From a virus: a DNA stretch of 64,000 nucleotides. This document shows, one piece after another, positions 1 to 64,000 of this stretch; position 1 is the stretch's first letter, and the number at the start of each line of letters is the position of its first letter. The notes beneath the pieces were generated by a model. The model was not told the origin of the DNA, made no database searches, and saw nothing but the letters and a program-made list of their open reading frames with translations. Made by a program: the position numbers and the translations under genes. The stretch spans positions 61,777-125,776 of IMG/VR virus record IMGVR_UViG_3300032217_000845; one strand, 5' to 3'.

Positions 1-1
1 T

Positions 2-31
2 GAGTTGTCTGACGAAAGCGACGACGACTAA
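2..31 (+). CDS. 3' end of an upstream cassette ORF (partial, ...ELSDESDDD*)
   Basis: In-frame acidic codons ending at TAA 29-31, followed by a terminator hairpin (GTCGCTGAC-TTCG-GTTGGCGAC-T run). The array continues beyond the window. Confidence 0.6.
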   Translation, partial: ELSDESDDD

Positions 32-242
32 ACACGACACGAGAAAGGTCGCTGACTTCGGTTGGCGACTTTTTTTGTATCTGCCGATTACGGAGTTGTA
101 TTCGTTTTTTCCTCACCCCTGCCGAACACGACTTCCCTGTTATCTATTTGTTATAAAACTTTCTACACTTCGGGAATAAATGAACTTGACTTTTAGTTAT
201 ACTCTATGTAATAATGTAGTTATGGACAACGAAAGGGAAACA

Positions 243-770
243 ATGAACAACTACGAGAAGTCATACAGCAACGAGCCGTTTCTAAATGGTGCGTTAGACA
301 TACCTATTTGGAGTGAAATACTGCCGAACTTTTGGCTAGGTGGAACTGCCGATAACGATTGTGTTGGCGATAAGCACTTTCAGTTTGATAGGCAGGACAT
401 CTCTATCAAGCCTAGAAACTTTGATAGCGTTTATACTTTCTACGCTTACGCTAACCCTGTTGATTGGCTAGTTAGAGAGTTTAGGTTTGGCTACTTTGAT
501 AGTGGCGAAACTGACTTTGACTTAGACGAGTTTAGGCGTATTGCTCTAATGGCTCACGCTGATTGGAAGCGTGGCGAGAGAGTGCTAATGCGTTGCCAAG
601 CAGGTCTAAACAGGTCAAGCCTATTCTTTGCCTTAGTGCTTATGATTGACGGCTACACGGCACAAGAAGCGATTGACTTGATACGAGAGAAGCGACACGA
701 TAAGTGTCTATTCAATCCTCACTTCGTAGCGTGGTTGCTCAAACAAGACTTAGAGTTTTGGCGAGCATAA
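243..770 (+). CDS. Dual-specificity/tyrosine protein phosphatase-family protein
   Basis: CX5R P-loop (RCQAGLNRS) and the AQEAIDLIREKR...NPHF C-terminal pattern. Start placed after GAAAGGGAAACA. Confidence 0.85.
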   Translation: MNNYEKSYSNEPFLNGALDIPIWSEILPNFWLGGTADNDCVGDKHFQFDRQDISIKPRNFDSVYTFYAYANPVDWLVREFRFGYFDSGETDFDLDEFRRIALMAHADWKRGERVLMRCQAGLNRSSLFFALVLMIDGYTAQEAIDLIREKRHDKCLFNPHFVAWLLKQDLEFWRA

Positions 771-791
771 ACTCACGCTAAGAAAACCTAA

Positions 792-820
792 CCCCCGTGA
801 AAACTCACGGGGGATTTTCT
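792..820 (+). terminator. Intrinsic terminator (representative; nearly every cassette ends in one)
   Basis: CCCCCGTGA-AAAC-TCACGGGGG followed by ATTTTCT. Confidence 0.85.
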
Positions 821-962
821 TAGTGCGAAGTTGCGAAGGTGTATTCGTTTTTTCCTTACTCTACAAACACGGTGGAAGTATTACTTGCGTAAATCCATAA
901 GGTATGGTAAGATAGTTAGGTAGTCAGAAAGTCTGGCACAATAGAAATCCTGAAAGGGAACA

Positions 963-1286
963 ATGCTAAAAATGGAAATAAATGGGACAGAAGTAGTTAG
1001 TCCTATGGAAATCGCAAGTCGCTTCGGAGTTAGTTTGCCTGCTGTTTATGTCTGGGCAAGGCGTTCGGATTTTCCGACACCACTACTAACGACAGGTGGC
1101 TCACAACGACCACGCCACATTTACTCGGCTACCGAGATTGAGGCTTGGGTCGCTGAACACCTTGACGCTAAGGGTGGCAGGGGCAAGGCTCATCTAATCG
1201 GGCGTAGAGTTCTAGGGCTGGCAACATCTAACCCTGAAATCTACAAGCAGATTGAGCAGTTGCTAGAAAGCACCGACACCGAATAA
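963..1286 (+). CDS. AlpA/excisionase-like HTH DNA-binding protein
   Basis: EIASRFGVSLPAVYVWARRSDFPTP...YSATEIEAW pattern; RBS GAAAGGG. Confidence 0.7.
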   Translation: MLKMEINGTEVVSPMEIASRFGVSLPAVYVWARRSDFPTPLLTTGGSQRPRHIYSATEIEAWVAEHLDAKGGRGKAHLIGRRVLGLATSNPEIYKQIEQLLESTDTE

Positions 1287-1411
1287 GGCTCTGAAAGAAA
1301 CACGCTTACCCGAAAGGGTAGGCGTTTTCTTTTTTTGCTAATGCGAAGTTAGCCGAGTGTATTCGTTTTTTCCTTACACGCTGTCTAGCACGACACGCTA
1401 ATAGTATGAAC

Positions 1412-1440
1412 TTGCTTTTGTCGGTAGTATTTGGTATAAT
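1412..1440 (+). promoter_or_regulatory. Sigma70/SigA-type early promoter (representative)
   Basis: TTGCTT-17 bp-TATAAT. Equivalent promoters precede nearly every cassette (e.g. TTGACT at 3421, 7026, 14084). Confidence 0.85.
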
Positions 1441-1481
1441 AGTTATGTAGTCAGAAAGACTGATTACAGAAAGGGAAACAA

Positions 1482-1796
1482 ATGGAAATCGCTTTACTAG
1501 GTTTCTTAGGTGTTGTATCGCTTATGACTATCGGTGCTTTCTTGGTCGTAGTCTTGTGTGCGTTTATCATCTACAAGATAGACCCGACTTATGACGAGTT
1601 TGGTTTCTGGGGAAACTTCCGTATGGAACTCTCCACTATCCTTGCTGGCAAGTTTGGCTACGAAGTATCACGACAAGAATACAAACAGGCTTACGACTTA
1701 GGTGTCAAAATGAGCGACAGAACTCTACAAGGTAGCAAGAACAGACACCCTGCCAACAATGATGGTAAGTTGCCTTACGAACTCTACAAATACTAA
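1482..1796 (+). CDS. Hypothetical membrane protein
   Basis: N-terminal hydrophobic helix; RBS GAAAGGGAAACAA. Confidence 0.75.
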   Translation: MEIALLGFLGVVSLMTIGAFLVVVLCAFIIYKIDPTYDEFGFWGNFRMELSTILAGKFGYEVSRQEYKQAYDLGVKMSDRTLQGSKNRHPANNDGKLPYELYKY

Positions 1797-2012
1797 GTAG
1801 AACTCACCGAGAGATTACCCCGTAGAGATACGGGGTTTTCTTTTACCCTGTGGGCTGGGAGTTGTATTCGTTTTTTCTATACCACTAATACGAAAGATAA
1901 CAACTTGATAACAACACGATACAAAGATAGTAAATGGGCTTGTATTGTCATTAGATAGGAGTATAATCATAGGTATAGGAAAGTTTCCAAAGGGGAAACT
2001 GAAAGGGACAAA

Positions 2013-2384
2013 ATGACACTAGTAGCAGATACCAAGATTGGCACAGCAGTAGAAACCAAGATTGGCACAGCCGAGTTGAGTGCTGGTAGAGAACGCAAGA
2101 ACTTCTACAAAGACGGAACTAGGGTTGCTCACATAGACAGGATTTACGCACCGAGCAGAGTGTTTATTGACTTGGGCGAGAGTGTCTGGGAACACCTGAA
2201 CAACAGACACAATAGGGATTGGCAGACCCTAAAACCTATCGTGGCTGGATTGCTCTGGGCTAATGGGATTGCCTTTGAGAAACTATCGTGGAACAAGAAC
2301 GCTGGTTGTAAGATGTGTGCTTGCTCTGGTGGGTTCGTAATCACAGGACACAAGGGACAAGACTTCTGGCTCACGATTAGATAA
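2013..2384 (+). CDS. Hypothetical protein (GCxxCxCS motif)
   Basis: Promoter, RBS and terminator context. Confidence 0.8.
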   Translation: MTLVADTKIGTAVETKIGTAELSAGRERKNFYKDGTRVAHIDRIYAPSRVFIDLGESVWEHLNNRHNRDWQTLKPIVAGLLWANGIAFEKLSWNKNAGCKMCACSGGFVITGHKGQDFWLTIR

Positions 2385-2571
2385 GCCAAACACGAAAGCC
2401 CCTGCCGAGAAATCGGTGGGGGTTTTCTCTTGCTATCGCTAATGCGAAGTGTATTCGTTTTTTCCAGATGGCACGGGGCGTGGAGTTTCCGTTATCTGTT
2501 TGTTATAAAGTTTTGGGAAGATTTGTATCACTATTTAGGTTTCTATTATTGTGAAGGAAAGGAGAGATACT

Positions 2572-2712
2572 ATGGAAGACAAACTAAATCCTAAGTTTGG
2601 ACTAAACACCGAGAACCCTGATGTCAAGGGTTTCTTAGCGTGGCTATTCGACCCAGAAGTCGATAAGGCTATTGAGCAGTTCATACAGGACACTAGCAAC
2701 GACACCGAGTAG
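2572..2712 (+). CDS. 46-aa hypothetical protein (MEDKLNPKFG...)
   Basis: RBS GAAAGGAG, own cassette; below the ORF-track cutoff. Confidence 0.7.
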   Translation: MEDKLNPKFGLNTENPDVKGFLAWLFDPEVDKAIEQFIQDTSNDTE

Positions 2713-2958
2713 GTGTAGTCCGTAGCGATAGGCACAGATAATCTCTGTGCCTATTTTGCTATCTTGATACGAAGTTAGGGAAAAAACGAATACATACCCT
2801 AACCCTCTTTATAACGAAATGATAACAACACGATAATACTTGCTAAATGGATTTGACTTTTCCTAGTGGTATAGATTAGGATTACTAATGTAATCGGAAA
2901 TCAAAGTTGGAAAGTCCAATAGAGAGATTACTTAGACCTCACGAAAGGGGTTGGTAGT

Positions 2959-3312
2959 ATGGCTAAGACAGCCATTACTCCGAAGGTAGTAGCAACTGCT
3001 ACTACTTCCACCACCGAAGGCACTCGCAAGGTGTCTAAGGTTCTAGTTGCTAAGGTTGCCGAAATGGCTCACCTTCGCACCGAGATAGCACGCTTGGAAA
3101 AGTTGGCTAACTCACTTCGCAAGGAAGTTCTTGCCGAAGTCGGTTCTGACCCTGTTGTTCTTATTCACAACAACATCAAGGTTGCTAAGGTGTCTGTGGT
3201 AATCACGGAACGCCCTGACCTTGACGCCCTTCGTTCAGCGTTCCCTGACGCTTGGGACGCTGTGAAATACGACAGCCCTGCTGTAAAGATTTCGGTTATC
3301 CACGAAGTCTAA
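2959..3312 (+). CDS. Hypothetical protein, coiled coil plus 'DxDALxxxF' domain; paralog of 15034..15363
   Basis: RBS GAAAGGGG; similarity to the 15034 ORF seen by eye. Confidence 0.75.
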   Translation: MAKTAITPKVVATATTSTTEGTRKVSKVLVAKVAEMAHLRTEIARLEKLANSLRKEVLAEVGSDPVVLIHNNIKVAKVSVVITERPDLDALRSAFPDAWDAVKYDSPAVKISVIHEV

Positions 3313-3455
3313 TCAGTAGTCCCGAAGTCCCCTAGCCGAAAGGCTGGGGGATTTTCGCTATCGGGTTTTGGCAGGGTTGTATTCGTTTTTTCCACACGAC
3401 ACACGGGGGGCAGATTGGATTTGACTTTGTCTGTGCTATGGTGTAGTATGAAGTT

Positions 3456-3872
3456 ATGAATACACAAATACAGCAAGACGAACTAGAACTCCCGACAGGG
3501 CGTATCTACTTTGACGACATCATCAAGACCGATTTTGGTCTATTCCAAAACCTAGATGCTTTGTTGCTCTGGGCTAGTGAAAACCCTAGTGAAGTATCTG
3601 GCTACGAAAGTAGAACTTTCCTGCGTTCATACCGAAACAATAATGGTAATCTCTCTGTGGTCTATGTCTGTAAAGACATTGACGAATGCGATTGCTCTTG
3701 GCAGTTTGCTACACACTTACACGAAATCGCTGTAAGACACATCAAGGAACAGGGTGGAACAGACTTCCCTGCTGAACCTGACTTTGATACAACTCCACGC
3801 AAGCAAGTTGATTGCGAATACCTAGTTGAGATTGAGTATCGCTATGTGGAAGTTGGCGTAGTAGTCAAGTAA
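3456..3872 (+). CDS. Hypothetical protein (leaderless)
   Basis: ATG is 6 nt after the -10 box TAGTAT (3444-3449). Confidence 0.75.
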   Translation: MNTQIQQDELELPTGRIYFDDIIKTDFGLFQNLDALLLWASENPSEVSGYESRTFLRSYRNNNGNLSVVYVCKDIDECDCSWQFATHLHEIAVRHIKEQGGTDFPAEPDFDTTPRKQVDCEYLVEIEYRYVEVGVVVK

Positions 3873-4040
3873 TCTGCGAGAGAGTGGGCAGGGGAAACCC
3901 TGCTCATTTTTTTTGTTAGTCCAATGTGTATTCGTTTTTTCCTAGCACGACACGCTAACACGGGGGCTACTTGCTTTTGTCGGTGCTAGGGTGTAAGATA
4001 GTGTTATCGGAAACTCCGATAGGAAATGAAAGGGAAACAA

Positions 4041-4247
4041 ATGAAGTATGCGTTTCGCAGATTACTTGCTGGTATCGTAATCGTGCCACTAGTCGCTATC
4101 GCCTATCTATTCGGCTACGCTATGCTGGTTGGTCTGGGTGCTGAACCTACTGCTAGTGCTAGTGAAGTCTGGTCGCTAGGGTTGCTGTTCGGTCTAATCG
4201 CTACGCTGGTATTCGCTGGCTCGGCTCTGGTAAAGGCAGGTAAGTAA
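4041..4247 (+). CDS. Small 2-TM membrane protein
   Basis: Two hydrophobic segments; RBS GAAAGGGAAACAA. Confidence 0.75.
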   Translation: MKYAFRRLLAGIVIVPLVAIAYLFGYAMLVGLGAEPTASASEVWSLGLLFGLIATLVFAGSALVKAGK

Positions 4248-4405
4248 TGAAGTATCTACTCGCTGGGCTAGGGGCTTACTCCATTGGGGTTGGCTCTTGG
4301 TTCTACAACGCTAACAACACGCTAAACTCTCTGTTTATCGGCTGGGGGCTGGGCTTGCTCTTGCTAGTTGGCTCTATGGTTCTATTCATTGGGGGCGACA
4401 AATGA
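4247..4405 (+). CDS. 52-aa membrane microprotein (MKYLLAGLGAY...)
   Basis: TAATG overlap with the previous ORF; hydrophobic. Confidence 0.65.
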   Translation: MKYLLAGLGAYSIGVGSWFYNANNTLNSLFIGWGLGLLLLVGSMVLFIGGDK

Positions 4406-4521
4406 CTAGGGAACTCTGGTTCGCTGTTGTCCTAGCGTTGCTCGTTGGCTCATCTATCTTGCTAGGCTGGTGCTTACACGCTTGGCATTACAGACCACGC
4501 TATCGCAGAAATCGCAGATAG
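4402..4521 (+). CDS. 39-aa single-TM microprotein with Arg-rich tail
   Basis: ATGA overlap; MTRELWFAVVLALLVGSSILLGWCLHAWHYRPRYRRNRR; terminator follows. Confidence 0.6.
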   Translation: MTRELWFAVVLALLVGSSILLGWCLHAWHYRPRYRRNRR

Positions 4522-4729
4522 GTTTTAGGAACTCCCCCGATTATGTCGGGGGTTTTCTTTTGCCTGTTTCGGTTCGGGGTGTATTCGTTTTTTCTTGACA
4601 TACGGCAAGGATTATAACGAAATGATAACGCTACACTAATACGAAGTTGCTAAGTTGCTTTTGTCGGTGGTAGGTGGTAAGATTGTATTAGTTAGAAAGT
4701 CTAACTACTTATAGAAAGGGGCGACCAAA

Positions 4730-5089
4730 ATGGTTGCTGGCGTTATCATCACAACTGAAATGAACACCACAGAACTTCCTGACACTTCATACGAAGCGAT
4801 TAGCAAGGCTGTCGGTGGCTACATACAGATAGTTCCACTACAAAACGACTTCGCTGGATACTCAATGTATCTACACGAAGAGGGTAAGTTGATTGGTCTT
4901 CCAATGAACGACATCGCAACTGCCGTTTGGGAAAACTCATACGGACACACAGACATCATCTTAGGAAATGTCGTAATCGTCAATGCGAACACAGACGACG
5001 ACGGAAACGAACTTCCTATTAGCGAAGACGACGCTGAAAGCCTTATGGCGAAACTAAGACTAGTCTTTGTGAAATACGCTACGAACTAG
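4730..5089 (+). CDS. DUF3846-like protein
   Basis: VGGYIQIV...MYLHEEGKLIGLPMN...DIILGNVVI pattern. Confidence 0.75.
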   Translation: MVAGVIITTEMNTTELPDTSYEAISKAVGGYIQIVPLQNDFAGYSMYLHEEGKLIGLPMNDIATAVWENSYGHTDIILGNVVIVNANTDDDGNELPISEDDAESLMAKLRLVFVKYATN

Positions 5090-5271
5090 CCAAGCAAGTA
5101 GTTAGGCGATTAGGGAAACCTAGTCGCCTTTCTGCGTTTTTGCGTGGGGGCAGGGTGTATTCGTTTTTTCCATTACGACACGCTAAGGGCTATCGTGATT
5201 TGTATTTGTCGGGGTAGTATGATACAATCGTATTGTTAGTTGGAAAGGCTGACTAACTGAAAGGGAAACAA

Positions 5272-5670
5272 ATGGCAGTAATAGATTGGGACGAAGTAGA
5301 TAGTGGTCTAGTAGGTGCTAAGGCTATTGCCTTTGATACTTGCCACAAAATCTATGTCCTTATGGACGATGAGCAGGTTGCCGAAATGCGTGGCTACGGA
5401 TACGGCGATGAACCAGATAGTTTCTACACTTGCGATGAAATGTCGCATAGCGAAATGCTGGAAAAGCTAAAAGAGTGGTTTGAGAAGTCTTGCCCCCTGA
5501 AGTTCATACAAGCAGTAGAAACTAATCACACCGACCCTAACGCTGGTTTTACCACGCTGATTGAGCAGGGTGCTACCGAATACGAACTTTGCTACATCTG
5601 TGGAGCCGAAGGTTGCGAAGGTGAGTGCGAAGACGAAGACGACTACGAAGACGAAGAAGACGAAGAGTGA
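5272..5670 (+). CDS. Hypothetical protein with Cys-rich and acidic C-terminus
   Basis: RBS GAAAGGGAAACAA; cassette context. Confidence 0.8.
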   Translation: MAVIDWDEVDSGLVGAKAIAFDTCHKIYVLMDDEQVAEMRGYGYGDEPDSFYTCDEMSHSEMLEKLKEWFEKSCPLKFIQAVETNHTDPNAGFTTLIEQGATEYELCYICGAEGCEGECEDEDDYEDEEDEE

Positions 5671-5681
5671 GCCTGATAGCA

Positions 5682-5852
5682 ATGCGTAAGTGCGATTGCT
5701 GTAATGGCGAGAGTGTCTTCACTTGCGAGAGTTGTGGAAACGGATTGGCAAGCGAACGAAAACCTTTCGTTGATAGTTCTGGGATTGAGTTTGACCCGAA
5801 CACCGAACACGCTATTTGGGTTTGCGTGGATTGTGCCGAACGCCTAGCCTAG
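5682..5852 (+). CDS. Small Cys-rich (zinc-finger-like) protein
   Basis: CxxC pairs (CDCC, CESC, CVDC); alternative GTG start at 5667. Confidence 0.6.
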   Translation: MRKCDCCNGESVFTCESCGNGLASERKPFVDSSGIEFDPNTEHAIWVCVDCAERLA

Positions 5853-6034
5853 TCCTAAGAAAGTCCCCTTGCGAAAGCAGGGGGATTATTCTTTGCCCGA
5901 TTGGTTGCGAGATGTATTCGTTTTTTCCTGTGGATACGGCAGACACGACACGCCTTAGCCTTGACTTGACTTTATGTTAGTAGTTTGGTATAATGAGAGT
6001 ATCAAGTAAGTTGCTTGATAGAAATGGGAAACAG

Positions 6035-6238
6035 ATGTCAGTAAAGTATCCAGAAGTCAAAACTGTAAAGTTAGTTGGCGAAGACGGAAATGCTTTCGCT
6101 ATCTTGGGAAGAGTTGTGAAGGCTATGCGTGTAGCAGGTCTATCTAAGGAAGTCCAAGACGCTTACTACAAGGAAGCCACTAGTGGCGACTACGACCACT
6201 TGCTACAAACAACGCTTCGCTGGGTAAAGACCAAGTAA
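6035..6238 (+). CDS. Phage hypothetical protein (LVGEDGNAFAILG...SGDYDHLL)
   Basis: Motif I recognise from small phage proteins; cassette context. Confidence 0.75.
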   Translation: MSVKYPEVKTVKLVGEDGNAFAILGRVVKAMRVAGLSKEVQDAYYKEATSGDYDHLLQTTLRWVKTK

Positions 6239-6459
6239 AGAACCCGTCGGGTATTCGGTCAATACTCAAAAGCCCCCTTACTCTCACACACGGAGTAGGG
6301 GGGTTTCTTCTTTTGCTGTGGTTGTGGTTGCTGCTGAAAAAACGAATACACTTCGCACTAGCACGGGGGCGACACGCTTCGTATGTGTTTGCGTATGTCG
6401 GGGGTGTAGAGTATAATAGTATTAGTTAGAAATACTAACTAGAAACGAAAGGGAAAGAA

Positions 6460-6708
6460 ATGGGTCTAAGCAAAGACTTCTATTCGGGGTTTGCCTTTGA
6501 GGAACTCGGTCGTATGGTCGGGGGACACAAGGACTACTTCGTTAGTGAGCAGACTATCGCTATGGTCTGGGCAGAGTGCCACAAGAACGAACGCCTTATC
6601 ACGCTGGCTGGTATGTATCTGGTTGGGTCAAGCGAAAGGGCTGAACGAAACTTACAGAAACTACAAGACGAACTCCGTCTTGTGTTCATTGAGCGAAAGG
6701 TAATCTAA
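6460..6708 (+). CDS. Hypothetical protein
   Basis: RBS GAAAGGG. Confidence 0.75.
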   Translation: MGLSKDFYSGFAFEELGRMVGGHKDYFVSEQTIAMVWAECHKNERLITLAGMYLVGSSERAERNLQKLQDELRLVFIERKVI

Positions 6709-6929
6709 TGGAAGTCGCAGTAATCGTAGTGCTAATCCTTATGAGTGGTCTGGGTGCGATAATCGGTGCTTGTCTTACGACAATGAACTTACGCAAGGCT
6801 TTCATCTTTACTATCCACAATGCTACGGACTATGTAGTAGATGTTCGTATTGACTACTCCACTAAGGAAGTTGTGGTTGTAGATGTAGCCAAGCAACCTG
6901 CTAAACCAAGAGCCAAGCGAACCAAGTAA
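6708..6929 (+). CDS. Small membrane protein
   Basis: TAATG coupling; N-terminal TM helix and basic tail. Confidence 0.7.
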   Translation: MEVAVIVVLILMSGLGAIIGACLTTMNLRKAFIFTIHNATDYVVDVRIDYSTKEVVVVDVAKQPAKPRAKRTK

Positions 6930-7060
6930 GTTCGCATACGGGAAGTCAGTAATGGCTTCCCGTTTCTCTTAGTGTCAAGTTGTATTCGTTTTTTCCTGAC
7001 CTGTGGGACACGGGTCGCTCTTGACTTGACTTTACTAATGCTATGTGATACACTTATCTT

Positions 7061-7249
7061 ATGAATAAGAAAGCGAAGCCAATGAACAAGGCAAACCAAG
7101 CAAGAGCCAAAGTAGAGCGTTCTGCTCTGGCAGTAATCTTGCGTGAGCGTGCCAAGAGCAACGCTTCTGGTGTTCATACCAACAAGGCAACAAAGCGAGC
7201 CAACACCCGTTCGGCTCGTAAATCACAAGCACTTAGAGAGTGGGCATAA
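7061..7249 (+). CDS. Small very basic protein (leaderless)
   Basis: TTGACT 7026 and TACACT 7049, then ATG 6 nt later; K/R/A-rich. Confidence 0.7.
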   Translation: MNKKAKPMNKANQARAKVERSALAVILRERAKSNASGVHTNKATKRANTRSARKSQALREWA

Positions 7250-7375
7250 ATGGAACTAACTGACCTAGAAGCAAAAGCAGTAAAGGCTATTTACAGCGAC
7301 TATCACGATGGGGCTATGGACGCTGACGAAGCACTACACGCCTTAGAACAACTCATCAACAACGACAACGACTAA
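7250..7375 (+). CDS. 41-aa acidic protein (MELTDLEAK...)
   Basis: Directly abuts the previous stop codon; terminator follows. Confidence 0.6.
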   Translation: MELTDLEAKAVKAIYSDYHDGAMDADEALHALEQLINNDND

Positions 7376-7535
7376 GAACAGAGAGAGAGAGCCTATGCTT
7401 CGGCATAGGTTTTCTTTCTGCGTGGGTAGCAGTGGAAAAAACGAATACATACGGAGAGCAACACGCCTATCCTATGGACTTGACTTTTATCCTATGCTTT
7501 GATACAATAGGGGTATAGAAAGAAAGGGGTAGCAA

Positions 7536-7898
7536 GTGGCTACTAAGCAAACAGCAACAGCAAGCATAAAGTTATGGGACTTTACTCTAACTATGTCGGG
7601 TGGCATTATCGGCGTATGGAGTGAATGGACTTACACACTAACCTATGGTTCTGGACAGAGCAAGACCTATCACGACGAACACGGATACTACACAACAGAC
7701 GAGTTAGATGAAGCCCTATGGGTAGAAGCAGTTCGCATTGTTGAGAAGTATGGCAGAAACATTTCAGTTGAGGTAGCAGATGTAGAAGTCTGCCCTGATT
7801 GCGACGAACGCATTACAGACGACAACCCTCTCATTGACGAAACACAATACAGCACGCAGTTCGGTTCTTGTATTGGTTGTTGCGACCCTACGCCATAA
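7536..7898 (+). CDS. Hypothetical protein with C-terminal CxxC pairs
   Basis: RBS GAAAGGGG, GTG start. Confidence 0.75.
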   Translation: MATKQTATASIKLWDFTLTMSGGIIGVWSEWTYTLTYGSGQSKTYHDEHGYYTTDELDEALWVEAVRIVEKYGRNISVEVADVEVCPDCDERITDDNPLIDETQYSTQFGSCIGCCDPTP

Positions 7899-8075
7899 CA
7901 CGACCTAACAAAACGCCACTTAGTCAAACGACTAGGTGGCTTTTGTCTTATCTGGAAGTTGTGGCGAAGTGGCAGTGTATTCGTTTTTTCCTAACAACAT
8001 CGCATTAGTGAGATGTGCTTGACTTTGTCGGGGGTCTGTGTTAGAATAGTATTATCCAAATGAAAGGGGATACAA

Positions 8076-8228
8076 ATGGCAGAGCCATTGCTACACACAC
8101 TTCGTCAGTTATCGGCAGACACCGATGTAGAAATCGGTTTGCTTGCTTACGACGAGCAACTCATTCGCCTTATTAGAACTTCACACAAATACGCAGACTT
8201 GCTTGTGTATGTGGATAGCAACTACTAA
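8076..8228 (+). CDS. 50-aa hypothetical protein (MAEPLLHTL...)
   Basis: RBS GAAAGGGG; own promoter and terminator. Confidence 0.7.
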   Translation: MAEPLLHTLRQLSADTDVEIGLLAYDEQLIRLIRTSHKYADLLVYVDSNY

Positions 8229-8447
8229 ACAATAAAGCGAAACTAAAACCTGGAAGCGAAACTGCTTCCAGGTTTTACTTTTGCCTAATGCGAAGTTGCT
8301 CATCTAGTTCGGTGTATTCGTTTTTTCCGTGAGTGTGCTACACGGGTCGCAACACGCTAGTTCTATGTGCTTGCTTTTGTCGTAGGGTTGTGGTATAATA
8401 AGATTATGAAATGGAACGAAATCTAAGTAGTTCCGAAAGGGAAGCAA

Positions 8448-8693
8448 ATGAACATTTATGAAATCGTAGAGAGTGGTCAGGTTGTATTATCTGCCGATGA
8501 GGAAATGGGAGTTCTAATCACTTGGAACGGCAACTCAATGCTAAACCTCTGGGTAAGAGATTACTCAATGGGAAACTGGGACAACACCGATGTTAGAACA
8601 CGCTACGACATTGACGGAAGTCTAGGCAAGGCATTAGAAGAAAGTAGCGAGTGGCTTTTAGAAATGGAACAGGGTCGCTACGAGAACCACTAA
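8448..8693 (+). CDS. Hypothetical protein
   Basis: RBS GAAAGGG; cassette context. Confidence 0.75.
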   Translation: MNIYEIVESGQVVLSADEEMGVLITWNGNSMLNLWVRDYSMGNWDNTDVRTRYDIDGSLGKALEESSEWLLEMEQGRYENH

Positions 8694-8913
8694 ACAACAA
8701 ACTAACAAGGAACGCCCTCGCAGAAATGTGGGGGCTTTCTTGCTTTTGCTGTGGGTTGTTAGTTCGTTGTTGCTGTGGTGTATTCGTTTTTTCCGTAGCA
8801 TACGACACGACAAAAGATTATGCTAAATGGATTTGACTTTACGATAGGCAACTGCTATACTGAGAGGGTAGTCAGGAGAACAAGGGGTTCGAGGGCTACG
8901 AAAGGGAAACAAG

Positions 8914-9162
8914 ATGTCTAAGAAAGTAATCGTTCTAACCTCTACCTCTCAAGGAGAGCGTGGTCAGGCAGGACACAAGAAAGTCTATGAGATTATCGTA
9001 GATGGCAACAAGGTAGAACTTCGCTGGGGCAAGGCAGAGGAAACCAAACGACAGACACAAACCAAGTGGTTCTCTTACGAGAACGCCGCTTACAACTTCG
9101 CACTAGAAAAGAAATGGGCGAAAGTTGATAAGGGGTATGTAGTCGCTTACCAAGCGATTTAG
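8914..9162 (+). CDS. Stand-alone WGR-domain protein
   Basis: KVYEI...VELRWGK...Q.Q.K.F...A......K...K..KGY pattern. Confidence 0.75.
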   Translation: MSKKVIVLTSTSQGERGQAGHKKVYEIIVDGNKVELRWGKAEETKRQTQTKWFSYENAAYNFALEKKWAKVDKGYVVAYQAI

Positions 9163-9411
9163 CCACGAAAGACTTGTCGGGGTATTGCCCCCCTTTCCCC
9201 CGACAAATGAGAAGCCCCCGACTAGTTCGGGGGTTTCGCTTTTTTGCTGTGGGTGTTTGGCTGTGGTGTTGTTGTATTCGTTTTTTCCATAGCGTTCATA
9301 CACACGGCGAGTGGGGGGGGGGTGTGTTGTTGGCGTTTCGTGTTGCTTTTGTCGGTTGTGTGTGGTATGATAGTTATAGACAATCAAGGTGGTTGTCTGA
9401 AAGGGAAACAA

Positions 9412-9570
9412 ATGAAAATCTATTCACTAATCATCCACGATGAAGTTGCTAATGTTCATCCTGTTTATGAAGTTCATTCTTGGGAGAAGGCAGAAGAAAT
9501 CATCAAGAAAACAATCGAACTAGCAGAAGGCAAGCCTTTTACTTGGGAAGTTGTCGGAAACTCAAACTAA
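9412..9570 (+). CDS. 52-aa hypothetical protein (MKIYSLII...)
   Basis: RBS GAAAGGGAAACAA; corrected start of track ORF 9244..9570. Confidence 0.7.
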   Translation: MKIYSLIIHDEVANVHPVYEVHSWEKAEEIIKKTIELAEGKPFTWEVVGNSN

Positions 9571-9774
9571 GTTAGTCAAAGTAGTCCCCCTGCGTATGTG
9601 GGGGGATTATTTTTTTGTCTGTGGGTGTGCGTGGTTGTTTGGAAGTGTATTCGTTTTTTCCGTAGGTATAGCAACACGGCGAAGGGGGGGGGCGACTTGA
9701 CTTTGTCGTATCTATGTGTTATGATGTAAATACAAGGGAAACGAAATAGAAGTAGTTTCGTAAAGGGGTTCTAA

Positions 9775-10107
9775 ATGAGTTGTAAAGATTGGTCTATCGC
9801 AGTAGTAGCCGAAAAGCCTATGTGCGACATCTGCCCTAAGTTTGGGTTTATCACTAAGGTTGCCGAGTATGACGCTAGAACGCAGTTCGGGGGAAACCCG
9901 TGGGCGTTTATGTGCGAGAGTTGCTACGGCTACTTTGGGTTTGACCGACTAGGTCTAGGCTATGGTCAGCGACTAATAACAGAGAGCGAACACACTCACG
10001 AGTGGATAGAAGTAAATCTCGCCGAGTATGAAACTTACGAGTTTAGCCAGAGCGAGCCAGATACTACGCTATGTTCGCAATGTGGGCTACATAAGCCAGC
10101 AGAATAA
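9775..10107 (+). CDS. Hypothetical Cys/His-rich protein
   Basis: CDIC...YDART...WAFMCESC...LGLGYGQ; cassette context. Confidence 0.75.
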   Translation: MSCKDWSIAVVAEKPMCDICPKFGFITKVAEYDARTQFGGNPWAFMCESCYGYFGFDRLGLGYGQRLITESEHTHEWIEVNLAEYETYEFSQSEPDTTLCSQCGLHKPAE

Positions 10108-10296
10108 GGTCTAGGGGTTAGGTCAAGTGCCTAGCCCCTAATCTTATGTTCGGGGTCTGTGGAAAAAACGAATACACCTCGCTTGGCACGGCTACTAGCT
10201 TTTGCTGTGGTGTGCTGTCTTACTTGACTTTCTTATGTTTCTATGTTAGGCTCTCGGTAGAGCCTGAAAATCTCGGGTTCTAGAAAGTGGGTTCCA

Positions 10297-10755
10297 ATGT
10301 CCAAGCCAGCCAGCGATAAGCAGGTAGCGTTTCTTACCACGCTCGCAAGCGAGCGTATCTACGAGGGTGCGACCGAGTTCGCTACCCTTACCTCTGCCGA
10401 GGCTTCCGACCTAATCGGTCAGTTGCTAAACGCACCACGCAAGTCCAGCACCTCTACTTCATACGAGCGTATTACGGAAGAGGGCGTGTATCAAAACGCC
10501 GAGGGCGACATCTTCCGTGTCCAGCGTTCCCGTGAGAGTGGCAACCTCTACGCCAAGCGTCTAGACATCTTTGAGGGTGGCTTTGTCTATGAGGCAGGGC
10601 TACTTCGCAAAATCACACCTAGCGACCGACTAGGCGTTGAGCAAGCCAAGGCTCTTGGAGTTCAGTATGGCTTCTGTGTAGTCTGTGGTATCTTGCTTAC
10701 CGACCCTAAGAGCGTTGAGCAGGGTATCGGTCCTGTGTGTATCAAGCGTGTCTAA
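10297..10755 (+). CDS. DUF6011-like zinc-ribbon protein
   Basis: C-terminal CVVCGILLTDPKSVEQGIGPVC. Confidence 0.75.
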   Translation: MSKPASDKQVAFLTTLASERIYEGATEFATLTSAEASDLIGQLLNAPRKSSTSTSYERITEEGVYQNAEGDIFRVQRSRESGNLYAKRLDIFEGGFVYEAGLLRKITPSDRLGVEQAKALGVQYGFCVVCGILLTDPKSVEQGIGPVCIKRV

Positions 10756-10994
10756 CGCCTAGCGTTAGTCAAGACCCCCTTGCCAAACGGCAGGGGGGTT
10801 TTCCTTTGTCTAATGCGAAGTTGTGGCACGGGGGGAGATGTATTCGTTTTTTCTGTGGTGCTGGTTTTGGGCTGTGGTCGTTATCAAGTTGTTATGTATT
10901 TATTATGCGTTTATGTAGAAAATGTCTGTGGAGTAGGCTATAATGGTATTAGTTGGAAGTTAGCGAATGTCTAACTCAACTGAAAGGGACGCAA

Positions 10995-11210
10995 ATGGCT
11001 AAGCCAAGTGTGAAGTTAGTTCAGGAATGGGAAGTTGCTTACGAGAGTGGGCTAGTGAAAGTGTCTTACGGCACGGCTGTCTTTGAGCAGGACTATTGGA
11101 AAGTGGAAAACAGGATTATCAACAAGGTTCAGTATTTCTACGGAGAAACTGCGTGGTCGGACGCTAGGCGTAGAGCAAGCGACATTGACTTTGGTGCGTG
11201 GAGTTTCTAA
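10995..11210 (+). CDS. Hypothetical protein
   Basis: RBS GAAAGGG; start corrected from the track. Confidence 0.7.
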   Translation: MAKPSVKLVQEWEVAYESGLVKVSYGTAVFEQDYWKVENRIINKVQYFYGETAWSDARRRASDIDFGAWSF

Positions 11211-11487
11211 CTAAATAATCAAACAAACAAACTAGGCAGGGTTCTCCTCTCTGCCTAGTTTTGTTTTTGCCTGTGGTAATGCGAAGTTGCGTGCGTGCGT
11301 ATGTGTAAGTGCGTGCCTGTGGTTGCGTTCGTGTATTCGTTTTTTCCTAACTACTACGGAACGAAACACGGGTGCTAGTTCGTTATCTGTTTGTTATAGA
11401 AAGTTAGTGTATGAACTTGACTTTATCTTAGTTAGGGTATAGACTACATTTGTAGTCGCAAGGGCTACCAGATGAAAGAGGGAACAA

Positions 11488-11811
11488 ATGGCAACTATCA
11501 AGATTACTTGGGTATCAAAGGGATACTTGGGCGAGTTCAGGGACGCAACTATCCTTGACCTAATCAACAAGGGCTACGATGTTCGTGGCAACGCAACAGC
11601 AGAGTTGGACTTTGACTTTCCAGAGGGCGACACTCTAATCTGTAATGCTATCTACGCAAACACTAACTCCTACACAGGAAAGTTTTGGGACGCATTACAG
11701 GCAGTTATTCCAGCAGACAGACCACACACGGCTCTAAGTATGGGCGACAAGGTTTCTATTGACGGACGAGAGTATGTTTGCTCGGAGTTCGGTTGGAAAC
11801 TTGTAGCCTAG
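11488..11811 (+). CDS. Hypothetical protein (HTALSMGD...YVCSEFGW C-terminus)
   Basis: Cassette context. Confidence 0.75.
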   Translation: MATIKITWVSKGYLGEFRDATILDLINKGYDVRGNATAELDFDFPEGDTLICNAIYANTNSYTGKFWDALQAVIPADRPHTALSMGDKVSIDGREYVCSEFGWKLVA

Positions 11812-12012
11812 CCAAACAGCCAAACAGCCAAACAGCCAGCCGAAAGGTTGGTTGTTTGGTTTTTGCGTTAGTGCGAAGTTGTGGCTGCCAGGAAAAAACG
11901 AATACAGACCCTAGCCCGACACGCCCGACACGACAAGCAACTTGACTTTATTGCTGTGGTATGTTAGACTACAAATGTAGTCAGAAAGATTACGGAACTG
12001 AAAGGGAAACAA

Positions 12013-12231
12013 ATGAACCTACTACAAGCAGAAATCCTAGTTATCGGACTTGAGTTTGAGATTGCTATGGACGGAAAGATGTCTGTTAGTGCCGAACCAG
12101 CGATGAAGTCTTTGGGTCGCCTGATGAACATTGACGCTTATGCTCACTTTGGTAAAGGCGTAAAGGGTCGCCAAAAGGCTCTTGAGTGGCTCAAGGAAGC
12201 GATTGCGGAAGCAGAGAAGCAAGAAGCCTAA
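12013..12231 (+). CDS. Hypothetical protein
   Basis: RBS GAAAGGGAAACAA. Confidence 0.75.
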   Translation: MNLLQAEILVIGLEFEIAMDGKMSVSAEPAMKSLGRLMNIDAYAHFGKGVKGRQKALEWLKEAIAEAEKQEA

Positions 12232-12297
12232 TACGAAGTTAGAAGCCCCCTACGGAAGCGTGGGGGGTTTTCTCGTGCCTGTGGAGTTATGAACACC

Positions 12298-12318
12298 TGT
12301 GGATAACCCTGTGGATAA
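12298..12318 (-). promoter_or_regulatory. Two tandem perfect DnaA boxes
   Basis: TGTGGATAA (reverse complement of TTATCCACA) at 12298-12306 and 12310-12318. Confidence 0.7.
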
Positions 12319-12411
12319 CTTTGGTGGGGTTTGTATTCGTTTTTTCCTAATCACGCTTGCGAGTTGCCTCTACAATAGGAACACGCTTACATTTAGAAAG
12401 AGAGGCTAACT

Positions 12412-12642
12412 ATGGTTTGGATACAAACAAACTTTACCGCCGAAGCAATGAACACGGGCAAGCCAGCGACAGAAACCCCTGTTGTAGCGAAGCCTGAACC
12501 TGTCGTCAAGAAGAAGGCTAAGGCTGAACCTGTGGCAGAAGTAGTAGCAGAAGTAGAAACACCTGCGGTTGAGGTTGAGGAAGTAGTCCTCGCTGAACCA
12601 GAGGTCGCCGAGCCAGAGGTCGCTGAACCCGAAGCAGAGTAA
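12412..12642 (+). CDS. Low-complexity acidic protein (AEPEV repeats)
   Basis: RBS GAAAGAGAGG; terminator at about 12661-12690. Confidence 0.7.
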   Translation: MVWIQTNFTAEAMNTGKPATETPVVAKPEPVVKKKAKAEPVAEVVAEVETPAVEVEEVVLAEPEVAEPEVAEPEAE

Positions 12643-12739
12643 TCACGGCTTATAGTAAAGTCCCCCTTGACTAGAAATAGTTAGGGGGATTTTCTATTTG
12701 GTGTTGCTTTTGTCTGTGGTATGTGATAGACTATAAATA

Positions 12740-13010
12740 ACAAGGAAGCGACGGCTAACTTGGAGTATGGCTGAACAACCTCAATCGTCAGATGGGGGGG
12801 TAAGGCAATGTCGGATACTAGCGTATCGTCTTAGCGGACAAACGGCAGGTGTGCTGAAAAGCGGGCTTAGAACCGAACTGACTTGGCATTGGTGGTAAAA
12901 CGCAATCCACCTACTCAACTACAAACATAAACGGGCTGGTGTGGCGTTTATGTGGCTAACATTAGTGGCTACCAGACAGAACCCTTAGCGGAAACGCTAG
13001 GGGTATTTCT
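12740..13010 (+). ncRNA. Candidate structured non-coding RNA cassette
   Basis: Promoter TTGCTT(12704)-17-TAGACT(12727), terminator 12981-13004 and several internal hairpins. The only ORF noticed is 43 aa (12767..12898) and lacks the array's RBS. Confidence 0.55.
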
Positions 13011-13153
13011 GTTTTTGCGATGTCTGCGGTTGCGGTATGTATTCGTTTTTTCCTAGCCCCTCACGAGAGGCGACACACGCACGGCAGGTGGAGTTGCTTT
13101 GTTTAGGTGTTAGTGGTATGATTACTTTGTAATCAAGCAACGAAAGGGAAAAA

Positions 13154-13522
13154 TTGGAAAACAGAATTACTGAAAAGCAATTAGGGCTTCTAAGAAAACT
13201 AGCCAAAGAAAAATACGCACCAAGTTTGGTTGCGGAGTTGGAGAAGTTTCTAGCAACTGATTTGAGCAAGCAAGGGGCTAGCAACCTTATTGAGAAGTTC
13301 CTAGAAGCACCGAAGAAAAGCGAAAGTCCAGAATACAAAGCCGAACTTGCCGAGAGAGCCAAGCAAGCGAGAGAACGAGCAGAACTAGCCGAGCAAGCCA
13401 AGCAAGCAGAAACCGAGAACTGCCGAGAGTGTAAGCAGGGACACCCTGTCGCACATTTCAATTGTAGTTTCCCGAACAGGATTGGACACACTAGGCACTG
13501 CACCGCTGACTTGTGTTTCTAG
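13154..13522 (+). CDS. Hypothetical protein; N-terminal domain shared with the 10297 ORF
   Basis: TTG start after GAAAGGG; ITEKQL...LSKQGASNLIEKFLEAP. Confidence 0.7.
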   Translation: MENRITEKQLGLLRKLAKEKYAPSLVAELEKFLATDLSKQGASNLIEKFLEAPKKSESPEYKAELAERAKQARERAELAEQAKQAETENCRECKQGHPVAHFNCSFPNRIGHTRHCTADLCF

Positions 13523-13725
13523 TTAGCAACTAGGGAAGTCCCTTAGCCAGAAATGGTTAGGGGGCTTTCTTGCTTTTGGGCTGTGGCTGTGGGTTAGGTG
13601 TATTCGTTTTTTCCTAGCCTCAACTGCGACACGACACGCATACGATAATGACTTGACTTTCTGTTATCTGTGTGTTAGAATACTTATGTATTCAAAGGGA
13701 ATACAAAAACGAAAGGGAAACACAA

Positions 13726-13932
13726 ATGTCAGTAAAAACTCTAGTAGTAGAAATCCACTACCAAGACGGCAGACCAACTCTAAAGCCAATCTACGAGTGC
13801 CACAGCGTAGAAAAGTTTGAGGAGTTTGTGGCTTGGCACAAGGAAAACCTACCAATGAGAACCACCACAACTCTCAAAGCCTACGACTACAACTCAACCA
13901 CCCCTGAACTAACAGAGATGATTATCAAGTAA
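13726..13932 (+). CDS. Hypothetical protein
   Basis: RBS GAAAGGGAAACAC; start corrected from the track. Confidence 0.7.
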   Translation: MSVKTLVVEIHYQDGRPTLKPIYECHSVEKFEEFVAWHKENLPMRTTTTLKAYDYNSTTPELTEMIIK

Positions 13933-14118
13933 GTTAGGCAACCGAGAACCCCCTACGAAAGTGGGGGGTTTTCTTTTGTCTGCGGGTGCGTGTGTTAGTG
14001 CGAAGTTGTAGAGTGTGAAATCGGTAGCGTAAGAAAAAACGAATACACTACGGACACGACAACACGGGGGCGAGTGTGGCTACTTGACTTTTGCTGTGGT
14101 AAGTGGTAGAATAGTATT

Positions 14119-14550
14119 ATGGCAAAACTTCTAGTGCTACAAGGCTTAGTGGCTTCGGGCAAATCAACTTACGCTAAGGGACTTCTATCTATTCACCCTG
14201 CGGGCTACGCTATGCGTATCAACAATGACGACTTATCTACGGCTATGTTTGGCTCTGCGTTTGGCGGTGGTGCTAACACGGCTCAACTGCTAGGCAAACT
14301 TCGGGCGGACTTAGTTCGTCTAGCGTTTCGCAATGGTTTTGAGTTAGTCATTATGGACAACACAAACCTAAACCCGAAAGCCGTCAAGTCATTAGAAAGA
14401 TTGGCGGAGAGTTGCGGTGTTGAGTTTGAGTTGGACAACTCGTTTCTAAGTGTGCCTATTGCGGAGTGCTTGCGTAGAAATGCTCTGCGTGAAAACCCTG
14501 TTCCCGAAAAGGTGGTTTTAGAAATGGCTCGCCTTATTGGAGATGATTGA
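14119..14550 (+). CDS. P-loop kinase, T4 polynucleotide-kinase N-domain/AAA_33-like (leaderless)
   Basis: Walker A GLVASGKST, RINNDDL, VIMDNTNL and ECLRRNALR...VPEKVV motifs. Confidence 0.8.
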   Translation: MAKLLVLQGLVASGKSTYAKGLLSIHPAGYAMRINNDDLSTAMFGSAFGGGANTAQLLGKLRADLVRLAFRNGFELVIMDNTNLNPKAVKSLERLAESCGVEFELDNSFLSVPIAECLRRNALRENPVPEKVVLEMARLIGDD

Positions 14551-14614
14551 CTTTTGCGTTTCTATGTGGTAGAATACTTTTGTAGTCAAAGGGATTGACT
14601 ACTGAAAGGGAAAG

Positions 14615-14815
14615 ATGAACAAGTTCGTTATCACAAAGTCAATAGCAGTAGTCAAGGCAGTTGCTCGTGGTGTTGCGGTAGCAACCGAAAGCAAGGCGAC
14701 CACAAACCGAAAGGCGAAAGTTGCTAACGAGGTAGCCAAGTGCGTTGCCGACTTAGGACTAAACCCTGTTGCGAGTGTGAAGCGTGTTGTGCGTATGGTG
14801 GAAACCCTGCGGTAA
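14615..14815 (+). CDS. Small basic hypothetical protein
   Basis: RBS GAAAGGG; its promoter -35 overlaps the previous TGA. Confidence 0.65.
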   Translation: MNKFVITKSIAVVKAVARGVAVATESKATTNRKAKVANEVAKCVADLGLNPVASVKRVVRMVETLR

Positions 14816-15033
14816 GACTTACAAAGCAAACCCGTCTAGCGAAAGTTAGGCGGGTTTTCTTTTGCTTGCGGTGTTTGCTTCGTGCGTTGTTGTATTCGTT
14901 TTTTCCTAAGTGCTTGCCTAGTGCGACACGCTAGAAAGAAAGTTTGTAAATGAACTTGACTTTTCTGCGGTAGCCTGATAGACTACAAAGGTAGTCAAGG
15001 CAAAGGGCTAAGACACAGATGAAAGGGAAACAA

Positions 15034-15363
15034 ATGACCACAGCAACACAGACCACCGCAAAGGTAATCTCTAAGGTTGAGTTGAGTGCTAAGGGCGTAA
15101 AGGCTCTACAAGCGTTCAACAAAGCAAAGGAAGCGGAAGCAAAGGTAAAGGCAACTAAGTCAAAGGCGGAAGCAATTTTGCGGACAGAGTTGGGCGAAAC
15201 CCCGAACACACAAGCAACTATTCAGGGCGTAGTTGTTGCCAGCGTAGTTGGAAGCAAGAATACTTCGTTTGACCGAGATGCTCTAAAAGAGTTTCTAGGT
15301 GAAGAGAAATACAACGAGTTCCTGCGGACAACCGAATACACTTACATCAAAACCGCTAACTAA
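15034..15363 (+). CDS. Hypothetical protein, paralog of 2959..3312
   Basis: RBS GAAAGGGAAACAA; FDRDALKEFL motif. Confidence 0.75.
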   Translation: MTTATQTTAKVISKVELSAKGVKALQAFNKAKEAEAKVKATKSKAEAILRTELGETPNTQATIQGVVVASVVGSKNTSFDRDALKEFLGEEKYNEFLRTTEYTYIKTAN

Positions 15364-15552
15364 GTTAGCAAGCGAGCAACCGCTAACCGAAAGGTTGGCG
15401 GTTGTTTGCGTTTTTGTTTTGCGGTGTTGCGTTTCGTGCGTGTGTTCGTGTGTCTGCGGTAAGCGTGGAAAAAACGAATACACTTTCGCCAGCCAGCCAC
15501 GCCACGAAAGCGAGTGTTTGCTTTTGTCTGCGGTTAGTGTTAGAGTGTAAGT

Positions 15553-15690
15553 ATGGACATTAGATTTTATGCGTGGAAAGCAGTCGCTAAGGTTGCTAGG
15601 TATTTCAGCAGAGTTGGGTATAACCTATTTAGGCGAGCCGAACACTTCTCTTATCTTTCAGGTAAGAAAGCAAGCAAGTATAAGGCTTGA
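15553..15690 (+). CDS. 45-aa basic protein (leaderless; MDIRFYAWK...)
   Basis: TTGCTT 15518 and TAGAGT 15541, ATG 6 nt later. Confidence 0.6.
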   Translation: MDIRFYAWKAVAKVARYFSRVGYNLFRRAEHFSYLSGKKASKYKA

Positions 15691-15742
15691 CTTTACTGCG
15701 GTAAAGTGATAGAATAGTATTACCAGACAACACTAAGAAAGG

Positions 15743-15991
15743 GTGAAAATGTCTAGCAACTATCCAGACGGCTCTATGATGGGTTCAGGTATTTACGCAA
15801 GCGAGGTTTCGTATGAAGAGTTTGAGTGCGAAAATGAAGAGTGCGGTAAGACCAATGAAGCAGGTGAAACTTCTACTGACGATTGGGGAAACTACTCTAT
15901 CGAGTGTGAGTTCTGCGGTGCTAACTATTTAGAGAGTTCTCTAAGTGATGACCGAGATGACTACTTAGCAGACTACGACCCGAATAACTAA
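15743..15991 (+). CDS. Small acidic zinc-ribbon-like protein
   Basis: CENEEC and CEFC; RBS GAAAGGG (ATG 15749 is an alternative start). Confidence 0.7.
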   Translation: MKMSSNYPDGSMMGSGIYASEVSYEEFECENEECGKTNEAGETSTDDWGNYSIECEFCGANYLESSLSDDRDDYLADYDPNN

Positions 15992-16050
15992 ATAGACTTA
16001 TGCGGTAAGGCGGGGAAAGCCGAACGCAACTTTACATAACTAAATAAACT

Positions 16051-16165
16051 TCTGCCTAACTTGTTTCCCCCTTTCCGTTAGGCAGAGAAAGAGAAACGGG
16101 ACTGCCCCCTAACTAACCCGTTTCTCCTAAACCGCTAGGCGTTTATTCGTCTAGCGGTTTTGTCT
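16051..16165 (+). ncRNA. Candidate small RNA: two hairpins with C/U-rich loops plus terminator
   Basis: Stem 16051-60/16077-86 with loop TTGTTTCCCCCTTTCC; stem 16091-100/16117-26 with loop ACTGCCCCCTAACTAA; terminator about 16129-16160. Confidence 0.5.
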
Positions 16166-16466
16166 TTGTCTGCGGTGTTTGTTTTTGTGTGTTTGTTGTA
16201 TTCGTTTTTTCTTGTGCTTGTGAAACCGCTTCCACTACGCAACTTTGTATTAGTAGGTTGCTTCGCTTCCTTCGCCTTCGCTTCGTGTTGTTGCTTCGCT
16301 TCGCTTTCGTTCGCTTCGCTTCTGCGGTGCTTCGCTTAGTGAGTTGTTTCGTTATCATTTTGTTATAAAGTCGTTATCGTCTTTGTAATCTTATTACTTG
16401 ACTTTTATTCTGCGGTAGAGTAGAATAAGAGTATGTAGAAAATCTACATAGAAAGAAAAGGGAAAG

Positions 16467-16685
16467 ATGAACAACAAGGCAAGAGATACCCGAGCAAGTT
16501 GGGGACTAGTTTCATTTATGTTGGCATTGTTTATTGGTGCTGACGCTTTGGGAAACATAGACACTACGGACTATTACCACGACAGAGCATTAGGTTTCTT
16601 TGTTCTGTTCTTAGGTATTACTTTCGTGCTTTACACTTGGAACGCTATTCAGTATGCGGTATTCCTAAAACGCAATAGACGCTAA
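16467..16685 (+). CDS. Small 2-TM membrane protein (last cassette)
   Basis: Promoter, RBS AAAAGGG and terminator. Confidence 0.7.
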   Translation: MNNKARDTRASWGLVSFMLALFIGADALGNIDTTDYYHDRALGFFVLFLGITFVLYTWNAIQYAVFLKRNRR

Positions 16686-16926
16686 CAACTTCACAACTTA
16701 GCAACCGCCTAGCCGAGAAAGGTTAGGCGGTTCTTTGTTTTTGTTTGTGCTTCTTTCTTTTGCTTCGCTTCGTGCTTCGTGAGAGGTTGAGAAAAAACGA
16801 ATACGCTTCGCAACTTTGTATTAGTGTTTGTCTGCGGTGCTTCGCTTCTAGGTTCTTTCTTTGCTTTGCTTCGCTTCGTAGTTCTTTCGTGCTTCTTTGT
16901 CTTAGTTGCTTCTTTGTCTGCGGTGC

Positions 16927-17742
16927 TTGACTTTCTTGCTTCTTTGTTCTATGTTTGTTTGCTTCGCTTCGCTTCGCTGTTATCATTTCGTTATTATTCT
17001 GTTTGACTTCTTTGCTTCTTTGTTCTATGCTTATTCTTTGTTGTTATCATTTCGTTATCTTTGTATGTTCTTGACTTTGTTAGTCGTTTGTTCTATGCTT
17101 ACTCTTTGTCTGCGGTAATGCTTCTAAGGGGTTGTTTGTTATCATTTCGTTATAAAGGTATAAAAAAAGTGCCTTTGTAGAATAAGCAAGGCGACACTTT
17201 CAGGGATAGGCGTGTGTGTTTGTATCATCTAAGGGGTCGTGGCTTCTATGAGCCTTATAGAGCCTTTTGAGATAGGGGACTTTCAGGATTATTTGGGTTC
17301 GTTATCTGTTCGTTATCTGTCTGTTATCTGTTCGTTATGTGCGGTAATGCTTCTAAGGGGTATTTCCTTGCTTCGCTTCTCTTAGTTAGTTGTTCTCTTT
17401 CCCTGTGCTTACTTGCTTAGTTCTATGCGGTAATGCTTCTACTGCTTGACTTATGTGCTTCTATGTAGTAGAATAGTGTTATCTATTCGTTATCTAATAG
17501 ACTTGACTTTATTAGAATACTTTGATAGAATAGTATTGTCTGCCTCTTTGACCTGACTTGACTTAGTTAGGTTAGGCTTCCCTAACTTACTTCCCTGCGG
17601 TAATGCTTCTACAAGTTAGTTAGTGCTTCGCTTCGCTTCCCTACTTAGTTAGTTGTTTGACTTATTCGCTTATGTCTGTTAGAATAGTGTTATCTATTTG
17701 TTATCTAACTTACTTGACTTTGTTATAGTTTTATGTTATAAT
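16927..17742 (+). promoter_or_regulatory. Seven consensus promoters with no credible downstream gene
   Basis: TTGACT-17-TAnnnT at 16927, 17003, 17071, 17446, 17503, 17657 and 17714. Confidence 0.7.
17567..17585. promoter_or_regulatory. IdeR/DtxR-type iron box (1 mismatch)
   Basis: TTAGGTTAGGCTTCCCTAA versus consensus TWAGGTWAGSCTWACCTWA. Confidence 0.65.
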
Positions 17743-17788
17743 AGTAATGTCTATCTATTGACTATCTCAACCCCTACCCCCTGCCTAC

Positions 17789-17807
17789 TTAGGTTAGGCT
17801 TACCTTA
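17789..17807. promoter_or_regulatory. IdeR/DtxR-type iron box (full consensus match)
   Basis: TTAGGTTAGGCTTACCTTA. Confidence 0.75.
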
Positions 17808-17937
17808 CCTACCCCCTGCCTAGCCCTGTGCGGTAATGCCCTTATAGGCTTACTATTCTCTGCGGTAATAGTGGTAATGGTTCGTTATCATTTCGTTATC
17901 TATTAGTTAGTGCTTGGCTTTGCTGGGTTAGTCTAGG

Positions 17938-17956
17938 TTAGGTTAGCCTTACCTAA
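17938..17956. promoter_or_regulatory. IdeR/DtxR-type iron box (full consensus match)
   Basis: TTAGGTTAGCCTTACCTAA. Confidence 0.75.
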
Positions 17957-18581
17957 CTAACTAAGTATTAGTTAGTGCTAACTAGGTATGACTTACCCCC
18001 TTGTATGTATTACCTACCTACCTATACCCCCTACCCCTACCCCCTTATGCTTACCTATCTCTGCGGTAAGTGCTTTATAGGTTGTTTGTATCCTAATGAC
18101 TTACTTACCTAGGTAAAGACTTTCATCACTTAGATAGTCATTGACTTACTTAGTCATTGACTTACTCACTTAGTCATTGACTTACTCATCTACTCATCTA
18201 CTCATCTACCTTTGTAGTGGATAGAGTGCTTAGTGCTAAGTTGATAATCGTTAGTGTCCTAATGACTTACTTACCTAGGTAAATAATAGTTAGTTAGTGC
18301 CTAGTTCGTTAGTGTCCTAATGATAGTCGTTCGTATCCTAATGATTTCATAAACTAATAAACATAATCGTTTGTATCCTAATGATTTAGATAGTAAAGAG
18401 AGCATTGACTACCTTACATAACAATAAATAATAATGTTATGTCAAGTAAGAATTTTCGTAGCATAATACAGGAAACGATTAGCAGGAACCCCAGATACTG
18501 CAACTGCCGTCTGACCCGCCAAAAGCACTAGACGCTAAGGTATCAACTCTTCGGTACAGTAGAGCCAGAATAGGTGCTAGT

Positions 18582-19091
18582 ATGTACCTTATGGATAGAA
18601 GACCAGCAAGGAAACAGCCCCTTCCCCCAAAGGAAGCCGCTTACCTCAATACCCTCAATCAAGACGACCTTATGGCTCGCGCTTACGAACTTTACACTGC
18701 AGGCTGGACGCTGCAAGCTATCGGCGATGCCCTTGAGCCACCACGTCCCCGCAGTACTGTGCGGTCTTGGCTCCTAAGGTACCAACTCCCTGAGTCAGGC
18801 AAACCATCTAAGGTCCCGTCCCCTCTATACAAGACACATAAGGACGGCTACCAGAAGAAACGCAACTCGCCGGGGATTCTTCCAGACGAACTTGAACTGA
18901 TTCAGCAACTTGCCCCCCGTGCCCGCACATTCCGAGCCAAGATGTCATCAAACGACTCTGCCAGGGTTGCTAATGACCAGTTGACAGCTATCTGTATCCG
19001 CCTATATGATACTGGAGTCACAACTTCCGAACTTGCAAAAGCTGCTGGAGTGACGTATCGTGCAATGGTGAAACGTTTAGGAAAACGCTAA
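18582..19091 (+). CDS. Double HTH DNA-binding protein
   Basis: GWTLQAIGDAL...RSTVRSW and GVTTSELAKAAGVTYRAM helix-turn-helix patterns. Confidence 0.7.
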   Translation: MYLMDRRPARKQPLPPKEAAYLNTLNQDDLMARAYELYTAGWTLQAIGDALEPPRPRSTVRSWLLRYQLPESGKPSKVPSPLYKTHKDGYQKKRNSPGILPDELELIQQLAPRARTFRAKMSSNDSARVANDQLTAICIRLYDTGVTTSELAKAAGVTYRAMVKRLGKR

Positions 19092-19248
19092 ATTTGACAC
19101 CAACCCCGAAAAGGTGTGCTAGTCTTTTACATGGAGAGCTTATCTCGCAGTAAAAGCGAAGGTAGGCTCTTTCGCATAACTGAATAAAGTGTCACTTCGA
19201 CAATAAACGACCCCAGTGCTAACTAACAAGGAAAGGTAAGGTCGCTAA

Positions 19249-19830
19249 ATGAAAAAGTCCATTATTGCAGCAGTTACAGTGCTGACTTTAGCTGGATGTT
19301 CAGCATCAGCAGTAGCTTCAACTATCGCCCCGAAAGACGAGGCGGTATTGCAAATTACTAATGAAAAAACACACAACGTTCTTGAGACCAAAAATCTCAT
19401 ACAACTTGTTAAGTCCCAACGTAATCTGATTCAAATGAAGAAGGTTATTAAATATCTGAAAACTCGTGAGCACCGCACGTCTTACGTTTTTTCGGGTTCC
19501 AGCCCTAGAGGCTGGGATTGTTCAGGTCTGGTCCGATGGACCTATGAGAGGTTCGGCCTGGAATTACCCCACTCCGCCAATAAGCAAGCCCATATCGGCA
19601 AGCGTGTATCTAATCCAGTTCCTGGAGATATTGTTGTGTTCGCCTATAAAGGCAGTACCAATTTCTATCACGCTGCTATCTACATTGGCAATGGTAAAAT
19701 CATCAATGCTCACTACGAAGCTGGAACTACAATCATTCAACCTTTGAGTGATTACAAGAACAACCAGATTCGTTTTGTTCGGGTGATTGAACAAGCACAG
19801 GCAAAGGTTAATGGAGGACTGAACCCATAA
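19249..19830 (+). CDS. NlpC/P60 (C40) peptidoglycan peptidase, predicted lipoprotein
   Basis: Signal peptide with LAGC lipobox; GWDCSGLV, PGDIVVF, HAAIYIGNGKIINA. Confidence 0.9.
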   Translation: MKKSIIAAVTVLTLAGCSASAVASTIAPKDEAVLQITNEKTHNVLETKNLIQLVKSQRNLIQMKKVIKYLKTREHRTSYVFSGSSPRGWDCSGLVRWTYERFGLELPHSANKQAHIGKRVSNPVPGDIVVFAYKGSTNFYHAAIYIGNGKIINAHYEAGTTIIQPLSDYKNNQIRFVRVIEQAQAKVNGGLNP

Positions 19831-19894
19831 GCTTGAGCCCTGGGACATGGCTTAAAACTGTCCCACTTTACATTTTGTGTGCTAGGGTTGTGGC

Positions 19895-20056
19895 ATGACT
19901 ACAGAAATCCTAGTGGGCCTAGTTGCCCTAGCTATTATCGCCAGTGTGAGTATCTTTACTTACATCATCATTGTGGCTCGCCGCAATAAAGCTAAGAGGC
20001 AGCTACAAACTCTTCTTGGTGCCGTCTACCCATCCGCTAACAGAAAGACAAAGTAA
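19895..20056 (+). CDS. 53-aa single-TM protein
   Basis: MTTEILVGLVALAIIASVSIFTYIIIV followed by a basic tail. Confidence 0.6.
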   Translation: MTTEILVGLVALAIIASVSIFTYIIIVARRNKAKRQLQTLLGAVYPSANRKTK

Positions 20057-20223
20057 TGACCCGATTCCTAACATTCTTACGCTCACTGATTTGGACCTCG
20101 GTTCTGTCAGTGGTTGCTATCGTCGCCGCAGTTATTGCGACACTACTCCACCCAGAGGCAGCTACCCTGAGTATCGTTCTAGCAGTCTCAGCTGTAGCTC
20201 TGGCACTACTCTCTAAGGACTAA
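20056..20223 (+). CDS. 55-aa 2-TM protein
   Basis: TAATG overlap; two hydrophobic helices. Confidence 0.6.
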   Translation: MTRFLTFLRSLIWTSVLSVVAIVAAVIATLLHPEAATLSIVLAVSAVALALLSKD

Positions 20224-20225
20224 AT

Positions 20226-20414
20226 ATGGACTGGTGGTTTATTGCGCTGACCATCTTTGGTCTAGTCGCTATCGTAATAGTCGCAGGCATTGCTTTCGTT
20301 TTACTAGAGGCAGCGTTTAGCGGATGGGCACAGGCTGACATTGATGGTCACGATGACTATGACAGCCTAGACGACCTAGATGACATTTTTAGAAAGAAGA
20401 ATTACGGTGATTAG
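20226..20414 (+). CDS. Single-TM membrane protein
   Basis: Hydrophobic N-terminus, acidic tail. Confidence 0.65.
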   Translation: MDWWFIALTIFGLVAIVIVAGIAFVLLEAAFSGWAQADIDGHDDYDSLDDLDDIFRKKNYGD

Positions 20415-20685
20415 TCTTATTGTTCACAATGCAGAAGAGTTCCAAGCAGCCCTACCAAGAACAGGACTGTTCGAGATGTTTGATTGCGCTATTGAAATCA
20501 ATGCTCCCCAGAACTACCCAGTTCACGAAGTCGAGCAGATGGTTAAGATTCTTCAATACAGCATCAATGTCACCGATGTGAAGGTTTTAATCACTCCAGA
20601 AGATGGCGATGACGTACACGTAGTTATTACGGATACGCCTTATAACCCAACGAAAAGAAGAACCCCGGCTCGACCAAAGCCTTAA
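20407..20685 (+). CDS. Hypothetical protein
   Basis: GTG start overlapping the end of the previous ORF. Confidence 0.6.
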   Translation: MISLIVHNAEEFQAALPRTGLFEMFDCAIEINAPQNYPVHEVEQMVKILQYSINVTDVKVLITPEDGDDVHVVITDTPYNPTKRRTPARPKP

Positions 20686-20785
20686 AAATCTGGAAAAATT
20701 TTTCCAAAAAAATCGCTCTGGACTTGACATAACGAAACTGTAACACTTACACTGAAATAACGACGTCTATACAAGGAGAAAAAAC

Positions 20786-21340
20786 ATGGCTACGCCGTAC
20801 ATTAAGAAACACCAGGTTCTTCCTGGAAACATCAAAGCTGCATTTGACAGCATCATTGATAGCGATACAAGAGACGCACTTATCTATGACCTTCGCAAGG
20901 TCGAGTGGACTCTTGAGTCAATCGCGTCTGCATCTGGACTTACTCGTGAACGAGTACGTCAAATCTCTCTTACAAAACCTGCAGAGGCTGTACGAGACGA
21001 GAGTCTAGAAATCCCTACTCCGCCCCTAAAGCCAGAGCGTGTACGCCCTGTCTATATCGAGCCAGTACCAGAGACTCTTGCACGCCTACTAGAACTACAG
21101 CCGTTTGCACAGCTTGTCCGCTCTAACGGAACTAAGTACCGTGCAGAAGCAGAAGAATACACAGCACTACTTAACCACGCCCACGTTGTTGAAGGTGTAA
21201 CTCTTTACCGACTAGCTAAGCGTCTTGGAGTTACTCACGGTGCACTGCGCTTCCGTCTAGTTCGCTACGGCTACAAGACTCCAGTAAACGCAACCTCTAA
21301 GGTTTACACTCCAATTCTTGCCGAGAATCGAGCCAAGTAA
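20786..21340 (+). CDS. Double HTH DNA-binding protein (sigma region-4-like LTRERVRQI); paralog of 18582
   Basis: WTLESIASASGLTRERVRQI and GVTLYRLAKRLGVTHGAL; RBS AAGGAG. Confidence 0.75.
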   Translation: MATPYIKKHQVLPGNIKAAFDSIIDSDTRDALIYDLRKVEWTLESIASASGLTRERVRQISLTKPAEAVRDESLEIPTPPLKPERVRPVYIEPVPETLARLLELQPFAQLVRSNGTKYRAEAEEYTALLNHAHVVEGVTLYRLAKRLGVTHGALRFRLVRYGYKTPVNATSKVYTPILAENRAK

Positions 21341-21633
21341 TGTCCCTTACTTTAGAAGTTCTACACGAAACCCCTCTCCAACATGTTCGGGAGCAGGGGC
21401 TAGGACTCAACTTCCGAGTCCTAAATCCTGAAGATGGTTTCCGAAAGGACAACTCACTCTGGTTCGGAACGTGTGATACTTGCGGAGAGCATGTTTCAAA
21501 CTCTTTGCACAAAAAGTTCTGGGCGCATACTGCGGTTCTAGAAGTTAAGTATCACGCAGATGGAAAGAGTATCCTTTCCCAGAAGTCAATACAAATCGAC
21601 TACTGCCCTCTAGGTGATATCGTAGTGGACTAG
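21340..21633 (+). CDS. Hypothetical protein
   Basis: TAATG coupling; contains CxxC. Confidence 0.6.
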   Translation: MSLTLEVLHETPLQHVREQGLGLNFRVLNPEDGFRKDNSLWFGTCDTCGEHVSNSLHKKFWAHTAVLEVKYHADGKSILSQKSIQIDYCPLGDIVVD

Positions 21634-21642
21634 AATATACCT

Positions 21643-23028
21643 ATGGGTAAATCAATCATGGAGCAGCTTGCTCTTCTGTCACCGGAAGAGCAGGCTCTCG
21701 CTTTACAGGGTATGGACCCAGACCAACTCCTCTGGGACTGGTCTGTTTGGGGCCGCCCCGAGCAGCAAGCACCTGAAGGGGACTGGAACGTTTGGCTTGT
21801 ACTAGCGGGTCGTGGTTTTGGTAAGACAAGACTTGCATCCGAATGGGTGCGTGAACAGGCTCGATACACAACTACTGGCCAAAGACGTTTCGCACTTGTT
21901 GCTCGTACTGCTGGAGACGTTCGAGACGTTATTGTTGAAGGTGAGTCAGGCATTATGAATGTCACGCCGCCATCCGAGCGTCCACTATACGAGCCGTCCA
22001 AGCGACGCCTAACTTGGCCCAACGGAAACGTTGCCTCACTCTTTACTGCTGACGAACCAGACTCTCTCCGTGGACCTCAGTTCACTCACGCTTGGGGAGA
22101 TGAGATAGCTGCGTGGAGACAAACTCCAGATGCCGCAGGTATGACTGCCTTTGACAACCTTCGTGTTGGTACTCGTCTTGGTACTCGTCCAAAAATCTTA
22201 GTCACTACTACCCCGAAGCGTACTCCGCTTCTTTACAAACTTATTGAAGAATCCCGAACCGACCGAGTTGTTGTTACTAAGGGTTCTACCATGGACAACG
22301 CTGGAAACCTCTCTGGTGCTTATCTAGACACAATGCTTGGCGTTTACGAGGGAACAGCCCTTGCTCGTCAGGAGCTTTATGGTGAAATGCTTGAAGCTCT
22401 CGAAGGTGCCATGTGGACCGAAGAGTCCATCGAAGCTGGACGCCAGATGAACATGCCTCAATCAACTCCCCTACGATGTATCGGCGTTGACCCGTCTGTT
22501 GCTGAAAACCCACGTGACGAATGTGGAATTGTTGTTGTTGCCTCTACTTCAGAGCATGACCTGTACAAGCGTCAAGCCTGGGTTCTTGAAGATGCCAGCA
22601 TCCATGGCTCTCCAGATGTCTGGGCTAATCAAGTTGTGAAGATGGCTCGTAAATGGGGCTGCCCAGTTATCGCCGAAGTCAACCAGGGTGGTGCACTTGT
22701 AAGAAACGCCATCAATACAATTGACCCGACTGTCAAGGTTCTTGAAGTTCACTCTAAGCAGGGTAAGCAACTTCGTGCAGAGCCAATCACTATGGCGTAT
22801 CAGCAAGAACGTGTTCACCACGTTGGTCACGCACTTACCGACCTCGAGACACAAATGATTACTTGGATTCCAGGAGAGGGCAAATCTCCTGACCGCGTTG
22901 ATGCACTCGTTCACGCACTAACTGCGCTGCTCATCAAACCACCAGCAGGATTCTCTGGCGGAAAGATTCGTGCAAAGTCAATGGCTAACCGACGCATCGG
23001 TGGCAATGGCGGATTTAGGGTAAGATAA
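21643..23028 (+). CDS. terL: Terminase large subunit
   Basis: Walker A AGRGFGKT, LRGPQF, Walker B AWGDE, TTTP, nuclease GVDPS and SPDRVDALV. Confidence 0.95.
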   Translation: MGKSIMEQLALLSPEEQALALQGMDPDQLLWDWSVWGRPEQQAPEGDWNVWLVLAGRGFGKTRLASEWVREQARYTTTGQRRFALVARTAGDVRDVIVEGESGIMNVTPPSERPLYEPSKRRLTWPNGNVASLFTADEPDSLRGPQFTHAWGDEIAAWRQTPDAAGMTAFDNLRVGTRLGTRPKILVTTTPKRTPLLYKLIEESRTDRVVVTKGSTMDNAGNLSGAYLDTMLGVYEGTALARQELYGEMLEALEGAMWTEESIEAGRQMNMPQSTPLRCIGVDPSVAENPRDECGIVVVASTSEHDLYKRQAWVLEDASIHGSPDVWANQVVKMARKWGCPVIAEVNQGGALVRNAINTIDPTVKVLEVHSKQGKQLRAEPITMAYQQERVHHVGHALTDLETQMITWIPGEGKSPDRVDALVHALTALLIKPPAGFSGGKIRAKSMANRRIGGNGGFRVR

Positions 23029-23387
23029 TGAGAATAATTACAGATATTTTTCCAGCACACTTGGTGGCGGTACCCGCAGGCGTTTTTGGGTCTCCTTGGG
23101 AGATTGAAAGTGACCCACCTAGCCCAGAGGGGCACTATGTTGGCAAAGCACGGGTAGTTTTGACCGAAAAGATGATAGTTGTAGCAGTAGATGGTCCCGA
23201 AGGAGCAGTAATTGCCTTCCGAGAGAACTATGTAGACTACATTAAGTCTAATAAACAGACCGAAAATAGCTTTATAACCACCGAAAGTGGAAAAATGCTA
23301 GCTTTCAAGAAGGATTTAGGTTGCGGATGCGGCTCTAGACTCCGTTCTTGGCACGCATACAACACTTTGACAGCTCTGGAGGGCTAA
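23028..23387 (+). CDS. Hypothetical protein (GCGCGSRLR motif)
   Basis: Coupled to terL. Confidence 0.7.
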   Translation: MRIITDIFPAHLVAVPAGVFGSPWEIESDPPSPEGHYVGKARVVLTEKMIVVAVDGPEGAVIAFRENYVDYIKSNKQTENSFITTESGKMLAFKKDLGCGCGSRLRSWHAYNTLTALEG

Positions 23388-23678
23388 ATGACAGCAATAG
23401 ACCCGTTCACATTCGTAATTCTTGCCCTAGCGGCGTTCAGAATTACCCGTTTAATCACTACAGACACCATTTTTGACCCTCTAAGGGAGAAAATCTGGAA
23501 TAAGTTCCCCCCAAACCGCATCAACATCGGTTACCTCATCACTTGTGACTGGTGTACAAGCATTTGGGTTGCTCCAATCGTGATTTTTTCGTATCTTCTT
23601 GTTCCATCAGTTGTATTTGTGGTATCATTAGTCTTAGCAACCTCTGCCGTTGTTGGATTTTTAGCCGCACGGAGTTAA
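23388..23678 (+). CDS. DUF1360-like membrane protein
   Basis: LALAAFRITRLITTD.IF..LR...LITC.WC.SIW pattern. Confidence 0.75.
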   Translation: MTAIDPFTFVILALAAFRITRLITTDTIFDPLREKIWNKFPPNRINIGYLITCDWCTSIWVAPIVIFSYLLVPSVVFVVSLVLATSAVVGFLAARS

Positions 23679-23711
23679 TTCCGTTCCGTTATCGAAGACA
23701 GGGAGTCCCTC

Positions 23712-25520
23712 TTGGGCATTTTCAAGCGTGAATCTGGTAAACAGACACGTCAACCAACTTCTAATGGAGTTCGCGCTACCAATCCTGGTGCACGCCCATT
23801 AAATCCAGCACCACTCTATAGAGACTCTTTTGGAGTTGTCTACCAGCAGCCACTACCTTTCAACGAGCCTCGACCTCTTACTGCAGCCGCTGCCCAAATC
23901 AAAATTGGTGACGTAGGAGAGGCTCAAGTCTTCAAATCTCGCCGTCAGTCGGCATCTTCTGCTTGGCAGAAGGAAGCTTGGGAGTATTACGACGCAATTG
24001 GTGAAATCAAGTACGCTTTTAACCTTGTTGCCTCTGTTGTCTCCCGTATTCGTCTTTACGCTGCCAGTATTGATGACCCAGCCGAGGCCCCTGTTACTGT
24101 ACGCAAGTCAGAGGTGGTAAGTCCAGAGCTTGCAGCCGCAGCAGAGCGTGCTCTTGACCGACTTAACAGTGCTTACGGAGGTCAGTCAGGTCTTTTGAAG
24201 GACACTGCCCTAAATCTTCAGGTTACTGGCGAATGCTACCTAGTTCAGGTTCCAGAGCGTATCGGAACTGGACTTCCAGAGTCATGGGACATTCGTAGCA
24301 CCGACGAACTTCAAGTTGACGCCAAGGGTAACTACATGATTAACCCTCGCCGTGAAGTTGGCAATGGTGGTGGCAGCGTAATGTCTGCAGGTAACGCAGA
24401 AGTCATCAGACTGCCTAAGACAGCCTTCATTGGTCGTATCTGGAAGTCGCACCCACGTTACTCACAGGAGGCTGATAGCTCGCTACGTGGCCTTCTAGAC
24501 CTATGTGCAGAACTACTACTCTTGAACCGCACATTCCGTGCAACGGCGCGTTCCCGTCTGAACGCTGGTGCCCTTTATCTTCCAGACGGTCTCTCTGTTG
24601 CAGCGTCTCCAGACCCTGACTACCCATACGACGAGAATGGTGTCTACAACGAGAAGTACAACCCTGAAGAGGCTGCCGACGACTTTGAAGACCAACTTAT
24701 TGATGCAATGCTTACTCCTATTAAGGATGAAGACTCTGCCTCAGCTGTAGTCCCACTTATCATTCGTGGTCCTGCAGAACTTGGTGATAAGATTAAGCAG
24801 TTCAAGTTTGAGCGCAGCTTTGACCCTGCTCTAGCAGAGCGCTCAGAGCGTGTCCTAGAACGCATCATGCAGGGACTAGACGTCCCTAAGGATATTGTTT
24901 CGGGTCTAGCTAACGTCAAGTATTCAAACGCTCTACAGATTGACGAGAGCCTCTACAAGGCACACATCGAGCCATTGATGTTGCTAATTGCAGATGCTGT
25001 AACAGTTGTCTACTTGCGCCCATACCTAATCTCGATTGGCTACTCCGAAGCTGAAGTTAGCCGTCTTGTTATTTGGTATGACCCAAGCCAGGTTGCTACT
25101 CGTAATGACCGTGCAGCAGACGCAGACGCTGGTTTTGATAAGCTTGCAGTTTCTTACGACAGTTGGAGACGTGCTCACGGATTCTCAGACCAGGATGCTC
25201 CAGATGCAACTGAGCTTGCCCTGCGTTTGATTATCAACAAGGGTGCTATCACTCCAGAACTTACTGAAGCTATGCTCGGTGCCGTTTCTCCAGACCTTAT
25301 GGAGAAGGTAAAGGGCGTTGCTCAGCAAAACTCGATTGCTCCTGTTCCGCCTGAGATTGAGCAGGCACTTAGTGGACAAGCACCAGGAGCTGCTCCTGAA
25401 GGAGCTCCAGCAACCGAAGCGGCTCCTCCTGGACTCGCTGAACCTGCACCAGCACAACCGACCGTAACAAACACCGAGGCTTCTCCACCCCCACCAGGGC
25501 TAGCCGAACCAAGCGCATAG
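23712..25520 (+). CDS. Portal protein
   Basis: About 600 aa, follows terL; WQKEAWEYYDAIGEIKYA N-terminal pattern of actinophage portals; Pro/Ala-rich tail. Confidence 0.85.
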   Translation: MGIFKRESGKQTRQPTSNGVRATNPGARPLNPAPLYRDSFGVVYQQPLPFNEPRPLTAAAAQIKIGDVGEAQVFKSRRQSASSAWQKEAWEYYDAIGEIKYAFNLVASVVSRIRLYAASIDDPAEAPVTVRKSEVVSPELAAAAERALDRLNSAYGGQSGLLKDTALNLQVTGECYLVQVPERIGTGLPESWDIRSTDELQVDAKGNYMINPRREVGNGGGSVMSAGNAEVIRLPKTAFIGRIWKSHPRYSQEADSSLRGLLDLCAELLLLNRTFRATARSRLNAGALYLPDGLSVAASPDPDYPYDENGVYNEKYNPEEAADDFEDQLIDAMLTPIKDEDSASAVVPLIIRGPAELGDKIKQFKFERSFDPALAERSERVLERIMQGLDVPKDIVSGLANVKYSNALQIDESLYKAHIEPLMLLIADAVTVVYLRPYLISIGYSEAEVSRLVIWYDPSQVATRNDRAADADAGFDKLAVSYDSWRRAHGFSDQDAPDATELALRLIINKGAITPELTEAMLGAVSPDLMEKVKGVAQQNSIAPVPPEIEQALSGQAPGAAPEGAPATEAAPPGLAEPAPAQPTVTNTEASPPPPGLAEPSA

Positions 25521-25531
25521 GAAAATAAAAC

Positions 25532-26023
25532 ATGGAGCACGACGCAATTTCTATTAATTTAACTTCTTCTAAAGGAAGTCCGGCACTAGCACAGGCACTG
25601 GCTAAGCTTCTTGGCTCGGTTGTTGTCTTCAAGTTCACAGCTCATGGCTTCCACTGGAACGTCAAGGGCAAGGACTTCCGCGAGTACCACGACTTCTTCG
25701 GGGCAATCTATGAAGACGTTGATGGCTCAATTGACCCAACAGCGGAGAACATTCTTAAGCTTGGCTACGATGCTCCATACATGCTAAGCGACTTTATTGA
25801 GCTATCATGCCTTGCTCCCCGAGAGCGTGTCACTACTGGCGACTGCCACCAGATGGCTCAAATTCTTGAGGCTGACAACGTTAAGTTGCTTCAGGAACTC
25901 GTTGGAGCTTTCGATATTGCTAATAGCTGCAACGAACAGGGAGTTGCAAACTTCCTTGCAGAGCGTATTGACATGCACCAAAAGTGGCAGTGGCAACTAC
26001 GAGCAACACTAAACATTCAGTAA
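25532..26023 (+). CDS. dps: Dps-family mini-ferritin
   Basis: HGFHWNVKG.DF.EYH.FF..IYE.....D..AE ferroxidase signature and C-terminal HQKWQWQL. Confidence 0.92.
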   Translation: MEHDAISINLTSSKGSPALAQALAKLLGSVVVFKFTAHGFHWNVKGKDFREYHDFFGAIYEDVDGSIDPTAENILKLGYDAPYMLSDFIELSCLAPRERVTTGDCHQMAQILEADNVKLLQELVGAFDIANSCNEQGVANFLAERIDMHQKWQWQLRATLNIQ

Positions 26024-26042
26024 TCATTAGGTAGGAAACTAT

Positions 26043-26720
26043 ATGTCCGGATATCTGTCAGAAGTACTAACTGACGTCACTGCTACCACGGCTAGTGGCG
26101 GTACTGGTGTATCTGCACCCGTGCTGAAAGAGGGAGATATTCAGCCAGCAAAGAAGAGCCCCACTCTAAAGCCGAAGAAGGTTCAATTCTCTAAGGCAGT
26201 AGAATCTGCTCTAGCGCAGAAGTACAAAGAATGCAGCACTGTTCTAAACGACGGGTCTAAAACTCCACAGCTTGATGCGTTCCGTGTAGTGTACCGAAGA
26301 GGAGCTAGCTCGTACGACAACGCTGACACTGGAACACTTAGCCGCCACGACTGGGCTATGGCAAGAGTCAATGCTTTCAGTGCTCTAGTTCAGGACGCTG
26401 CACTTGTAAGCTCTGCTTACAGTTCCGATGATGACTTGCTCCCTCCAACGCACTCACGTTCTAACGGAGCAACGCAGAACTATTCTGCTGACCTAACTGT
26501 CTCGATTCTCCCTGAGGACGAGTACGAATCTCAGGAGCAGGCAATCTTTGCACTAGCAGAGTTGTCTGGTCTTGGCTATGAAACAATCCCCGCTATTCGT
26601 ACCGCATGGGTACGAGCAGCTAACAAAAATGAAAACCCATTTGAGCGTGCAGCAGTACTTGCTTCTGCTCTCTACGACAGCCCAGATGCTGACCTGCTCC
26701 CAAAGAAAGGTATTCTCTAA
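26043..26720 (+). CDS. Head-module hypothetical protein (VYRRGA...WAMARVNAF motif)
   Basis: Position between portal and protease; RBS AGGAAA. Confidence 0.75.
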   Translation: MSGYLSEVLTDVTATTASGGTGVSAPVLKEGDIQPAKKSPTLKPKKVQFSKAVESALAQKYKECSTVLNDGSKTPQLDAFRVVYRRGASSYDNADTGTLSRHDWAMARVNAFSALVQDAALVSSAYSSDDDLLPPTHSRSNGATQNYSADLTVSILPEDEYESQEQAIFALAELSGLGYETIPAIRTAWVRAANKNENPFERAAVLASALYDSPDADLLPKKGIL

Positions 26721-26722
26721 GA

Positions 26723-27868
26723 ATGAGCCAGACACCAGAAATTATTGAAACTAACGAAACGGTTGAAGAGTTGAAGCCAATCACTCGTCAGGAAGTCTCA
26801 GCGATGATTGCATCGGCTAACGAGTCAATCATTGACGATGTTCGTCAGGTACAGCCGAAGCTTGTGAACCAAGTTATCGAACGCACTTACCTAGATACTG
26901 AAGGTCTTCCAGTACGTTCACGTAACTTTGCGATTCGTCGTGCAGTTACCAACTACATTGACCTACAGACCAAGGGTCTAGTTGCTAGTGCTGCCCCTAA
27001 CCATACTGACCTACTAACCCCGGCTAACCCGTACTCAACTGCGGCTACAGTTTGGGACGAGGATACCCTACGTCAGAAGCGTGCCACATGGGCTGCAGCT
27101 GAGCCAGGCGTATCCGAAGAGCACCGTGCACTTATTGCTGCTGCTTACATGCAGAAGCCAGGTTCGGTAGAAGCTCTTCACGCCGAGGTTCGTCTAACTG
27201 CCCTTACTGCTGGTGGTGCAATCCCTGCTCAGGTTCTAAACTACGGACACGCACTTACAGCTGGTGCAGCTGTCAACACTGCCCCTACTAATGACGAAAT
27301 GTATGAGTACTACGAAGAGTCTCGCGCTGCGTTCCTAGAACTGCTAGATGCTCAGTCTGCTCTTACAGCGTCTGGCTCTGCTCCGTTTGACTGGAAGGGT
27401 GACCTTACTCGTCGCGTTTACCGTGGCGACACTCGTCACCAGATTCTTAGCCACCTAAGTCAAGACGAAGAGTTTGCTCAGAACGTACTACTGCTAAATG
27501 AAGACCTATCTGACACAGACATGTACACCCGTGCAGGTCAAGCTCAGTTCCAAGTTTTCTATGACGCACTCTGTGAACTTGCGGATGCTCCTCAGGTTAT
27601 TGACCTTCGTGAGCGTGCAGCTAAGGCTATCTCTAAGTATGACGAGACTGGCGAAATTGCTCAGGCAATTGTTGCTGGTGCTTCGACTAACCACGTCCTA
27701 AGCAAGCTTCACCAGCTTGAATCATGGAACCTTGACAACGACTATCTAAACGTTGATAGCGAGTCAGATAGGGCTGCAGAATTTGCAGTAATCTATGAGT
27801 CAGTTCTCGATATCGATGGTGAGTCATACGACTATGACTCACTCAGAGAAGTACTTCCAGAGAAATAA
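26723..27868 (+). CDS. Head-module hypothetical protein
   Basis: Long ORF with several ALTAG/ALTAS motifs. Confidence 0.75.
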   Translation: MSQTPEIIETNETVEELKPITRQEVSAMIASANESIIDDVRQVQPKLVNQVIERTYLDTEGLPVRSRNFAIRRAVTNYIDLQTKGLVASAAPNHTDLLTPANPYSTAATVWDEDTLRQKRATWAAAEPGVSEEHRALIAAAYMQKPGSVEALHAEVRLTALTAGGAIPAQVLNYGHALTAGAAVNTAPTNDEMYEYYEESRAAFLELLDAQSALTASGSAPFDWKGDLTRRVYRGDTRHQILSHLSQDEEFAQNVLLLNEDLSDTDMYTRAGQAQFQVFYDALCELADAPQVIDLRERAAKAISKYDETGEIAQAIVAGASTNHVLSKLHQLESWNLDNDYLNVDSESDRAAEFAVIYESVLDIDGESYDYDSLREVLPEK

Positions 27869-27958
27869 CCTATTCAATAGTTCTATACACTTGTACTAGG
27901 TTAAAAACTTATTCGGGTACATTTGCCCGCTACCCTGAGACACATAAGAAGGAACACG

Positions 27959-30900
27959 ATGTCTGATTACCTAGACAGCCTTTACTCTGGCTTAAACGAA
28001 GAAAGCCTTACAGCGATTACTGCTGGTATTGGATTTAATGATGGAGCCAACAAAGGTTTCTGGCGCAAGCAGCCTCGCAAGAAGTGGGGTAAGGGCAAGG
28101 GTCAATGGATTGAGATGGGTGCACGACTACGTGCCCTATTCAACATCAATGGTAAACTTCAAAGCGTTACTGGTCGCTCTGCTGGTTCTGATGGTACCCC
28201 TAACGGTGTTCGTTTCCGTCCAGACCCTGGACAGCCTGGTGTAGACAGCAACCTACTCTACGGTGTTAACACTGCTCACCTAGAAGAGATTCAAGCTACC
28301 CTTCCAGACAACTATGTTGAGAGCAAGGGTCTTAACGCCAACCGTGAGCAGACTGGAACTGGCAGCGTAGTTTCTACCGCCAACATTCCAGACATAAATG
28401 ATATGGAGACTGCTCCTGTAACTCCTGATGACATCAGAATGATTGAAGAGGGTGTCAACTCTAAAGAGGGTCAAGAAGCAGAGAACTTCAAGAACACTGA
28501 CGAAGGTCAGCAAGTTGCCAGCTTAGATGACGTAGATGAGTCTGATGTTCTCACTGGCGAAGAAGTCAACCAGCTAGTTGACGGAAACGCTCCACGTAAT
28601 CTGGCAGGTTATAAAGGTCTAAAAGAAACTTCTCCTGGAAGTGGAATTTGGGATTACAAAGAAGGTAAATATAACTACCGACTAAAGCAGAACAAAGCTG
28701 GACAATGGGAAATCTATGCTGATGGTGCTAACCCTGACTATGAATATGATACTCCTGCAGATAGACGTAACATGCGTTACATGTTTGAAAAACTTGATGC
28801 TGGAAGCTACAGCAGCGTGCAGGACGCCATGGATAATTTCTTTGGCGCAGAGTACACCTCGAAGAAGTCTAAGAAATCTAACGAGGACGTCACCGAGCCA
28901 ATCGCTGTCGTTACCAATCCAGAAGATGTAGCTGACCTCACCCTAGGTGAGACCCCTCTTATGGAAGCTGGTCTAGTCAAACATCCAGGAGAATATCCTG
29001 GCATAACAGAGTATTCAGACGGTGAAGGTGACCTAACCCCAGAAAATGCTACCTTCGGTCTCGAGAATCTAGGCGGAGGTAACTGGGAGTTTACTAACTA
29101 CAAGACTGGTCAAATCTTCCCGATAAAGGCTGACAATCTTGCAGATGCCGAAAGACAGCTGGCCGACTATCGTCTTGAAAGAGGCGATTTCGACCCAGCA
29201 GTTATTCAAGCCCGCAGTGATGAGGAAACAGCTAACGCTCGTGGATTCACTGAAACTATGCGTGGCAGCCTGCAAGGCATGAAGGGTCGCAATATCAAGG
29301 GTGGTTTTGCTAAGGCTTACCCTAACGGAAGAACTGCAACCATTGTACAAGACGATGATGGTTCCTGGCACCTAGAAAAGCATGACGAGTTTAATGGTGG
29401 AATCCAAGAAACAAAGCGTTTTGAAGATGGCTACTTTAGCTCTGGATTAGACCAGGCCCTTGCAGAAGGTGACGCTTATCTAAACGAAGACATTGCTTTA
29501 CCAATGACTCGTAAAGAGTTCGGTGATTACGTTGAGAATCGCTATGGCGATGCCGAGCGTAAAAAGCCGGCCTTCCTAGACGAAGCTGCCATAGACGAGG
29601 CTTTTCAAAGCTACTCTGACATGTATAAAGAGAGTAAGGCAGACAACGGCTGGGTATCTAAAGACATGGACGCAGATGCGCGTTCTCAGGCATTCTCCGA
29701 AATGGATGACATGGCAGTGGCCGAAGAGAGAGACCCTCTAGGCGACGGTGGTTTTGACCAGCTAGTCAAAGATGCCATAGATGGTAAAGATGTAAGTCTA
29801 GATGGGCTGCTCAATGAAAAAAGCAAAATGGATGACCAAGACGGGGACGGTACTCCAGACGATGAAGACCCTGACTTCGACCCTGACCTAGAAGATACAG
29901 ACCTAGAGCTTACTAGCGGTGACCAAGACCCTGAACTACTTAGGGATATTGTTCGCAAAGACCGCGATGAGGCAGAGAATGTCAACATTGGCGATGTAAT
30001 CATGGGCCCTGATGGTATGCCTGTTCGTGTTAAGAGATACGACTGGGACGAGTCTGACTCTGACGAAGAGTCTCCTGGATTGACCATTACTGCTACCGAT
30101 GCTAACGGTGAAGAAGTAGAGTTTTACAAGGGTCGCTACGACAGCGTTTACTACCCAGAGTTTGCACCAGAAGGTGCTGCTCCAAAGGCCAAGCCTGCTG
30201 ATAAGCCGATTACTCCAGCTGATGCCACTCCAGCAACTCCTACCAGAGTTGCACCAGATAGCGCACTAGAGGTTGATGCTGGTCGAGTTCAGATTGGCGA
30301 CAAGCTTTACAGTCCAGACGGTTCTACACTTCTTGGTGAAGTTACTCAGACTCGTAAGAAGGGCGGCAAGACTGAAGCCCGCCTGAGCCTAGATGGTAAG
30401 GACGAAGGCTTCCAAGAGCTTGGTCCAGTAAACCTAGTCGATAGAAACCCTAGCGTTAATGCTCAGAAGCAGGCAGAGAAAGACGCCAAGAAGGCTGAAG
30501 CAGCTCGTGTCAAGGCTGAGAAGAAAGCCGCTGACGAGAAGGCTGCAGCTGACAAGGCAGCAGCTATGAATGACCCACGCACAGACGAGGGTATCGAGAA
30601 CCTAAAGGGTATCCTTGAAGCTGCTAATAACCCAGAGCGTCTTCAGCCTGCAATCGATGTTCTAAATGACCCTAGCCTAAGCAACGACGAGAAGGCTACT
30701 GCTCTTGTAGACGCTTTGACTACGAAACTTGGAATGCTGAATGGTACAGATGAACAGCGTCTGAATGCTCGTAAGGCAGAGCAGAAGGCTATGAAGATGC
30801 TAGAGGATGCTGGCATCCCTGGCTCTAGCCGAGAAGAGCGTCAATCTTCTGCGGCTGTACGTCGCTCTAGAAGCAACATTCAAGGAGACAGCAACCTTAA

Positions 30901-32857
30901 ATTCCCTGAAAGTAACACTCTTGCTGCAGAAGTTGCTGACATGAAGAAGCGTCTAGACGCTGGAGAAGATGTTCCGCTTGCGGAAACTGACGCTTTGAAT
31001 GACAAAATTGCTGCTCACCGTGACCGTTTCTGGATGAAGGGCGACTCTAGCGGTAAGCCACTTCCAGGTGAGGCAGAGCGTGTTGATGAAGAGATTCGTA
31101 AGGCACAGCGTGAGGGTACTGCTCCAATCCCATTCGTAAGAAAAGATGGCTCGGAGATTCGTCCTGACGACAACACTGCTGGCACAGCTACTCCAGCTGC
31201 TCCTACAACTCCTGGAGCAACTTCAGCTCCTACAACTCCAGCAACTCCTACCCAGTACAAGACTCCTGCCCCAACTCCTAAGGCTCCAAAGCACCCTAAG
31301 CCTGTCAAGAAGAGCCCTAAGGCTAAGCCAATCGGCACTCCTGACGACGATGGTAAGCCTATCAAGGGTGACAACAAAACTGATGCAGATGTCGAAGCAA
31401 TGCGTAACAGAAAACTGGAAAACGCTATCGATGCAGATGGTAACCCAGTTTATGCCAAGGACGTTAATGGGAACATCCTAACTGACAAGAAGGGCCGTCC
31501 AATTCCTCTACAGGATACAGACGCTATTCTTGCTGCTCTACGTGCAGACTACCCAGACGCCAAGCTAGACAACTTCGGTAACATTGTTGTCCACCGCGAG
31601 AAGTACAAGGCTGATGACGGCTCAGAGAAGATGTTTGAAGTCCTTGTTCACATGAACACTGGTGGTAAAATTGGTCTGTCAATGCGATTTACCGACCCAG
31701 CTACTGGCGAGGTAGAACACCTAATCCACCACGATGAGCGTGACTCCTACATGGGTCTACACGGTAAGACAAACGGTATTCAAGCTCTTATCGATATCGT
31801 TCAGGGTAAGAAGCCTAACACCGACCGTAAGACTGCTACCCGTGGATACAACACCGCTGGACTAACTGACTACCGTCAGCGTGCAGAATACTTTGTTCGC
31901 CAAGGCCGTCTGCTTACGCAGGGTCAGGTATGGGACAAGTACCTTTCAGGTATGGCTGAAGAAATTAACACCAGCATGGGCGGTAAGGGTAAGGCATATC
32001 TAACAAAGCGTAGAAGTGAAGTTGCTTCTGCTGCCGAGGCTCTTCGCCAAGGAGATAGAGAAACCTTCTTCCAGCGTGTTCGTGCTGCTGTTGGTCACAC
32101 TCCTGTTCACCCTAGCCAGAGAGCGGAAATGCGTAAAGCAATCCGTGACTATCTAGAGCGTGAAATGCCTGCGATGTCAGCTAGAGAGCGTACAATTCTT
32201 GCTCAGTATGTTGACAGACACCTAACCCGCCGTGGCGAACTAGTAGACCCTACTGGTAGAGATGTTCCATTTGTTTCTCGCGAAACAAGAAAGCTCGAGC
32301 CAGGCCTTTGGGTTGACTACGTAAACAACTTCGGTGAGAAATCTCGTGGTCGAGTAGTTAGCCTAGACGAGCCTCAGCTAAACGATGCTGGAACTGAGTA
32401 CTATGACAACGTAACTATAGAGTTTGCTAACGGAGAGCGAGTCTCTATGCTTACTTCACAGAACATGATTCCAGTTCCTCCGAAAGAACAGGCTAAGGCT
32501 GCTCCATCTAAGTACATTAAGAATGTTCAGGGTGAAGAGATGCGTCGTCGTCGTAGGGAGCAGCTTGGAATTACCGCAGCTAGAACTACTGGTGTTCTAA
32601 GATTCCTAGAAGATGTTAAAGCAGAAGAAGCCGAAATGGCAGAAAACGCTAACAAGACTGGTGGCAAGATTGAAGACCTCGGTGCTGGAGATACTCTCTT
32701 CAGCAAGGATGGTGACCCTCTAGGTCCAATCATCGAGAAGATTCCTATTGTTGGTAAGAGTGGTAACCCAGGTTACGCTGTTATCTTTGAAAATGCCGAT
32801 GGTGAAGAAGTTCAGGTTCGTCTACCTCTAGGAGAGTTCCGCGGCCCAAAAGCGTAA
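27959..32857 (+). CDS. Giant (about 1630 aa) head-associated protein
   Basis: Start at MSDYL after AAGAAGGAA; N-terminal QPR...GQWIEMG; acidic and Pro/Thr linkers; ends at a slippery site. Confidence 0.85.
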   Translation: MSDYLDSLYSGLNEESLTAITAGIGFNDGANKGFWRKQPRKKWGKGKGQWIEMGARLRALFNINGKLQSVTGRSAGSDGTPNGVRFRPDPGQPGVDSNLLYGVNTAHLEEIQATLPDNYVESKGLNANREQTGTGSVVSTANIPDINDMETAPVTPDDIRMIEEGVNSKEGQEAENFKNTDEGQQVASLDDVDESDVLTGEEVNQLVDGNAPRNLAGYKGLKETSPGSGIWDYKEGKYNYRLKQNKAGQWEIYADGANPDYEYDTPADRRNMRYMFEKLDAGSYSSVQDAMDNFFGAEYTSKKSKKSNEDVTEPIAVVTNPEDVADLTLGETPLMEAGLVKHPGEYPGITEYSDGEGDLTPENATFGLENLGGGNWEFTNYKTGQIFPIKADNLADAERQLADYRLERGDFDPAVIQARSDEETANARGFTETMRGSLQGMKGRNIKGGFAKAYPNGRTATIVQDDDGSWHLEKHDEFNGGIQETKRFEDGYFSSGLDQALAEGDAYLNEDIALPMTRKEFGDYVENRYGDAERKKPAFLDEAAIDEAFQSYSDMYKESKADNGWVSKDMDADARSQAFSEMDDMAVAEERDPLGDGGFDQLVKDAIDGKDVSLDGLLNEKSKMDDQDGDGTPDDEDPDFDPDLEDTDLELTSGDQDPELLRDIVRKDRDEAENVNIGDVIMGPDGMPVRVKRYDWDESDSDEESPGLTITATDANGEEVEFYKGRYDSVYYPEFAPEGAAPKAKPADKPITPADATPATPTRVAPDSALEVDAGRVQIGDKLYSPDGSTLLGEVTQTRKKGGKTEARLSLDGKDEGFQELGPVNLVDRNPSVNAQKQAEKDAKKAEAARVKAEKKAADEKAAADKAAAMNDPRTDEGIENLKGILEAANNPERLQPAIDVLNDPSLSNDEKATALVDALTTKLGMLNGTDEQRLNARKAEQKAMKMLEDAGIPGSSREERQSSAAVRRSRSNIQGDSNLKFPESNTLAAEVADMKKRLDAGEDVPLAETDALNDKIAAHRDRFWMKGDSSGKPLPGEAERVDEEIRKAQREGTAPIPFVRKDGSEIRPDDNTAGTATPAAPTTPGATSAPTTPATPTQYKTPAPTPKAPKHPKPVKKSPKAKPIGTPDDDGKPIKGDNKTDADVEAMRNRKLENAIDADGNPVYAKDVNGNILTDKKGRPIPLQDTDAILAALRADYPDAKLDNFGNIVVHREKYKADDGSEKMFEVLVHMNTGGKIGLSMRFTDPATGEVEHLIHHDERDSYMGLHGKTNGIQALIDIVQGKKPNTDRKTATRGYNTAGLTDYRQRAEYFVRQGRLLTQGQVWDKYLSGMAEEINTSMGGKGKAYLTKRRSEVASAAEALRQGDRETFFQRVRAAVGHTPVHPSQRAEMRKAIRDYLEREMPAMSARERTILAQYVDRHLTRRGELVDPTGRDVPFVSRETRKLEPGLWVDYVNNFGEKSRGRVVSLDEPQLNDAGTEYYDNVTIEFANGERVSMLTSQNMIPVPPKEQAKAAPSKYIKNVQGEEMRRRRREQLGITAARTTGVLRFLEDVKAEEAEMAENANKTGGKIEDLGAGDTLFSKDGDPLGPIIEKIPIVGKSGNPGYAVIFENADGEEVQVRLPLGEFRGPKA

Positions 32858-32904
32858 AGGCTTCTGAGCCAACGTCTCGGGATGCCGAGGCATCCTCAGA
32901 GGCC
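32845..32904 (+). other. Predicted -1 programmed ribosomal frameshift signal
   Basis: In-frame C CCA AAA at 32845-51, 7-nt spacer, stem GGCTTCTGAG/CTCAGAGGCC; the -1 frame is open into the 32935 ORF. Confidence 0.8.
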
Positions 32905-32934
32905 ACTGGTCCGAATCTCAATGAGAAAAACGCT

Positions 32935-34377
32935 ATGTTTAGGGACTTTGACCTAGACGAAGGCGGTAACCCAGGGCAAATTAAGCTGGTATCCGAAGAG
33001 TCTGATTCAGACTTTGACGATGTTGAGGTAGACACTTCTTACTTGCGAAAAGCAGCCGCTTCGTCGCCTACTACTGATGCAGTAGATGAAGCCTTAGCTC
33101 CATTTGTAGATACTTATGGATTGGCGGCGGCTCCTTCAGACATTATGTCGCTTAGCCAGGCTGCTGATACTGTTAACAAGGCTGCAGCAGAACTACGTGC
33201 TAACCCAAGCGCAGAGACCAATAAAAAGTATAAAGAATCTCTACAAGCCTTCCTAAATCACAGAGCTTATATGATTCAGCGTGCTCACGAAGAATTTATT
33301 ATCCCTGGCGACATGAAGAAAGACTGGGAGCTCCCAGCTGACAGTCTTCTCTCGGTTTCAGAGCTAAAACTTATAAATGCTGCTATCAAACCATCTAAGT
33401 TATATGGTGCCGGAATCGGTGGCGGACGAGTACAGAAGTTCTCTCCTAAGGTAAATCGTAAGAACGCACCGAACTGGGCAGCCACTCTAGAGACAGCCAG
33501 AGAGATGGACCAAACCAACAAGAATAACCCAATCAAGGACTTAGCTCCAAACTGGGAAGTTCAGTCGTTTGAAGATAAGCTAGTTGCTGGAGAGAGCGAT
33601 TTGCTTGATGCAAATGGTGCACCTATGGCTGGACTAAGGACTGGAGTATCGGTTCACATCGTCAAGCTACTAAGCCGAGCTAGTGTTCTGCAAGAAGTAC
33701 GAGACTTTATGACTGTTGGCACCATGCAGCTTAAAGATTCTTCTGGAGTTTATGCTGGAAAACTTACTATCAACAGCGGTCTTACTAAGGGCAAACGATA
33801 CGCTACCGATGAAGAAATTAATGCCGCACTTGCTAGCATTATGGATGCTGGTGGGAAGCTACACCTCCCGGGTACAGCAGGCTCTGTTGCTGCTGGTGAT
33901 ATCCTAAAAGACAATGGTATGGATATATTTATAACATCGTCCGGTAGAGAGCTAACTTCAATCACTTCTATGCATGGCACCGAGCGTAACGCACTTGCTT
34001 ATGCAACTCCTTTGTTTGGAATTACAGTGTTTGCTGATAGAGTTAGAGACTCTCAGGCAAGTACTGATAAGGGCAGAGGGCAGCTAGATGGTTCCCCAAT
34101 GGACTGGTGGTCTTCTAAGATTAACCCGAATACCTTGGAGACATGGGACCACACTATGAAGCACGAAATTGGCCACATAGTTGATGCCAGAAGTAGCACC
34201 CTAAGCAATGATAATAGCTTTGGCTCCATCGGTTCTCCTAGCCAATATGGTAGAAAGAACTCGAAGGAGAAATTTGCTGAGCTATTCGCCAAGTACATGC
34301 GAGGCGAGCCAGTGTCAGACACATTTATGGCTATCCTTAGAAATAAGGGGCTATTGAAGTCCCAGCAGAGCAACTGA
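32935..34377 (+). CDS. HExxH zinc-metallopeptidase-domain protein (probably the frameshifted extension of the 27959 protein)
   Basis: MKHEIGHIVD...SQYG..N..EKFAELF; no clear RBS of its own. Confidence 0.8.
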   Translation: MFRDFDLDEGGNPGQIKLVSEESDSDFDDVEVDTSYLRKAAASSPTTDAVDEALAPFVDTYGLAAAPSDIMSLSQAADTVNKAAAELRANPSAETNKKYKESLQAFLNHRAYMIQRAHEEFIIPGDMKKDWELPADSLLSVSELKLINAAIKPSKLYGAGIGGGRVQKFSPKVNRKNAPNWAATLETAREMDQTNKNNPIKDLAPNWEVQSFEDKLVAGESDLLDANGAPMAGLRTGVSVHIVKLLSRASVLQEVRDFMTVGTMQLKDSSGVYAGKLTINSGLTKGKRYATDEEINAALASIMDAGGKLHLPGTAGSVAAGDILKDNGMDIFITSSGRELTSITSMHGTERNALAYATPLFGITVFADRVRDSQASTDKGRGQLDGSPMDWWSSKINPNTLETWDHTMKHEIGHIVDARSSTLSNDNSFGSIGSPSQYGRKNSKEKFAELFAKYMRGEPVSDTFMAILRNKGLLKSQQSN

Positions 34378-34389
34378 TAGGATTAGACA

Positions 34390-34614
34390 ATGAGTAAATA
34401 TCCGCAGCCACCTTTTGACACTAAAGATGTTCTAATCGTTGACACTGTCAACCCAGAAGACTCTTACGAGAGTGTTGTAGATTTAAACGATTTCTCTAAC
34501 GAGAAGTTATCTGAGCTGTACTTCGTTCATCCAGTAGCCAAAAAATTGCTAGACTGGCGATACGAGAACAAGGTCGGCTTTGATGAAGACGAGAACCAAG
34601 ACCAAAAGGACTAA
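34390..34614 (+). CDS. Small acidic hypothetical protein
   Basis: RBS AGGA; directly after the peptidase domain. Confidence 0.7.
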   Translation: MSKYPQPPFDTKDVLIVDTVNPEDSYESVVDLNDFSNEKLSELYFVHPVAKKLLDWRYENKVGFDEDENQDQKD

Positions 34615-34671
34615 GTATGCTAAACTTTATTCTAGAGCATACGTCGTCCGACGCTAAATTAAAGGAAAATA

Positions 34672-35031
34672 ATGGCTAATTACGCTATCGATATGTATGT
34701 ATACGTTGACCCGGATACACGAGAAGTAAAGGGTATGTACCTGTACGGCGGTCTGGGAGCTCTAACTCGCCTAGACGGAGACTGGGAGCCAGTCAACCGC
34801 GAGACTGACCCAAACATGGAAGACTTTGAAAGCGGCTATGTTGCTTACTCAATCGACTTTGAAAAAGGTGGAGATGAAATTCTTCTTGACGAGGAAGACG
34901 ATGAGTTTGAATACGTCCACCCACTAGTCAAGGCATTTGATGAAGGTGAAATCACTGAAGACATGGTCAAGCAGTACGGTGACCTAGCTCACGACGAAAC
35001 TGGACATAATCCAGAACTAGGTCTCAACTAA
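34672..35031 (+). CDS. Acidic hypothetical protein
   Basis: RBS AAGGA. Confidence 0.75.
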   Translation: MANYAIDMYVYVDPDTREVKGMYLYGGLGALTRLDGDWEPVNRETDPNMEDFESGYVAYSIDFEKGGDEILLDEEDDEFEYVHPLVKAFDEGEITEDMVKQYGDLAHDETGHNPELGLN

Positions 35032-35047
35032 TAACTAAAGGCTAAAA

Positions 35048-38000
35048 ATGGTAAATTTCGTTGGTCGCAGTGGCGAACTAGCTTTATTCAGCAATGGTTC
35101 GGATGCTGCTGTAGTTAACACCTCCCTCAACTTAGTTGTGGGTGTCGGTGAATACTCTGTGCTATCTGCCACGCGCGAATGGCAGAGTACCGACGAAGTC
35201 ATTTCTAGTTCGGTCATAGAACTTGCAGCTGGTGCCGTTACTACTCTCGACATCAAAGTTATAACTGCTGCCGCTGGACGTATGTATACAATTCCAGACG
35301 GTGCAAAAGGAGAAGCTAAAAAAGCCCTTGAATGGCATAAAGAGCATCATCGCGGCGGAACTCCTGTAGGTCTAAATACTGCTCGTACTCTTGCTAAGGG
35401 CGGCCAGATTGGTATTGAAAAGGTACGTCACATAGCTAAGTACTTTGCCCGTCACGAAGTAGATAAAAAAGGCAAGGGCTACAAGCCTGGCCAAGACAAC
35501 TTCCCGAGCAACGGACGAATCGCGTGGGCCTTGTGGGGCGGTGACACCGCTTGGCGTTGGGCTAAGGCAATCGTTGAGCGTGAGAACAAGAAAGCTCTTA
35601 CTGCTGGCGGTTATGCACTTCCTGGATATCACGACAGCGTAGAAACTTATAGAACAGCAGATGCTTATGACTCAAGCATGGATGCTTTCAAGATGGCTCA
35701 CGAACTTGAGCCAGAGTATGGTCCAGAGTTTATGGCTCGTGTTCGTATGGATGGTTCGGGTATTGACCGACTATATAAAGTTGACCACGATGGCACCGTC
35801 TGCGTTTGGGATGGCAAAGGCTGGGACGACTTAGGCCACGTTGAGGGCGACATATGGAGCTACGACCGTGCTCTAGATGACCCATATGACCACTGTGAAA
35901 AAGACCACTTTATAATTGACCCGGAGTCAGCAGTTGCTATCTCTGGGCACATGCAGGAGAATCCATTTAATAGAGTATCTCTTGAAGACATAGATGCTTA
36001 TGAGGCTAACCTCATGGCAGATGGTATTCCTGACGAAGACTGGCAAATGGTTGACTATGCGTTGACAGCTGCTGGCGACTCTATGTCTGGTGCCAAGGGC
36101 GCAAAGCCTACTGGTGCAGTTAAGGCTGGCGATGGTCAGTACACTGCAGCAGAACGTTCTAACATTGCTACCTCTGCTCCTCGTGATGCTACTGGTAAGT
36201 TTGCTAAGTCTGGTGGTCGTGCTGTAGTTGGAAACAATCCAGCAACTGGTGCTGGAACTATTGTTGGACGAAGCAAGACTCCTGGAAACATTATGTTCAA
36301 AAAGGATAGCGATGGACAGACCATTGACGTTCCTGCTAAGTACAGTACCCCTGAAGATAAGTTCCAAGCTCCGACCCCTCCTACTGGCGTAGATTATGGT
36401 AAGCCACTAGACACTTCTGGGATTTTAGGCGAGCCACGTACTCCAAATGATATGCCTGGAGCCCAACTTAAAGGCACTCTCCCTCCAATGACTCAGCAAG
36501 ATATGAAGAGCCTACTTAATGACTGGCCTTCATATGTTCAAAAGCAGCGTGCGTCCTTCACTCCTACTAATGAGGCAGATGCTCGTAAGTATGCTCAGGA
36601 AACTAAGCAGAAAGTTCGTGAAGTACCGACAGTAACTCGTACCCCTATTACTACTTTTAAAGATGGAAAGTTAGTTCAACAAAATAGAGTTACAAAACAG
36701 TCAAGTCCGTCAGCTGTTGATAAGTTCTTACCTAACCCAGTTAAACCTGGTGTACCTAAATCTCTACAAGTACCTAAGAGACCAGCAGTGGCTAAGCCAA
36801 CTGGTCAGCCTGGTGCATGGTCTACTGCAGTTAAAAAGGCTCCGTCTCCATACAAGCCGATTGGAAATAACAAAACTGCAGAGAACGCTAGAAAAGGTCT
36901 TCTTATGGGCCCGCTTTCTGGTCGTGGACCAGTTACTAAAAGTTCAAGTAGTGCTGGACCTGCTCCTCAAGGGAATTTTGTCCGTGGTCAAAGTCGTATG
37001 GATGGTAGACCAGGCTCTACAGTAAACCCTAAAGGTCAGCCTGGGGCATGGGACACTGGCAAGAATGGTACAGGTAGACCTGGTATTAAGTCTGCTGACC
37101 CTCGTAATGCTCCTGGCTCAAACAGGCAGACAACGCCAGCATCTAAGTCTCAGTTTGATGACAAGGGTCGTTACGTAGTTCAAAAGGGAGATAACCTATG
37201 GTCTATCTCCGACAAAAACAAACCTAAGGGTCAAACTACAGCTCAGTACTGGAACAAGGTTCTTGATGCAAACAAGGGCAAGTTCAAGTCAGGCAACCCT
37301 AGTCTCATCTATTCTGGTGAGCGTGTAACTCTGCCGGGCGTAGGTAAGCCTATGAGCCCAGCCGAGAAACGTAATGCAGACGCTAAAGCTTACGGCCAGG
37401 GCATTATGCAAGGTATTGCCAAGGATAAAGCTCAAAAAGCTGCAAAGCAAAATTCAGATGCCAAGCAGTATGGTCAAGGTATCCTTGCTGGAAAGGCTAA
37501 AGCCAAGGCTGAGGCTGACAAGCGTAATGCAGACGCCAAGGCATACGGTCAGGGCAGAATAGCCGGAAACGCTAAGGCAAAAGCCGCGGCAGATGCAAAG
37601 CGTAATGCAGACGCCAAAGAAATTGGCACAGCTAAATTGAAGGCTGCTGCAAAGGTCAAAGCTGCAAGCGATAAGCGCAATGCTGATGCTAAAGCATACG
37701 GACAGGGTATCAAGTCAGGTATTGCTCAGAAGCGCAACGCTGATGCCAAAGCTTATGGGCAAGGTATCTTGTCTGGTAAAGCTAAGGCTCAGGCTCAAGC
37801 GGATAAGCGTAATGCCGATGCTAAAGCTTATGGTAAAGGCATTATGTCTGGACAGGCTAAGGCAAAAGCAGCAGCGGATGCTAAGCGTAATTCAGATGCT
37901 AAAGCTTATGGACAGGGTATCAAGTCTGGTATTGACAAAGCTAAGGCAGATGCTGCAAAGCGTAATGCTGACGCTAAAGCATTTGGTGAAGGCAAGAAAG

Positions 38001-38848
38001 CCGGAATTGCTAAGAAGCGTAATGACGATGCTAGAGAGTATGGTCAGGGCATTATGAAGGGCATTGCTAAAGACAAAGCTCAACAGTCTTCACTAGACGA
38101 CAAAGGTCGCTACGTTGTAAAAAAGGGCGACAGTCTTTGGTCTATTGCTGATAAGAACAAGCCTTCCAACGAAAGCACTGCTAACTACTGGTCTAAAGTT
38201 ATGAAGGCCAACCCGAAAGAAAACTTTAAGTCTGGTAATCCAAGCCTTATCTACTCCGGTGAGCGTGTGAACCTCCCAGGCGTAAAGAAGAATGCTCCTA
38301 AGATGACTCCTTCCCAGAAGCTAAACGCTCAGGCTAAAGAATATGGTGAAGGTAAGTTGGCAGGTATTGCTAAATCTAAAGCCGAAGCCGCTAAGCGTAA
38401 TGCCGATGCTAAAGAAATTGGTCAGGCTAAGAAAGCCGGTATTGCCAAGAGCAATGCTCAAAAATCTGCAAAGGCAAATGCTGATGCTAAAGAACTAGGT
38501 AAAGCAAAGCAGTCTAGTATTGCTAAGTCTAAGGCTCAGAGTGCCAAGATTAATGCTGATGCTAAGCAGCTGGGAGAAGCTAAAAAAGCTTCTCAGCCAA
38601 AAGCAACTCCTAAGCCTTTCTTGAATCCAGTAAAGCCAGGAGTTCCTAAGTCTCTACAGAAGCCAGCCCCTTCCAAGCAGCCTCAAAAGCCAGCCCCCTC
38701 CAAGCAGCCCGAGAAAAACCCTATTAGGGAAGCACTTGAAGGTATTAAGAAACGTACTACCTATAAGCAAGAGGTTTTTGTACCAGCTTCAGAACAGAAG
38801 GCAGTAAAACGTGGCAAGGCTGGAACTCGTAAGCGTAATCAGGGCTAA
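35048..38848 (+). CDS. Large head-module protein with two LysM domains and basic KRNADAKAYGQG repeats
   Basis: YVVQKGDNLWSIS...PSLIYSGERVTLP (about 37172) and YVVKKGDSLWSIA... (about 38111); N-terminal GTPVG..TAR...YFARHE...IAWALWGG domain. Confidence 0.85.
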   Translation: MVNFVGRSGELALFSNGSDAAVVNTSLNLVVGVGEYSVLSATREWQSTDEVISSSVIELAAGAVTTLDIKVITAAAGRMYTIPDGAKGEAKKALEWHKEHHRGGTPVGLNTARTLAKGGQIGIEKVRHIAKYFARHEVDKKGKGYKPGQDNFPSNGRIAWALWGGDTAWRWAKAIVERENKKALTAGGYALPGYHDSVETYRTADAYDSSMDAFKMAHELEPEYGPEFMARVRMDGSGIDRLYKVDHDGTVCVWDGKGWDDLGHVEGDIWSYDRALDDPYDHCEKDHFIIDPESAVAISGHMQENPFNRVSLEDIDAYEANLMADGIPDEDWQMVDYALTAAGDSMSGAKGAKPTGAVKAGDGQYTAAERSNIATSAPRDATGKFAKSGGRAVVGNNPATGAGTIVGRSKTPGNIMFKKDSDGQTIDVPAKYSTPEDKFQAPTPPTGVDYGKPLDTSGILGEPRTPNDMPGAQLKGTLPPMTQQDMKSLLNDWPSYVQKQRASFTPTNEADARKYAQETKQKVREVPTVTRTPITTFKDGKLVQQNRVTKQSSPSAVDKFLPNPVKPGVPKSLQVPKRPAVAKPTGQPGAWSTAVKKAPSPYKPIGNNKTAENARKGLLMGPLSGRGPVTKSSSSAGPAPQGNFVRGQSRMDGRPGSTVNPKGQPGAWDTGKNGTGRPGIKSADPRNAPGSNRQTTPASKSQFDDKGRYVVQKGDNLWSISDKNKPKGQTTAQYWNKVLDANKGKFKSGNPSLIYSGERVTLPGVGKPMSPAEKRNADAKAYGQGIMQGIAKDKAQKAAKQNSDAKQYGQGILAGKAKAKAEADKRNADAKAYGQGRIAGNAKAKAAADAKRNADAKEIGTAKLKAAAKVKAASDKRNADAKAYGQGIKSGIAQKRNADAKAYGQGILSGKAKAQAQADKRNADAKAYGKGIMSGQAKAKAAADAKRNSDAKAYGQGIKSGIDKAKADAAKRNADAKAFGEGKKAGIAKKRNDDAREYGQGIMKGIAKDKAQQSSLDDKGRYVVKKGDSLWSIADKNKPSNESTANYWSKVMKANPKENFKSGNPSLIYSGERVNLPGVKKNAPKMTPSQKLNAQAKEYGEGKLAGIAKSKAEAAKRNADAKEIGQAKKAGIAKSNAQKSAKANADAKELGKAKQSSIAKSKAQSAKINADAKQLGEAKKASQPKATPKPFLNPVKPGVPKSLQKPAPSKQPQKPAPSKQPEKNPIREALEGIKKRTTYKQEVFVPASEQKAVKRGKAGTRKRNQG

Positions 38849-38906
38849 ATAGCACTAACCAGTCCAAAGTATACTAATACTAGTGAATTTTAAAGAAGGT
38901 ACTCAG

Positions 38907-41900
38907 ATGGCAGAAGCACCAGCGGTCGCCCCTAAAGCACAGGGCGCACCCGAGGTTACCCCAGCCACATCGGATGTTCCGCCACTATACATGGCTATTG
39001 TGTCTCCTGATGACCCGGCTGCAGTTATGCAAGTTGTTGCTCTTACCCCCGAGAACGCTGAGTCCACAAACCCTATGACATTTAAGCGTGTTGAAGGTCA
39101 GTGGGTTAAAGATGAGCAAATTCTTCGTGACCTAAAGTCTGCCACTCCACCACCTGTAGTTCCTCTTGATGCAACTGTTCTTGATGGTGTGTTACAACAG
39201 GTTGATAAGGCTAGCCCAGCTGTTACTGCTTCTGGCTTAATTGCTGTCTTCCGCCTCACCGACCTAGATGAGATTCTAGAAAAAGAAGACGAGCAAGAAA
39301 CTTCTTATGTTGATGCACTTGTAGCTTCAGTTTTTGCTGGAGTTGAAGAGTATGCTTCTGATGAAGAAGACTACTTTGCTCTACTTTCCACTGAAGAATA
39401 TGCCATGCTTGAAGCAGAAGGTCTTCTAGAGGAATTTTCTATTCAAGCAGCTGGCGGTCTAGACCGTAACCGTGGTAATGCCGAAGAACTACGTCGTTAC
39501 TGGACTAAGGGTAAGGGTGCTGCAAAGATTCGCTGGGGTACCCCTGGCGACTGGACCCGTTGTGTCCGTCATTTATCTAAGTACATGGGTACTCGTGCAA
39601 AGGGCTATTGCCAGCTTCGTCACAAGGATGCTCTAGGTTTCTATACAGCTACCCACGCAAAAAATGACCGTGCTCACGACTTTGCTGCGGATGAGTCATT
39701 TGAAGCAGCAGTTATTGAGCAAGCTTTCCTAACTGCTCAAGCTAATGTTGCTCGCTCACGTATGTCTTTGACAGCAGCAGCCACTACCGCTGAGCCTATG
39801 TATGGTGCAGAGTTTTCTATCCCTCTAGTTCTTCCAGAAGACCACGAGTCGGGAGATGGACGTAAGTTTAAGACAGAATCAGTAGAGATTAGAGAACTGC
39901 CTCTACCTCTTCTATGGCAGTACAAAACTGGCGAAGGCCATTCAGGTTCAGTAGTCGTAGGCCGTATCGACTACATGGAGAGAATTGAAGGCGGAATTGG
40001 AAATGCACGTGGTGTATTTGACAATGGCCCTCACGGTAAAGAAGCCGAGCGTTTAGTTCGTAACGGATTTCTCCGTGGCGTATCTGCAGACCTCGACCAG
40101 TTTGAAGCAAAAGAATCAAAAGCGGAAGGTTCCGCAGATGAGCTTGGCGACGAACTTGGAAAGAACAAAATTACCATAAATCACGCCCGTGTTATGGCTG
40201 TTACAATTGTACCCAAGCCCGCTTTTCAAGAGTGTTTAATCATGCTTGTAAAAGACGAGGAGCAGGAGGATGACATGATTCCTAAAGATGGAATTTACGA
40301 AGAATCGGTTGATGCGCAAGAGCCAGGAGCATCGTTAGTTGCATCTGGCTTCCTTAGTGCACCAATCCCGACTGTACCACCGACCGATTGGTTTGCTGAC
40401 CCGTCTCTAAGCAAGCCAACCCCACTGACTATTACTGAAGATGGCCGCATCTACGGTCACGTTGCTGCATGGCATGTAAACCACATAGGTCTGCCAAATA
40501 ATACTAAGCCACCTCGCTCTCGTAGCAACTATGCCTACTTCCACACTGGCGTTGTACGTACCGATGCTGGTAAAGATGTTCCAGTTGGTCAGCTAACTCT
40601 TGCTGGTGGACATGCATCTCTACATGCCAGTGCATCCCAGGCAGCTAAGCACTACGATGACACAGCTTCTGCTATTGCAGACGTCCACGCGGGTGAGGAC
40701 CGCCACGGTATTTGGGTAGCTGGCTCTCTACGTCCAGAGGCAACTGAATCACAGATTCGTGCACTTCGTGCCTCTGCTCCTTCAGGTGACTGGCGTCCAG
40801 TCGGTGGCTCACTTGAGCTTGTTGCTGTATGTCAGGTAAACGTTCCTGGCTTCCCAATTGCTCGTGCTCTTGTTGCATCTGGTTCTGTTATGGCTCTTGT
40901 AGCTGCTGGTGCATATGAAATGGCTATGATGCGTTTCGATGCAGCAAGCAAGCTAACTGCTAAAGCTGATGCACTTGGTGCTCTAAGCTCTAGCGTTGAA
41001 GACCTAAACATTCGTGAGCGAATCTCGACTAAGAAGATTGACTCCGAGTTTGGATACGTATCTCGTGACGAGCGTCAAAAGCTTGCTTCCGAGGGCAAAG
41101 CACTTCCAGACGGCTCTTATCCAGTAAGCAATGTAGATGACTTAAAAAATGCTATTCAAGCATATGGACGTTCTAAAGAAGCTGACCGTGCCAAGGTTCG
41201 TCGTCACATAATTAAGCGTGCAAACGCTCTCAAGGTTCGTCACATGATTCCAGAAGACTGGAAGACTGCTTCTTCAAGTGAAGCTTATTCAGCTCTATCT
41301 AACATGCGTTCAAAGATTGAATCCCTTACTGCTGCTATACCCGCTCCAGTTGAGATTAGCGATACCGACTTAAAAAAACTTGAAGACGCCAAGATTGCTG
41401 CTGACTTAGAACGTGAACAAGTACAGGCAGAAATCAAAGCTCGTAAAGACGGTTCAGTTCTTCCAAACAATGCCCTACCTAAATTTGACCAGGAAACTGG
41501 ACTAACTAAGTTTATCCCTGGTAAGACTCAGCCTCGTGATGCTGCTGGTAAGTTCCGTAAGGTTCTTGCTCGTCTAAAGCAGGACCTAGGTGTTGCTGGT
41601 CTACAGGAAGCTTTGAAGCAAGTAGAGAAGACCGAGAACTTAGAGTTTGCTGGAAACTATACTCAGGCCGCGGCTTCTGCTCAAGACCTGCTTGGAACTA
41701 TTGACCGCCTCGACTCAGGTGCTCTAGATGCAACTAAATTGGAGAATGTTCGCCTTACCGCGAAAGACCTTGGAAAAGTAATTTCTAACCTACCGTTGCC
41801 ATTTACTAACCAAGCACAAAAAGTTAGATTTTCCGACCTTCCGCCTGCACTAAAGAATCTTGTCGATGACATGATTACTCGTGTAGAAGGGAAGATTGGT

Positions 41901-42017
41901 AAAAAGGACGCAGATGTTGCAACCGCAAAACTGCGTTCCTACAAGTCCGGAGCCGACGTTTTCTCTCAGTCTGAGATTTCATCTGAGATGGCTACGTTGC
42001 TCCGACTCCTTACCTAA
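38907..42017 (+). CDS. Capsid maturation protease (multidomain fusion)
   Basis: ESGDGR...LPLPLLWQ...GH.GS.VVGRID and GVSADLD...AVTIVPKPAF prohead-protease-like core; directly precedes the capsid gene. Confidence 0.8.
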   Translation: MAEAPAVAPKAQGAPEVTPATSDVPPLYMAIVSPDDPAAVMQVVALTPENAESTNPMTFKRVEGQWVKDEQILRDLKSATPPPVVPLDATVLDGVLQQVDKASPAVTASGLIAVFRLTDLDEILEKEDEQETSYVDALVASVFAGVEEYASDEEDYFALLSTEEYAMLEAEGLLEEFSIQAAGGLDRNRGNAEELRRYWTKGKGAAKIRWGTPGDWTRCVRHLSKYMGTRAKGYCQLRHKDALGFYTATHAKNDRAHDFAADESFEAAVIEQAFLTAQANVARSRMSLTAAATTAEPMYGAEFSIPLVLPEDHESGDGRKFKTESVEIRELPLPLLWQYKTGEGHSGSVVVGRIDYMERIEGGIGNARGVFDNGPHGKEAERLVRNGFLRGVSADLDQFEAKESKAEGSADELGDELGKNKITINHARVMAVTIVPKPAFQECLIMLVKDEEQEDDMIPKDGIYEESVDAQEPGASLVASGFLSAPIPTVPPTDWFADPSLSKPTPLTITEDGRIYGHVAAWHVNHIGLPNNTKPPRSRSNYAYFHTGVVRTDAGKDVPVGQLTLAGGHASLHASASQAAKHYDDTASAIADVHAGEDRHGIWVAGSLRPEATESQIRALRASAPSGDWRPVGGSLELVAVCQVNVPGFPIARALVASGSVMALVAAGAYEMAMMRFDAASKLTAKADALGALSSSVEDLNIRERISTKKIDSEFGYVSRDERQKLASEGKALPDGSYPVSNVDDLKNAIQAYGRSKEADRAKVRRHIIKRANALKVRHMIPEDWKTASSSEAYSALSNMRSKIESLTAAIPAPVEISDTDLKKLEDAKIAADLEREQVQAEIKARKDGSVLPNNALPKFDQETGLTKFIPGKTQPRDAAGKFRKVLARLKQDLGVAGLQEALKQVEKTENLEFAGNYTQAAASAQDLLGTIDRLDSGALDATKLENVRLTAKDLGKVISNLPLPFTNQAQKVRFSDLPPALKNLVDDMITRVEGKIGKKDADVATAKLRSYKSGADVFSQSEISSEMATLLRLLT

Positions 42018-42145
42018 AAAGTAAGGTAAAATTAGGTATAGGTGGAGTGCCTCCACGCCAAGTTGCGTGTGTAGTCCCTCGGCCTGACTGTTCACCAATG
42101 AATGCGAACCCGCATTCAGTAAACAAAACTGGCCTAGGAGGTACA

Positions 42146-44128
42146 GTGGACCACATCAATGCACAACTTGATGCGCTAGCGGAGCTAAGTGACGAACAAG
42201 TCGCCGAGCTTCAGGGTGCAATCATAAGTGAATTCGAAGTAGTCGAAGGCGAAGAGCCTACTCCTGAGACAGTTGATGCCATGACGTCACTAGCTGACTC
42301 TCTTGACACAGTACGTGGTGAGCTTTCGCGCCGTGAGGCGCTGGCTGCCGAGCTAGCTTCCGCAGCAGCAGAAGCCACCGCACGTGTTAAGGGTTCAGAT
42401 GACGCCACAGAAAATGGAGAGGCTATGACTGACTATGCAGAAGAAGAGGTGCCAGTGGAAGAAGTTCCAGCTGATGCACCACCAGCGGAAGAGATGCCTG
42501 CAGAGGCAGCTCCAGCTGAAGACATGCCTGTAGAGGAGGCTCCTGTTGAAGGAGCTCCCGCTGAAGGTACTCCTGAGGAAGAAGTCACAGAAACTCCTGC
42601 AGAAGAAGATGAAGAAAAGAAGAAAAATGCTTCCGAGTACTCAGCTGAAACTACAGACGCATCAATCGTTCAGGAAGAAGGCACCGAGCTTTCGGCCACA
42701 GATGGAACTCCTGCAAATGCAGAAGCTCCAGCAGAAGTATCTGAAGCAGTCGTTGAGACTGTTGAAGGTTCTGAAGCATCAACCCTAGAAACATCAACAA
42801 TTGAGCCAGAGGCTCAGGAAGGGCAGGCACCCGTGACCGCCGCAGCAGAAGAGGGCTTCTCAGCCCCTGCAGACCGTCAGCCTGTTATCCAGGTTACAGA
42901 GGCAGCTCCAGTGGCAATCACTGCAGGTGCTGACATTCCTGGTTACACAGCTGGCTCAACCATCAACGACATGAACGAAGTAGCTCAGGCTATGGAAAAG
43001 CGTATCCACTCGCTTCGTCGTGTTAACGGAGGAGACGGAGAGCAGCACATTGTTGCTTCCCTAACCACCGCGTACCCAGAGTCACGCACTCTGACAACCG
43101 ACGCAGAGTCAAACCAGCTGAAAATCAACAGCGTTGTAGGCCCTGAGGCACTTGTTGCTTCTGGTGGTCACGCAGCACCTTTCGAGGTTAAGTACGACAT
43201 CTATGCAATCGGTTCTACAAACGTCCGCCCAGTGCGTGACGCTCTGCCTAAGTTCCAGGCTGACCGCGGTGGTATCCGCTTCGTAACTCCACCGAGTTTC
43301 GCAGCTGACACCTACAACGCTGCTGTCGGAGTATGGACTGCCGCTACTGACACTTTGCCTTACGCTAACACCAAGGCTTCGTACACAGTAACTGCTGCTA
43401 ATGAAAACACCGTCTCAACAGACGCTGTTACTCTACAGCTACAGTTCGGTAACCTAATGACCCGTGCTTACCCAGAACTAATTGCTCGCCACAACGAGCT
43501 AGCTCTAGTACAGCACGCTCGTGAGGCAGAAGACAACCTGCTAAGCAAGATTGGCAACGCATCTACAGCTGTTACAACCACAAGCCTTATCGGTTTTGGT
43601 CGTGACTTCCTAGTTCAGATTCGTCGTGCCGCTACTGCTTACCGCAGCCGTCACCGCATCGACCCTAAGACCAACCTAAAGGCGATTATCCCAGCTTGGG
43701 TATACTCCGCTATGGCTGCTGACCTAACCCTGTCTATGCCAGGTGATGGTACTTTGTCAGTCTCTGAGTCAGAAATCAATGGTTACCTTGCTAACGTAAA
43801 CGTAACCTTGACTCCTACTCTAGATGGTACTGTCTTTGGTTCACAGAGTGCTGGCGCACTTCTTGAGTTCCCAGACTCATTCGTCTGGTACCTATTCGCA
43901 GAGGGTACATTCCTCTTCCTAGATGGTGGAACTCTTGACCTAGGTATCATCCGTGACAGCTCTCTGGTTGGCACAAACGACTACAAGATGTTCGTTGAAA
44001 CTTTCGAGAACGTTGCCTTTGTTGGTATCGAAGCTCTAAAGATTACATCGACCATCAGCGTGAACGGTGTAGCCGCTGCTCTCCGCGACACCACTGGTGG
44101 CGCAACTGCAGCTGCAATCGAGTACTAA
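42146..44128 (+). CDS. Major capsid protein (hexamer-type) with acidic N-terminal scaffold-like region
   Basis: GTG after GGAGG; ALVASGG, VRDALPKFQA.RGG and LDLGIIRDS....NDY..F.E.FE patterns; terminator follows. Confidence 0.85.
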   Translation: MDHINAQLDALAELSDEQVAELQGAIISEFEVVEGEEPTPETVDAMTSLADSLDTVRGELSRREALAAELASAAAEATARVKGSDDATENGEAMTDYAEEEVPVEEVPADAPPAEEMPAEAAPAEDMPVEEAPVEGAPAEGTPEEEVTETPAEEDEEKKKNASEYSAETTDASIVQEEGTELSATDGTPANAEAPAEVSEAVVETVEGSEASTLETSTIEPEAQEGQAPVTAAAEEGFSAPADRQPVIQVTEAAPVAITAGADIPGYTAGSTINDMNEVAQAMEKRIHSLRRVNGGDGEQHIVASLTTAYPESRTLTTDAESNQLKINSVVGPEALVASGGHAAPFEVKYDIYAIGSTNVRPVRDALPKFQADRGGIRFVTPPSFAADTYNAAVGVWTAATDTLPYANTKASYTVTAANENTVSTDAVTLQLQFGNLMTRAYPELIARHNELALVQHAREAEDNLLSKIGNASTAVTTTSLIGFGRDFLVQIRRAATAYRSRHRIDPKTNLKAIIPAWVYSAMAADLTLSMPGDGTLSVSESEINGYLANVNVTLTPTLDGTVFGSQSAGALLEFPDSFVWYLFAEGTFLFLDGGTLDLGIIRDSSLVGTNDYKMFVETFENVAFVGIEALKITSTISVNGVAAALRDTTGGATAAAIEY

Positions 44129-44140
44129 AAAACGCAGTGG

Positions 44141-44170
44141 AGGGGGGCTCGGCAACGGGCCCCCTAACAC
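44141..44170 (+). terminator. Terminator-like hairpin after the capsid gene
   Basis: AGGGGGGCTCG-GCAA-CGGGCCCCCT; no clear T tract. Confidence 0.55.
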
Positions 44171-44204
44171 AGCAAACACACAGACTTTAAATTAAGGATT
44201 TCAG

Positions 44205-45296
44205 ATGGCTTTCCCAAAGAATGGCGTTGTAGAGGCACCAAAGATTGTGCCCTCCGCTTTTGGCCTACTCACTGTAGTCAAGCCTGAAAATTCAGCTGAC
44301 GAAAACATGTGGATTCGTGGTTTCTCTCAAGAGTTTGAGACTGAAATTTATTCAGCAAAAAACTGGGACGACACTGACACTACTAGTTCTGTAGTTGTAG
44401 CTGCAGGTGTCCCTAACTATTTCACCAAAATTGACCCATTCTTTATTGAGGCAGAAGAGCTTCGTTCAGGTTTAGGGTTCCTAGGTCTTGACCGTGTTGC
44501 ACGCCTAAAACGCCAACTTGACGGTATTACCCAAGACGCTATGGAGAAAGAACTTTGGGACGGCGATATTAGAATTGGTCAGAGCCATCCTAACCGCGCT
44601 TTAGTGTCTTCTGGCGTTACCGTGCTTGATGGTACTGGACTCTCGTCAAAGCGTGCTTTGGCAGTACTAGAGCATGGCATCGGTGTGGTATCAGAATCTG
44701 GCGAGCAGGGAGTCATTCACGCTACTAGAGATACAGTCGCTATTCTCTCAAGCAACAATCAAATGCTTTTCCACAGCAAAAACTTTGACCACCTACAAAC
44801 TTTTGGTGGCACTCCACTGGTAGTAGGTTCTGGCTACACTGGCAACGGTCCTCGTATTGCTGTTGCCACTGCAACTATTAGCGGTAGCACTACGCTGACT
44901 ATCAATACTTCAGGCGACCACTATCTTCTTGCTGGCGATACTGTTCGCTATTCTGTTGTTGGAGCACTAATCAACCAATCTTCAACTTCTACAGCAGTTG
45001 TCACTAAAGTTGACGCTGACACAGTAACAATTACTATTGCAAGCGCTACTAACCGTTCTCAAGAAGCGGTTACTGGCTACATTCAGCAGTTGGGAACCAA
45101 CTCTGCAAAATGGATTTACGGCACCGGAACAGTCCGCACATACGTGGGCGAAATTGATGTCGTGAACGACAATCTAGCGCAAGCTTATGATGTGTCGGGA
45201 AATCAAAATGACATGAGACTTAAAGCAATCCGCCCAGCTGCGGTTTACTTTGATACCTCGATACACCTCGCTGTTCGGGTCGACCTAACAGCTTAA
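44205..45296 (+). CDS. Second capsid protein (pentamer-type) with an inserted beta-rich domain
   Basis: Position after the hexamer-type capsid gene; T..GT..V.G.GY and WIYGTG.V motifs flank a Thr/Ser/Val-rich insertion. Confidence 0.65.
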   Translation: MAFPKNGVVEAPKIVPSAFGLLTVVKPENSADENMWIRGFSQEFETEIYSAKNWDDTDTTSSVVVAAGVPNYFTKIDPFFIEAEELRSGLGFLGLDRVARLKRQLDGITQDAMEKELWDGDIRIGQSHPNRALVSSGVTVLDGTGLSSKRALAVLEHGIGVVSESGEQGVIHATRDTVAILSSNNQMLFHSKNFDHLQTFGGTPLVVGSGYTGNGPRIAVATATISGSTTLTINTSGDHYLLAGDTVRYSVVGALINQSSTSTAVVTKVDADTVTITIASATNRSQEAVTGYIQQLGTNSAKWIYGTGTVRTYVGEIDVVNDNLAQAYDVSGNQNDMRLKAIRPAAVYFDTSIHLAVRVDLTA

Positions 45297-45329
45297 CCAT
45301 AACCACAATAACCTAAGGAGAATAGCTCA

Positions 45330-46496
45330 ATGGCTACTCAAGATTATGCAGCAAGCATCCAAGGTGTGTCAATCCGTGTCACCCGTCTGGACGCTGCTGG
45401 AAACCTACTAACTGGTCCTCTGGACAGCTACACCACGTCAGCTTTTATGCGTGTTTCGTTCACCCCTGAATATGAAGAGGGCGACGAAATCACCGAAAAA
45501 GGTGCAAACGGTGTCATCTGCGTGTCCTACAAGGCTCCAGACACCCTGAAGCGTATCACCATGGAGCTCGCTATTTGTGAGCCGGACCCAGAGCTTTCTG
45601 CTTTGCTTTCTGGTGGTTTGCTTCTTCGCAAAGATATCTCAAACGATGGCAATCCTTCCTTCAAATCTGTTGGTTGGGCTGCTCCAGGCGTTGGAGATGA
45701 CCCAGCCGGTAACGGTGTAGCCATCGAATGTTGGTCACACGCAGTTTCTGGTGGTAAGCGTGCCGGAGTACTTCCGTACTTCCACTGGGTATTCCCATAC
45801 GCTAAGTTCCGTCAGTCAGGCGACCGTGTAATTGAAAACGGTATGATGGCTAACACCTTCGAAGGCTACGGTCTTGGAAATGTTAACTTTGCTACTGGTA
45901 TTGATGGCCGCTGGGAGTTCCCGGTTGCTGCAGAGCGTCCATACGCTTATGCACGTACATCATACGCACCGACCGGTCTATCAGGCTTCTATACCTGGTC
46001 TGACAACTCAACCAACCAGGTTGTATTCTCAGCTAGCGGTGCTGGTACCAAGAACAAGACCACAATCACAATTGCTAACGTTGCTGCAAGCAACACAACT
46101 AACAGTAACAACATCACTATGGGCTTCTCAAATAACCCTGTTCTCTCTGTTGGTGACTTGATTCGTGTTCAGAACATTGGCACCGAGTTTGATGGTGATG
46201 TACTTGTTGTATCTTATGCAGCTAACACCATCACCTACACCTCACCTGTAGCAAATACTACGTTCAACACCATTACTACTAACACTGCTGTGGTTACAAA
46301 CAGCATTGCTCGTGTTCAGGTGCTCAACGCTGCTACCGAGGTTCGTGTATCACCTGTTGCTACAACTGAGACAGACTTTGCCTCAGCAGCTGCAGATTCT
46401 ACATTCAACGTTCCTGGAAGCAGGACTTACAATGCTGATAATGCTATCGACAACATCATCACAGCTAACGAAACTGGCTCAACAACTGCCAACTAG
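45330..46496 (+). CDS. Major tail protein with C-terminal extension
   Basis: IRVTRLDAAG...EYEEGDEI..K.ANG..CV pattern; RBS AAGGAG; terminator follows. Confidence 0.85.
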   Translation: MATQDYAASIQGVSIRVTRLDAAGNLLTGPLDSYTTSAFMRVSFTPEYEEGDEITEKGANGVICVSYKAPDTLKRITMELAICEPDPELSALLSGGLLLRKDISNDGNPSFKSVGWAAPGVGDDPAGNGVAIECWSHAVSGGKRAGVLPYFHWVFPYAKFRQSGDRVIENGMMANTFEGYGLGNVNFATGIDGRWEFPVAAERPYAYARTSYAPTGLSGFYTWSDNSTNQVVFSASGAGTKNKTTITIANVAASNTTNSNNITMGFSNNPVLSVGDLIRVQNIGTEFDGDVLVVSYAANTITYTSPVANTTFNTITTNTAVVTNSIARVQVLNAATEVRVSPVATTETDFASAAADSTFNVPGSRTYNADNAIDNIITANETGSTTAN

Positions 46497-46512
46497 TAGC
46501 TAATAACTCAGT

Positions 46513-46555
46513 GGGCGGTGCATTCAGTAAAATGGATGTACCGCCCGTTTAGTTT
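46513..46555 (+). terminator. Intrinsic terminator
   Basis: GGGCGGTGCATTCA...TGGATGTACCGCCC-GTTT. Confidence 0.7.
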
Positions 46556-46572
46556 GATAGACAGAGGAAGAC

Positions 46573-47682
46573 ATGGCAAATAACCTGTGGATTCAGCCAG
46601 AAGAGCTGGGTCACTATGCCAATACCGAGTACGCTCAGGAGGCGTGCGAGGTTGCCTCTTTCCTGCTTTGGGCAATGTCTGGTCGCAAATACACTGGTGA
46701 AACTGTTGTAACTGAGCGTTACACTTGTGTACTTCGCAATAACCGTATGGGACCTTCTTCAAAGACAAATTCTCCAGTTCTGTTCGGTGGAGATGTGTTC
46801 AACATTCCATCGGGTGACTATGACGAATACTCAGAACTCACCGCAGACGGCCTCTCCCCAGATGCTCGTATTCGACTTCGCGGTCGTCCAGTAACAAAAA
46901 TTATTGCTATCCGTAACAAGGTCGGAGCAATCATTGACCCGTCTAAGTACTATCTTGTAGACCACTCAACTATCCACGTTGCTGCTGGCACTCCTTGGAC
47001 CCCATGTAATACAGAAATTACTTACATGTATGGCGTCCCTGTTCCAGTTGCTGGAAAGATGGCTGCACTAACTATGGCTACAGAATTTGCCAAGCTTTGG
47101 GCCGGAGATGACGACTGTGCTTTGCCGCAGCGTATTACATCTGTATCTCGCCAGGGTGTCTCTTACACAATTCTTGATAATCAGGAGTTCATTGCTGAAC
47201 TTCGTACTGGTCTTTACGCAGTTGACCTATTCCTTAAGACAGTCAACCCAGACAACGCTCGTAGGAAGTCAAAGGTCTTTACTCCTGATGTTCCTCGTGC
47301 TCGCCGTTACACAGCTAAGCCGTTGTATCTGACTGCAAATGCTCTCTTTGATGTAAAACTAATCCGCAGTGCAGCTGGCTCATGGACATCTGTTGGAACT
47401 AGTGCAAACCTAGCTGCATTGGTTGATGACACCGGCTGGACTCCTGTTGTTACTCTTCGCAACTACGGTGCTACTAAATCTGTAGACCTAGACACGTCTG
47501 ACATAACTGTAAATACCACAACTAATATTGTCACGTTCTCGGTTTCTTATGACAAAGCTTTTGCAGCAATCGGAATGGTTGACCCTGGAACTTGGACGCT
47601 ATATGCAACCAAGACTATCGCTGGCGTACCAACTGTCAGCGAACTTGCCACGGGTAACTTGAAGATTCAGATGTACGACTAG
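46573..47682 (+). CDS. Head-to-tail adaptor
   Basis: LLWAMSGR...CALPQRITSVSRQGVS...TGL..VD.F...VNP pattern. Confidence 0.75.
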   Translation: MANNLWIQPEELGHYANTEYAQEACEVASFLLWAMSGRKYTGETVVTERYTCVLRNNRMGPSSKTNSPVLFGGDVFNIPSGDYDEYSELTADGLSPDARIRLRGRPVTKIIAIRNKVGAIIDPSKYYLVDHSTIHVAAGTPWTPCNTEITYMYGVPVPVAGKMAALTMATEFAKLWAGDDDCALPQRITSVSRQGVSYTILDNQEFIAELRTGLYAVDLFLKTVNPDNARRKSKVFTPDVPRARRYTAKPLYLTANALFDVKLIRSAAGSWTSVGTSANLAALVDDTGWTPVVTLRNYGATKSVDLDTSDITVNTTTNIVTFSVSYDKAFAAIGMVDPGTWTLYATKTIAGVPTVSELATGNLKIQMYD

Positions 47683-47690
47683 GAGAGATA

Positions 47691-48194
47691 ATGGCTGGAC
47701 TCGATGTCAGAATGGTGTCTGACGACGCCCTTCATTTAAAAAACATGATGGATGGGATTATGGAAAGAGTGGAGGCTGTATTTCAGTCCTACAATGTTCC
47801 GCTTCCTGGACGTCGTTACTGGATGGTTGGTGACCCTGCAATTGACTGCGAACAAGTTGTAGTCTCTTTTATGCAAATGTACTTGGGTTCCCCGGGCGAT
47901 GAAGCTCAGCAGCCTCAGCGTTGCAACGTTCCTCGCAGTGCTACTGTTGCTATTCATATTTCTAGAGAAATTCCTACTGTTGGTGTGAATGGTCGTCCAC
48001 CTACTGCTGCCAAGATTCAAGAAGGCTCCAGTAGTGCAGCTATCGACGCTTGGGTACTCATGGAAACTGTACGTGAGTTTGACATGTGGGATGAAACTGG
48101 CTATGGCTTGGGTGTTATTGCTACCCTTGACATGGCTGGACCTGAAGGTGGATTTCAAACTACCAGCCTTCAACTAACTATGGCGGTTCCATAA
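47691..48194 (+). CDS. Tail terminator/completion-type protein
   Basis: Position; C-terminal GPEGG motif. Confidence 0.6.
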   Translation: MAGLDVRMVSDDALHLKNMMDGIMERVEAVFQSYNVPLPGRRYWMVGDPAIDCEQVVVSFMQMYLGSPGDEAQQPQRCNVPRSATVAIHISREIPTVGVNGRPPTAAKIQEGSSSAAIDAWVLMETVREFDMWDETGYGLGVIATLDMAGPEGGFQTTSLQLTMAVP

Positions 48195-48195
48195 A

Positions 48196-48669
48196 ATGCC
48201 AACTACTGTTGTATATAAATTTGAGCGTATGAGCTGGGAAAAGCACGCTGGTGAGTTTAGGAAAGAGTTTAATACTCCTAGAGTTGGTGTAGTTGGTACA
48301 TGGCTTAATAAAGAGGGTGTAAAGATGGTTGCCGGAGCTAAGGCTCAGGTCGAGCGTCGCCGTAAGACCCCTGGTATTATTCGTAGACCTACGCATAGGC
48401 TGGCTAACTCTATTCACATGCGTCACTTGGGCAATGTTACTGGTCAGTACCTTTGGATTGGTACTGAAGTTGACTATGCCCTATATGTACATGAGGGAAC
48501 CAAGCCTCACAAGATTCGCCCACGGGAAACTGGCGGACAGCTAATCTTTAGAACTAAGGGTGCTGGTGGCGTTATTGTTCATCGTGCAAAAGAGGTCAAT
48601 CACCCCGGAATTACCCGCCGTAGACGTAACCCATTCTTGAGCGACCAACTAAAGCATTTCCGTTACTAG
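48196..48669 (+). CDS. HK97 gp10-like neck protein
   Basis: LANSI...YALYVHEGTKPH.I.P...VNHPG....NPFL. Confidence 0.75.
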   Translation: MPTTVVYKFERMSWEKHAGEFRKEFNTPRVGVVGTWLNKEGVKMVAGAKAQVERRRKTPGIIRRPTHRLANSIHMRHLGNVTGQYLWIGTEVDYALYVHEGTKPHKIRPRETGGQLIFRTKGAGGVIVHRAKEVNHPGITRRRRNPFLSDQLKHFRY

Positions 48670-48734
48670 TACAATAGTCTTAGCACAAACTGTGTTAAAA
48701 GACAATAATACGCATTAGCGAGAAAGAAAACAAG

Positions 48735-49073
48735 ATGAGTAGATTTAAAGACTTTGGCAAGACTGTCGACCTAGATAAGCCAGCAGAACCACTATCGTTC
48801 AAACTTTGGGACGAAGAGTTCCACTGTGTCCGTCGTATTCAAGGCCGCGTTATGTTGGAACTTGTAGAGAGTTCGAACGCAGACGACCCTTCAGCATCAG
48901 CTAGAACAATCCGTACCTTCTTCAAGAAGATTATGCTTCCAGAAAGCTACGAGCGATTTGACGCACTTCTTGGCGACCAAGACAAAATTGTTTCTGTAGA
49001 AACACTTAGCGAAATTGTTGCTTGGCTAATTGAACAGTACGGTGACCGCCCAAATCCGCAGCCAGGGGCTTAG
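48735..49073 (+). CDS. Tail assembly chaperone (G-like)
   Basis: Upstream of tape measure; ends WLIEQYGDRP with slippery C CCA AAT at 49049-55. Confidence 0.85.
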   Translation: MSRFKDFGKTVDLDKPAEPLSFKLWDEEFHCVRRIQGRVMLELVESSNADDPSASARTIRTFFKKIMLPESYERFDALLGDQDKIVSVETLSEIVAWLIEQYGDRPNPQPGA

Positions 49074-49453
49074 CCACTTGGGCTGTAGACCTCTGGCCAT
49101 ATGTAAACGGTAAAGCAATAGTGAATCACATAAACCTTTTGGAACTAGATTTAGCAGAAATGCTAGATGTGATTCACTATTTTTACGAGGAAGACCTCAA
49201 CTATTTCACTGTTGAACATGCAAAGATGGCTGAGGTTAGACGTGTAGCGATTTACAAACATCTCTACAATGTCGACTATAAGTACGGTAGTGGTGGTGCC
49301 TCTTCTGGTGTTGCCAATGGCGGATTTGATGAAGATAACCTCGAGCCGTTTGACCCAAGTAACGCACCAGTAAAATCGTATTTTCCGCCTACTGAAGTGG
49401 ATGCAGATTCACGTAATCCTTTTGGTAGCGTACTTGATGCACCAATTAACTAA
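49055..49453 (+). CDS. Tail assembly chaperone -1 frameshift extension (GT-like)
   Basis: The -1 frame is open from the slippery site (SAARGLATWAVDLWPYVNGKA...) into track ORF 49121..49453. Confidence 0.8.
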   Translation, partial: SAARGLATWAVDLWPYVNGKAIVNHINLLELDLAEMLDVIHYFYEEDLNYFTVEHAKMAEVRRVAIYKHLYNVDYKYGSGGASSGVANGGFDEDNLEPFDPSNAPVKSYFPPTEVDADSRNPFGSVLDAPIN

Positions 49454-49472
49454 TTAGAAAGGAGGTGAGAGC

Positions 49473-52400
49473 ATGGCAGTAGTCGGCGAAGCCCACATAC
49501 TCGTCAGGGCCATTACAACTGGCCTGAAGAAAGATATTGAAAAAGGGTTCCAAGGTGTTAAAGGAGCTACCGAAGCAGCTGGTAAAGAGTCTAGTAGTGG
49601 TTTTAGTAATGAGTTTGCTAAAGGTCTAAAGAAGTTTAACAACGCTTCTCAGGGGGCAGCTAGTAGTTTTCACAAACTAATGCGTCGTGCAAACATATTC
49701 CAAGCTGGAATTGGTGTTGCAGCTAGCTCTCTCTCCGCTCTAGTTGGGGCACTTGGTGCCTTTGCAGGAGCAGCTGGTGGAGCAGCAGCTTCAGGTGTTG
49801 CACTTGTTGGAGTGATGGCTCAGCTTAAAGTTGCCACTATGGTCGGCAAAATGGCATTTAAAGGTGTCATGGAGGCTGTTAAAGCTGCTGGAACTCAAAG
49901 CGGATTAACTGGTAAAACCATCCGTGAGCTACGTGAAGAGATGCAGCAACTTGCTTTCTCTGCTGAAGAGGCCGCTCTTAGTGAAGAAAAAGCATCTCTA
50001 AGCTTGGAAAAAGCTCGAGAAAACCTTGCTCGAGTTCAGAACTTACCGCCAGACAACCGTGCTCGCCGTGAGGCGGAACTTGCATATCAAGAAGCCGACC
50101 TTGCATATCGTCAGGCTAAAGATAAGCATTCTGACCTCATGGAGCAGATTAACGACCCTCAAAAAAAGAGTGGCGGTGCTGGTGCTCAAGACCCATATAA
50201 GGACTTAACTGCAACTCAAAAAGCATTTGCTATTTATCTCAAGGGCATAATGCCTAAGATGAAGAGCCTGAGAGAAGCGGCCGCTAGTAGCTTCCTTCCA
50301 GAGCTAACTAAGCAAATGGACGCCATGATGAAGAATGGCTTCTTCCAACTTCTTGTTACTGGTTTTGAAAGAGTTAGCCAGGGACTTGCAGAGGCTACTA
50401 AGAACTTTGCTGGCTCGGCATTTGATGGTACAACTAAGGGTAGCCTTGCTCACTTTTTTGAAAGTTCCCGAGGAACTGTAGGTGCTTTAGGTAAAGTACT
50501 TGGCAACATGTTTAAGGCATTCCTTGGACTGATGCAAGCTGCCGACCCTCTTATTAAAAGATTTGTCAACTTTCTAGACAAGAAAAGCTTTGGTCTTGCG
50601 GAAAGTGTAGGTAAGAATCAAGGACCACTTACTACATTCTTTAGAAATGCTGGAGATGCCGCTGCCTCCCTAGGTAAAATTTTTGGTAACGTATTCAAGG
50701 GACTTACTTCCTTAATTACAGCTAATATAGGTCCAGGCTCCGCCGGTCAGGGAATGCTTGATTGGATGGCCAAGGGCAGCGAGAAGTGGGCGCAGCTTCA
50801 AAGTTCTGTCTCTCAAAACAACATGAATAACTACTTCAGTCAGGCTGTTGAAAACTTTAAGTCTATGTGGAATGCTATTAGCGGTTTTGCTAGCATCTTT
50901 GCATCACTAGGTAATCAACCAGGAGTGAAAGAGTTCTGGGATACAATTGCCGCTGGTTCTGGAAGCATTGAAAAAATCTTGATGAGCATGACTGCTGCCG
51001 GACCCGGCCTTGCAGACCTTATCAGTAAAGTTGTAGAGATTGTTGCCCTCTTTAGCGATACTAAACAGATTCAAGCGTACATTGCTGTACTTACTGACAT
51101 GTTTAGATGGTTCCTTGAAATTGGCAAGATGATTAAACCAATCGCCGATGCACTAGGTCCAGTAATTGGTGTTGTCGGTGCTTTGGTTACATCGTTCTTG
51201 GTTCTTAAAAAAGTAACCATGATTGTATATGGAACAATCTATACCTTTGGTAAAGGTTTGATGTTCTTAAGAAAAGCATTTATGGCGATTAAAGCTGCTC
51301 AAGTTGCATACACAGCTGCAGTTACTGCAAACACGGTTGCAACTGGTGCAAACAAGGCTATGAAGAATGCTGCTATAGCGTCATCCGTCAAAGAAGCTTT
51401 TATGACATCCTTTGGCACTAAAGCCAAAGAAAAAGAAAGTCTTGCACTTGCAACTGCCACCATTGCTCGTCAAGCTCAAATTATTACAGCTCTTGAAGCA
51501 TCTGGAGCTAATGGTGTATTAGCAGCTTCTGAGGTTGGAGTTGGTACAGCAGCTACCGCAGCCGTGCCTCCTGTTGCAACACTTGGTGCTACTCTTATGG
51601 CTGCAATACTTCCTGTTCTACCGATTATTCTTGCAGTAGTAGCTGCAATTGCCTTGATAGTAGGTGCTGTTGCTATCTTTAATGCTGTTCAAGCCAAGGA
51701 AGCAGAAGATGCTCAGAAGAGGGTTGGCGAAGCAATAAAAGCCAATGTTTCAATGGGTAAAGACATAGAGTCCCAAACAATCCACGCTCAAAATACTTGG
51801 ACTGCAGCTATATCTTCCACTTCACTTGGAACTAAGTCACTAGCAGCAGACGTTACTAACTTGCATAAGCAAACTAAAACCCTGCAAACTACTCAAAAGA
51901 GCGGCTGGGACTGGTTCTGGAATGCTACTAGTGGCTCTGAAGACCTTAAAGAAGGTCTTAAGAATATGGGTACGCAACTTGGTAAGTTAGCTAAAAAAGA
52001 TTTGAAGGGTGCTCAGCAAGAATTTATTAGATTTGCTAACGCTCAAGGAGCGTCTAGAGAAGAACTTACTGTTCAAATGCGAGAGATGCCAGAGTTCCAA
52101 GACGAGCTCACAAAAACTGCTGAGAAATATGGTCTTCTAACTGATGCTATGGACGAGAACCAGAAAGCTGCTGTTCTTGTTGACGTAGCTACTAATAGTG
52201 GTGCCTATGCTAAAGCTAAGGCAGCTGAGGCCACAGAAAACTTTAATCAAAAGATTCGTGAAGCTGCTTCTACTTTTATGGACTTTGAAGGTCCACTACA
52301 GCAAAACTCAGAGGACGTTAAAAAGTGGGCTGAGGCGCAAGCTAAACATTCTAAGTCTGCTACAGATACTTGGAAAGACTACTGGGATGGTCAAAGTTTT

Positions 52401-53300
52401 AGCCTAGATAAGTACATGGCTGACTTAAATGCTCAAGTTAAAAAACAAGTCGACTGGGCTAGCAATATTTCAATGCTTCAGGGAGCTGTTGGTCAGGGTC
52501 TTATTAGTCAAGATACTCTTAACGACCTAAAGCTCAAGGGTGCGGCTGGTGCAGACTTAGTGGATTCTTTAGCTAAGAAATTTAAATCAGGAACTGCGAG
52601 TGCTAAAGCAGACCTTAAAAAATTCCAAGCAGCAACTGAAACATCAAAACTATTCTCTGATACAAATGTTGCAAGCGGTTTGACAGATGTGTTTGTCAAT
52701 CCAAAGAACACCACTGTTTTAGATATGGCCACTGCAAAAGTTGGTAAACAGGCTGGTGGAATTATGGCTGGCGAATATCGTAAAGAGATGGAAGCTAAAC
52801 TTAAAGCTGGTAAAGTTACCCTTCAACAAATTATGAAGGACCAGGGGATTAAAATGGAAGACATTAGTAAAGAAGTTCAAAAATTAAAAATTGAAGCAGA
52901 TGTTACTGTTAAGTACACTGGCGATACTGATGGCAAAAAGTTAGGTGGAATGATTGGCTACAAACTTGGTGGAATGATTCCTCGCTATGCCAACGGTAAA
53001 AGTCCTGGCTCGTTCCAAATGTTCCCTAATGGAATTCTTAAAGGCCCTGGCGGTCCTAGAAGTGACAGTATTCTTGCCCGTGTATCGCGCGACGAAATGG
53101 TTGTCAACGCTGAGTCAACTCGACGTAACAAAGATGTTCTTAACTACATCAACAAGGGTGGAGTTGTTAGTGCTGGCGGTGGTGGAAACTACAACTTATC
53201 ATTTGTTGTCAATGCGTCAGACGGTATGGATGAGACTCAGGTTGCTAGAATTGTCTTGAGACAACTAGACAGAACTTTAGGACTAGGAGCGTCTAAGTAA
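49473..53300 (+). CDS. Tape measure protein
   Basis: 1275 aa, Ala/Gly-rich helical, VGEAHILVRA N-terminus, C-terminal GPGGPRSDSI.A..S..E.VVNA; RBS GAAAGGAGG. Confidence 0.92.
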   Translation: MAVVGEAHILVRAITTGLKKDIEKGFQGVKGATEAAGKESSSGFSNEFAKGLKKFNNASQGAASSFHKLMRRANIFQAGIGVAASSLSALVGALGAFAGAAGGAAASGVALVGVMAQLKVATMVGKMAFKGVMEAVKAAGTQSGLTGKTIRELREEMQQLAFSAEEAALSEEKASLSLEKARENLARVQNLPPDNRARREAELAYQEADLAYRQAKDKHSDLMEQINDPQKKSGGAGAQDPYKDLTATQKAFAIYLKGIMPKMKSLREAAASSFLPELTKQMDAMMKNGFFQLLVTGFERVSQGLAEATKNFAGSAFDGTTKGSLAHFFESSRGTVGALGKVLGNMFKAFLGLMQAADPLIKRFVNFLDKKSFGLAESVGKNQGPLTTFFRNAGDAAASLGKIFGNVFKGLTSLITANIGPGSAGQGMLDWMAKGSEKWAQLQSSVSQNNMNNYFSQAVENFKSMWNAISGFASIFASLGNQPGVKEFWDTIAAGSGSIEKILMSMTAAGPGLADLISKVVEIVALFSDTKQIQAYIAVLTDMFRWFLEIGKMIKPIADALGPVIGVVGALVTSFLVLKKVTMIVYGTIYTFGKGLMFLRKAFMAIKAAQVAYTAAVTANTVATGANKAMKNAAIASSVKEAFMTSFGTKAKEKESLALATATIARQAQIITALEASGANGVLAASEVGVGTAATAAVPPVATLGATLMAAILPVLPIILAVVAAIALIVGAVAIFNAVQAKEAEDAQKRVGEAIKANVSMGKDIESQTIHAQNTWTAAISSTSLGTKSLAADVTNLHKQTKTLQTTQKSGWDWFWNATSGSEDLKEGLKNMGTQLGKLAKKDLKGAQQEFIRFANAQGASREELTVQMREMPEFQDELTKTAEKYGLLTDAMDENQKAAVLVDVATNSGAYAKAKAAEATENFNQKIREAASTFMDFEGPLQQNSEDVKKWAEAQAKHSKSATDTWKDYWDGQSFSLDKYMADLNAQVKKQVDWASNISMLQGAVGQGLISQDTLNDLKLKGAAGADLVDSLAKKFKSGTASAKADLKKFQAATETSKLFSDTNVASGLTDVFVNPKNTTVLDMATAKVGKQAGGIMAGEYRKEMEAKLKAGKVTLQQIMKDQGIKMEDISKEVQKLKIEADVTVKYTGDTDGKKLGGMIGYKLGGMIPRYANGKSPGSFQMFPNGILKGPGGPRSDSILARVSRDEMVVNAESTRRNKDVLNYINKGGVVSAGGGGNYNLSFVVNASDGMDETQVARIVLRQLDRTLGLGASK

Positions 53301-55639
53301 TGCCTACAAATCTAGTCTTTAATCCTACGTTCTCTGTCAATACCGACGGCTGGGGAGCAGCTAACTCTGCAACAATAACTCGTATTACAACCGATACATA
53401 TTTTGGTAGAGGTGCTCTACAGGTAACCCGTAGCGCAACTCAGTCGTGCGGTGCTTCTAGTGGGAATGCTCTCTTTGACGTTTCGTATGGTACAAGCTAT
53501 ACGGCTTCTGCTTATGTAAAGGTCCCTACTGGAAAAGCTAGCATTCTTGCTGACATCGTCATAAACTACTATAATTCTTCAAAAGTTTTTGTATCCAGTG
53601 TAACTGCTGGAGACACATCTCTATCAAGTACTGACGGCTGGACAAGACTATTCTTAAACTTTACTGTCTCTAATTCGACTGCAGTCTACGCAAGCGTGGC
53701 AATCCAGGATAATACTACTTCTCCAGTTTCTGGCGACACATTTCTTATTGATGCTGTAATGGTCTCCACCGGGTCGCTTCTAACTCCATTTGTAGAGCCG
53801 GAGCTCCCTCAGGCTGTAAAGAACCAAGCTGTAAACATTGCTCTTACCAAGCTGCCTCAGCCGCACTTAACTGGTATGAAGCTGAAGGGTGATGTTCGAA
53901 TCAATGGACTAACCCTGAATAGCGTTGATGAGAATGGTATTGTTTGGGTATGTCGTGATATTGAAGGCTGGTGGAACCTACCTAACGTAGAAGTTCCTGA
54001 TATTGCTCGTGGCTTAGATGATGGCTCTTACAATGTTCGTGGCCGCCGAACTTCTAGAAACATTAGTATTGAGGGCTCTATTCTAGTTCCAGACCCGTCT
54101 TGGACTGCAACTGCAAGACAGAAGTTGATGGAGACATTTAACCTTGTCTACAAAGGAGCATGGCTTTACGTAGATGAGTCACCTACTAAAGCAGCATTTG
54201 TGCGTCTGGTCGGACAGCCTACTATGTCAAATACAAATGCTCGTGGTCGTATTGACTTCAGTATTCCCCTACGTGCTGGTGACCCAATCAAATATGATTG
54301 GCAGGAAACTAACGCGAATGGGTATACTGCGGTTGGTTTATCAAACCTTATATCTAACCCTAGCTTTGGGTCTGGCTCTAACACTGAGTGGACAGCAACT
54401 GGCGGAACTGGAACCGCTAGCACCACATTTGCCTATGTAGGAGCATACTCTTATAGAATCAGTGCTACTGGCTCAACTACCATACAATTGTCTCTGTCAA
54501 GCACCGCATACTACCCAGCTGTTACAGAAGGATATACCTACACCTTCTCCATATACGGCAGAGATGCAGCTTCTCCAGACAATACCTCTGCGGTAATGAA
54601 TCCTAGAATTGTTTGGTATGACTCGTCTTATACTCGTATCTCTACCGTATTGGGCCCATTTACAGCACTAACAACTAGCTGGACCAGAATGTCAATCACT
54701 GCCACTGCCCCAGATAACGCAGCATACGCTCATTGCTACCTAGTAAGCACAGCCAACATTACAGCTTCAAGACTTGCCTATTTTGATGCTGCGTATTTTC
54801 AGCTATCTACTACCGCTACAGACTATGCATTTATTGGCGTCTCTAATCTTCCAATTACCAACTCTGGAAACGTCGATGTTGCTGCAGTCTACAAGCTAAC
54901 TGGTCCAATAACTGCGCCTGCGTACATTGTATCTAAATCTGGCAATACCACTCAAACGATAACTGTAAACACCAACCTTAGAGATACCACCGCTTCTTCT
55001 AGCATATCTGCCAGTGAGTTTAGTGCTGGGTACGCAACTTTGACAACATCTGCAACTAACTCATTCATGGTTGGAGATAAGGTCACCATCGACGCGTCAA
55101 ATAACTACTATGATGCTACTGCTGTAACTCTTACTGCGGTTACTGATACTTCAGTCAGCTACGCTAACCCGATTGCCAATGTTACCAGTATTACGCATGC
55201 TTCTAACCGAGCAGATGTGATTACAGCCACCGCTCATGGTTTAACTAGCGGAACTACTTTCTACATCAACGGTTCTAGTAATCCCGTATTTGACGGTGCC
55301 TACACTGTACTGTCATCTCCGTCTCCTGGAGCTACTACTTTCTCCTACACTAAAACTACTTCCGACCAGACTACTGGTTATGGTGGAGCTATGTCCCGTC
55401 AGATTGCGTACTCTTCTGGTACAACTGGAACAGTCACTCTGGCTCAGGTAGATACCCTTGAGATTGACACCTACAACAAGACAGTACTTTACCGAGGACT
55501 TCCTGATAGCTCCCGTTCTACTATTGCTGTAAATGTTGACTGGATTCAGCTGGCTCCCGGGGACAACTTACACACCTTCTCTAGAACTGGTGGAACAGGT
55601 TCAGCCGAGGTCAAATACCGCTCCGGCTGGATAGGGTAA
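53300..55639 (+). CDS. Minor tail (distal-tail-like) protein with carbohydrate-binding-module-like insertions
   Basis: Follows tape measure; two NL..NP.F modules; C-terminal W..L.PG.N...Y.SGW. Confidence 0.75.
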   Translation: MPTNLVFNPTFSVNTDGWGAANSATITRITTDTYFGRGALQVTRSATQSCGASSGNALFDVSYGTSYTASAYVKVPTGKASILADIVINYYNSSKVFVSSVTAGDTSLSSTDGWTRLFLNFTVSNSTAVYASVAIQDNTTSPVSGDTFLIDAVMVSTGSLLTPFVEPELPQAVKNQAVNIALTKLPQPHLTGMKLKGDVRINGLTLNSVDENGIVWVCRDIEGWWNLPNVEVPDIARGLDDGSYNVRGRRTSRNISIEGSILVPDPSWTATARQKLMETFNLVYKGAWLYVDESPTKAAFVRLVGQPTMSNTNARGRIDFSIPLRAGDPIKYDWQETNANGYTAVGLSNLISNPSFGSGSNTEWTATGGTGTASTTFAYVGAYSYRISATGSTTIQLSLSSTAYYPAVTEGYTYTFSIYGRDAASPDNTSAVMNPRIVWYDSSYTRISTVLGPFTALTTSWTRMSITATAPDNAAYAHCYLVSTANITASRLAYFDAAYFQLSTTATDYAFIGVSNLPITNSGNVDVAAVYKLTGPITAPAYIVSKSGNTTQTITVNTNLRDTTASSSISASEFSAGYATLTTSATNSFMVGDKVTIDASNNYYDATAVTLTAVTDTSVSYANPIANVTSITHASNRADVITATAHGLTSGTTFYINGSSNPVFDGAYTVLSSPSPGATTFSYTKTTSDQTTGYGGAMSRQIAYSSGTTGTVTLAQVDTLEIDTYNKTVLYRGLPDSSRSTIAVNVDWIQLAPGDNLHTFSRTGGTGSAEVKYRSGWIG

Positions 55640-55676
55640 AATAGTCTTATAAAGACGACCCGACGTGAGGATGTAA

Positions 55677-58600
55677 ATGCCAGACTATCTTGCACCTGTA
55701 GACAGTGCACTTGGAGCACGCTACCGCTACTATACGGTTAACATTGTCACAAACACCGTTATTGGTGAAATCCCGTTTGAAGACGTTAGCTACGAGCGTT
55801 CCGTAAAGTCTCCTGGTGCTTTTGATGGCAAGATTACTATTTCTGACCAGACCAAAAATTTAGATTTATATAACTCTACGCTTCCTGGTAAGACCGCGCT
55901 TTATGTTGTTAGAGATGGCACTGCAGTTTGGGGCGGAATTATCTGGGGCAGAACCTATGACTTAAAAGGTCGTAGCCTAGCCGTATCTGCTAGCGAGTTT
56001 ACTAGCTACTTAAGTCACAGAATTGTTTGGAAGACCTACTCGCACAACTGCACTGCTCAGTTAATTAAAAAAACAACTGACGGCTATGTCCAAGTTGTTA
56101 TCCAAAACAAGGTTCTAAAATCTGCTCTAACGCTTGCCGATGCTAAAGGCAATCCTACTTATGTTTCAGTGAACTTTAGTGAAAATGTTTATCGAAAGTA
56201 CAGTGGAAACTATAAAGTAGTTGGCAAGTCTTCTTCTCCTGCTGCATCTGCAGACCCTGGAAGAGTATCTTTCTATATAGATATTCCAGCACTACCTAAA
56301 AAGTCTGTTGGTCTTTATGATGGTGTCGGCATCACATTGAAGGCAGATACATACGAGTTCCTACGTGACATCATTACGTCTACTCTTTCTGATTTTACAG
56401 ACATCGAGTTCCCTAACGAACTTATCGAACCTGGTATCAAGGTCCCTTACGAACTTGCGTCTAAGGAGCTTACTATAACTAATAGTTCTAACGGTGTTGC
56501 TACTATTGAAACTACAGCAGAGCACGACTTGGCTCCTGGTCAGCGAATTGAGTTAGTAAACGTTGACCCTATGCTAGATGGGTTCCAGACTATTTCGTCT
56601 GTACCTAACAAATTTAGTTTCCAGTTTGTGCTAACAAATCCAGTTAGTAAATACGACAAAATGTCTAGAGTATATCTAAGTGCTATTTCTCCTGCAGTAG
56701 CTTTGACATCTAGTGTTGATATGGTTAAGTACCGTAGAGTTATTCAATACTTATCGCAGTACGTTCGGTACGTGAGTAGGTCTAACGGTGTTATCACTGC
56801 AACATTTAACTCTATTCACAATTTTAAAAGAGGTGACAAGGTAGTTGTCAACTTTGAGAAAAACAGTGTTACTCAAAAAACTGAAGAAGTTAAGACTAAG
56901 AATACTGACGGAACAACCACTACAAAGAAAGAAGTAGTAAACACTTTTGACTTTGATAAGTACAACAACACTGTAACAGTCACTGCGGCTACTCCCACGA
57001 CTATCGAGTTCTTAGACCCAGACCCAGACCACGTATCCCCTGCGTATAACACTAAAGGTAATGTAACAGCATCAAAAAACTCTGTAAAGAATGCTGCACC
57101 ACTACCTCTTCTACAGCTATTTCCTCAGAACTCTTCTGGATACAACATTGGCGATGACATTCGTGTAGATGGCGTAGATGAGCCAAGCTGGCAATACCCA
57201 ATCTATGACGGCTATTACAGCGTTTATGATGTCAACCCTGGCACTACTTATGCGGTTACTAAATACAAAGCAGTCTCGGAATTTATTACTGATGATGAGG
57301 ACGACGATGACTCTAAGAGAACCGTTGCCTATATTTACTGCTCGACAGACCCTAATGTAGAAGCTGGAGATATGTTTGTAGTTGCTGGTATTACTGGCAC
57401 TCCATCCATGAACGGCGAGTATGAGGCTTTGTATGATTCAGTATATGACTCTGCTACTAGTTTATACATTGTAAAGTATGTAAAACAGATTGCTGCATTT
57501 AGCATTGTTGCGCAAGCAAGCGGTGCAACCATGGTTAAAAATGGTAACCAGTGGATTACCTATCAACCAAATACCAGCGAGCTTCGGTTTAGCCTAAAGA
57601 ATGAACCAGACGCTGACTCTGCTATTTCTCAATTCACCTACAATGCTGCTGAAGGCACTAAGAAAAACTCGGTTGGTCTAAAACTAAAATCTAGGCATGG
57701 GCTTAAAGTTGGCGATACCGTAAAGATTACTTATGGTAAGTCTGAAAAAGATGTAGACCAAAAGACTTATGGTGGTACCGTAATGGTCACTGCGGTCACT
57801 GACTACGATGAGTTCTACTACACTCTTATCGCAGGTAAACATACCAATAAGGCACCTAAAAAAGACGTTGACTGGACTGATAAAAGTGGAACAGTCACTA
57901 GAGATAAGCATGGCATTCTCACCCCCGCTTCTATCGAGGTAGAAATTGATGCTATACGTACAGATATTACTGCTGCGGGAGCTACGCAGGTTACTGTCTA
58001 CGCTCCAGACCACAACCTCAAAAAAGGCGACTACATTGCTGTAAATATAAATGCAGCTGACTATAAAGGTGTAAACACTGTAGCAAAGCCAGTCAAAGTA
58101 GCCTCTGTTGGTGCCAACTATTTTAGATACACCACCGGAACTGCAGTTATTCAAGGTGACACTTCTACTATTAGTCAAGTTGTCTATGCAAGCAATAACA
58201 AAACTTTAAAATTTAAGGCTAGTAAGTACGGAGCCTTAACAGCGTCTACCAAGACAGCAACTCTTTTAGAGCCTAAGCCAGCTACCGGATACGTTATTTT
58301 TACTACCTCTGCAAACCATAACATGGTAGTTGGTCAGAAAGCTACTGTTTCTGGTTTTGTTGACCCTACTTCATCTACAACTACTTCTGTTACACGTAAT
58401 CACACTATTTCTTCATTAAACTTTAACGCTGCTAAAAAGATTGTGACAATTGTATTTACCAGTAATCACAACTTAAGTCTTCTAAATGACCAAGGTGCGT
58501 CTTTTACCGTAAGCGGTGCCAACAGCGTAGCTTATAAATTTACTGGTACTGACCGAAATATTGATACCCCTATTAACTGGTTAAACGACACGCACACTAT

Positions 58601-60674
58601 TACCAGCATTCCTAATAAAAAAACTATAACTTTTCAGTACTTTGGTGCTAAATATAATTTTAATGTGTATGCAAACTCAAACGGTATTGGGTCTCCAACT
58701 ATTGTGCGAACTATTACTAATACACAAGTTACGTTTGACCCTCAGGATTTAACTGCGTTTAACTTTACTGCTGAAATTGCTGATGTCCCTAGTGCAACTA
58801 AGGTTATGTTCAAGTATCCAAGTTCAGCGGATAGTGCTCTTAGCTCGTCTATAAACTTGACCGGCTTAGGTATTTCAATTGTTGCGGCTGCGCGTAAAGC
58901 TACTGGTGCTGAGCAGCTAGAGGCTGGTGACTATGTATTCATCGACGGGTTTACCGATAGCGGTGAGAATAAGTATTCCAAACTAAACCGTGATGGCTAT
59001 AAAGTTAAGTCCATAGCAGCTATCTCTGGAGACGCCAACAACGTTTATGTAACTGTCGCCAACCCTGTAAGAGACGACTCTAAGTATGTTGGCTATGCCG
59101 ATAAGAGTTCAATTACTGGTGTAAAGATGTATCGCGGCTATGAGGTTGGCGGTAGTGCTTATGTGAGCATGACATCTCTTGACTCAGCGGACACCAAAAA
59201 TAGTTATGTTCTCAAGAACGTAGCTAGAGCATCTGGCTCTAATACTGCAACAGTTACCGTTGGAACGCATGACTTCTCTATTGGCGATTATGTAAATGTT
59301 GAAGTATACGCAGATAATCAAGATGCTTTTTCTCAAAATAATAGAGACTGCAAAATAACTGCCACCTCAAATACCACTATTTCTTACACTATGAAAGCTA
59401 ACAACAGTATTGAGCATATTTCTTACAGAGCTGGTAGAGCCACTCTTTACTTTAAAAATAGCGAGGCTGGTGCCCACAATTACACTGTAGGAGACGTAAT
59501 CACAATTGCTAGCATTCCTACATATACAGGATTTAATCGAACTGGTAGAACCGTAACTTCAACTGGTCCATTTAGCATTACTTATGCTTTGACAACCGCT
59601 GAGGCTGGTCGTACAAGCAAACTAGCTAAAACTGCAGTTACTGCTGGAACAGTTAGCAGAACATCTACTGCTGTGGTTGATAAGCAGGTGTATGGTGTTG
59701 TTACTCGAATTCCGGCTATCTATCGTAAACCTATTGCCTATGCCAGAACTTATGGAGAGTTCCCAACAAACGCTAGTATTGGTGGAATAACGTTTTCTAA
59801 TAATAACTACAGCACCAAGAATCAAGCTACTAGTCCTATTTATGGTAGTGACTTAAAAACAGTAGCCGAAATTCTTGACCAGTACTCAAACAGTATTACT
59901 GGTTTTGACTATAGAATTGATGTCTCTTTATCTACTGATGCTAGCGGAAATAAGTCATTTGGTAGAAGCTTTGTACTTATCCCTAACTACCCTCAGAGTT
60001 TGACTGACTATCTAAACACTCTTCCTGGAAATAAATTAGCTAAGGGTCAAGTTGCAAGACCTAGCGCGTTTGGGGCAGACAGGCTTGTCTTTGAATACCC
60101 TGGAAACATCTCCAATGTGAGCATGGCTGAAAAAGCTGAAAGCTCAGCTACGCGTATCTTTGTAAGCGGTAGCAATAGCAATGCAGGTTCTGGAACAGAG
60201 TCAGCCTATGCTGCAGCAGCCGATAAGGACTTGCTTGCTGATAACTGGCCACTGCTTGATAGAAAAGAAGCCGTTACTTGGCCTGCTCAAACAGCCAATA
60301 CCGCTACTGACACTACAAAGAGCAATAGTAGTTACACTGACGAGTGGGGAAACCATGACGATGAGACCGACTATCACGCCAGTGCCCTGAGATACCTAAA
60401 TGAGAGTAAGCCACCTGCTGGTGATTTTGTGATTAGCGTAAATGGTTCGCTAACTCCTGTTGTTGGCTCATATAACCCTGGTGAATGGTGCAGTATTATT
60501 ATTAATGATGACTTTGTAAAGACTCGTTTAAATAGCGTTCTTGAACCCCGAAAAGATGTAATTGTGCGAAAGATTGATGCTGTTAAGGTTGATGTACCTA
60601 ACAACCCTGCTTTCCCTGAGAACATCAGCCTCACCCTAGTTGCTGATTGGCAGGTGGACTCCGTTGGCAAGTAG
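55677..60674 (+). CDS. Large minor tail protein with repeated beta modules (H.L..GD.V.I)
   Basis: N-terminal RDG..VWGGIIW pattern; 1665 aa. Confidence 0.8.
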   Translation: MPDYLAPVDSALGARYRYYTVNIVTNTVIGEIPFEDVSYERSVKSPGAFDGKITISDQTKNLDLYNSTLPGKTALYVVRDGTAVWGGIIWGRTYDLKGRSLAVSASEFTSYLSHRIVWKTYSHNCTAQLIKKTTDGYVQVVIQNKVLKSALTLADAKGNPTYVSVNFSENVYRKYSGNYKVVGKSSSPAASADPGRVSFYIDIPALPKKSVGLYDGVGITLKADTYEFLRDIITSTLSDFTDIEFPNELIEPGIKVPYELASKELTITNSSNGVATIETTAEHDLAPGQRIELVNVDPMLDGFQTISSVPNKFSFQFVLTNPVSKYDKMSRVYLSAISPAVALTSSVDMVKYRRVIQYLSQYVRYVSRSNGVITATFNSIHNFKRGDKVVVNFEKNSVTQKTEEVKTKNTDGTTTTKKEVVNTFDFDKYNNTVTVTAATPTTIEFLDPDPDHVSPAYNTKGNVTASKNSVKNAAPLPLLQLFPQNSSGYNIGDDIRVDGVDEPSWQYPIYDGYYSVYDVNPGTTYAVTKYKAVSEFITDDEDDDDSKRTVAYIYCSTDPNVEAGDMFVVAGITGTPSMNGEYEALYDSVYDSATSLYIVKYVKQIAAFSIVAQASGATMVKNGNQWITYQPNTSELRFSLKNEPDADSAISQFTYNAAEGTKKNSVGLKLKSRHGLKVGDTVKITYGKSEKDVDQKTYGGTVMVTAVTDYDEFYYTLIAGKHTNKAPKKDVDWTDKSGTVTRDKHGILTPASIEVEIDAIRTDITAAGATQVTVYAPDHNLKKGDYIAVNINAADYKGVNTVAKPVKVASVGANYFRYTTGTAVIQGDTSTISQVVYASNNKTLKFKASKYGALTASTKTATLLEPKPATGYVIFTTSANHNMVVGQKATVSGFVDPTSSTTTSVTRNHTISSLNFNAAKKIVTIVFTSNHNLSLLNDQGASFTVSGANSVAYKFTGTDRNIDTPINWLNDTHTITSIPNKKTITFQYFGAKYNFNVYANSNGIGSPTIVRTITNTQVTFDPQDLTAFNFTAEIADVPSATKVMFKYPSSADSALSSSINLTGLGISIVAAARKATGAEQLEAGDYVFIDGFTDSGENKYSKLNRDGYKVKSIAAISGDANNVYVTVANPVRDDSKYVGYADKSSITGVKMYRGYEVGGSAYVSMTSLDSADTKNSYVLKNVARASGSNTATVTVGTHDFSIGDYVNVEVYADNQDAFSQNNRDCKITATSNTTISYTMKANNSIEHISYRAGRATLYFKNSEAGAHNYTVGDVITIASIPTYTGFNRTGRTVTSTGPFSITYALTTAEAGRTSKLAKTAVTAGTVSRTSTAVVDKQVYGVVTRIPAIYRKPIAYARTYGEFPTNASIGGITFSNNNYSTKNQATSPIYGSDLKTVAEILDQYSNSITGFDYRIDVSLSTDASGNKSFGRSFVLIPNYPQSLTDYLNTLPGNKLAKGQVARPSAFGADRLVFEYPGNISNVSMAEKAESSATRIFVSGSNSNAGSGTESAYAAAADKDLLADNWPLLDRKEAVTWPAQTANTATDTTKSNSSYTDEWGNHDDETDYHASALRYLNESKPPAGDFVISVNGSLTPVVGSYNPGEWCSIIINDDFVKTRLNSVLEPRKDVIVRKIDAVKVDVPNNPAFPENISLTLVADWQVDSVGK

Positions 60675-63600
60675 AAGAATGCAAAGAACTAAAAGCTTTA
60701 GTTCTTATGTAAATTCCTTAAATAGTGATGTTAACAATCTAAAATCTATAAATGATGTTACTAGTCTTAGTGCTGGAGCTATTAGTGGTAACAGTTTTTC
60801 TGAAGATATAACACTATTTGGAAGTTCCATAAAAAGCAGTGACTATGTTGGTGGCGAAGCTGGTTGGAAGATTGATAGCAGTGGTGTAGCTGAGTTTGCA
60901 GATGTCTATGTTCGTGGAGATATCAACGCTCAGACTGGAACTATTGGATACTGGAACATTAGCTCTCCTGGAGTTATTAGACGAATTGGTTCTGGTACTC
61001 AGTTTGGTACTTTCCTAGAGAGCGAAAACGTAGGCCCTACTGACGACTCTAAGACTTCTGGCGTCTATGTTGGTCTATTTAAGTCTTACTTTGAAAATCC
61101 TCTTCCTGTAACTAACATAAGACGCGTATCTAACGTAGCAACTATTACTGTTATTGATAGCGGTTTCCAGCCCGGTGATAGGGCAACTATTGCTGTGGTA
61201 GAGGACGCTACGTACAATAATGGCGGACTTCCGGTTACTATTATTTCAGTAACTGGTGACACAATTAGCTACATAAATACTGGTTCTGATTTTCCAGCTG
61301 CTGGTACTTTAGATACGGCTGACACTAGTGCTACGGGAACTGTAACATTCTACAACCCAGACATCGCTGGTCTGTACATCAAAGACTATGGTAAAGCTGA
61401 TATTGACTACGGGTACTTCTCTAGTGCTGGTCTAGCATTTGTTAGCGGTAGCCGAGTAAACCTGGTTTACAATCCTAGCTTTGAGTTCGTAAAGTCAGTT
61501 GATGTTACTGCCATAACTGGTAATGGCACTAATGTTACATACTCTACATCAGGAAGTAGCGGATTTGTTGGTGGTAAAAAGGTAACTGTTATTGGAGCAG
61601 ATAATACAACTTATAACGTAACTAATGCTACTATACAGTTTTCTAATACGGCTTCTTCTTTTTATATTGTTAGCTCTGCAACTGGTGCAACATCCACTGC
61701 TACGGCTTACTCAAAAGTTTCTACTGCATCTAGTTGGAACTATGCAGCTGCAACTACCGCGGCTATTGACCTAGTTGAGTTTAGTGCTCTTACAAATAAC
61801 TACTTAACTGCTAGTCAATATGGTGGAGCAGTTTCCTGGTCCAATACCATGTCATCTGCCTACAGAATAGAAGGAGTAGTTGCTTACGGTAAGGGATTAA
61901 CTTACAACTTATTCTCGAATGAACGTGTGCTAGCACTGTCTTATGACTCGTTTGTTGACTATAAGCCGTTTACTGCTGTAGCTACTGCAATGTATAAAAT
62001 CAATGGAACTCTTTCTCAGATGGGAATTACCACTTCGGGAGCTCACGGGCTTTCTGTTGGTGACCTAGTATATTGCGACTTTATTGCTTCGCTTCCTGAA
62101 GAAGACTGGGAATTTGGTTCTGGAATAGTTACAGTTGCTGCAGTGACGTCTGATACAACAATTAGAGTAAATAATCCTAATGGTAATGTACAGCCAACTT
62201 ATACCATTACTCCCGCAGCAATAAATGGCAGAAGTACCAGCATCTACAAAGCTATCAGTCCGGCTATCCCTCTTGACCAAATTTCTTTCAAGTTTCCTGG
62301 TGGGGCTTCTACATCTATTTCTAACGTTGCTAGTGCGGTAACTACAGCCAGCTGGAGCACAGTAAATAATAAGTATCTTGCTCAGGATGCAGAAGTTTGG
62401 ATGGCTGAGTATGTTAGACCTACAAATGGCATTCAACCACTAAAACCAGTATCCAAAGTTCCTATTTATGTAGATGCAGAAAAACTTAGATTAGAGTATG
62501 CAACTCTTGACTCTGCTAACTTTGCAAATGCTGTAAATATAACTTTGTCCATTCCGGCTCCTGTCTATCAACAAGTTAGAAACGTAAGCACTTACACTAC
62601 ATCTAACATTGCCTATATGAATTCGGTTGCTACCGCAACAGCCATCTCGGGTAACGGAACAACTGTAACCGTAACTGCGCCTAACAATTTTGCAGTTGGC
62701 GATAAAGTAACAATTACTGGAGCATCTACAGCTGCCTATAATACTATTATTAACTTACCAGTAGCTAGCGTCTCTTCGTCTTCTTTTACTGTTCTTAGCT
62801 CTGCAACTGGTGCAACATCTACTTGTACTGCCACTGCTTATAGACCAGTTCGTCAAATTATTGACTCGGTATCTTTATCTACCGAGCCTGTTGCATTCTA
62901 TGGTGACTCTTCGTCTGACTACGCGTGGGAAGACCCGACGCTGAATACGGCATCTCAAATCTCGATTCAAGACCCTAAGAAGTGGGTAGATATTGACCTA
63001 TCTACGCAAGCTGGGTACCTATCAAATCTTGACTACATAAGTCTTAAGCAATCTCGTTTAAATGAGCCTATGCTTGTTCAGCCTAGCATTGAAGCAGATG
63101 GGGACTATAGCTCTGACATTGGTAGCATATTCTCTCCAGACTATAACTATGAAAACTTAAAGCTTAGTAGCGGTATTATTTCTGTCTTTGACGGTGCTAA
63201 CTACAATAACTACGAGTCTCGTCACAACTTGGCTGCTTCAAAAACTAAAGCAGTAAATCAGTTGGTTGCATCTACATCTACTGACTCTTCGTCTATTACT
63301 CTACAAACTGATAGCCTTGGTGCTACTTCTATCCTTTTAGCTGCAAACTCTATTTCTGCAATTTCTGGGTCTACTCTTTACGTAAATACAATTAAAACAT
63401 TACCTACAATCCCTACTACTCCAGTAAGTTTCCCGACCGGTATAACTACGGCTGGCAACCTTACAGTGACTGGTGCTCTTACAGTCTCTGGCGGAACTAC
63501 TTACTCTGGTGCAACAACATATGAATTTCTAAGAATCACTGGTGCTGGTGGTACTGGTAGTGGTACGCATGGGTTCCAGCTAGGAGCGACCGCGGGTCTA

Positions 63601-64000
63601 AACATTCAGATGGACCGTAATAGTATTCAAGTCTATAGTAATGGTGTTGCAGCAGATATAGATATAAACGGTTCGGGAGGGGCCGTCAAAATTGGAGATT
63701 CTGCATCCGCTGTAGTTATTGAAAATGGTAATTTACTTATTGAAAACTCCGGGGCAGTTCCTAGTGCAGCAACAGTTAATGGAGGTACCCTATTTGTTGA
63801 TGCAGGTGCTCTAAAGTATCGCGGAACATCTGGTTCTAATGCGACAATCGTAAATGCTAATGGAACTATATCTGTATCAGTTGCAACATCCACAGTTGTT
63901 GGTGGTATCGAGCTATTCTCTAGTACAGTTCAAACGGTTGCAGCTGCATCTGTATCAGCTACTGCATCAAGAACTTATGGAATACAGTTAAACTCAAGCG
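60664..64000 (+). CDS. Minor tail/tail fibre-like protein (3' truncated by the window)
   Basis: The frame from TTG 60664 or ATG 60679 appears open to the window end; GWKIDSSGVAEF.DV.VRG.I.A..G.IG.W motif; Ser/Thr/Gly-rich. Confidence 0.8.
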   Translation, partial: MASRRMQRTKSFSSYVNSLNSDVNNLKSINDVTSLSAGAISGNSFSEDITLFGSSIKSSDYVGGEAGWKIDSSGVAEFADVYVRGDINAQTGTIGYWNISSPGVIRRIGSGTQFGTFLESENVGPTDDSKTSGVYVGLFKSYFENPLPVTNIRRVSNVATITVIDSGFQPGDRATIAVVEDATYNNGGLPVTIISVTGDTISYINTGSDFPAAGTLDTADTSATGTVTFYNPDIAGLYIKDYGKADIDYGYFSSAGLAFVSGSRVNLVYNPSFEFVKSVDVTAITGNGTNVTYSTSGSSGFVGGKKVTVIGADNTTYNVTNATIQFSNTASSFYIVSSATGATSTATAYSKVSTASSWNYAAATTAAIDLVEFSALTNNYLTASQYGGAVSWSNTMSSAYRIEGVVAYGKGLTYNLFSNERVLALSYDSFVDYKPFTAVATAMYKINGTLSQMGITTSGAHGLSVGDLVYCDFIASLPEEDWEFGSGIVTVAAVTSDTTIRVNNPNGNVQPTYTITPAAINGRSTSIYKAISPAIPLDQISFKFPGGASTSISNVASAVTTASWSTVNNKYLAQDAEVWMAEYVRPTNGIQPLKPVSKVPIYVDAEKLRLEYATLDSANFANAVNITLSIPAPVYQQVRNVSTYTTSNIAYMNSVATATAISGNGTTVTVTAPNNFAVGDKVTITGASTAAYNTIINLPVASVSSSSFTVLSSATGATSTCTATAYRPVRQIIDSVSLSTEPVAFYGDSSSDYAWEDPTLNTASQISIQDPKKWVDIDLSTQAGYLSNLDYISLKQSRLNEPMLVQPSIEADGDYSSDIGSIFSPDYNYENLKLSSGIISVFDGANYNNYESRHNLAASKTKAVNQLVASTSTDSSSITLQTDSLGATSILLAANSISAISGSTLYVNTIKTLPTIPTTPVSFPTGITTAGNLTVTGALTVSGGTTYSGATTYEFLRITGAGGTGSGTHGFQLGATAGLNIQMDRNSIQVYSNGVAADIDINGSGGAVKIGDSASAVVIENGNLLIENSGAVPSAATVNGGTLFVDAGALKYRGTSGSNATIVNANGTISVSVATSTVVGGIELFSSTVQTVAAASVSATASRTYGIQLNSS

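Follow-up and report, generated by a model that had tools for sequence, protein, structure and literature searches.

According to PMC10644984, restriction of T5-like phages acts only via sites located in the first-step-transfer (FST) region; according to PMC12455610, Murciaviruses are restricted by way of motifs in the first-injected region and nowhere else, and in T7-like phages (Autographiviridae) the leading region is the one part of the genome where restriction-modification motifs count. For plasmids, PMC10359461 reports no special avoidance of 4-bp palindromes. In T5 and BF23 (Tequintavirus) a long terminal repeat with a non-coding, repeat-dense end carries the early genes (in T5, iss is annotated at 9140–10149 of the 10,219-bp repeat). 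The T5 FST region is the first to enter, after which transfer halts until the pre-early proteins have been produced, and the injection stop region at its distal end has paired DnaA boxes. The T7-like leading region, with unidirectional genes, many host-type promoters and anti-restriction genes, enters by transcription. The host-takeover module of the Bacillus phage SPO1 consists of many small early genes with strong host-type promoters and terminators in a long terminal repeat, and SPO1 DNA is protected by hydroxymethyluracil; we know of no regional loss of restriction words in that phage.

The block of DNA described here resembles the T5 and BF23 FST region in having early genes in a probable long terminal repeat with a non-coding, repeat-dense region (2.4 kb) at the distal end, the T7-like leading region in its unidirectional genes and many host-type promoters, and SPO1 in its small early promoter/terminator gene units. 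It differs from T5 in that the phage family is unrelated, the host is actinobacterial and the block measures 30 kb, against ~9.6 kb in T5; it is far longer than the T7-like leading region. As to palindromes, the T5 FST region is ordinary (16 4-mers at an observed/expected ratio (O/E) of 1.01 and 6-mers at 0.81, against 0.11 and 0.05 in the block described here), and its coding DNA has undergone no general loss (O/E 1.01, against 0.92 outside the FST region).

Extent of the purged zone and identity of the missing words

The DNA belongs to an uncultured freshwater (lake) phage of actinobacteria with a record of 125,776 bases (G000); the window is the 64,000-base stretch analysed, bases 61,777–125,776 of that record. 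Fourteen palindromic words were counted (AATT, ACGT, AGCT, ATAT, CATG, CCGG, CGCG, GATC, GCGC, GGCC, GTAC, TCGA, TGCA and TTAA). In the purged zone, which comprises ~30.4 kb of small early genes from genome 49.7/49.84 kb to 80,226 (window 18,450), 24 occurrences were found in the 30,386 bases counted, against 1,630 expected from mononucleotide frequencies, 1,438 under a first-order Markov model and 1,315 under a maximal-order one. Outside the zone 3,479 were observed against 4,682 expected (O/E 0.74, a mild depletion), the density being 0.8 sites per kb in the zone and 36.5 in the remainder; the difference between the zone and the rest of the genome thus withstood Markov correction.

In the original prediction these words were nearly absent from the first 18.4 kb of the window and returned at a sharp step near 18.45 kb, and both statements were confirmed. 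The window share of the zone (1–18,450, + strand) holds 13 sites in 18.45 kb, and from 18,451 onward 55–108 sites are found per 2 kb. The right edge is the first AATT, within GAATTT (18,451–18,454), preceded by 2,551 bp free of sites and followed by 12 sites in the next 330 bp. Window base 1, which had been taken as the start of the zone, is not its start: the left edge lies between genome 49,673 and 49,833, 12.0–12.1 kb before window base 1, and each edge is placed to within 160 bp.

The exceptions in the window are AGCT at 5465 and 10197, TCGA at 2648, 2660, 8889, 9515 and 15900, AATT at 15174, and a cluster around the ORF at 13154 (AATT at 13152, 13165, 13179 and 13460, TGCA at 13499). All 10 exceptions listed previously were found again; the list was incomplete, since TCGA at 2648, 2660 and 9515 had been missed. 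The cluster lies in one cassette (13,012–13,574, + strand; ORF 13,154–13,522) that is variably present, being bypassed by contigs of sequencing runs X6 (joint 13,012>13,574) and X2 (13,019>13,599). Since this cassette contains 5 of the 13 window exceptions (four AATT, one TGCA) and is absent from other strains, it is read as a recent arrival and counts in favour of the reading adopted below. CTAG and TATA had both been called common; CTAG is undepleted in the zone (146 observed, 116–216 expected), while TATA is partially depleted (45 observed, 90–158 expected). GATC, said to be missing from the window, is missing from all 125,776 bases (0 against 73 expected inside the zone and 264 outside), and outside the zone it is the sole 4–6-mer at or below 0.2 of expectation; one target word is therefore avoided genome-wide. 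Genome-wide avoidance as found in phages and plasmids resembles this case in the GATC-free 125.8 kb, and cultured relatives avoid many 6-bp palindromes throughout; the difference is that here all words but one are lost regionally, and at the 4-bp level.

The loss extends beyond uninterrupted palindromes. Interrupted words are purged from the zone (observed/expected: GANTC 0/116, GTNAC 0/116, GGNCC 1/85, CCNGG 5/85, GCNGC 7/85, ACNGT 8/116, TTSAA 4/73, CTSAG 4/54, CASTG 4/54), as are words with longer gaps (GTNNAC 2/116, GGNNCC 3/85, CTNNAG 7/116, CAN6TG 3/116) and, on both strands, asymmetric words of the type IIS kind (GTCTC 5/54, GGATG 2/56, GAGTC 0/54, GCATC 4/54). CCCA is purged in a strand-specific manner (3 against 129). 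Equally symmetric words are spared (AGNCT 152/116, TGNCA 101/116, TANTA 116/158, CTWAG 112/62). Judged by REBASE prototypes, enzymes are presumably known that cut at the purged words and not at the spared ones; to our knowledge no enzyme can be named for CAN6TG or for strand-specific CCCA. The effect reaches the proteins: nine dipeptides that force a purged word in every codon pair occur 5 times in 51 zone proteins, where 46.6 are expected, and 164 times in 74 non-zone proteins, where 173.4 are expected.

Palindromes could also be lost for reasons of structure or expression (cruciforms, hairpins in transcribed DNA, recombination hot spots), for which the heavy transcription and strong strand bias of the zone (GC skew +0.09 to +0.20) might speak. 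We disfavour this explanation and consider it very improbable: long terminator hairpins abound in the zone (46 against 17 expected), dyads of equal symmetry behave differently (GANTC 0/116, AGNCT 152/116), asymmetric words are lost from both strands, and the purged sets vary between relatives. The word list, the reach into protein sequence and the difference in purged sets between related lineages make restriction avoidance, as had been proposed, a well-supported explanation of the depletion. Restriction pressure can recast 30 kb of coding DNA almost wholly, down to the permitted amino-acid pairs, which goes far beyond the textbook case of T5.

Relatives, contig depth and a probable terminal repeat

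Relatives were sought with the portal protein (23,712–25,520, + strand; PHROG 776, 3.9e-106), which is 70% identical to that of Actinomycetia phage DSL-LC01, 64% to that of Microbacterium phage Pumpernickel and 45% to that of Arthrobacter phage Atuin. The terminase large subunit (21,643–23,028, + strand; PHROG 979, 5.6e-26) is 85–90% identical in zone-carrying relatives and 62% identical in the comparison with actinophages that have long direct terminal repeats (DTRs). Two ORFs match WhiB. By portal, terminase, structural module and WhiB the phage is related to the long-DTR actinophages Pumpernickel and Atuin. The first unpurged gene (18,582–19,091, + strand) is homologous to Pumpernickel gp76 (blastp, 43% identity), which carries a helix-turn-helix annotation.

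Of the related loci, 28 extend 5 kb or more upstream of the terminase; 5 of these are strongly purged there (at most 6 sites per kb, against 30–55 per kb downstream), 2 further loci have at most 9 sites per kb, and 14 have no purge in the 5–8 kb of upstream DNA compared. In several lineages the left edge lies 1–1.5 kb upstream of an AAA ATPase gene, and that gene has at most 8 sites per kb in 9 of 80 loci. The zone of purged relatives is at the equivalent position and other words are spared in it: G002 spares TCGA, CATG and GCGC and retains GANTC at 57/50, L023 spares AATT and TTAA, and CCTC is purged in L019 and L023 only.

Depth was available as one mean per assembled Logan contig, which places the step only as left of window 19,229. 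In run X1, the probable source of the record, the zone contig has a depth of 28.9, and the next three contigs 14.8, 16.4 and 15.1; the zone stands at 37.5–46.8 against 27.8–29.4 in run X2 and at 21–23.6 against 12.6–14 in run X6, ratios of 1.35–1.7 and thus below 2. These depths suggest two copies of the zone per genome. Pumpernickel (19,963 bp) and Atuin (17,312 bp) carry exact direct terminal repeats, which are small-gene arrays upstream of the terminase. The purge edges do not match the Pumpernickel repeat exactly, gene for gene: its first gene corresponds to the ORF at genome 46,692–47,627, situated among abundant palindromes 3 kb before the left edge, and its gene gp49 to 82,562–83,116, at 2.3 kb beyond the right edge. 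For a long terminal repeat that ends near 18.45 kb, as had been suggested, the ~2x contig depth and the exact repeats of the relatives give indirect support, and the edges fit imperfectly; the zone is probably all or most of such a repeat.

A second repeat copy made during packaging might escape methylation, in which case the purge would need no stepwise entry. This fits the two zone copies per genome suggested by depth, the long terminal repeats of relatives and the one N6/N4 DNA methylase gene located outside the zone. We nevertheless hold it to be quite improbable: methylation by one host would not guard 95 kb with an O/E of 0.74 against the many restriction systems implied, the complete relative G002 has the zone and no methylase of PF01555, PF00145 or PF02086, and the cultured, repeat-bearing relatives Pumpernickel and Atuin have no purge confined to the repeat (many 6-bp palindromes are avoided throughout their genomes).

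Proposed early exposure to host enzymes

The reading that we favour, and regard as reasonably probable, is that the zone is first-exposed early DNA comparable to the FST region of T5 and shaped by restriction. It would be an early host-takeover arm of ~45 small cassettes transcribed by host RNA polymerase, and its DNA in the cell would be unmodified and unprotected until phage countermeasures act. Exposure to host enzymes before these countermeasures, or the rest of the genome, are in place would explain why the zone is free of restriction target words. The other 95 kb, which retains the words, would at that time be either outside the cell, entering later by a paused or slow process (cf. the first-step transfer of T5 and the transcription-coupled entry of T7), or shielded by a zone product; both the order in which the parts enter and the presence of such a product are inferred. 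That GATC alone is avoided genome-wide would then point to one GATC-directed host activity that the early functions cannot neutralise. The T5 rule, by which host nucleases matter only via FST sites (as given in PMC10644984), here has a matching sequence footprint together with the ~2x depth. Several findings weigh against this reading: depth ratios below 2 in X2 and X6, the imperfect synteny with the Pumpernickel repeat, cultured relatives whose repeats are not selectively purged, the ordinary palindrome content of the T5 FST region, the 14 related loci with no purge in the DNA compared, and the negative searches for T5 pre-early homologues, known anti-restriction families and an edge cluster of DnaA boxes described below.

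An early phage nuclease, or several, might instead cut host DNA at short palindromes, and a zone present at that time would have to lack the sites. A comparable idea, that A1 acts as a restriction enzyme, has been published for T5 by Davison (bioRxiv 10.1101/866236). Such self-avoidance also predicts a sharply limited site-free block, likewise requires delayed entry of the rest, and could draw on the DNA enzymes encoded in the genome, a PD-(D/E)XK nuclease among them. It seems to us unlikely: the purge covers over 25 distinct specificities, some of them asymmetric, in a set that varies between close relatives, for which one or a few phage nucleases are hard to invoke; no nuclease family is among the Pfam matches listed for the 48 zone ORFs; and the genome-wide avoidance of GATC points to a host activity.

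If early exposure to restriction is accepted, the purge would be a sequence-only marker of first-exposed DNA in uncultured phages, and with it a means of locating genome ends, early genes and anti-defence candidates in metagenomic data. Lineage-specific missing words would predict the restriction specificities circulating in not-yet-culturable lake actinobacteria, and the ~45 uncharacterised early proteins would form a focused set in which to look for a broad anti-restriction activity like that sought in T5. A bolder version, which we offer tentatively and with clearly less confidence, is that stepwise entry arose independently in a family unrelated to T5, with a 30-kb first-entering repeat and a broad zone inhibitor that spares only the GATC-directed activity. 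As the zone DNA would have to survive in any host met, the list of missing words would then be a negative imprint of the host restriction repertoire. If true, this imprint would cover the full restriction repertoire of uncultured freshwater actinobacteria, the specificities behind CAN6TG and strand-specific CCCA included, and the inhibitor would protect the remaining 95 kb from every activity but the GATC-directed one.

Candidates for the protecting product were sought among the 48 zone ORFs. No known anti-restriction family, Ocr and ArdA DNA mimics included, was found among the most-matched families listed for them in Pfam and PHROGs (for PHROGs, the best 25 of 29), and the lack of an Ocr-like family is a further difference from the T7-like leading region. 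T5 pre-early homologues were sought by tblastn with 12 proteins against the genome: A1 and A2, on which second-step transfer depends in T5, and dmp gave best E values of 7.8, 6.9 and 3.2, so that the zone differs from T5 in having no homologues of these three, and the best of the 12 queries, a protein other than these, reached E 0.01 over 22 residues. The zone also differs from T5 in having no DnaA-box cluster at its edge; the only two perfect boxes of the genome are at window 12,298 and 12,310, ~6 kb away.

Cassette array and end piece

Positions 1–15,991 (+ strand) are occupied by small cassettes of one or two genes, all on the same strand, as delineated by promoter, terminator and motif scans and the ORF list. 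Each is ordered as terminator hairpin, invariant GTATTCGTTTTTTCC, promoter of the TTGACT-N17-TAGAAT type, GAAAGGGA ribosome site and ORF. Window 1–19,500 contains 38 promoter-like sites (22.9 in shuffled sequences), 31 of them on the + strand, and 46 terminator-like sites (17.2 in shuffled sequences), 33 of them on the + strand. All 41 genomic copies of the motif GTATTCGTTT/AAACGAATAC fall in the zone, as do 30 of the 34 + strand TTGACT-N16-18-TAnnnT sites, a distribution that speaks for the zone genes being of an early class. Because a strong terminator ends each cassette, entry of the DNA by the pull of a single polymerase fits poorly.

The most acidic zone protein (5,272–5,670, + strand; 132 aa, net charge −31) combines a conserved core of Cys and His residues with an acidic tail; it has 697 homologues and a model pLDDT of 85.7. 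It belongs to no Pfam family, a fold search of the PDB gave no match at E≤0.001, and its best sequence match had E=0.05; its examination as an anti-restriction candidate gave no result.

The zone closes with an end piece of ~2.4 kb (15,992–18,450, + strand) that is mainly non-coding, T-rich and repeat-dense by sequence, repeat and promoter scans, with at least 10 promoter-like sites, 33 direct-repeat families and an AT skew of −0.35; a small ORF with a ribosome site is located at 16,467–16,685 (+ strand). Conservation of the end piece was found in the closest relative, L016, only (82% over 1.27 kb). In the final 360 bp before the edge, TCCTAATGA occurs five times (18,091–18,384, + strand) and nowhere else in the genome, and it is also found at the zone ends of the relatives L023 (3 copies), L075 (5), L019 (1) and L016 (1).

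Palindromic words, interrupted words and protein composition

All 16 palindromic 4-mers were counted per 2-kb bin. As the original prediction had it, only CTAG and TATA occur regularly in window 1–18,000, where the other 14 words (AATT, ACGT, AGCT, ATAT, CATG, CCGG, CGCG, GATC, GCGC, GGCC, GTAC, TCGA, TGCA and TTAA) amount to 13 sites; the boundary is as sharp as predicted, with these words at 55–108 per 2 kb from window position 18,451 onward. In the whole 125,776-bp record (G000) the empty stretch, here called the zone, starts between 49,673 and 49,833, ends at 80,226 and measures 30.4 kb. The window spans 61,777–125,776 of this record and contains the final 18.45 kb of the zone. The depletion survived Markov correction: the 14 words have 24 sites in the 30,386 zone bases counted, versus 1,315 expected under the maximal-order model, 1,438 under a first-order one and 1,630 on composition alone. 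The remaining 95 kb have 3,479 sites versus 4,682 expected. A quarter of the zone's 24 sites (6) fall in its left 1.7 kb, which is slightly leaky. GATC is lacking throughout the window, as had been noted, and the same holds for the full 125.8 kb; no other 4–6-mer outside the zone falls to one-fifth of expectation or less. Every exception listed beforehand was real, and the list was incomplete by three overlooked TCGA (window 2648, 2660 and 9515). The purge is real and extreme.

It reaches beyond uninterrupted palindromes, yet symmetry alone does not mark a word for loss. Interrupted words purged in the zone (observed/expected) are GANTC 0/116, GTNAC 0/116, GGNCC 1/85, CCNGG 5/85, GCNGC 7/85, ACNGT 8/116, TTSAA 4/73, CTSAG 4/54, CASTG 4/54, GTNNAC 2/116, GGNNCC 3/85, CTNNAG 7/116, CAN5TG 19/116 and CAN6TG 3/116. 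Asymmetric words depleted on both strands are GTCTC/GAGAC 5/54, GGATG/CATCC 2/56, GAGTC/GACTC 0/54, GCATC/GATGC 4/54, GCAGC/GCTGC 6/46 and ACTGG/CCAGT 5/54. Words of equal symmetry were not purged (AGNCT 152/116, TGNCA 101/116, TANTA 116/158, CTWAG 112/62), and CTAG-based 6-mers lacked clear depletion (ACTAGT 7, CCTAGG 2, GCTAGC 3 and TCTAGA 3 versus 4–14 expected). Among REBASE prototypes, we take the purged words to be the sites of HinfI, MaeIII, Sau96I, ScrFI, Fnu4HI, Tsp4CI, AgsI and Hpy166II, and also of NlaIV, BsmAI, FokI, PleI, SfaNI, BbvI and BsrI; the spared words, except CTAG and CTNAG, are presumably no known enzyme sites. The near absence of CAN6TG and the low count of CAN5TG are independent of the inner bases, likewise in the related loci L019, L036 and L023; we know of no nameable enzyme with a bipartite site as short as CAN6TG. 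CCCA is lost strand-specifically in the zone, with 3 copies on the plus strand versus 129 of TGGG and 57 expected; the corresponding counts are 4 versus 27 in L019, 3 versus 48 in L036 and 0 versus 28 in L023, and the bias is absent in the related genome G001 (22 versus 22). An orientation-dependent (type III-like) or an RNA-level target could underlie this loss.

Nine dipeptides (YM, CT, WP, HM, HV, MH, MQ, NM and DM) are not encodable without a purged 4-mer. They occur 5 times in the 51 zone proteins that are 60 aa or longer versus 46.6 expected from composition, and 164 times in 74 proteins outside the zone versus 173.4 expected. The shortage in zone proteins means that selection on DNA words overrode protein sequence.

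Related phages and comparison with T5

The record is classed by IMG/VR as linear and 93% complete, and belongs to a tailed phage with terminase, portal, major head, tail and adaptor proteins encoded right of the zone's right edge. Its portal protein is 70% identical to that of Actinomycetia phage DSL-LC01, 64% to that of Microbacterium phage Pumpernickel and 45–47% to those of Arthrobacter phages Atuin and Mimi. WhiB is matched by two ORFs of the genome, which points to a probably actinobacterial host. Portal relatives in IMG/VR numbered 590 confirmed, of which 80 were kept; 28 of these extend 5 kb or more to the upstream side of the terminase and were compared. A strongly purged stretch was found in five (L019, L023, L034, L036 and L061), with at most 6 sites/kb versus 30–55/kb downstream; two more (L039 and L067) were at 9/kb or less and seven at 12–19/kb, and 14 of the 28 had no purge within the upstream DNA in reach. 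Terminase identity to that of G000 was 86–92% in the strongly purged five, 85–92% in the seven at 9/kb or less, and 79–81% in 11 of the 14 unpurged loci. L016 and L075 are purged too, on shorter upstream DNA. Searching with the AAA ATPase of the zone added 80 loci, in nine of which the gene itself has at most 8 sites/kb; in several, as in G000, the left edge lies 1–1.5 kb upstream of this gene, after palindrome-rich DNA. Contig ends in related IMG/VR contigs followed no consistent pattern with respect to zone edges. In G002, a complete relative of 153.7 kb, the zone is about 13 kb long and both edges are syntenic with those of G000.

The words kept differ between zones: TCGA, CATG, GCGC and GANTC in G002, TCGA and GTNAC in G001, CGCG in L019, AATT and TTAA in L023. 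The purge of CCTC/GAGG is limited to L019 and L023, and CAN5-6TG is purged in G000, L019, L036 and L023 and not in G001 or G002; across the compared zones CTAG is always spared, and GGATG and GGNNCC are always purged. The word avoided genome-wide also varies among relatives (GATC, CCGG, GCGC or GGCC). Phage methylases as the cause of the spared words were ruled out by G002, since it spares TCGA, CATG and GCGC without a PF01555, PF00145 or PF02086 match. Such a mosaic between lineages is what adaptation to differing host restriction repertoires would give. Among cultured relatives a repeat-limited purge was not seen; many 6-bp palindromes are lacking throughout instead. At least 10 GC-rich ones (for example CCGCGG, CGATCG, CTCGAG and GCCGGC) are absent from the terminal repeat and adjoining DNA of Pumpernickel and Atuin. 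Bases 1–50,000 of DSL-LC01, at 50–60% GC, wholly lack ATAT and TTAA with other palindromes common, which looks like a different, genome-wide avoidance.

In T5-like phages, restriction–modification systems and CRISPR are described as effective only via sites in the first-step-transfer (FST) DNA (PMC10644984; bioRxiv 10.1101/866236), and a similar rule is reported for the first-injected region of T7-like murciaviruses (PMC12455610). The zone carries the footprint expected from such a rule, far stronger than in T5 itself: 4-mer palindromes stand at an observed/expected ratio of 1.01 in T5 FST coding DNA (0.92 outside) versus 0.11 in the zone (0.69 outside), and 6-mer palindromes at 0.81 (0.79 outside) versus 0.05 (0.66 outside). 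The injection stop region of T5, distal in its terminal repeat, is non-coding and rich in repeats, and the 2.4-kb end piece of the zone is alike; unlike in T5, there is no DnaA-box cluster at the zone end, and homologues of A1, A2 and dmp were not found in G000. The zone is an analogue of T5 FST DNA, not a member. On the sequence evidence, restriction avoidance is strongly supported as the probable basis of the purge. As an inference, the zone may enter the cell first, and one of its products may protect the rest of the genome. The literature searched, which includes few subscription journals, yielded the precedents in T5 and T7-like phages and no description of almost all 4-bp palindromes being purged from one region.

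Anatomy and left flank of the zone

Likely zone genes are all on the plus strand, a crude call giving 80 ORFs that are 35 aa or longer and a coding share of 73%. They are arranged in cassettes consisting of a terminator hairpin, its loop frequently GAAA, then GTATTCGTTTTTTCC, a promoter of the type TTGACT-N17-TAGAAT with extended −10, a ribosome site GAAAGGGA and a small ORF. In window 1–19,500, 38 promoter-like and 46 terminator-like sites were counted versus 22.9 and 17.2 in shuffles. Plus-strand TTGACT-N16-18-TAnnnT lies within the zone at 30 of 34 genomic sites, as do all 41 genomic copies of the 10-base core of the GTATTCGTTTTTTCC motif. Each cassette has this invariant 15-mer a single time, after the terminator and ahead of the next promoter, 31 copies being so oriented and 10 inverted; it ranges over window 98–16,207 and upstream to G000 49,894, with 6 copies in L019.

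Families matched among 48 zone ORFs were an AAA_5 ATPase with VWA partner, an AAA_33/polynucleotide-kinase-like protein, SSB and a dual-specificity phosphatase, together with HTH, WGR, DUF3846 and DUF6011 domains; among the matches listed for these ORFs there was neither a known anti-restriction family nor a nuclease family. Many zone products are strongly acidic. The most acidic (window 5272–5670, about 130 aa) was examined as an anti-restriction candidate: it has 697 homologues, invariant Cys/His, a CxxC...CxGxC end and a poly-acidic tail, and its model is confident (pLDDT 85.7). It was not assigned to a Pfam family, and comparison with the PDB gave no match, whether by sequence (best E 0.05) or by fold (best E 0.061).

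The last 2.4 kb of the zone (window ~15,992–18,450) are T-rich and almost non-coding; 10 or more promoter-like sites and repeats of 33 families lie there, and TCCTAATGA is present in five copies in the final 360 bp. This end piece is conserved at 82% over 1.27 kb in L016, the closest relative, and as short motifs only in more distant ones. No DnaA-box cluster was found at the zone's edge; the genome has just two perfect DnaA boxes (copies of TGTGGATAA at a spacing of 12 bp), both intergenic inside the zone, at window 12,298–12,318.

Directly left of the purge, 12–16 kb upstream of the window start, a 3.7-kb AACCG array (G000 46,028–49,710, where the last copy ends) has 42 copies on the plus versus 2 on the minus strand, in DNA of higher GC that is unusually palindrome-rich. 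CGGCNNGC is polar in the same flank (23 on the plus strand in G000 46–50 kb), and in G002 the syntenic flank is biased for AACGG (25 versus 2). The AACCG array may serve as a signal for packaging or stopping, or as a Chi-like one.

Possible terminal redundancy and strain variation

The left-end 19,963 bases of Pumpernickel and 17,312 bases of Atuin recur without any change at the right ends, so long terminal repeats are a trait of the wider group; both repeats are small-gene arrays upstream of structural genes. Gene-for-gene synteny does not support the zone being a homologue of Pumpernickel's repeat: the first repeat gene and the endolysin of Pumpernickel match G000 ORFs at 46.7–48.7 kb, left of the purge, and its repeat gene gp49 matches 82.56–83.12 kb, right of it.

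Depth was taken as one mean k-mer figure per assembled Logan contig and compared at the right edge. In the probable source run (X1) an 18,668-nt contig over window ~554–19,217 had a mean depth of 28.9, and the next contigs had 14.8 (19,229–22,104), 16.4 (22,075–23,567) and 15.1 (23,538–28,400). Related strains gave 37.5–46.8 in the zone versus 27.8–29.4 in its neighbours in X2 (same study) and 21–23.6 versus 12.6–14 in X6 (another study); X5 was too thin for this comparison, and bins left uncovered in X5 and X6 carry no weight. A collapsed terminal repeat would produce a ratio near 2, and this lends indirect support to the zone being such a repeat. The contig break at window 19.19–19.26 kb stems from a 71-nt repeat, not from the purge edge; this element (window 19,188–19,258) recurs with 4 mismatches on a different contig of 3 kb from the same sample.

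The window carries no tRNA genes in its 64 kb, and DNA near-identical to window 1–18,450 was not found in the phage sequence collection searched. The 20 runs found to carry the phage's DNA, all in the form of assembled contigs, are labelled freshwater or lake metagenomes, and most contain small shares only. Relative to the window, the X2 and X6 contigs show gaps the size of cassettes (511, 561, 579, 2,327 and 4,839 bases). The cassette at window 13,012–13,574, which holds 5 of the 13 window exceptions and is absent from the X2 and X6 strains, is probably a recent arrival not yet cleaned of sites.

Follow-up and report, generated by a model that had tools for sequence, protein, structure and literature searches.

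A lineage-specific 14-bp word in helical phase with early promoters across a gene-cassette array of an actinophage-like siphovirus

In T4-like phages, small early genes, most of them unknown, are packed into arrays in which every gene comes with a strong sigma-70-like promoter and stem-loop terminator; they are described as promoter-early stem-loop cassettes (PeSLs), in which the end points of gene gain, loss and replacement fall in conserved intergenic elements (as outlined in PMC2839356; PMC4122927). These features recur in the early region analyzed here, which belongs to an unrelated phage lineage, i.e., an uncultured freshwater, actinophage-like siphovirus whose capsid protein has its relatives among actinophages. 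Unlike PeSLs as those accounts describe them, this region carries an invariant 14–16-bp word in the terminator-promoter gap, phased to the -35 hexamer and specific to its lineage. A second parallel is found in the stoperators of Cluster A mycobacteriophages, described as asymmetric 13–14-mers that occupy short intergenic spaces in >20 copies, with lineage variants, in actinobacterial phages; according to the same account they occur genome-wide, are oriented with transcription, fail when reversed, and are bound by a known monomeric repressor with two DNA-binding domains (PMC9283540). Here, in contrast, one copy in four is reversed, the word occurs only in the early island, in phase with promoters, and the analysis turned up no cognate repressor. 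For class I sites, e.g., those of CRP, activation is described as peaking when they are centered near -61.5, -71.5, -82.5 and -92.5, on the polymerase’s face of the helix (PMC4132738), and the word likewise lies upstream at ~-71.5, -82 and -92, in one-turn steps, relative to starts that are predicted here. It differs from such sites in being asymmetric, without a dimer palindrome, and present in both orientations, in accompanying near-consensus promoters, and in occurring ~40 times in one phage, in lineage-specific versions. With integron cassettes and attC sites, the locus shares a one-way array of small unrelated genes and a recurring boundary site, but it has no integrase, its word lacks a dyad or hairpin, and each cassette has its own promoter and terminator.

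The window, i.e., the whole 64-kb stretch analyzed (positions 61,777–125,776 of a 125,776-base virus record, G000, which served as the reference for site matching), contains 31 exact copies of the 14-mer GTATTCGTTTTTTC between 98 and 16804, 23 on the + strand and 8 on the - strand, against an expectation of 0.00 in 100 shuffles of the window. Copies are spaced 329 to 859 bp apart (mean 556). An earlier note on this DNA had given the same count and orientations, with a spacing of ~330–860 bp (mean ~555), and had seen no copy in the late region; our exact scan agrees, with zero copies in the rest of the window beyond 16804. The island and its word copies are as follows (window coordinates; every copy exact; distances run from word to predicted -35):

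1..18450, +, window part of the early island, which spans record 49,850-80,200: ~40 promoter-gene-terminator cassettes, all genes +
98..111, +, word copy; -35 at 186, 74 nt
841..854, +, word copy; -35 at 885, 30 nt
1359..1372, +, word copy; -35 at 1412, 39 nt
1864..1877, +, word copy; -35 at 1940, 62 nt
2451..2464, +, word copy; weak promoter call at 2513, 48 nt
2780..2793, -, reversed word copy; -35 at 2853, 59 nt
3379..3392, +, word copy; -35 at 3421, 28 nt
3928..3941, +, word copy; -35 at 3971, 29 nt
4581..4594, +, word copy, crossover point in L261; -35 at 4655, 60 nt
5157..5170, +, word copy, crossover point in L261; -35 at 5200, 29 nt
5914..5927, +, word copy; -35 at 5966, 38 nt
6336..6349, -, reversed word copy; -35 at 6389, 39 nt
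6982..6995, +, word copy; -35 at 7026, 30 nt
7435..7448, -, reversed word copy; -35 at 7480, 31 nt
7977..7990, +, word copy; -35 at 8019, 28 nt
8314..8327, +, word copy; -35 at 8371, 43 nt
8780..8793, +, word copy, homology block edge in L260 and L261; -35 at 8833, 39 nt
9274..9287, +, word copy, homology block edge in L260 and L261; -35 at 9343, 55 nt
9647..9660, +, word copy; -35 at 9697, 36 nt
10162..10175, -, reversed word copy; -35 at 10224, 48 nt
10840..10853, +, word copy, insertion point of one (L263) or two (L259) extra cassettes
11333..11346, +, word copy; -35 at 11417, 70 nt
11892..11905, -, reversed word copy; -35 at 11942, 36 nt
12333..12346, +, word copy; -35 at 12364, 17 nt
13039..13052, +, word copy; -35 at 13094, 41 nt
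13600..13613, +, word copy; -35 at 13653, 39 nt
14033..14046, -, reversed word copy; -35 at 14084, 37 nt
14892..14905, +, word copy; -35 at 14956, 50 nt
15468..15481, -, reversed word copy; -35 at 15518, 36 nt
16198..16211, +, word copy; only a weak promoter call, 79 nt
16791..16804, -, last word copy, reversed; closest good promoter 122 nt off

The array extent given earlier holds for the window but not for the complete array, which the window edge cuts: the full record adds 10 copies, for a total of 41 (31 +, 10 -) from 49,890 to 78,580. All lie in the early island, contrary to the possibility, raised as an argument against an operator, that the word is equally frequent elsewhere in the genome. 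When the 125.8-kb record was scanned at ≤2 mismatches, 42 hits were obtained, i.e., the 41 exact copies, none with one mismatch, and one with two (record 85,822). The conserved unit is really 15–16 bp, since a T precedes the 14-mer in 40/41 copies and a C follows it in 31/41. The word is asymmetric, without dyad or hairpin, its GTATTCG (non-T) half is equally invariant, and the reversed copies (10/10 exact) are as invariant as the forward ones.

The repeating order of terminator, word and promoter described earlier was recovered throughout the window. A terminator-like site (scan, ≥8 pairs) ends 19–72 nt upstream of the word in 22/31 copies and a hairpin with a T-run (RNAfold) precedes the other 9, while a promoter-like match lies downstream of 31/31 in our own scoring, 3 of them weak (score 13.0–13.4). 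Core promoters are near consensus and sigma-70-like (TTGACT, 17 nt, TAgAAT, often with TG), and the promoter scan also returned good island promoters without an upstream word, at 14547, 15687 and 17446–17714. The flanks had been called unrelated, which is correct for extended homology (best local alignment score ≤23 for any 45-nt flank against those of other sites) but not for short words, as CGACACG, CTGTGG, TAATGCGAAGTT and GTTATC-N5-GTTAT are common to flanks.

Distances between the word and the -35 hexamer fall into discrete classes of ~29, 39, 49, 60 and 70 nt, with peaks at 27–31, 36–41, 47–51, ~60 and ~70 bases. For 140 forward sites in nine sequences, the Rayleigh R was 0.52 at periods of 10.3–10.7 bp (p ~2e-17, pooled over related phages whose spacers are not alignable), compared to only 0.14–0.23 for the same sites at off-periods of 6–8 bp and 0.15 for a control distance, from terminator T-run to word. 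Phasing was also seen within single sequences (G000, p 0.001; G001, R 0.63; G003, G005, L186 and L195) and was absent from the 7 sites of L210. A stricter promoter pattern again gave phasing in G000 (25/41 sites, p 0.003), and a separate promoter scan yielded equal distances at 14 window sites. Between cassettes common to G000 and its relative G001, the spacing changed by 0 or ±1 in 6/21 pairs, by 8–12 in 8/21 and by 28–31 in 3/21, i.e., mostly by whole turns. The length classes could originate in part from spacers built of repeated short words. For 19 reversed sites, the phase was 6.5 bp versus 7.7 bp for forward sites (R 0.44, p 0.02), without the 6-bp shift expected from the T-run alone (~1.7 expected). 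Given distances quantized by helical turn, the word center falls near -71.5 plus whole turns relative to the predicted hexamers, and this phasing, together with the common phase of reversed sites, indicates that the word is part of the promoter and active in either orientation.

Orientation is not random, and the earlier view that it is independent of transcription needs correcting: summed over 11 related sequences, 170/194 copies (88%) point with transcription, and several lineages have 100% forward copies. In close relatives (L258, L259, L263, L261), a change of orientation was flagged at 0/21 motif sites whose two flanks both match a single G000 site. The accompanying suggestion that the word acts as double-stranded DNA is strengthened by the exactness of the reversed copies, their orientation being kept in relatives, and their sharing the helical phase of forward copies.

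Invariance extends to related phages. In G001, 43 copies are exact and none has a single mismatch; the genes it has in common with G000 are only 68–81% identical in DNA, and at 40/43 of its sites neither 45-nt flank matches any G000 site. Overall, the nine sequences with this version of the word hold 175 exact and 2 one-mismatch copies. The versions, each invariant in its own lineage, are GTATTCATTTTTTCAC, GTATTCATTTTTTATC, GGTATTTATTTTTTCTG and GTATCCACTTTTTTAC, which follow a pattern of a conserved GTAT, four variable bases and a T-run, with 5–6 T kept in all versions. In G005, two versions stand side by side, in 15 and 3 copies.

We lean, with modest confidence, toward the word being a putative docking site for a regulator that co-evolves with it and controls the early regulon as a whole. 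It would form the upstream-most part of each early promoter and serve as a double-stranded site for a sequence-specific protein, which we guess to be phage-encoded and to co-evolve with the word. Once bound, this protein could make contact with the polymerase, much as class I activators do with the alpha C-terminal domain, or might instead bend the upstream DNA, and the ~forty single-gene host-takeover cassettes would become one regulon, boosted or shut off together. Since the core promoters are already near consensus, we favor timed shut-off or competitive polymerase capture over the rescue of weak promoters. For phi29, Monsalve et al. 1997 reportedly found that p4 makes contact with the alpha C-terminal domain when bound upstream of promoters, one turn apart, and that it activates a weak late promoter and represses a strong early one by holding the polymerase. 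This offers a model for shut-off from ~-71 at consensus-like promoters, although p4 sites are few and are inverted repeats, unlike the word. Against a regulator site it counts, among other points, that promoters so close to consensus should not need an activator, that an asymmetric site active both ways is unusual for contact-type activators, that a change of version needs ~40 parallel changes, that some good island promoters lack the word, and that L210 is not phased.

The operator of the early region, one of three roles proposed earlier, thus survives in a sharper form, as a promoter-upstream site phased at ~-71.5 plus whole turns, whereas the HTH proteins suggested as its binders (at 963, 18582 and 20786) are supported by neither lineage distribution nor sequence. 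Specifically, the 963 protein has no match in G003 or G005, the 18582 protein is missing from array-bearing lineages, and the 20786 protein occurs in a word-less lineage and has the same two HTH recognition helices in lineages whose words differ. After phylogenetic profiling of eight related genomes, the only remaining candidates were a 77-aa acidic protein and a few fragments, with no binder found, and no HU/IHF-like gene was detected in five related genomes.

The word could instead exist for recombination, either site-specific or by dedicated short-homology cassette exchange, with promoter phasing secondary and the exchange process itself keeping the copies identical. We consider this unlikely, even if the word is a frequent breakpoint. 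In relatives 95–97% identical, extra cassettes sit exactly between two word copies (for the L259 insertion, left homology stops at the word’s last base and right homology begins 7 nt before the word), at L261:4857 the left flank of copy 4581 runs on into the right flank of copy 5157, and blocks 8779–9287, 10159–10853 and 10836–13052 in L260 and L261 end at word edges. In assembled contigs of other metagenomes, 6 of the 24 loose ends listed, out of 127, fall ≤5 nt from a word’s left edge, against a coverage-based expectation of ~0.4; several translocations set the cassette order of G001 apart from that of G000, and the phage encodes an AAA_24 RecA-like protein, a PD-(D/E)XK nuclease and an SSB. 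The crossover site proposed earlier is thus partly supported by breakpoints in relatives, but others lie in a 26-bp repeat of a promoter -35 region (L258, 14068–14093), immediately downstream of a -10 box and at the start of a terminator (14585/14833), at the terminator starts 7899, 6938 and 14828, and, 26 nt upstream of the word, within the tail of a terminator (a 561-bp deletion, 13012–13574, in run X4). Despite a quarter of copies being reversed, homology matches to relatives are all collinear, without inversions. No tyrosine recombinase was found among the encoded proteins, and the array is therefore not an integron; the earlier remark that no recombinase is visible is true of the window, and the 219-aa serine recombinase elsewhere in the record (17,865–18,524) does not track the word, being present in word-less DSL-LC01 and missing from word-bearing G003. 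Moreover, an invariant island in diverged DNA draws alignment ends by itself, selection for exchangeability could hardly hold 41/41 copies exact, and helical phasing would be left unexplained. Cassette turnover fits PeSL-like homologous exchange, in which the word, as the longest stretch identical in all intergenic regions, is a frequent crossover point.

A protein-free role, with the word as intrinsically bent or rigid DNA (its T6 run) that helps polymerase wrapping and is made uniform by concerted evolution, seems just as unlikely. It would account for the T-run of every version, for phasing, which a bend requires, for function in either orientation, and for the two versions of G005, as a spread by conversion would give. 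However, a single 6-bp tract bends DNA only slightly, the non-T half is just as invariant, reversed copies hold the position of the whole word rather than of the T-run, and conversion tracts would need to span ~16 bp between non-homologous flanks. Very unlikely, in our view, is a stoperator-like roadblock, i.e., a word-bound repressor halting terminator read-through and insulating each cassette: the size, copy number, placement and lineage versions of the word, the actinophage affinity of the capsid protein and the prevailing orientation speak for it, but the fully conserved reversed copies (10/41) are at odds with sites described as failing when reversed (PMC9283540), the word occurs only in the early island and keeps phase with the promoter downstream of it rather than with the terminator upstream, and the sole two-HTH protein of comparable size does not vary along with it. 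The least probable reading has the island entering the cell first, with a host or injected protein gripping the word in every cassette. That all copies are strictly conserved would suit a step that fails if one site fails, and the array coincides with a sharply bounded 30-kb palindrome-poor island (24 4-bp palindromes other than CTAG/TATA in 30.35 kb versus ~36 per kb outside; weaker in G001, G003 and G005), as expected of DNA exposed to restriction before the rest, with a strand-polar AACCG array (42 vs 2) adjoining its left edge. Nothing links the word itself to entry, though, and phasing to the -35 hexamer, which ties it to promoters, has no place in the DNA-entry handles proposed earlier; the record is also a permuted assembly, and hence does not mark the genome ends. 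The 127-bp terminal repeat of G003 looks like an assembly overlap.

The word, i.e., the invariant 14-mer lying between a terminator hairpin and a sigma-70-like early promoter, has 31 exact copies in the window (23 are forward, 8 are reversed), where none would be expected by chance. The exact full-genome scan proposed in an earlier note extended this to 41 copies in the whole virus record (G000), of which the window is the right half, 31 forward and 10 reversed, all confined to 49,890–78,580 of 125,776 bases, with no one-mismatch copy and a single two-mismatch match located elsewhere. The conserved unit spans 15–16 bp, including a preceding T in 40 of 41 copies and a following C in 31 of 41, and the word with these flanks (16 bp) is asymmetric and devoid of dyad symmetry. 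Upstream lie a GC-rich hairpin with a T-run and a G/T-rich spacer of 19–72 nt, while downstream a C/A-rich spacer leads to a promoter near TTGACT, 17 nt, TAgAAT, often with TG; the unit closes with a small ORF, preceded by a leader and a GAAAGGGAAAC-type ribosome site. A hairpin was identified upstream of all 31 window copies (22 by site scan, 9 by RNAfold), each cassette has its own promoter and its own terminator, and the plausible genes of the region are all on the + strand. Scans of window positions 1–18500 returned 46 terminator-like sites for 16.3 expected and 37 promoter-like sites for 22.9 expected. This early-promoter word array is real and striking: the cassette unit and context described in the earlier note hold, but the array had been drawn too small and its orientation bias missed. 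At the start of the array, both G000 (49,890 and 49,925) and its relative G001 (5,718 and 5,743) display two reversed copies 25–35 bp apart, and in both the array ends on a reversed copy.

We then considered how the word is conserved across relatives. G001 (53.9 kb, 33% complete) harbored 43 exact copies and no one-mismatch copy, while the genes it has in common with G000 share only 68–81% DNA identity, and 40 of its 43 sites had neither flank recognizably related to any G000 site. Across nine sequences sharing this form of the word, 175 exact copies were detected vs 2 with one mismatch. Constancy of this degree amid saturated divergence means that each copy is either constrained or constantly renewed. 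The only two one-mismatch copies seen, GTATTTGTTTTTTC and GTATTCGTTTTTTT, were in locus L258 (a metagenome contig) and L285, and GTATTTGTTTTTTC is one step towards the lineage-specific version, or dialect, of G003. Relatives of the terminase (TerL) were found in 483 IMG/VR stretches, and a survey of the loci around the large terminase gene in 80 of these 483 relatives revealed that in other lineages the same place is taken by an invariant word of their own.

Versions of the word in related phage genomes (G) and loci (L)
L186: GTATTCATTTTTTCAC
L210: GTATTCATTTTTTATC
G003: GGTATTTATTTTTTCTG
L195: GTATTTATTTTTTCT
G005, L244: GTATCCACTTTTTTAC
L179, L196: more distant T-rich forms

Two word forms are mixed in G005 (15 and 3 copies), and G009, the IMG/VR record behind locus L241, carries a distinct word, TTGCGTGGAAAA then CCCTTTG, in ~7 copies positioned after terminators and inside a palindrome-poor island. 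No such word was found when looked for in phage DSL-LC01 or in relatives G007 and G008. The early region of DSL-LC01 (record 24.8–43.3 kb, locus L128) displays 16 copies of an extended −10 promoter word, ATTCTAAAGATGTTATA, and has neither a conserved −35 hexamer nor a separate upstream word. Among the IMG/VR matches listed for the 14-mer we observed single chance matches, and a search of the 16-mer against bacteria and archaea (one genome per species) gave single matches only among the matches listed, i.e., no sign there of word arrays on host chromosomes. In the main texts of a limited literature collection, we found no paper on the word itself and nothing relevant on intergenic motifs of freshwater actinophages; the main text of the DSL-LC01 paper includes neither “promoter” nor “intergenic”.

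The key new result is the helical phasing of the word to its promoter. Counted in bases from the word to the start of the predicted −35 hexamer, this distance is discontinuous, with peaks at 27–31 (mode 29), 36–41, 47–51, ~60, and ~70. Pooling nine sequences gave 140 forward sites, for which a Rayleigh peak was obtained at periods of 10.3–10.7 bp (R 0.52, p ~2e-17), and phasing was seen separately in G000, G001, G003, G005, L186, and L195, while it was absent in L210, for which only 7 sites were usable. The same distances were recovered when the promoter pattern was tightened (25 of 41 sites) and with a separate promoter scan, while the control distance from terminator T-run to word was nearly flat (R 0.15). 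Cassettes common to G000 and G001 differed in spacing by ~0, ~10, or ~30 nt in 17 of 21 pairs, so that evolution alters the word–promoter spacing mostly by whole turns. In addition, 19 reversed sites displayed the same phase as forward ones (6.5 vs 7.7 bp), without the 6 bp displacement expected if the T-run alone counted. This bears out the earlier proposal that the word acts as double-stranded DNA, most probably via its whole footprint.

Taking the start of the −35 hexamer as −35, word centers fall at −71.5, −81.5, −91.5, −102.5, and −112.5, positions which depend on predicted hexamers and on a standard distance from −35 to start. Class I activation involves centers near −61.5, −71.5, −82.5, and −92.5, with the factor on the polymerase's face (PMC4132738). 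Once bound, a class I activator contacts the alpha C-terminal domain. The word, found in classes of 29, 39, 49, 60, and 70 nt from predicted hexamers, is positioned as a class I upstream activator site, and this phasing in the class I series therefore makes it a part of the promoter rather than a neutral boundary mark. An UP element is placed differently: such A/T-rich DNA immediately precedes the −35 hexamer (~−40 to −60), whereas the word is at least 17 nt, and usually at least 27 nt, upstream of that hexamer. The stoperators of Cluster A mycobacteriophages share one feature with the word, as they are many asymmetric 13–14-bp sites and the word is present in 41 exact copies without dyad. Stoperators are, however, tied to the direction of transcription and distributed genome-wide including late operons, whereas the word is reversed in 10 of 41 copies even though all genes are on the + strand, this reversal being conserved in relatives, and 41 of 41 copies are within 49,890–78,580. 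The earlier statement that the word is not oriented with transcription thus stands for these conserved reversed copies, yet 170 of 194 copies summed over 11 sequences do point with transcription, and reversed copies are found in 4 of these 11; two also occur in one further sequence, namely the third GTATTCG-bearing contig (loci L182 and L285). The repressor serving stoperators is monomeric and carries another DNA-binding domain besides its HTH. Here a single two-HTH protein is of this size (window 20786–21340); lineages whose words differ keep its recognition helices unchanged, and its sole matches among solved structures were weak ones to sigma region 4.

The earlier note had also considered the word as a crossover site for integron-like cassette shuffling. 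For the integron IntI tyrosine recombinase, PF00589 had 0 matches in the 93%-complete record, compared to matches in 14 of 14 control genomes. Integron attC sites are imperfect inverted repeats folding as hairpins, whereas the word with its flanks is asymmetric, and integron cassettes are promoterless and served by one common promoter, while each cassette here has its own promoter and terminator. A serine recombinase (219 aa, Resolvase and Recombinase domains) is encoded outside the window, at record positions 17,865–18,524 on the − strand, but it is common to DSL-LC01 and G005 and absent from G003, i.e., its distribution does not follow the word. The PeSLs of T4-like phages, described as undergoing homologous exchange between conserved regulatory elements (PMC2839356; PMC4122927), are more similar. 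Exchange between neighboring PeSL elements also gives rise to mini-circles. Of the PeSL features, dense units of sigma-70-like promoter and stem-loop terminator among small variable genes are present here, and end points of cassette gain, loss, or replacement within such elements are also found in this phage's close relatives.

Specifically, G000 and G001 differ in cassette content and order, with several translocations and many unshared cassettes, and their divergence is too high for breakpoints to be placed from global cassette alignments. Joints were placed in closer metagenome relatives, at 94–97% identity (L258, L259, and L263) or 82–87% (L260 and L261). At copy 10840, two extra cassettes are inserted in L259 and one in L263; on one side homology ends on the word's last base in both, and it restarts 7 nt before the word in L259 and ~24 nt after it in L263. 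In L261, a joint between the left flank of copy 4581 and the right flank of copy 5157 leaves this relative shorter by one cassette, and the missing gene is located elsewhere in L261. Several homology blocks end exactly on word edges in L260 and L261, and several begin at terminator hairpins. Other joints were associated with neighboring elements: L258 has an extra cassette between copies of a 26-bp repeat in the −35 region and an ORF replacement between a −10 box and a terminator start, and metagenome run X4 has a 561-bp deletion of exactly one cassette with a joint 26 nt upstream of the word. Matches were all collinear, and many joints with 20–21-letter sides linking two word copies were treated as repeat artefacts of the relatives' contigs. 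This behavior is PeSL-like, i.e., homologous exchange between conserved regulatory elements, in which the word, here the longest identical stretch and a frequent joint, doubles as a hotspot for cassette exchange. The crossover proposal is accordingly retained in part: relatives do differ in cassette order and do break at the word, but they also break at −35 regions, −10 boxes, and terminators, and no tyrosine recombinase was found.

Overall, the system resembles known kinds, namely phage early-promoter regulons and PeSL-like cassettes. The best-supported mechanism, which we consider moderately likely, is that the word is a face-of-helix upstream site for a putative lineage-specific regulator, joining ~forty early promoters into one regulon. 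The three HTH proteins of the window previously put forward as binders fail on co-variation or distribution: the one at 20786 (184 aa, two HTHs) has recognition helices conserved across 17 aligned lineages with different words or none and occurs in the word-less G007 lineage too, the one at 18582 is absent from G003, L195, and L210, and neither G003 nor G005 has a match to the one at 963. A further candidate, encoded within the island, is an XRE-type HTH protein (record 57,436–57,723, PF01381), which fails likewise: lineages that differ in their words, and GC-rich relatives too, have the same recognition helix. Profiling G000 ORFs against word-bearing G003, G004, and G005 and against genomes treated as word-less (DSL-LC01, G007, G008, and G009, the latter despite its own word) left, besides fragments, a 77-aa acidic protein (record 29,930–30,163) and a 1644-aa protein encoded within the block of virion genes, with no DNA-binding signature among these leftovers of the eight genomes profiled. 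An HU/IHF-like gene was looked for and not found, and no RNA polymerase domain was detected among 32 ORFs scanned against Pfam and 10 against PHROGs.

Portal, terminase, capsid, and tail proteins matched PHROGs families. The capsid protein was most similar to that of DSL-LC01, an Actinomycetia phage assembled from metagenome data (68% identity), and next to those of Microbacterium, Arthrobacter, Gordonia, and Mycobacterium phages, while a megablast of the window gave no match to isolated phages. Two WhiB-type genes, one identified by Pfam match and one by homology to an annotated gene of DSL-LC01, point to a probable actinobacterial host, consistent with the GC-rich relatives of the XRE-type regulator, which we take to be actinobacterial. 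Public metagenome runs containing parts of the island, covered here as assembled contigs, were mostly labelled freshwater or lake, and long island pieces were found in runs X2, X3, X4, and X7, 2 of the 4 being labelled freshwater.

The word array coincides with a 30-kb palindrome-poor island (record 49,850–80,200, window part 1–18450). Four-base palindromes other than CTAG and TATA number 24 in these 30 kb, compared to ~36 per kb in the flanking DNA, and the island edges are sharp. In G001, G003, G005, and G009, the arrays likewise coincide with an island, though a weaker one, and GATC has 0 occurrences in the whole 125,776-base record. The palindrome pattern suggests that the island faces restriction ahead of the remaining genome, although palindrome depletion by itself does not explain the word. 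Adjoining the left edge of the island (record 46,000–49,800, 3.8 kb), AACCG occurs 42 times on the + strand vs 2 on the −. At the ORF-poor right end (window 16200–18450), we observed GCTTC pentamer runs, a 68-bp repeat, a strong AT skew (−0.35), and four near-consensus promoters in tandem at 17446, 17503, 17657, and 17714.

A bolder extension of the regulon reading, which we regard as rather improbable, is a private promoter dialect coupling regulation and gene flow. A putative lineage-specific factor, injected with the DNA or made first, would dock on its own 14–16-bp word at −71.5 plus whole turns on all forty early promoters, switching the entire host-takeover arsenal together, out of reach of co-infecting relatives of another dialect, which could neither drive nor silence it. 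Crossovers are also frequent at the word, so the dialect would further determine between which phages early genes can be traded; one short sequence would then couple both processes, and the palindrome-free island would be a matching adaptation of the first-expressed DNA. 

If the main regulon reading holds, ~forty early genes of abundant, uncultured freshwater actinophages would be on one sequence-specific switch whose recognition word differs by lineage. This would offer a way to the regulator through pull-down with the word, an inventory of immediate-early host-takeover genes, and natural orthogonal, helix-phased word-and-factor pairs as possible gene-control parts for actinobacteria. Promoter architecture and modular accessory-gene exchange between phages, usually studied apart, would be linked, and the coincidence with a sharply bounded palindrome-free island would make DNA-entry timing and restriction escape directly testable in this group.

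Other elements were found in the spacers, leaders, and cassettes of the array. A palindromic element, AACTTC...GAAGTT, may be the classical operator, leaving another role for the word.

Other elements of spacers, leaders, and cassettes (window positions)
Adjoining many early −35 hexamers, several lineages: inverted repeat AACTTCG...CGAAGTT, also as TAATGCGAAGTT, candidate classical operator
12744–12921, + strand: manA RNA (Rfam RF01745), 61.4 bits vs a gathering score of 55.2, within one cassette
~12,285–12,320: CTGTGGATAAC in two neighboring copies, just upstream of word copy 12333
Many spacers, e.g., 150–175, 2490–2515, 11385–11410: direct repeats GTTATC-N5-GTTAT, one helical turn apart
Leaders, e.g., 930–950, 1445–1470, 4690–4712: short hairpins, loops of GAAA type, immediately following the −10 box

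The core 9-mer of CTGTGGATAAC resembles a DnaA box, and shorter CTGTGG words are frequent in post-terminator spacers. Some intergenic regions carry the GTTATC-N5-GTTAT repeats in one or the other orientation. Close to the island's right end (window 17297–17338), these repeats also make up an 11-bp tandem array of 3.8 copies, and they are present in the word-less relatives L287 and L288 as well. The GAAA-loop leader hairpins precede a very uniform ribosome site, GAAAGGGAAACAAATG.

Follow-up and report, generated by a model that had tools for sequence, protein, structure and literature searches.

Between the stop codon of a small early gene and the terminator behind it, the genome of an uncultured phage carries a series of hairpins, two of which display large C-rich loops. 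What kind of element is this, and on what would it act? A sequence-only reading of the locus had taken it for a small RNA gene whose hairpin loop is antisense to the ribosome-binding site (RBS) shared by the early genes. We followed this up in a window of 64,000 nucleotides, the last 64 kb of a 125,776-bp IMG/VR virus record with an estimated completeness of 93%; positions are those of the window, unless preceded by G000 for the genome. The source is a lake phage of actinobacteria and apparently virulent. The portal protein shares 70% identity with its counterpart in Actinomycetia phage DSL-LC01 (PMC10611076) and 64% with that in Microbacterium phage Pumpernickel, and actinophages make up most of the 876 phage records with a match. 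The 20 sequencing runs listed with part of the stretch are mostly labeled as freshwater, lake, or river metagenomes.

Early cassettes are arrayed over the first part of the window (1-18.4 kb); a cassette consists of a TTGACT-17-TAGAAT promoter, a short 5' hairpin (with a loop of 3 to 4 nt in normal cassettes), an RBS, a small ORF, and a terminator. Promoter-like sites are enriched in the 13- to 20-kb region (19 versus 8.3 expected), and the 13 strict promoter matches found genome-wide are all on the + strand. The late structural genes, encoding terminase, portal, major head, and tail proteins, lie downstream of the array on the same strand. The element occupies the second-to-last early cassette and is followed by one further cassette (72-aa ORF at 16467-16685, terminator at 16703) and a noncoding stretch before the late genes; a 2.2-kb repeat-rich noncoding region adjoins it, and the GC skew switches sign there. 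The window contains no tRNA and no tmRNA. For nine proteins whose genes have the canonical RBS, or one that differs from it by a single mismatch, Pfam returned one dual-specificity phosphatase domain, one weak DUF7941 match, and nothing for the others. The features of the locus and the related sites are given in Table 1.

Table 1. Features of the element, its gene, and related sites in the window
Feature	Position	Strand	Description
Early promoter	15687-15715	+	TTGACT, 17 nt, TAGAAT; 10/12 matches, TG extension
80-aa early gene	15749-15991	+	Two CxxC pairs; stop codon 15989-15991
Promoter remnant	15993-16004	+	TAGACT then TATGCGG, like the -35 box and spacer of cassette promoters; no -10 box; not called in the promoter scan
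HP0	16001-16028	+	Outer stem 16001-16004/16025-16028; inner stem 16009-16011/16019-16021; loop GGGGAAA 16012-16018
Linker	16029-16050	+	A/U-rich, 22 nt, single-stranded; holds the conserved second ATAACTAAATA copy
HP1	16051-16086	+	Arms 16051-16060/16077-16086; 10-bp stem; 16-nt loop 16061-16076 TTGTTTCCCCCTTTCC, antisense to early RBS
HP2	16091-16126	+	Arms 16091-16100/16117-16126; 10-bp stem; 16-nt C-rich loop 16101-16116 ACTGCCCCCTAACTAA
Intrinsic terminator	16129-16170	+	Hairpin 16129-16160, 13 pairs, then T-rich (U-rich) tail
Nearest exact target RBS GAAAGGGAAACAA	15021-15033	+	
Other exact GAAAGGGAAACAA copies in window	Starts 231, 1469, 4028, 5259, 8900, 9399, 12000	+	
Sister hairpin	9174-9206	+	Stem of 9 bp with loop TATTGCCCCCCTTTC, in the 3'UTR of a different early gene; separate terminator follows

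To which transcription unit does the element belong? No promoter-like site (at least 9 of 12 matches, one promoter type scanned) was found in 15716-16397, the next one lying at 16398, and the promoter of the 80-aa gene is the only promoter-like site able to drive the element. For this reason, we take the element (15992-16165) to be a structured 3'UTR, that of the early 80-aa gene, and as far as promoters of the scanned type are concerned, the separate small RNA gene of the earlier proposal is not supported. The element lies between the stop codon, which ends at 15991, and the terminator hairpin, and it is conserved beyond neutral expectation. The 80-aa protein itself gave just a weak Pfam match to Lar_restr_allev (E = 0.075).

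A 136-nt stretch of this region folds at -51.6 kcal/mol compared to a shuffle mean of -28.4 kcal/mol (z = -6.9), with none of 200 shuffles being as stable, and RNAalifold independently predicted the same four hairpins, namely, HP0, HP1, HP2, and the terminator. The 10-bp stem-loop on which the sequence-only reading was centered is present as HP1, with the loop UUGUUUCCCCCUUUCC, and the second hairpin with a C-rich loop, followed by a terminator, was recovered as well. Loops 1 and 2 each contain a run of 5 C (5 to 6 in relatives), and GAAA separates HP1 from HP2. In neither HP1 nor HP2 is the GC-rich hairpin directly followed by a U-run (GAAAGAG follows HP1 and CCTAAA follows HP2), and among HP1, HP2, and the hairpin at 16129-16160, the third is the sole intrinsic terminator.

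HP0 is a small hairpin that was absent from the list of the sequence-only reading. Its loop, GGGGAAA, is complementary to UUUCCCC in loop 1. This 7-nt complement is invariant in relatives, and it occurs in 4.9% of 200,000 shuffles given the composition of loop 1. The two loops might kiss, with GGGGAAA serving as a lid on the seed, which we raise as a suggestion only. The linker between HP0 and HP1 is a possible processing region. The earlier reading had placed a possible processing site in ATAACTAAATA, present twice upstream of HP1. Exact copies do exist at 15984 and 16036, but the repeat is neither conserved nor more frequent than chance: the window holds 4 matches with at most one mismatch versus 1.58 expected, a number reached in 7 of 100 shuffles, and the first copy, which overlaps the stop codon of the upstream gene, is missing from all 4 distinct relatives (4/4). 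A 16-mer around ATAACTAAATA recurs once more, at G000 58250. Given the lack of conservation and the chance-level frequency, the repeat was rejected as a processing site.

The early genes do share an RBS, as had been claimed. The 13-mer GAAAGGGAAACAA has 10 exact copies on the + strand of the genome and none on the - strand, all of them between G000 54458 and 76797 and hence in the early block only. The 16-mer that includes the ATG, GAAAGGGAAACAAATG, is found in the window 6 times exactly and 17 times with up to 3 mismatches (chance expectation, 0.73), always on the + strand and between 231 and 15036. The reverse complement of the HP1 loop, whose resemblance to this RBS had been noted earlier, is the GAAAGGGAAACAA 13-mer plus two extra G. 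The predicted duplex between loop 1 and the RBS comprises 13 bp with a 2-nt bulge. Loop 1 is fully accessible, with an opening energy of 0.09 kcal/mol. Of the 10 exact RBS sites, 9 have a predicted net pairing energy between -10.0 and -13.1 kcal/mol, and the tenth has one of -6.3 kcal/mol. When loop 1 was shuffled with its composition preserved, 1.15% of 2000 shuffles paired equally well (P = 0.0115). Loop 1 is a predicted unpaired seed, and its complementarity goes beyond composition.

The predicted target sites are early sites. All 26 GAAAGGG-plus-start sites (26/26) fall in the early block (G000 54471-77525). Of 22 late-gene starts, 20 do not reach -10 kcal/mol, as judged by duplex energy alone. 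In addition, 4 of the 5 loci that have HP1 contain the exact 13-mer RBS, compared to 1 of 43 other loci. Other observations speak against the pairing reading. The match bears the 2-nt bulge, and in a raw duplex scan, G-runs in the spacers between cassettes are predicted to bind the loop better than the RBS does (-23.9 versus about -14 to -16 kcal/mol). Across the genome, sequences that come within 2 edits of complementing the RBS occur at chance level (3 found versus 3.49 expected). A matrix of loops against the RBSs of their own lineages was only weakly positive, with own-locus ranks of 4, 1, 3, 2, 1, 1, 7, 6, 8, 2, and 2 of 9, one loop having been sliced off register. HP1 and the matching RBS are both invariant across lineages and therefore carry no information on joint change. 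Loop 2 gave no antisense match to the RBS in the duplex scan; its best partners are the G-run 3' arms of terminators near 12668 and 13549.

We then looked at how the element is kept in relatives. Homologues of the 80-aa protein were found at 11 IMG/VR loci and 36 metagenome loci, and a covariance model of HP1 plus HP2 detected the element in 5 of these 47 loci, each time directly after the gene. The remaining 42 lack it, and it is also absent at the corresponding position of L010, the closest relative by architecture. Since L036 and L037 are identical, there are 4 distinct metagenome relatives, and the alignment contains 5 distinct sequences, corresponding to about 3 effective independent lineages. 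In these 5 sequences, all columns of HP1 are invariant (36/36), as are 35/39 of HP2 and 2/4 of the 4-nt link between them; for comparison, 38/70 third codon positions, 28/41 terminator columns, and 23/29 promoter columns are invariant, and the linker region (16028-16050) retains 20/23. Variable columns number 0/56 in HP1 plus the HP2 stems versus 24/96 in the rest of the element (Fisher P = 1e-5), and no part of the ~900-nt alignment is better conserved than the 76 nt of the hairpins. The stems of HP2 are invariant, and its loop varies only by T/C insertions, being 16, 18, or 19 nt long. The presence of variable sites directly between the hairpins argues against a recent transfer of the whole block.

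Conservation of the loop had been named beforehand as a check, and the loop is indeed conserved, in HP1 at every position and in the sister hairpins described below as a motif that persists while the stems change. Covariation, which had also been called for, gave a divided answer: compensatory changes occur in HP0 and in the terminator, but HP1 and HP2 never vary and hence show no covariation. HP0 has one compensatory change from G-C to U-A and two changes from C-G to U-G, with its loop invariant in 5/5 sequences, and the terminator has one compensatory and two one-sided changes. These wobbles and compensatory changes fit an RNA made from the + strand. The invariance of HP1 and HP2 fits a protein-binding site or a DNA-level site equally well. 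A candidate consisting of the RBS-like linker after HP1 plus a CTG micro-ORF was rejected, as this linker varies among relatives (GAGAAAG, GAGATAG, and GATAAAG).

HP1 is not alone in this genome. Its sisters form a family of hairpins with 8- to 11-bp stems (14 bp in L077) and 10- to 19-nt loops that contain CCCC(C)UUUC, often as UUAUCCCCUUUC, on stems unrelated to each other. In the genome they lie at G000 54238, 56826, and 70950 (the last being window 9174), and in relatives they were found in L075, L054 (two), L011, L003 (two), L041, and L067. The family was listed by script; the single-hairpin model R2 recovered at E < 0.05, beyond the 5 HP1 copies, only those of L075, L011, and L054, whereas the sister hairpins of window 9174 and L013 escaped detection. 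All 12 sister hairpins (12/12) are located 3 to 132 nt past a stop codon and either precede a terminator or carry their own U-run, 4 of the 12 being overlapped by a mechanically listed ORF in another frame.

Some orthologous sister hairpins keep the loop on changing stems. In L076, which carries the orthologue of the window-9174 hairpin (upstream protein 78% identical), the 15-nt loop is kept and three stem pairs are changed on both sides, and in L077, UUAUCCCUUUC is kept on a wholly different 14-bp stem with two wobbles. L075 harbors a homologous three-hairpin element after a different gene, with a compensatory A-T to G-C stem change and the loop TTATCCCCTTTC; the second hairpin of this element is not C-rich, and the core of its terminator is also that of the terminator at 16129-16160. 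Of the orthologues of the G000 56826 hairpin, 3 loci that represent one distinct sequence have retained TTATCCCTTTC, their 14-bp stem being a different one that includes two U-G wobbles; in 4 loci that represent two distinct sequences, the loop is not C-rich. Of 90 distinct large-loop hairpins, 19 carry a pyrimidine run of at least 7 in the loop and 6 carry a purine run, despite the purine-rich + strand.

Outside these relatives, the element found no counterpart in the databases that we searched. Rfam at gathering thresholds returned only manA (12744-12921) for the whole window and nothing for G000 44000-62000, and cmscan of 15900-16300 at E values up to 10 gave only mir-374 and P37, both chance matches over the terminator. 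Neither blastn with 15000-17500 nor tblastn with the 80-aa protein matched any of 50,697 isolate phage records. Pattern scans of IMG/VR, whose counts possibly leave out the window's own record, yielded 21 loci with the exact 16-nt loop, none within a related hairpin, and most of these follow CAT, so that what is matched in these unrelated phages is an RBS plus start codon seen from the opposite strand. With the loop left free, the HP1 stems had 3 matches, all by chance, and the HP2 pattern had 0. Model R1 had no match in 4 related IMG/VR records. The exact patterns had 0 copies in one genome each of 185,579 prokaryote species, and on the same absence of exact-word matches, a CRISPR-repeat mimic, a host homologue, and a prophage were rejected. 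A literature search over a limited set of full texts returned no description of such an element in actinophages.

Sequencing runs gave at most a hint of transcription. The comparison covered assembled contigs from runs with a share of at least 0.2 of the stretch. One RNA-library contig from a relative (X19; 541 nt, 42 differing letters) covers 15843-16390, that is, the end of the gene, the element, the terminator, and sequence beyond, and DNA carry-over in the library is possible. In X20, a marine RNA run that contains a small part of the stretch, positions 16003-16126 are not covered. The element is covered in two DNA runs, X2 and X5, which among the rows listed show no difference within 15993-16127.

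Taken as a model, these data lead us to propose, with a probability of roughly 0.4, that the element is a 3'UTR-borne and possibly processed anti-RBS RNA acting on early-gene mRNAs. In this model, the HP1 loop would probably damp translation of the phage's own early genes. An early mRNA would start at the promoter at 15687, run through the 80-aa gene, and end at the terminator. The unpaired 16-nt loop of HP1 would then pair with GAAAGGGAAACAA, the Shine-Dalgarno sequence plus spacer found just 5' of the start codon in about ten early-cassette genes. Such pairing would cover the RBS and lower translation of the early messages, and the paired messages may in addition be exposed to a double-strand RNase. 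The action would be mainly in trans, exerted either by the tail of the full mRNA or by a stable 3' fragment shielded by the three consecutive hairpins. We favor trans over purely cis action on account of the UUGUUU half of the loop, which is matched by the AAACAA spacer at other genes but not by the spacer at the 80-aa gene. One promoter class would serve both the RNA and its targets, and a simple timed switch is therefore excluded. The pairing model leaves the invariance of HP2 and loop 2 unaccounted for.

A wider proposal can be built on this model, which we put forward tentatively and consider somewhat doubtful, namely, that lytic freshwater actinophages possess a self-limiting circuit that consists of RNA alone. 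In it, early messages would end in hairpins of one family that display the antisense of the private early RBS; jointly, these hairpins would titrate or mask this RBS and thereby cap or shut off translation of the early block, the HP0 loop being a built-in competitor, or lid.

Could the effect be confined to the message that carries the element? In this case, the loop would fold back on the Shine-Dalgarno region of the 80-aa gene and limit that gene only, in the manner of icaR, whose 3'UTR motif UCCCCUG pairs with its own Shine-Dalgarno sequence according to the available text of PMC3868564. The element does lie physically within the mRNA of the 80-aa gene and has no promoter of its own, the linkage is kept in 5/5 element-bearing loci, and the gene's RBS contains GAAAGGG, with a predicted net pairing energy of -10.4 kcal/mol. 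However, the 5' half of the loop matches the canonical spacer and not the UGAAAA found at this gene, and pairing at the own site comprises just 7 to 8 bp, ranks 11th of 26 sites, and is weaker than at 7 of the 10 exact canonical RBS sites. Furthermore, 42 of 47 orthologues of the gene do without the element, and we hold cis-only autoregulation to be rather unlikely. A role in transcription termination, antitermination, or 3'-end stability, with RNA polymerase, a termination factor, or exonucleases as the partner, would make the likeness to an anti-RBS a by-product of pyrimidine-rich loops. It would suit the position of all 12 sister hairpins, directly before a terminator or with a U-run, and that of the element, near the end of the early block and ahead of the late genes on the same strand; the put RNAs of phage HK022 are two-hairpin RNAs too, and X19, as a weak point, crosses the terminator. 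C-rich stem-loops have also been proposed as alternative mycobacterial terminators, according to the available text of PMC6486639. Such a module is nevertheless unlikely in our view: HP1 and HP2 have no U-tail of their own, the role needs structure and not an invariant 16-nt loop, the adjoining terminator varies freely in comparison with HP1, and the order of bases in the loop, beyond their composition, fits the RBS.

The loops might instead be read by a protein. C/U-rich loops that mimic the 3' tail of 16S rRNA could bind or divert an RNase or toxin aimed at the anti-Shine-Dalgarno sequence, S1, or a KH-domain protein. Invariance of both stem and loop, as in HP1 and HP2, is typical of protein-recognized hairpins, CCCCCUUUCC differs from the usual 16S rRNA tail, CCUCCUUUCU, at 2 of 10 positions, and a late gene with the extended Shine-Dalgarno sequence AGAAAGGAGGTGA fits a host 16S tail of that kind. 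Yet the sister hairpins have the loop motif in common and not the stems, HP2 is equally conserved with a different loop, and the idea comes without a candidate binding protein, which makes it quite unlikely to us. Strand matters for a site that acts as DNA, in which a DNA-binding protein would recognize the two 10-16-10 inverted repeats, as might be the case close to an origin or a packaging region. The invariant sequence and the adjoining repeat-rich region with its change in GC skew would suit this, but the loop motif is strand specific and C-rich on the coding strand (the 19/90 versus 6/90 noted above for pyrimidine and purine runs), the G-U wobbles of sister stems would be A-C mismatches on the opposite strand, and all instances lie inside transcription units, before terminators; we regard a DNA site as very improbable. 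The same holds for a functionless relic of a decayed cassette with a dead promoter, 5'UTR hairpin, RBS-like linker, and ORF remnant, a reading that was already disfavored. The upstream remnant does resemble a -35 box and spacer, and GAAAGAGAAAC after HP1 resembles an RBS and is placed as an RBS is after the 5' hairpin of normal cassettes. This RBS-like linker is not conserved, however, while the hairpins are the best conserved part of the alignment, and the 5'UTR hairpins of normal cassettes have far smaller loops (3 to 4 nt).

If the anti-RBS model holds, the element would resemble several known regulators. The 6C small RNA of Actinobacteria (B11, RF01066) pairs C-rich loops with G-rich RBSs without a chaperone (Hfq or ProQ), as described in the available text of PMC6486639. 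It comes from the same host phylum and likewise consists of two hairpins with C-rich loops followed by a terminator. In contrast to 6C, a chromosomal gene with a promoter, the element is phage encoded, sits in a 3'UTR, and has no promoter of its own, and its loop holds a 13-nt antisense of the phage's early RBS plus spacer rather than a bare C-run. The 6C covariance model RF01066 did not match the element at E values up to 10. In Staphylococcus aureus, a C-rich anti-Shine-Dalgarno motif in the 3'UTR of icaR mRNA pairs with the Shine-Dalgarno sequence, blocks initiation, and creates a substrate for RNase III (PMC3868564, available text). The two share such a motif in a long 3'UTR, but icaR acts on its own message, whereas for the loop of the element, the RBS found at about ten other genes is a better fit than that of its own gene. 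Moreover, the motif is here presented by a hairpin loop, and several 3'UTRs of the phage contain it.

In the 3'-domain hairpins of RNAIII and in RsaE/RoxS, C-rich hairpin loops, including that of a terminator hairpin, are the seeds against the Shine-Dalgarno sequences of several mRNAs. SprX is a phage-carried small RNA of Firmicutes with a C-rich loop, according to the available text of PMC4005690. RNAIII, RsaE/RoxS, and SprX are independent small RNA genes of cells or prophages that act on host mRNAs, whereas the element belongs to an apparently virulent phage, has the phage's own early genes as its best predicted targets, and lacks an Rfam match. In phage T4, early translation is shut off by proteins, the translational repressor RegA and the endoribonuclease RegB. 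The parallel is a phage-made factor aimed at the RBSs of the phage's own early messages, with the difference that the agent proposed here is an RNA loop. By analogy, the element would work like 6C, icaR, and the C-rich-loop small RNAs of Firmicutes, and it belongs to none of these families.

To our knowledge, the posttranscriptional control of phage early genes has been described almost only for protein factors and in few model phages, and we know of little work on RNA regulators of actinobacteria and their phages, which are barely explored. The model is directly testable, the RNA being short and strictly conserved, its predicted seed clear, and its predicted targets, about ten in number, located in the same genome. 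In high-GC Gram-positive hosts, the loop and its matched RBS would together make up a portable part for synthetic control. If the model is true, many phage genomes would have 3'UTR hairpins that pass for spare terminators and call for a new reading as translational regulators, and the proposed self-limiting circuit would be an RNA counterpart of RegA and RegB of T4.

For all the C-rich hairpin loops, the strongest predicted partners were the runs of 9 to 10 G between cassettes, with energies reaching -23.9 kcal/mol. The loop of HP2, a hairpin in the 3'UTR of the 80-aa early gene, resembles the 5' arm of the neighboring HP1 with three additional C and is complementary to GTTAGGGGG, a sequence that two terminators carry in their 3' arms (12668-12690 and 13549-13570; predicted pairing, -20.6 and -23.6 kcal/mol, respectively).

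Features and their coordinates in the window
Feature	Position	Strand	Remark
manA RNA (RF01745)	12744-12921	+	61.4 bits; gathering score, 55.2
G-runs, 9-10 G	9312-9321, 9683-9691		spacers between cassettes
Small 5' hairpins of early messages	13690-13705, 14583-14603, 14982-14999, 16433-16449		6-9 bp; 3-4-nt A/G loop
CTGCGG word	13980, 14868, 15421, 16172		promoter spacers and directly after terminators

The 16-mer ATAACTAAATAGACTT was found again where a different early gene ends, at its stop codon. Downstream of this copy, about 250 noncoding nucleotides fold strongly (z = -4.4) and are followed by a terminator; the region spans 58250-58520 of the whole virus record (about 14251-14535 of the related locus L013). 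This stretch, which had no match in Rfam, may be another 3'UTR RNA.

A small hairpin that follows the -10 box and precedes the RBS seems to be present at the start of every early message. While the early RBS is uniform, the SDs of late genes are mostly weak or short; one late gene (start, 49473) harbors the complete extended SD AGAAAGGAGGTGA (49448-49472). In the relative L061, CTGCGG is replaced by CTGTGG at all copies seen, including the one adjoining HP0, the first hairpin of the 3'UTR; this looks like a concerted change of a lineage-specific word.

The GC skew switches sign within 16160-18430, where the early genes give way to the late ones. These roughly 2.2 kb are nearly devoid of ORFs, the only one encoding 72 aa (16467-16685). 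The region is strongly T-rich (AT skew, -0.35), contains at least seven promoter-like sites with no ORF downstream, and abounds in short repeats, namely, GCTTCGCTTC runs, GTTATC..TTCGTTATC, CTGCGGTAATGCTTCT, TCCTAATGA, and three copies of TAGTCATTGACTTACT.

Finally, one ORF-less cassette harbors a manA RNA. This RNA is preceded by a terminator and a promoter-like stretch and is followed by a second terminator, near 12975-13010. The manA RNA is a structured RNA carried as cassette cargo in an actinophage.
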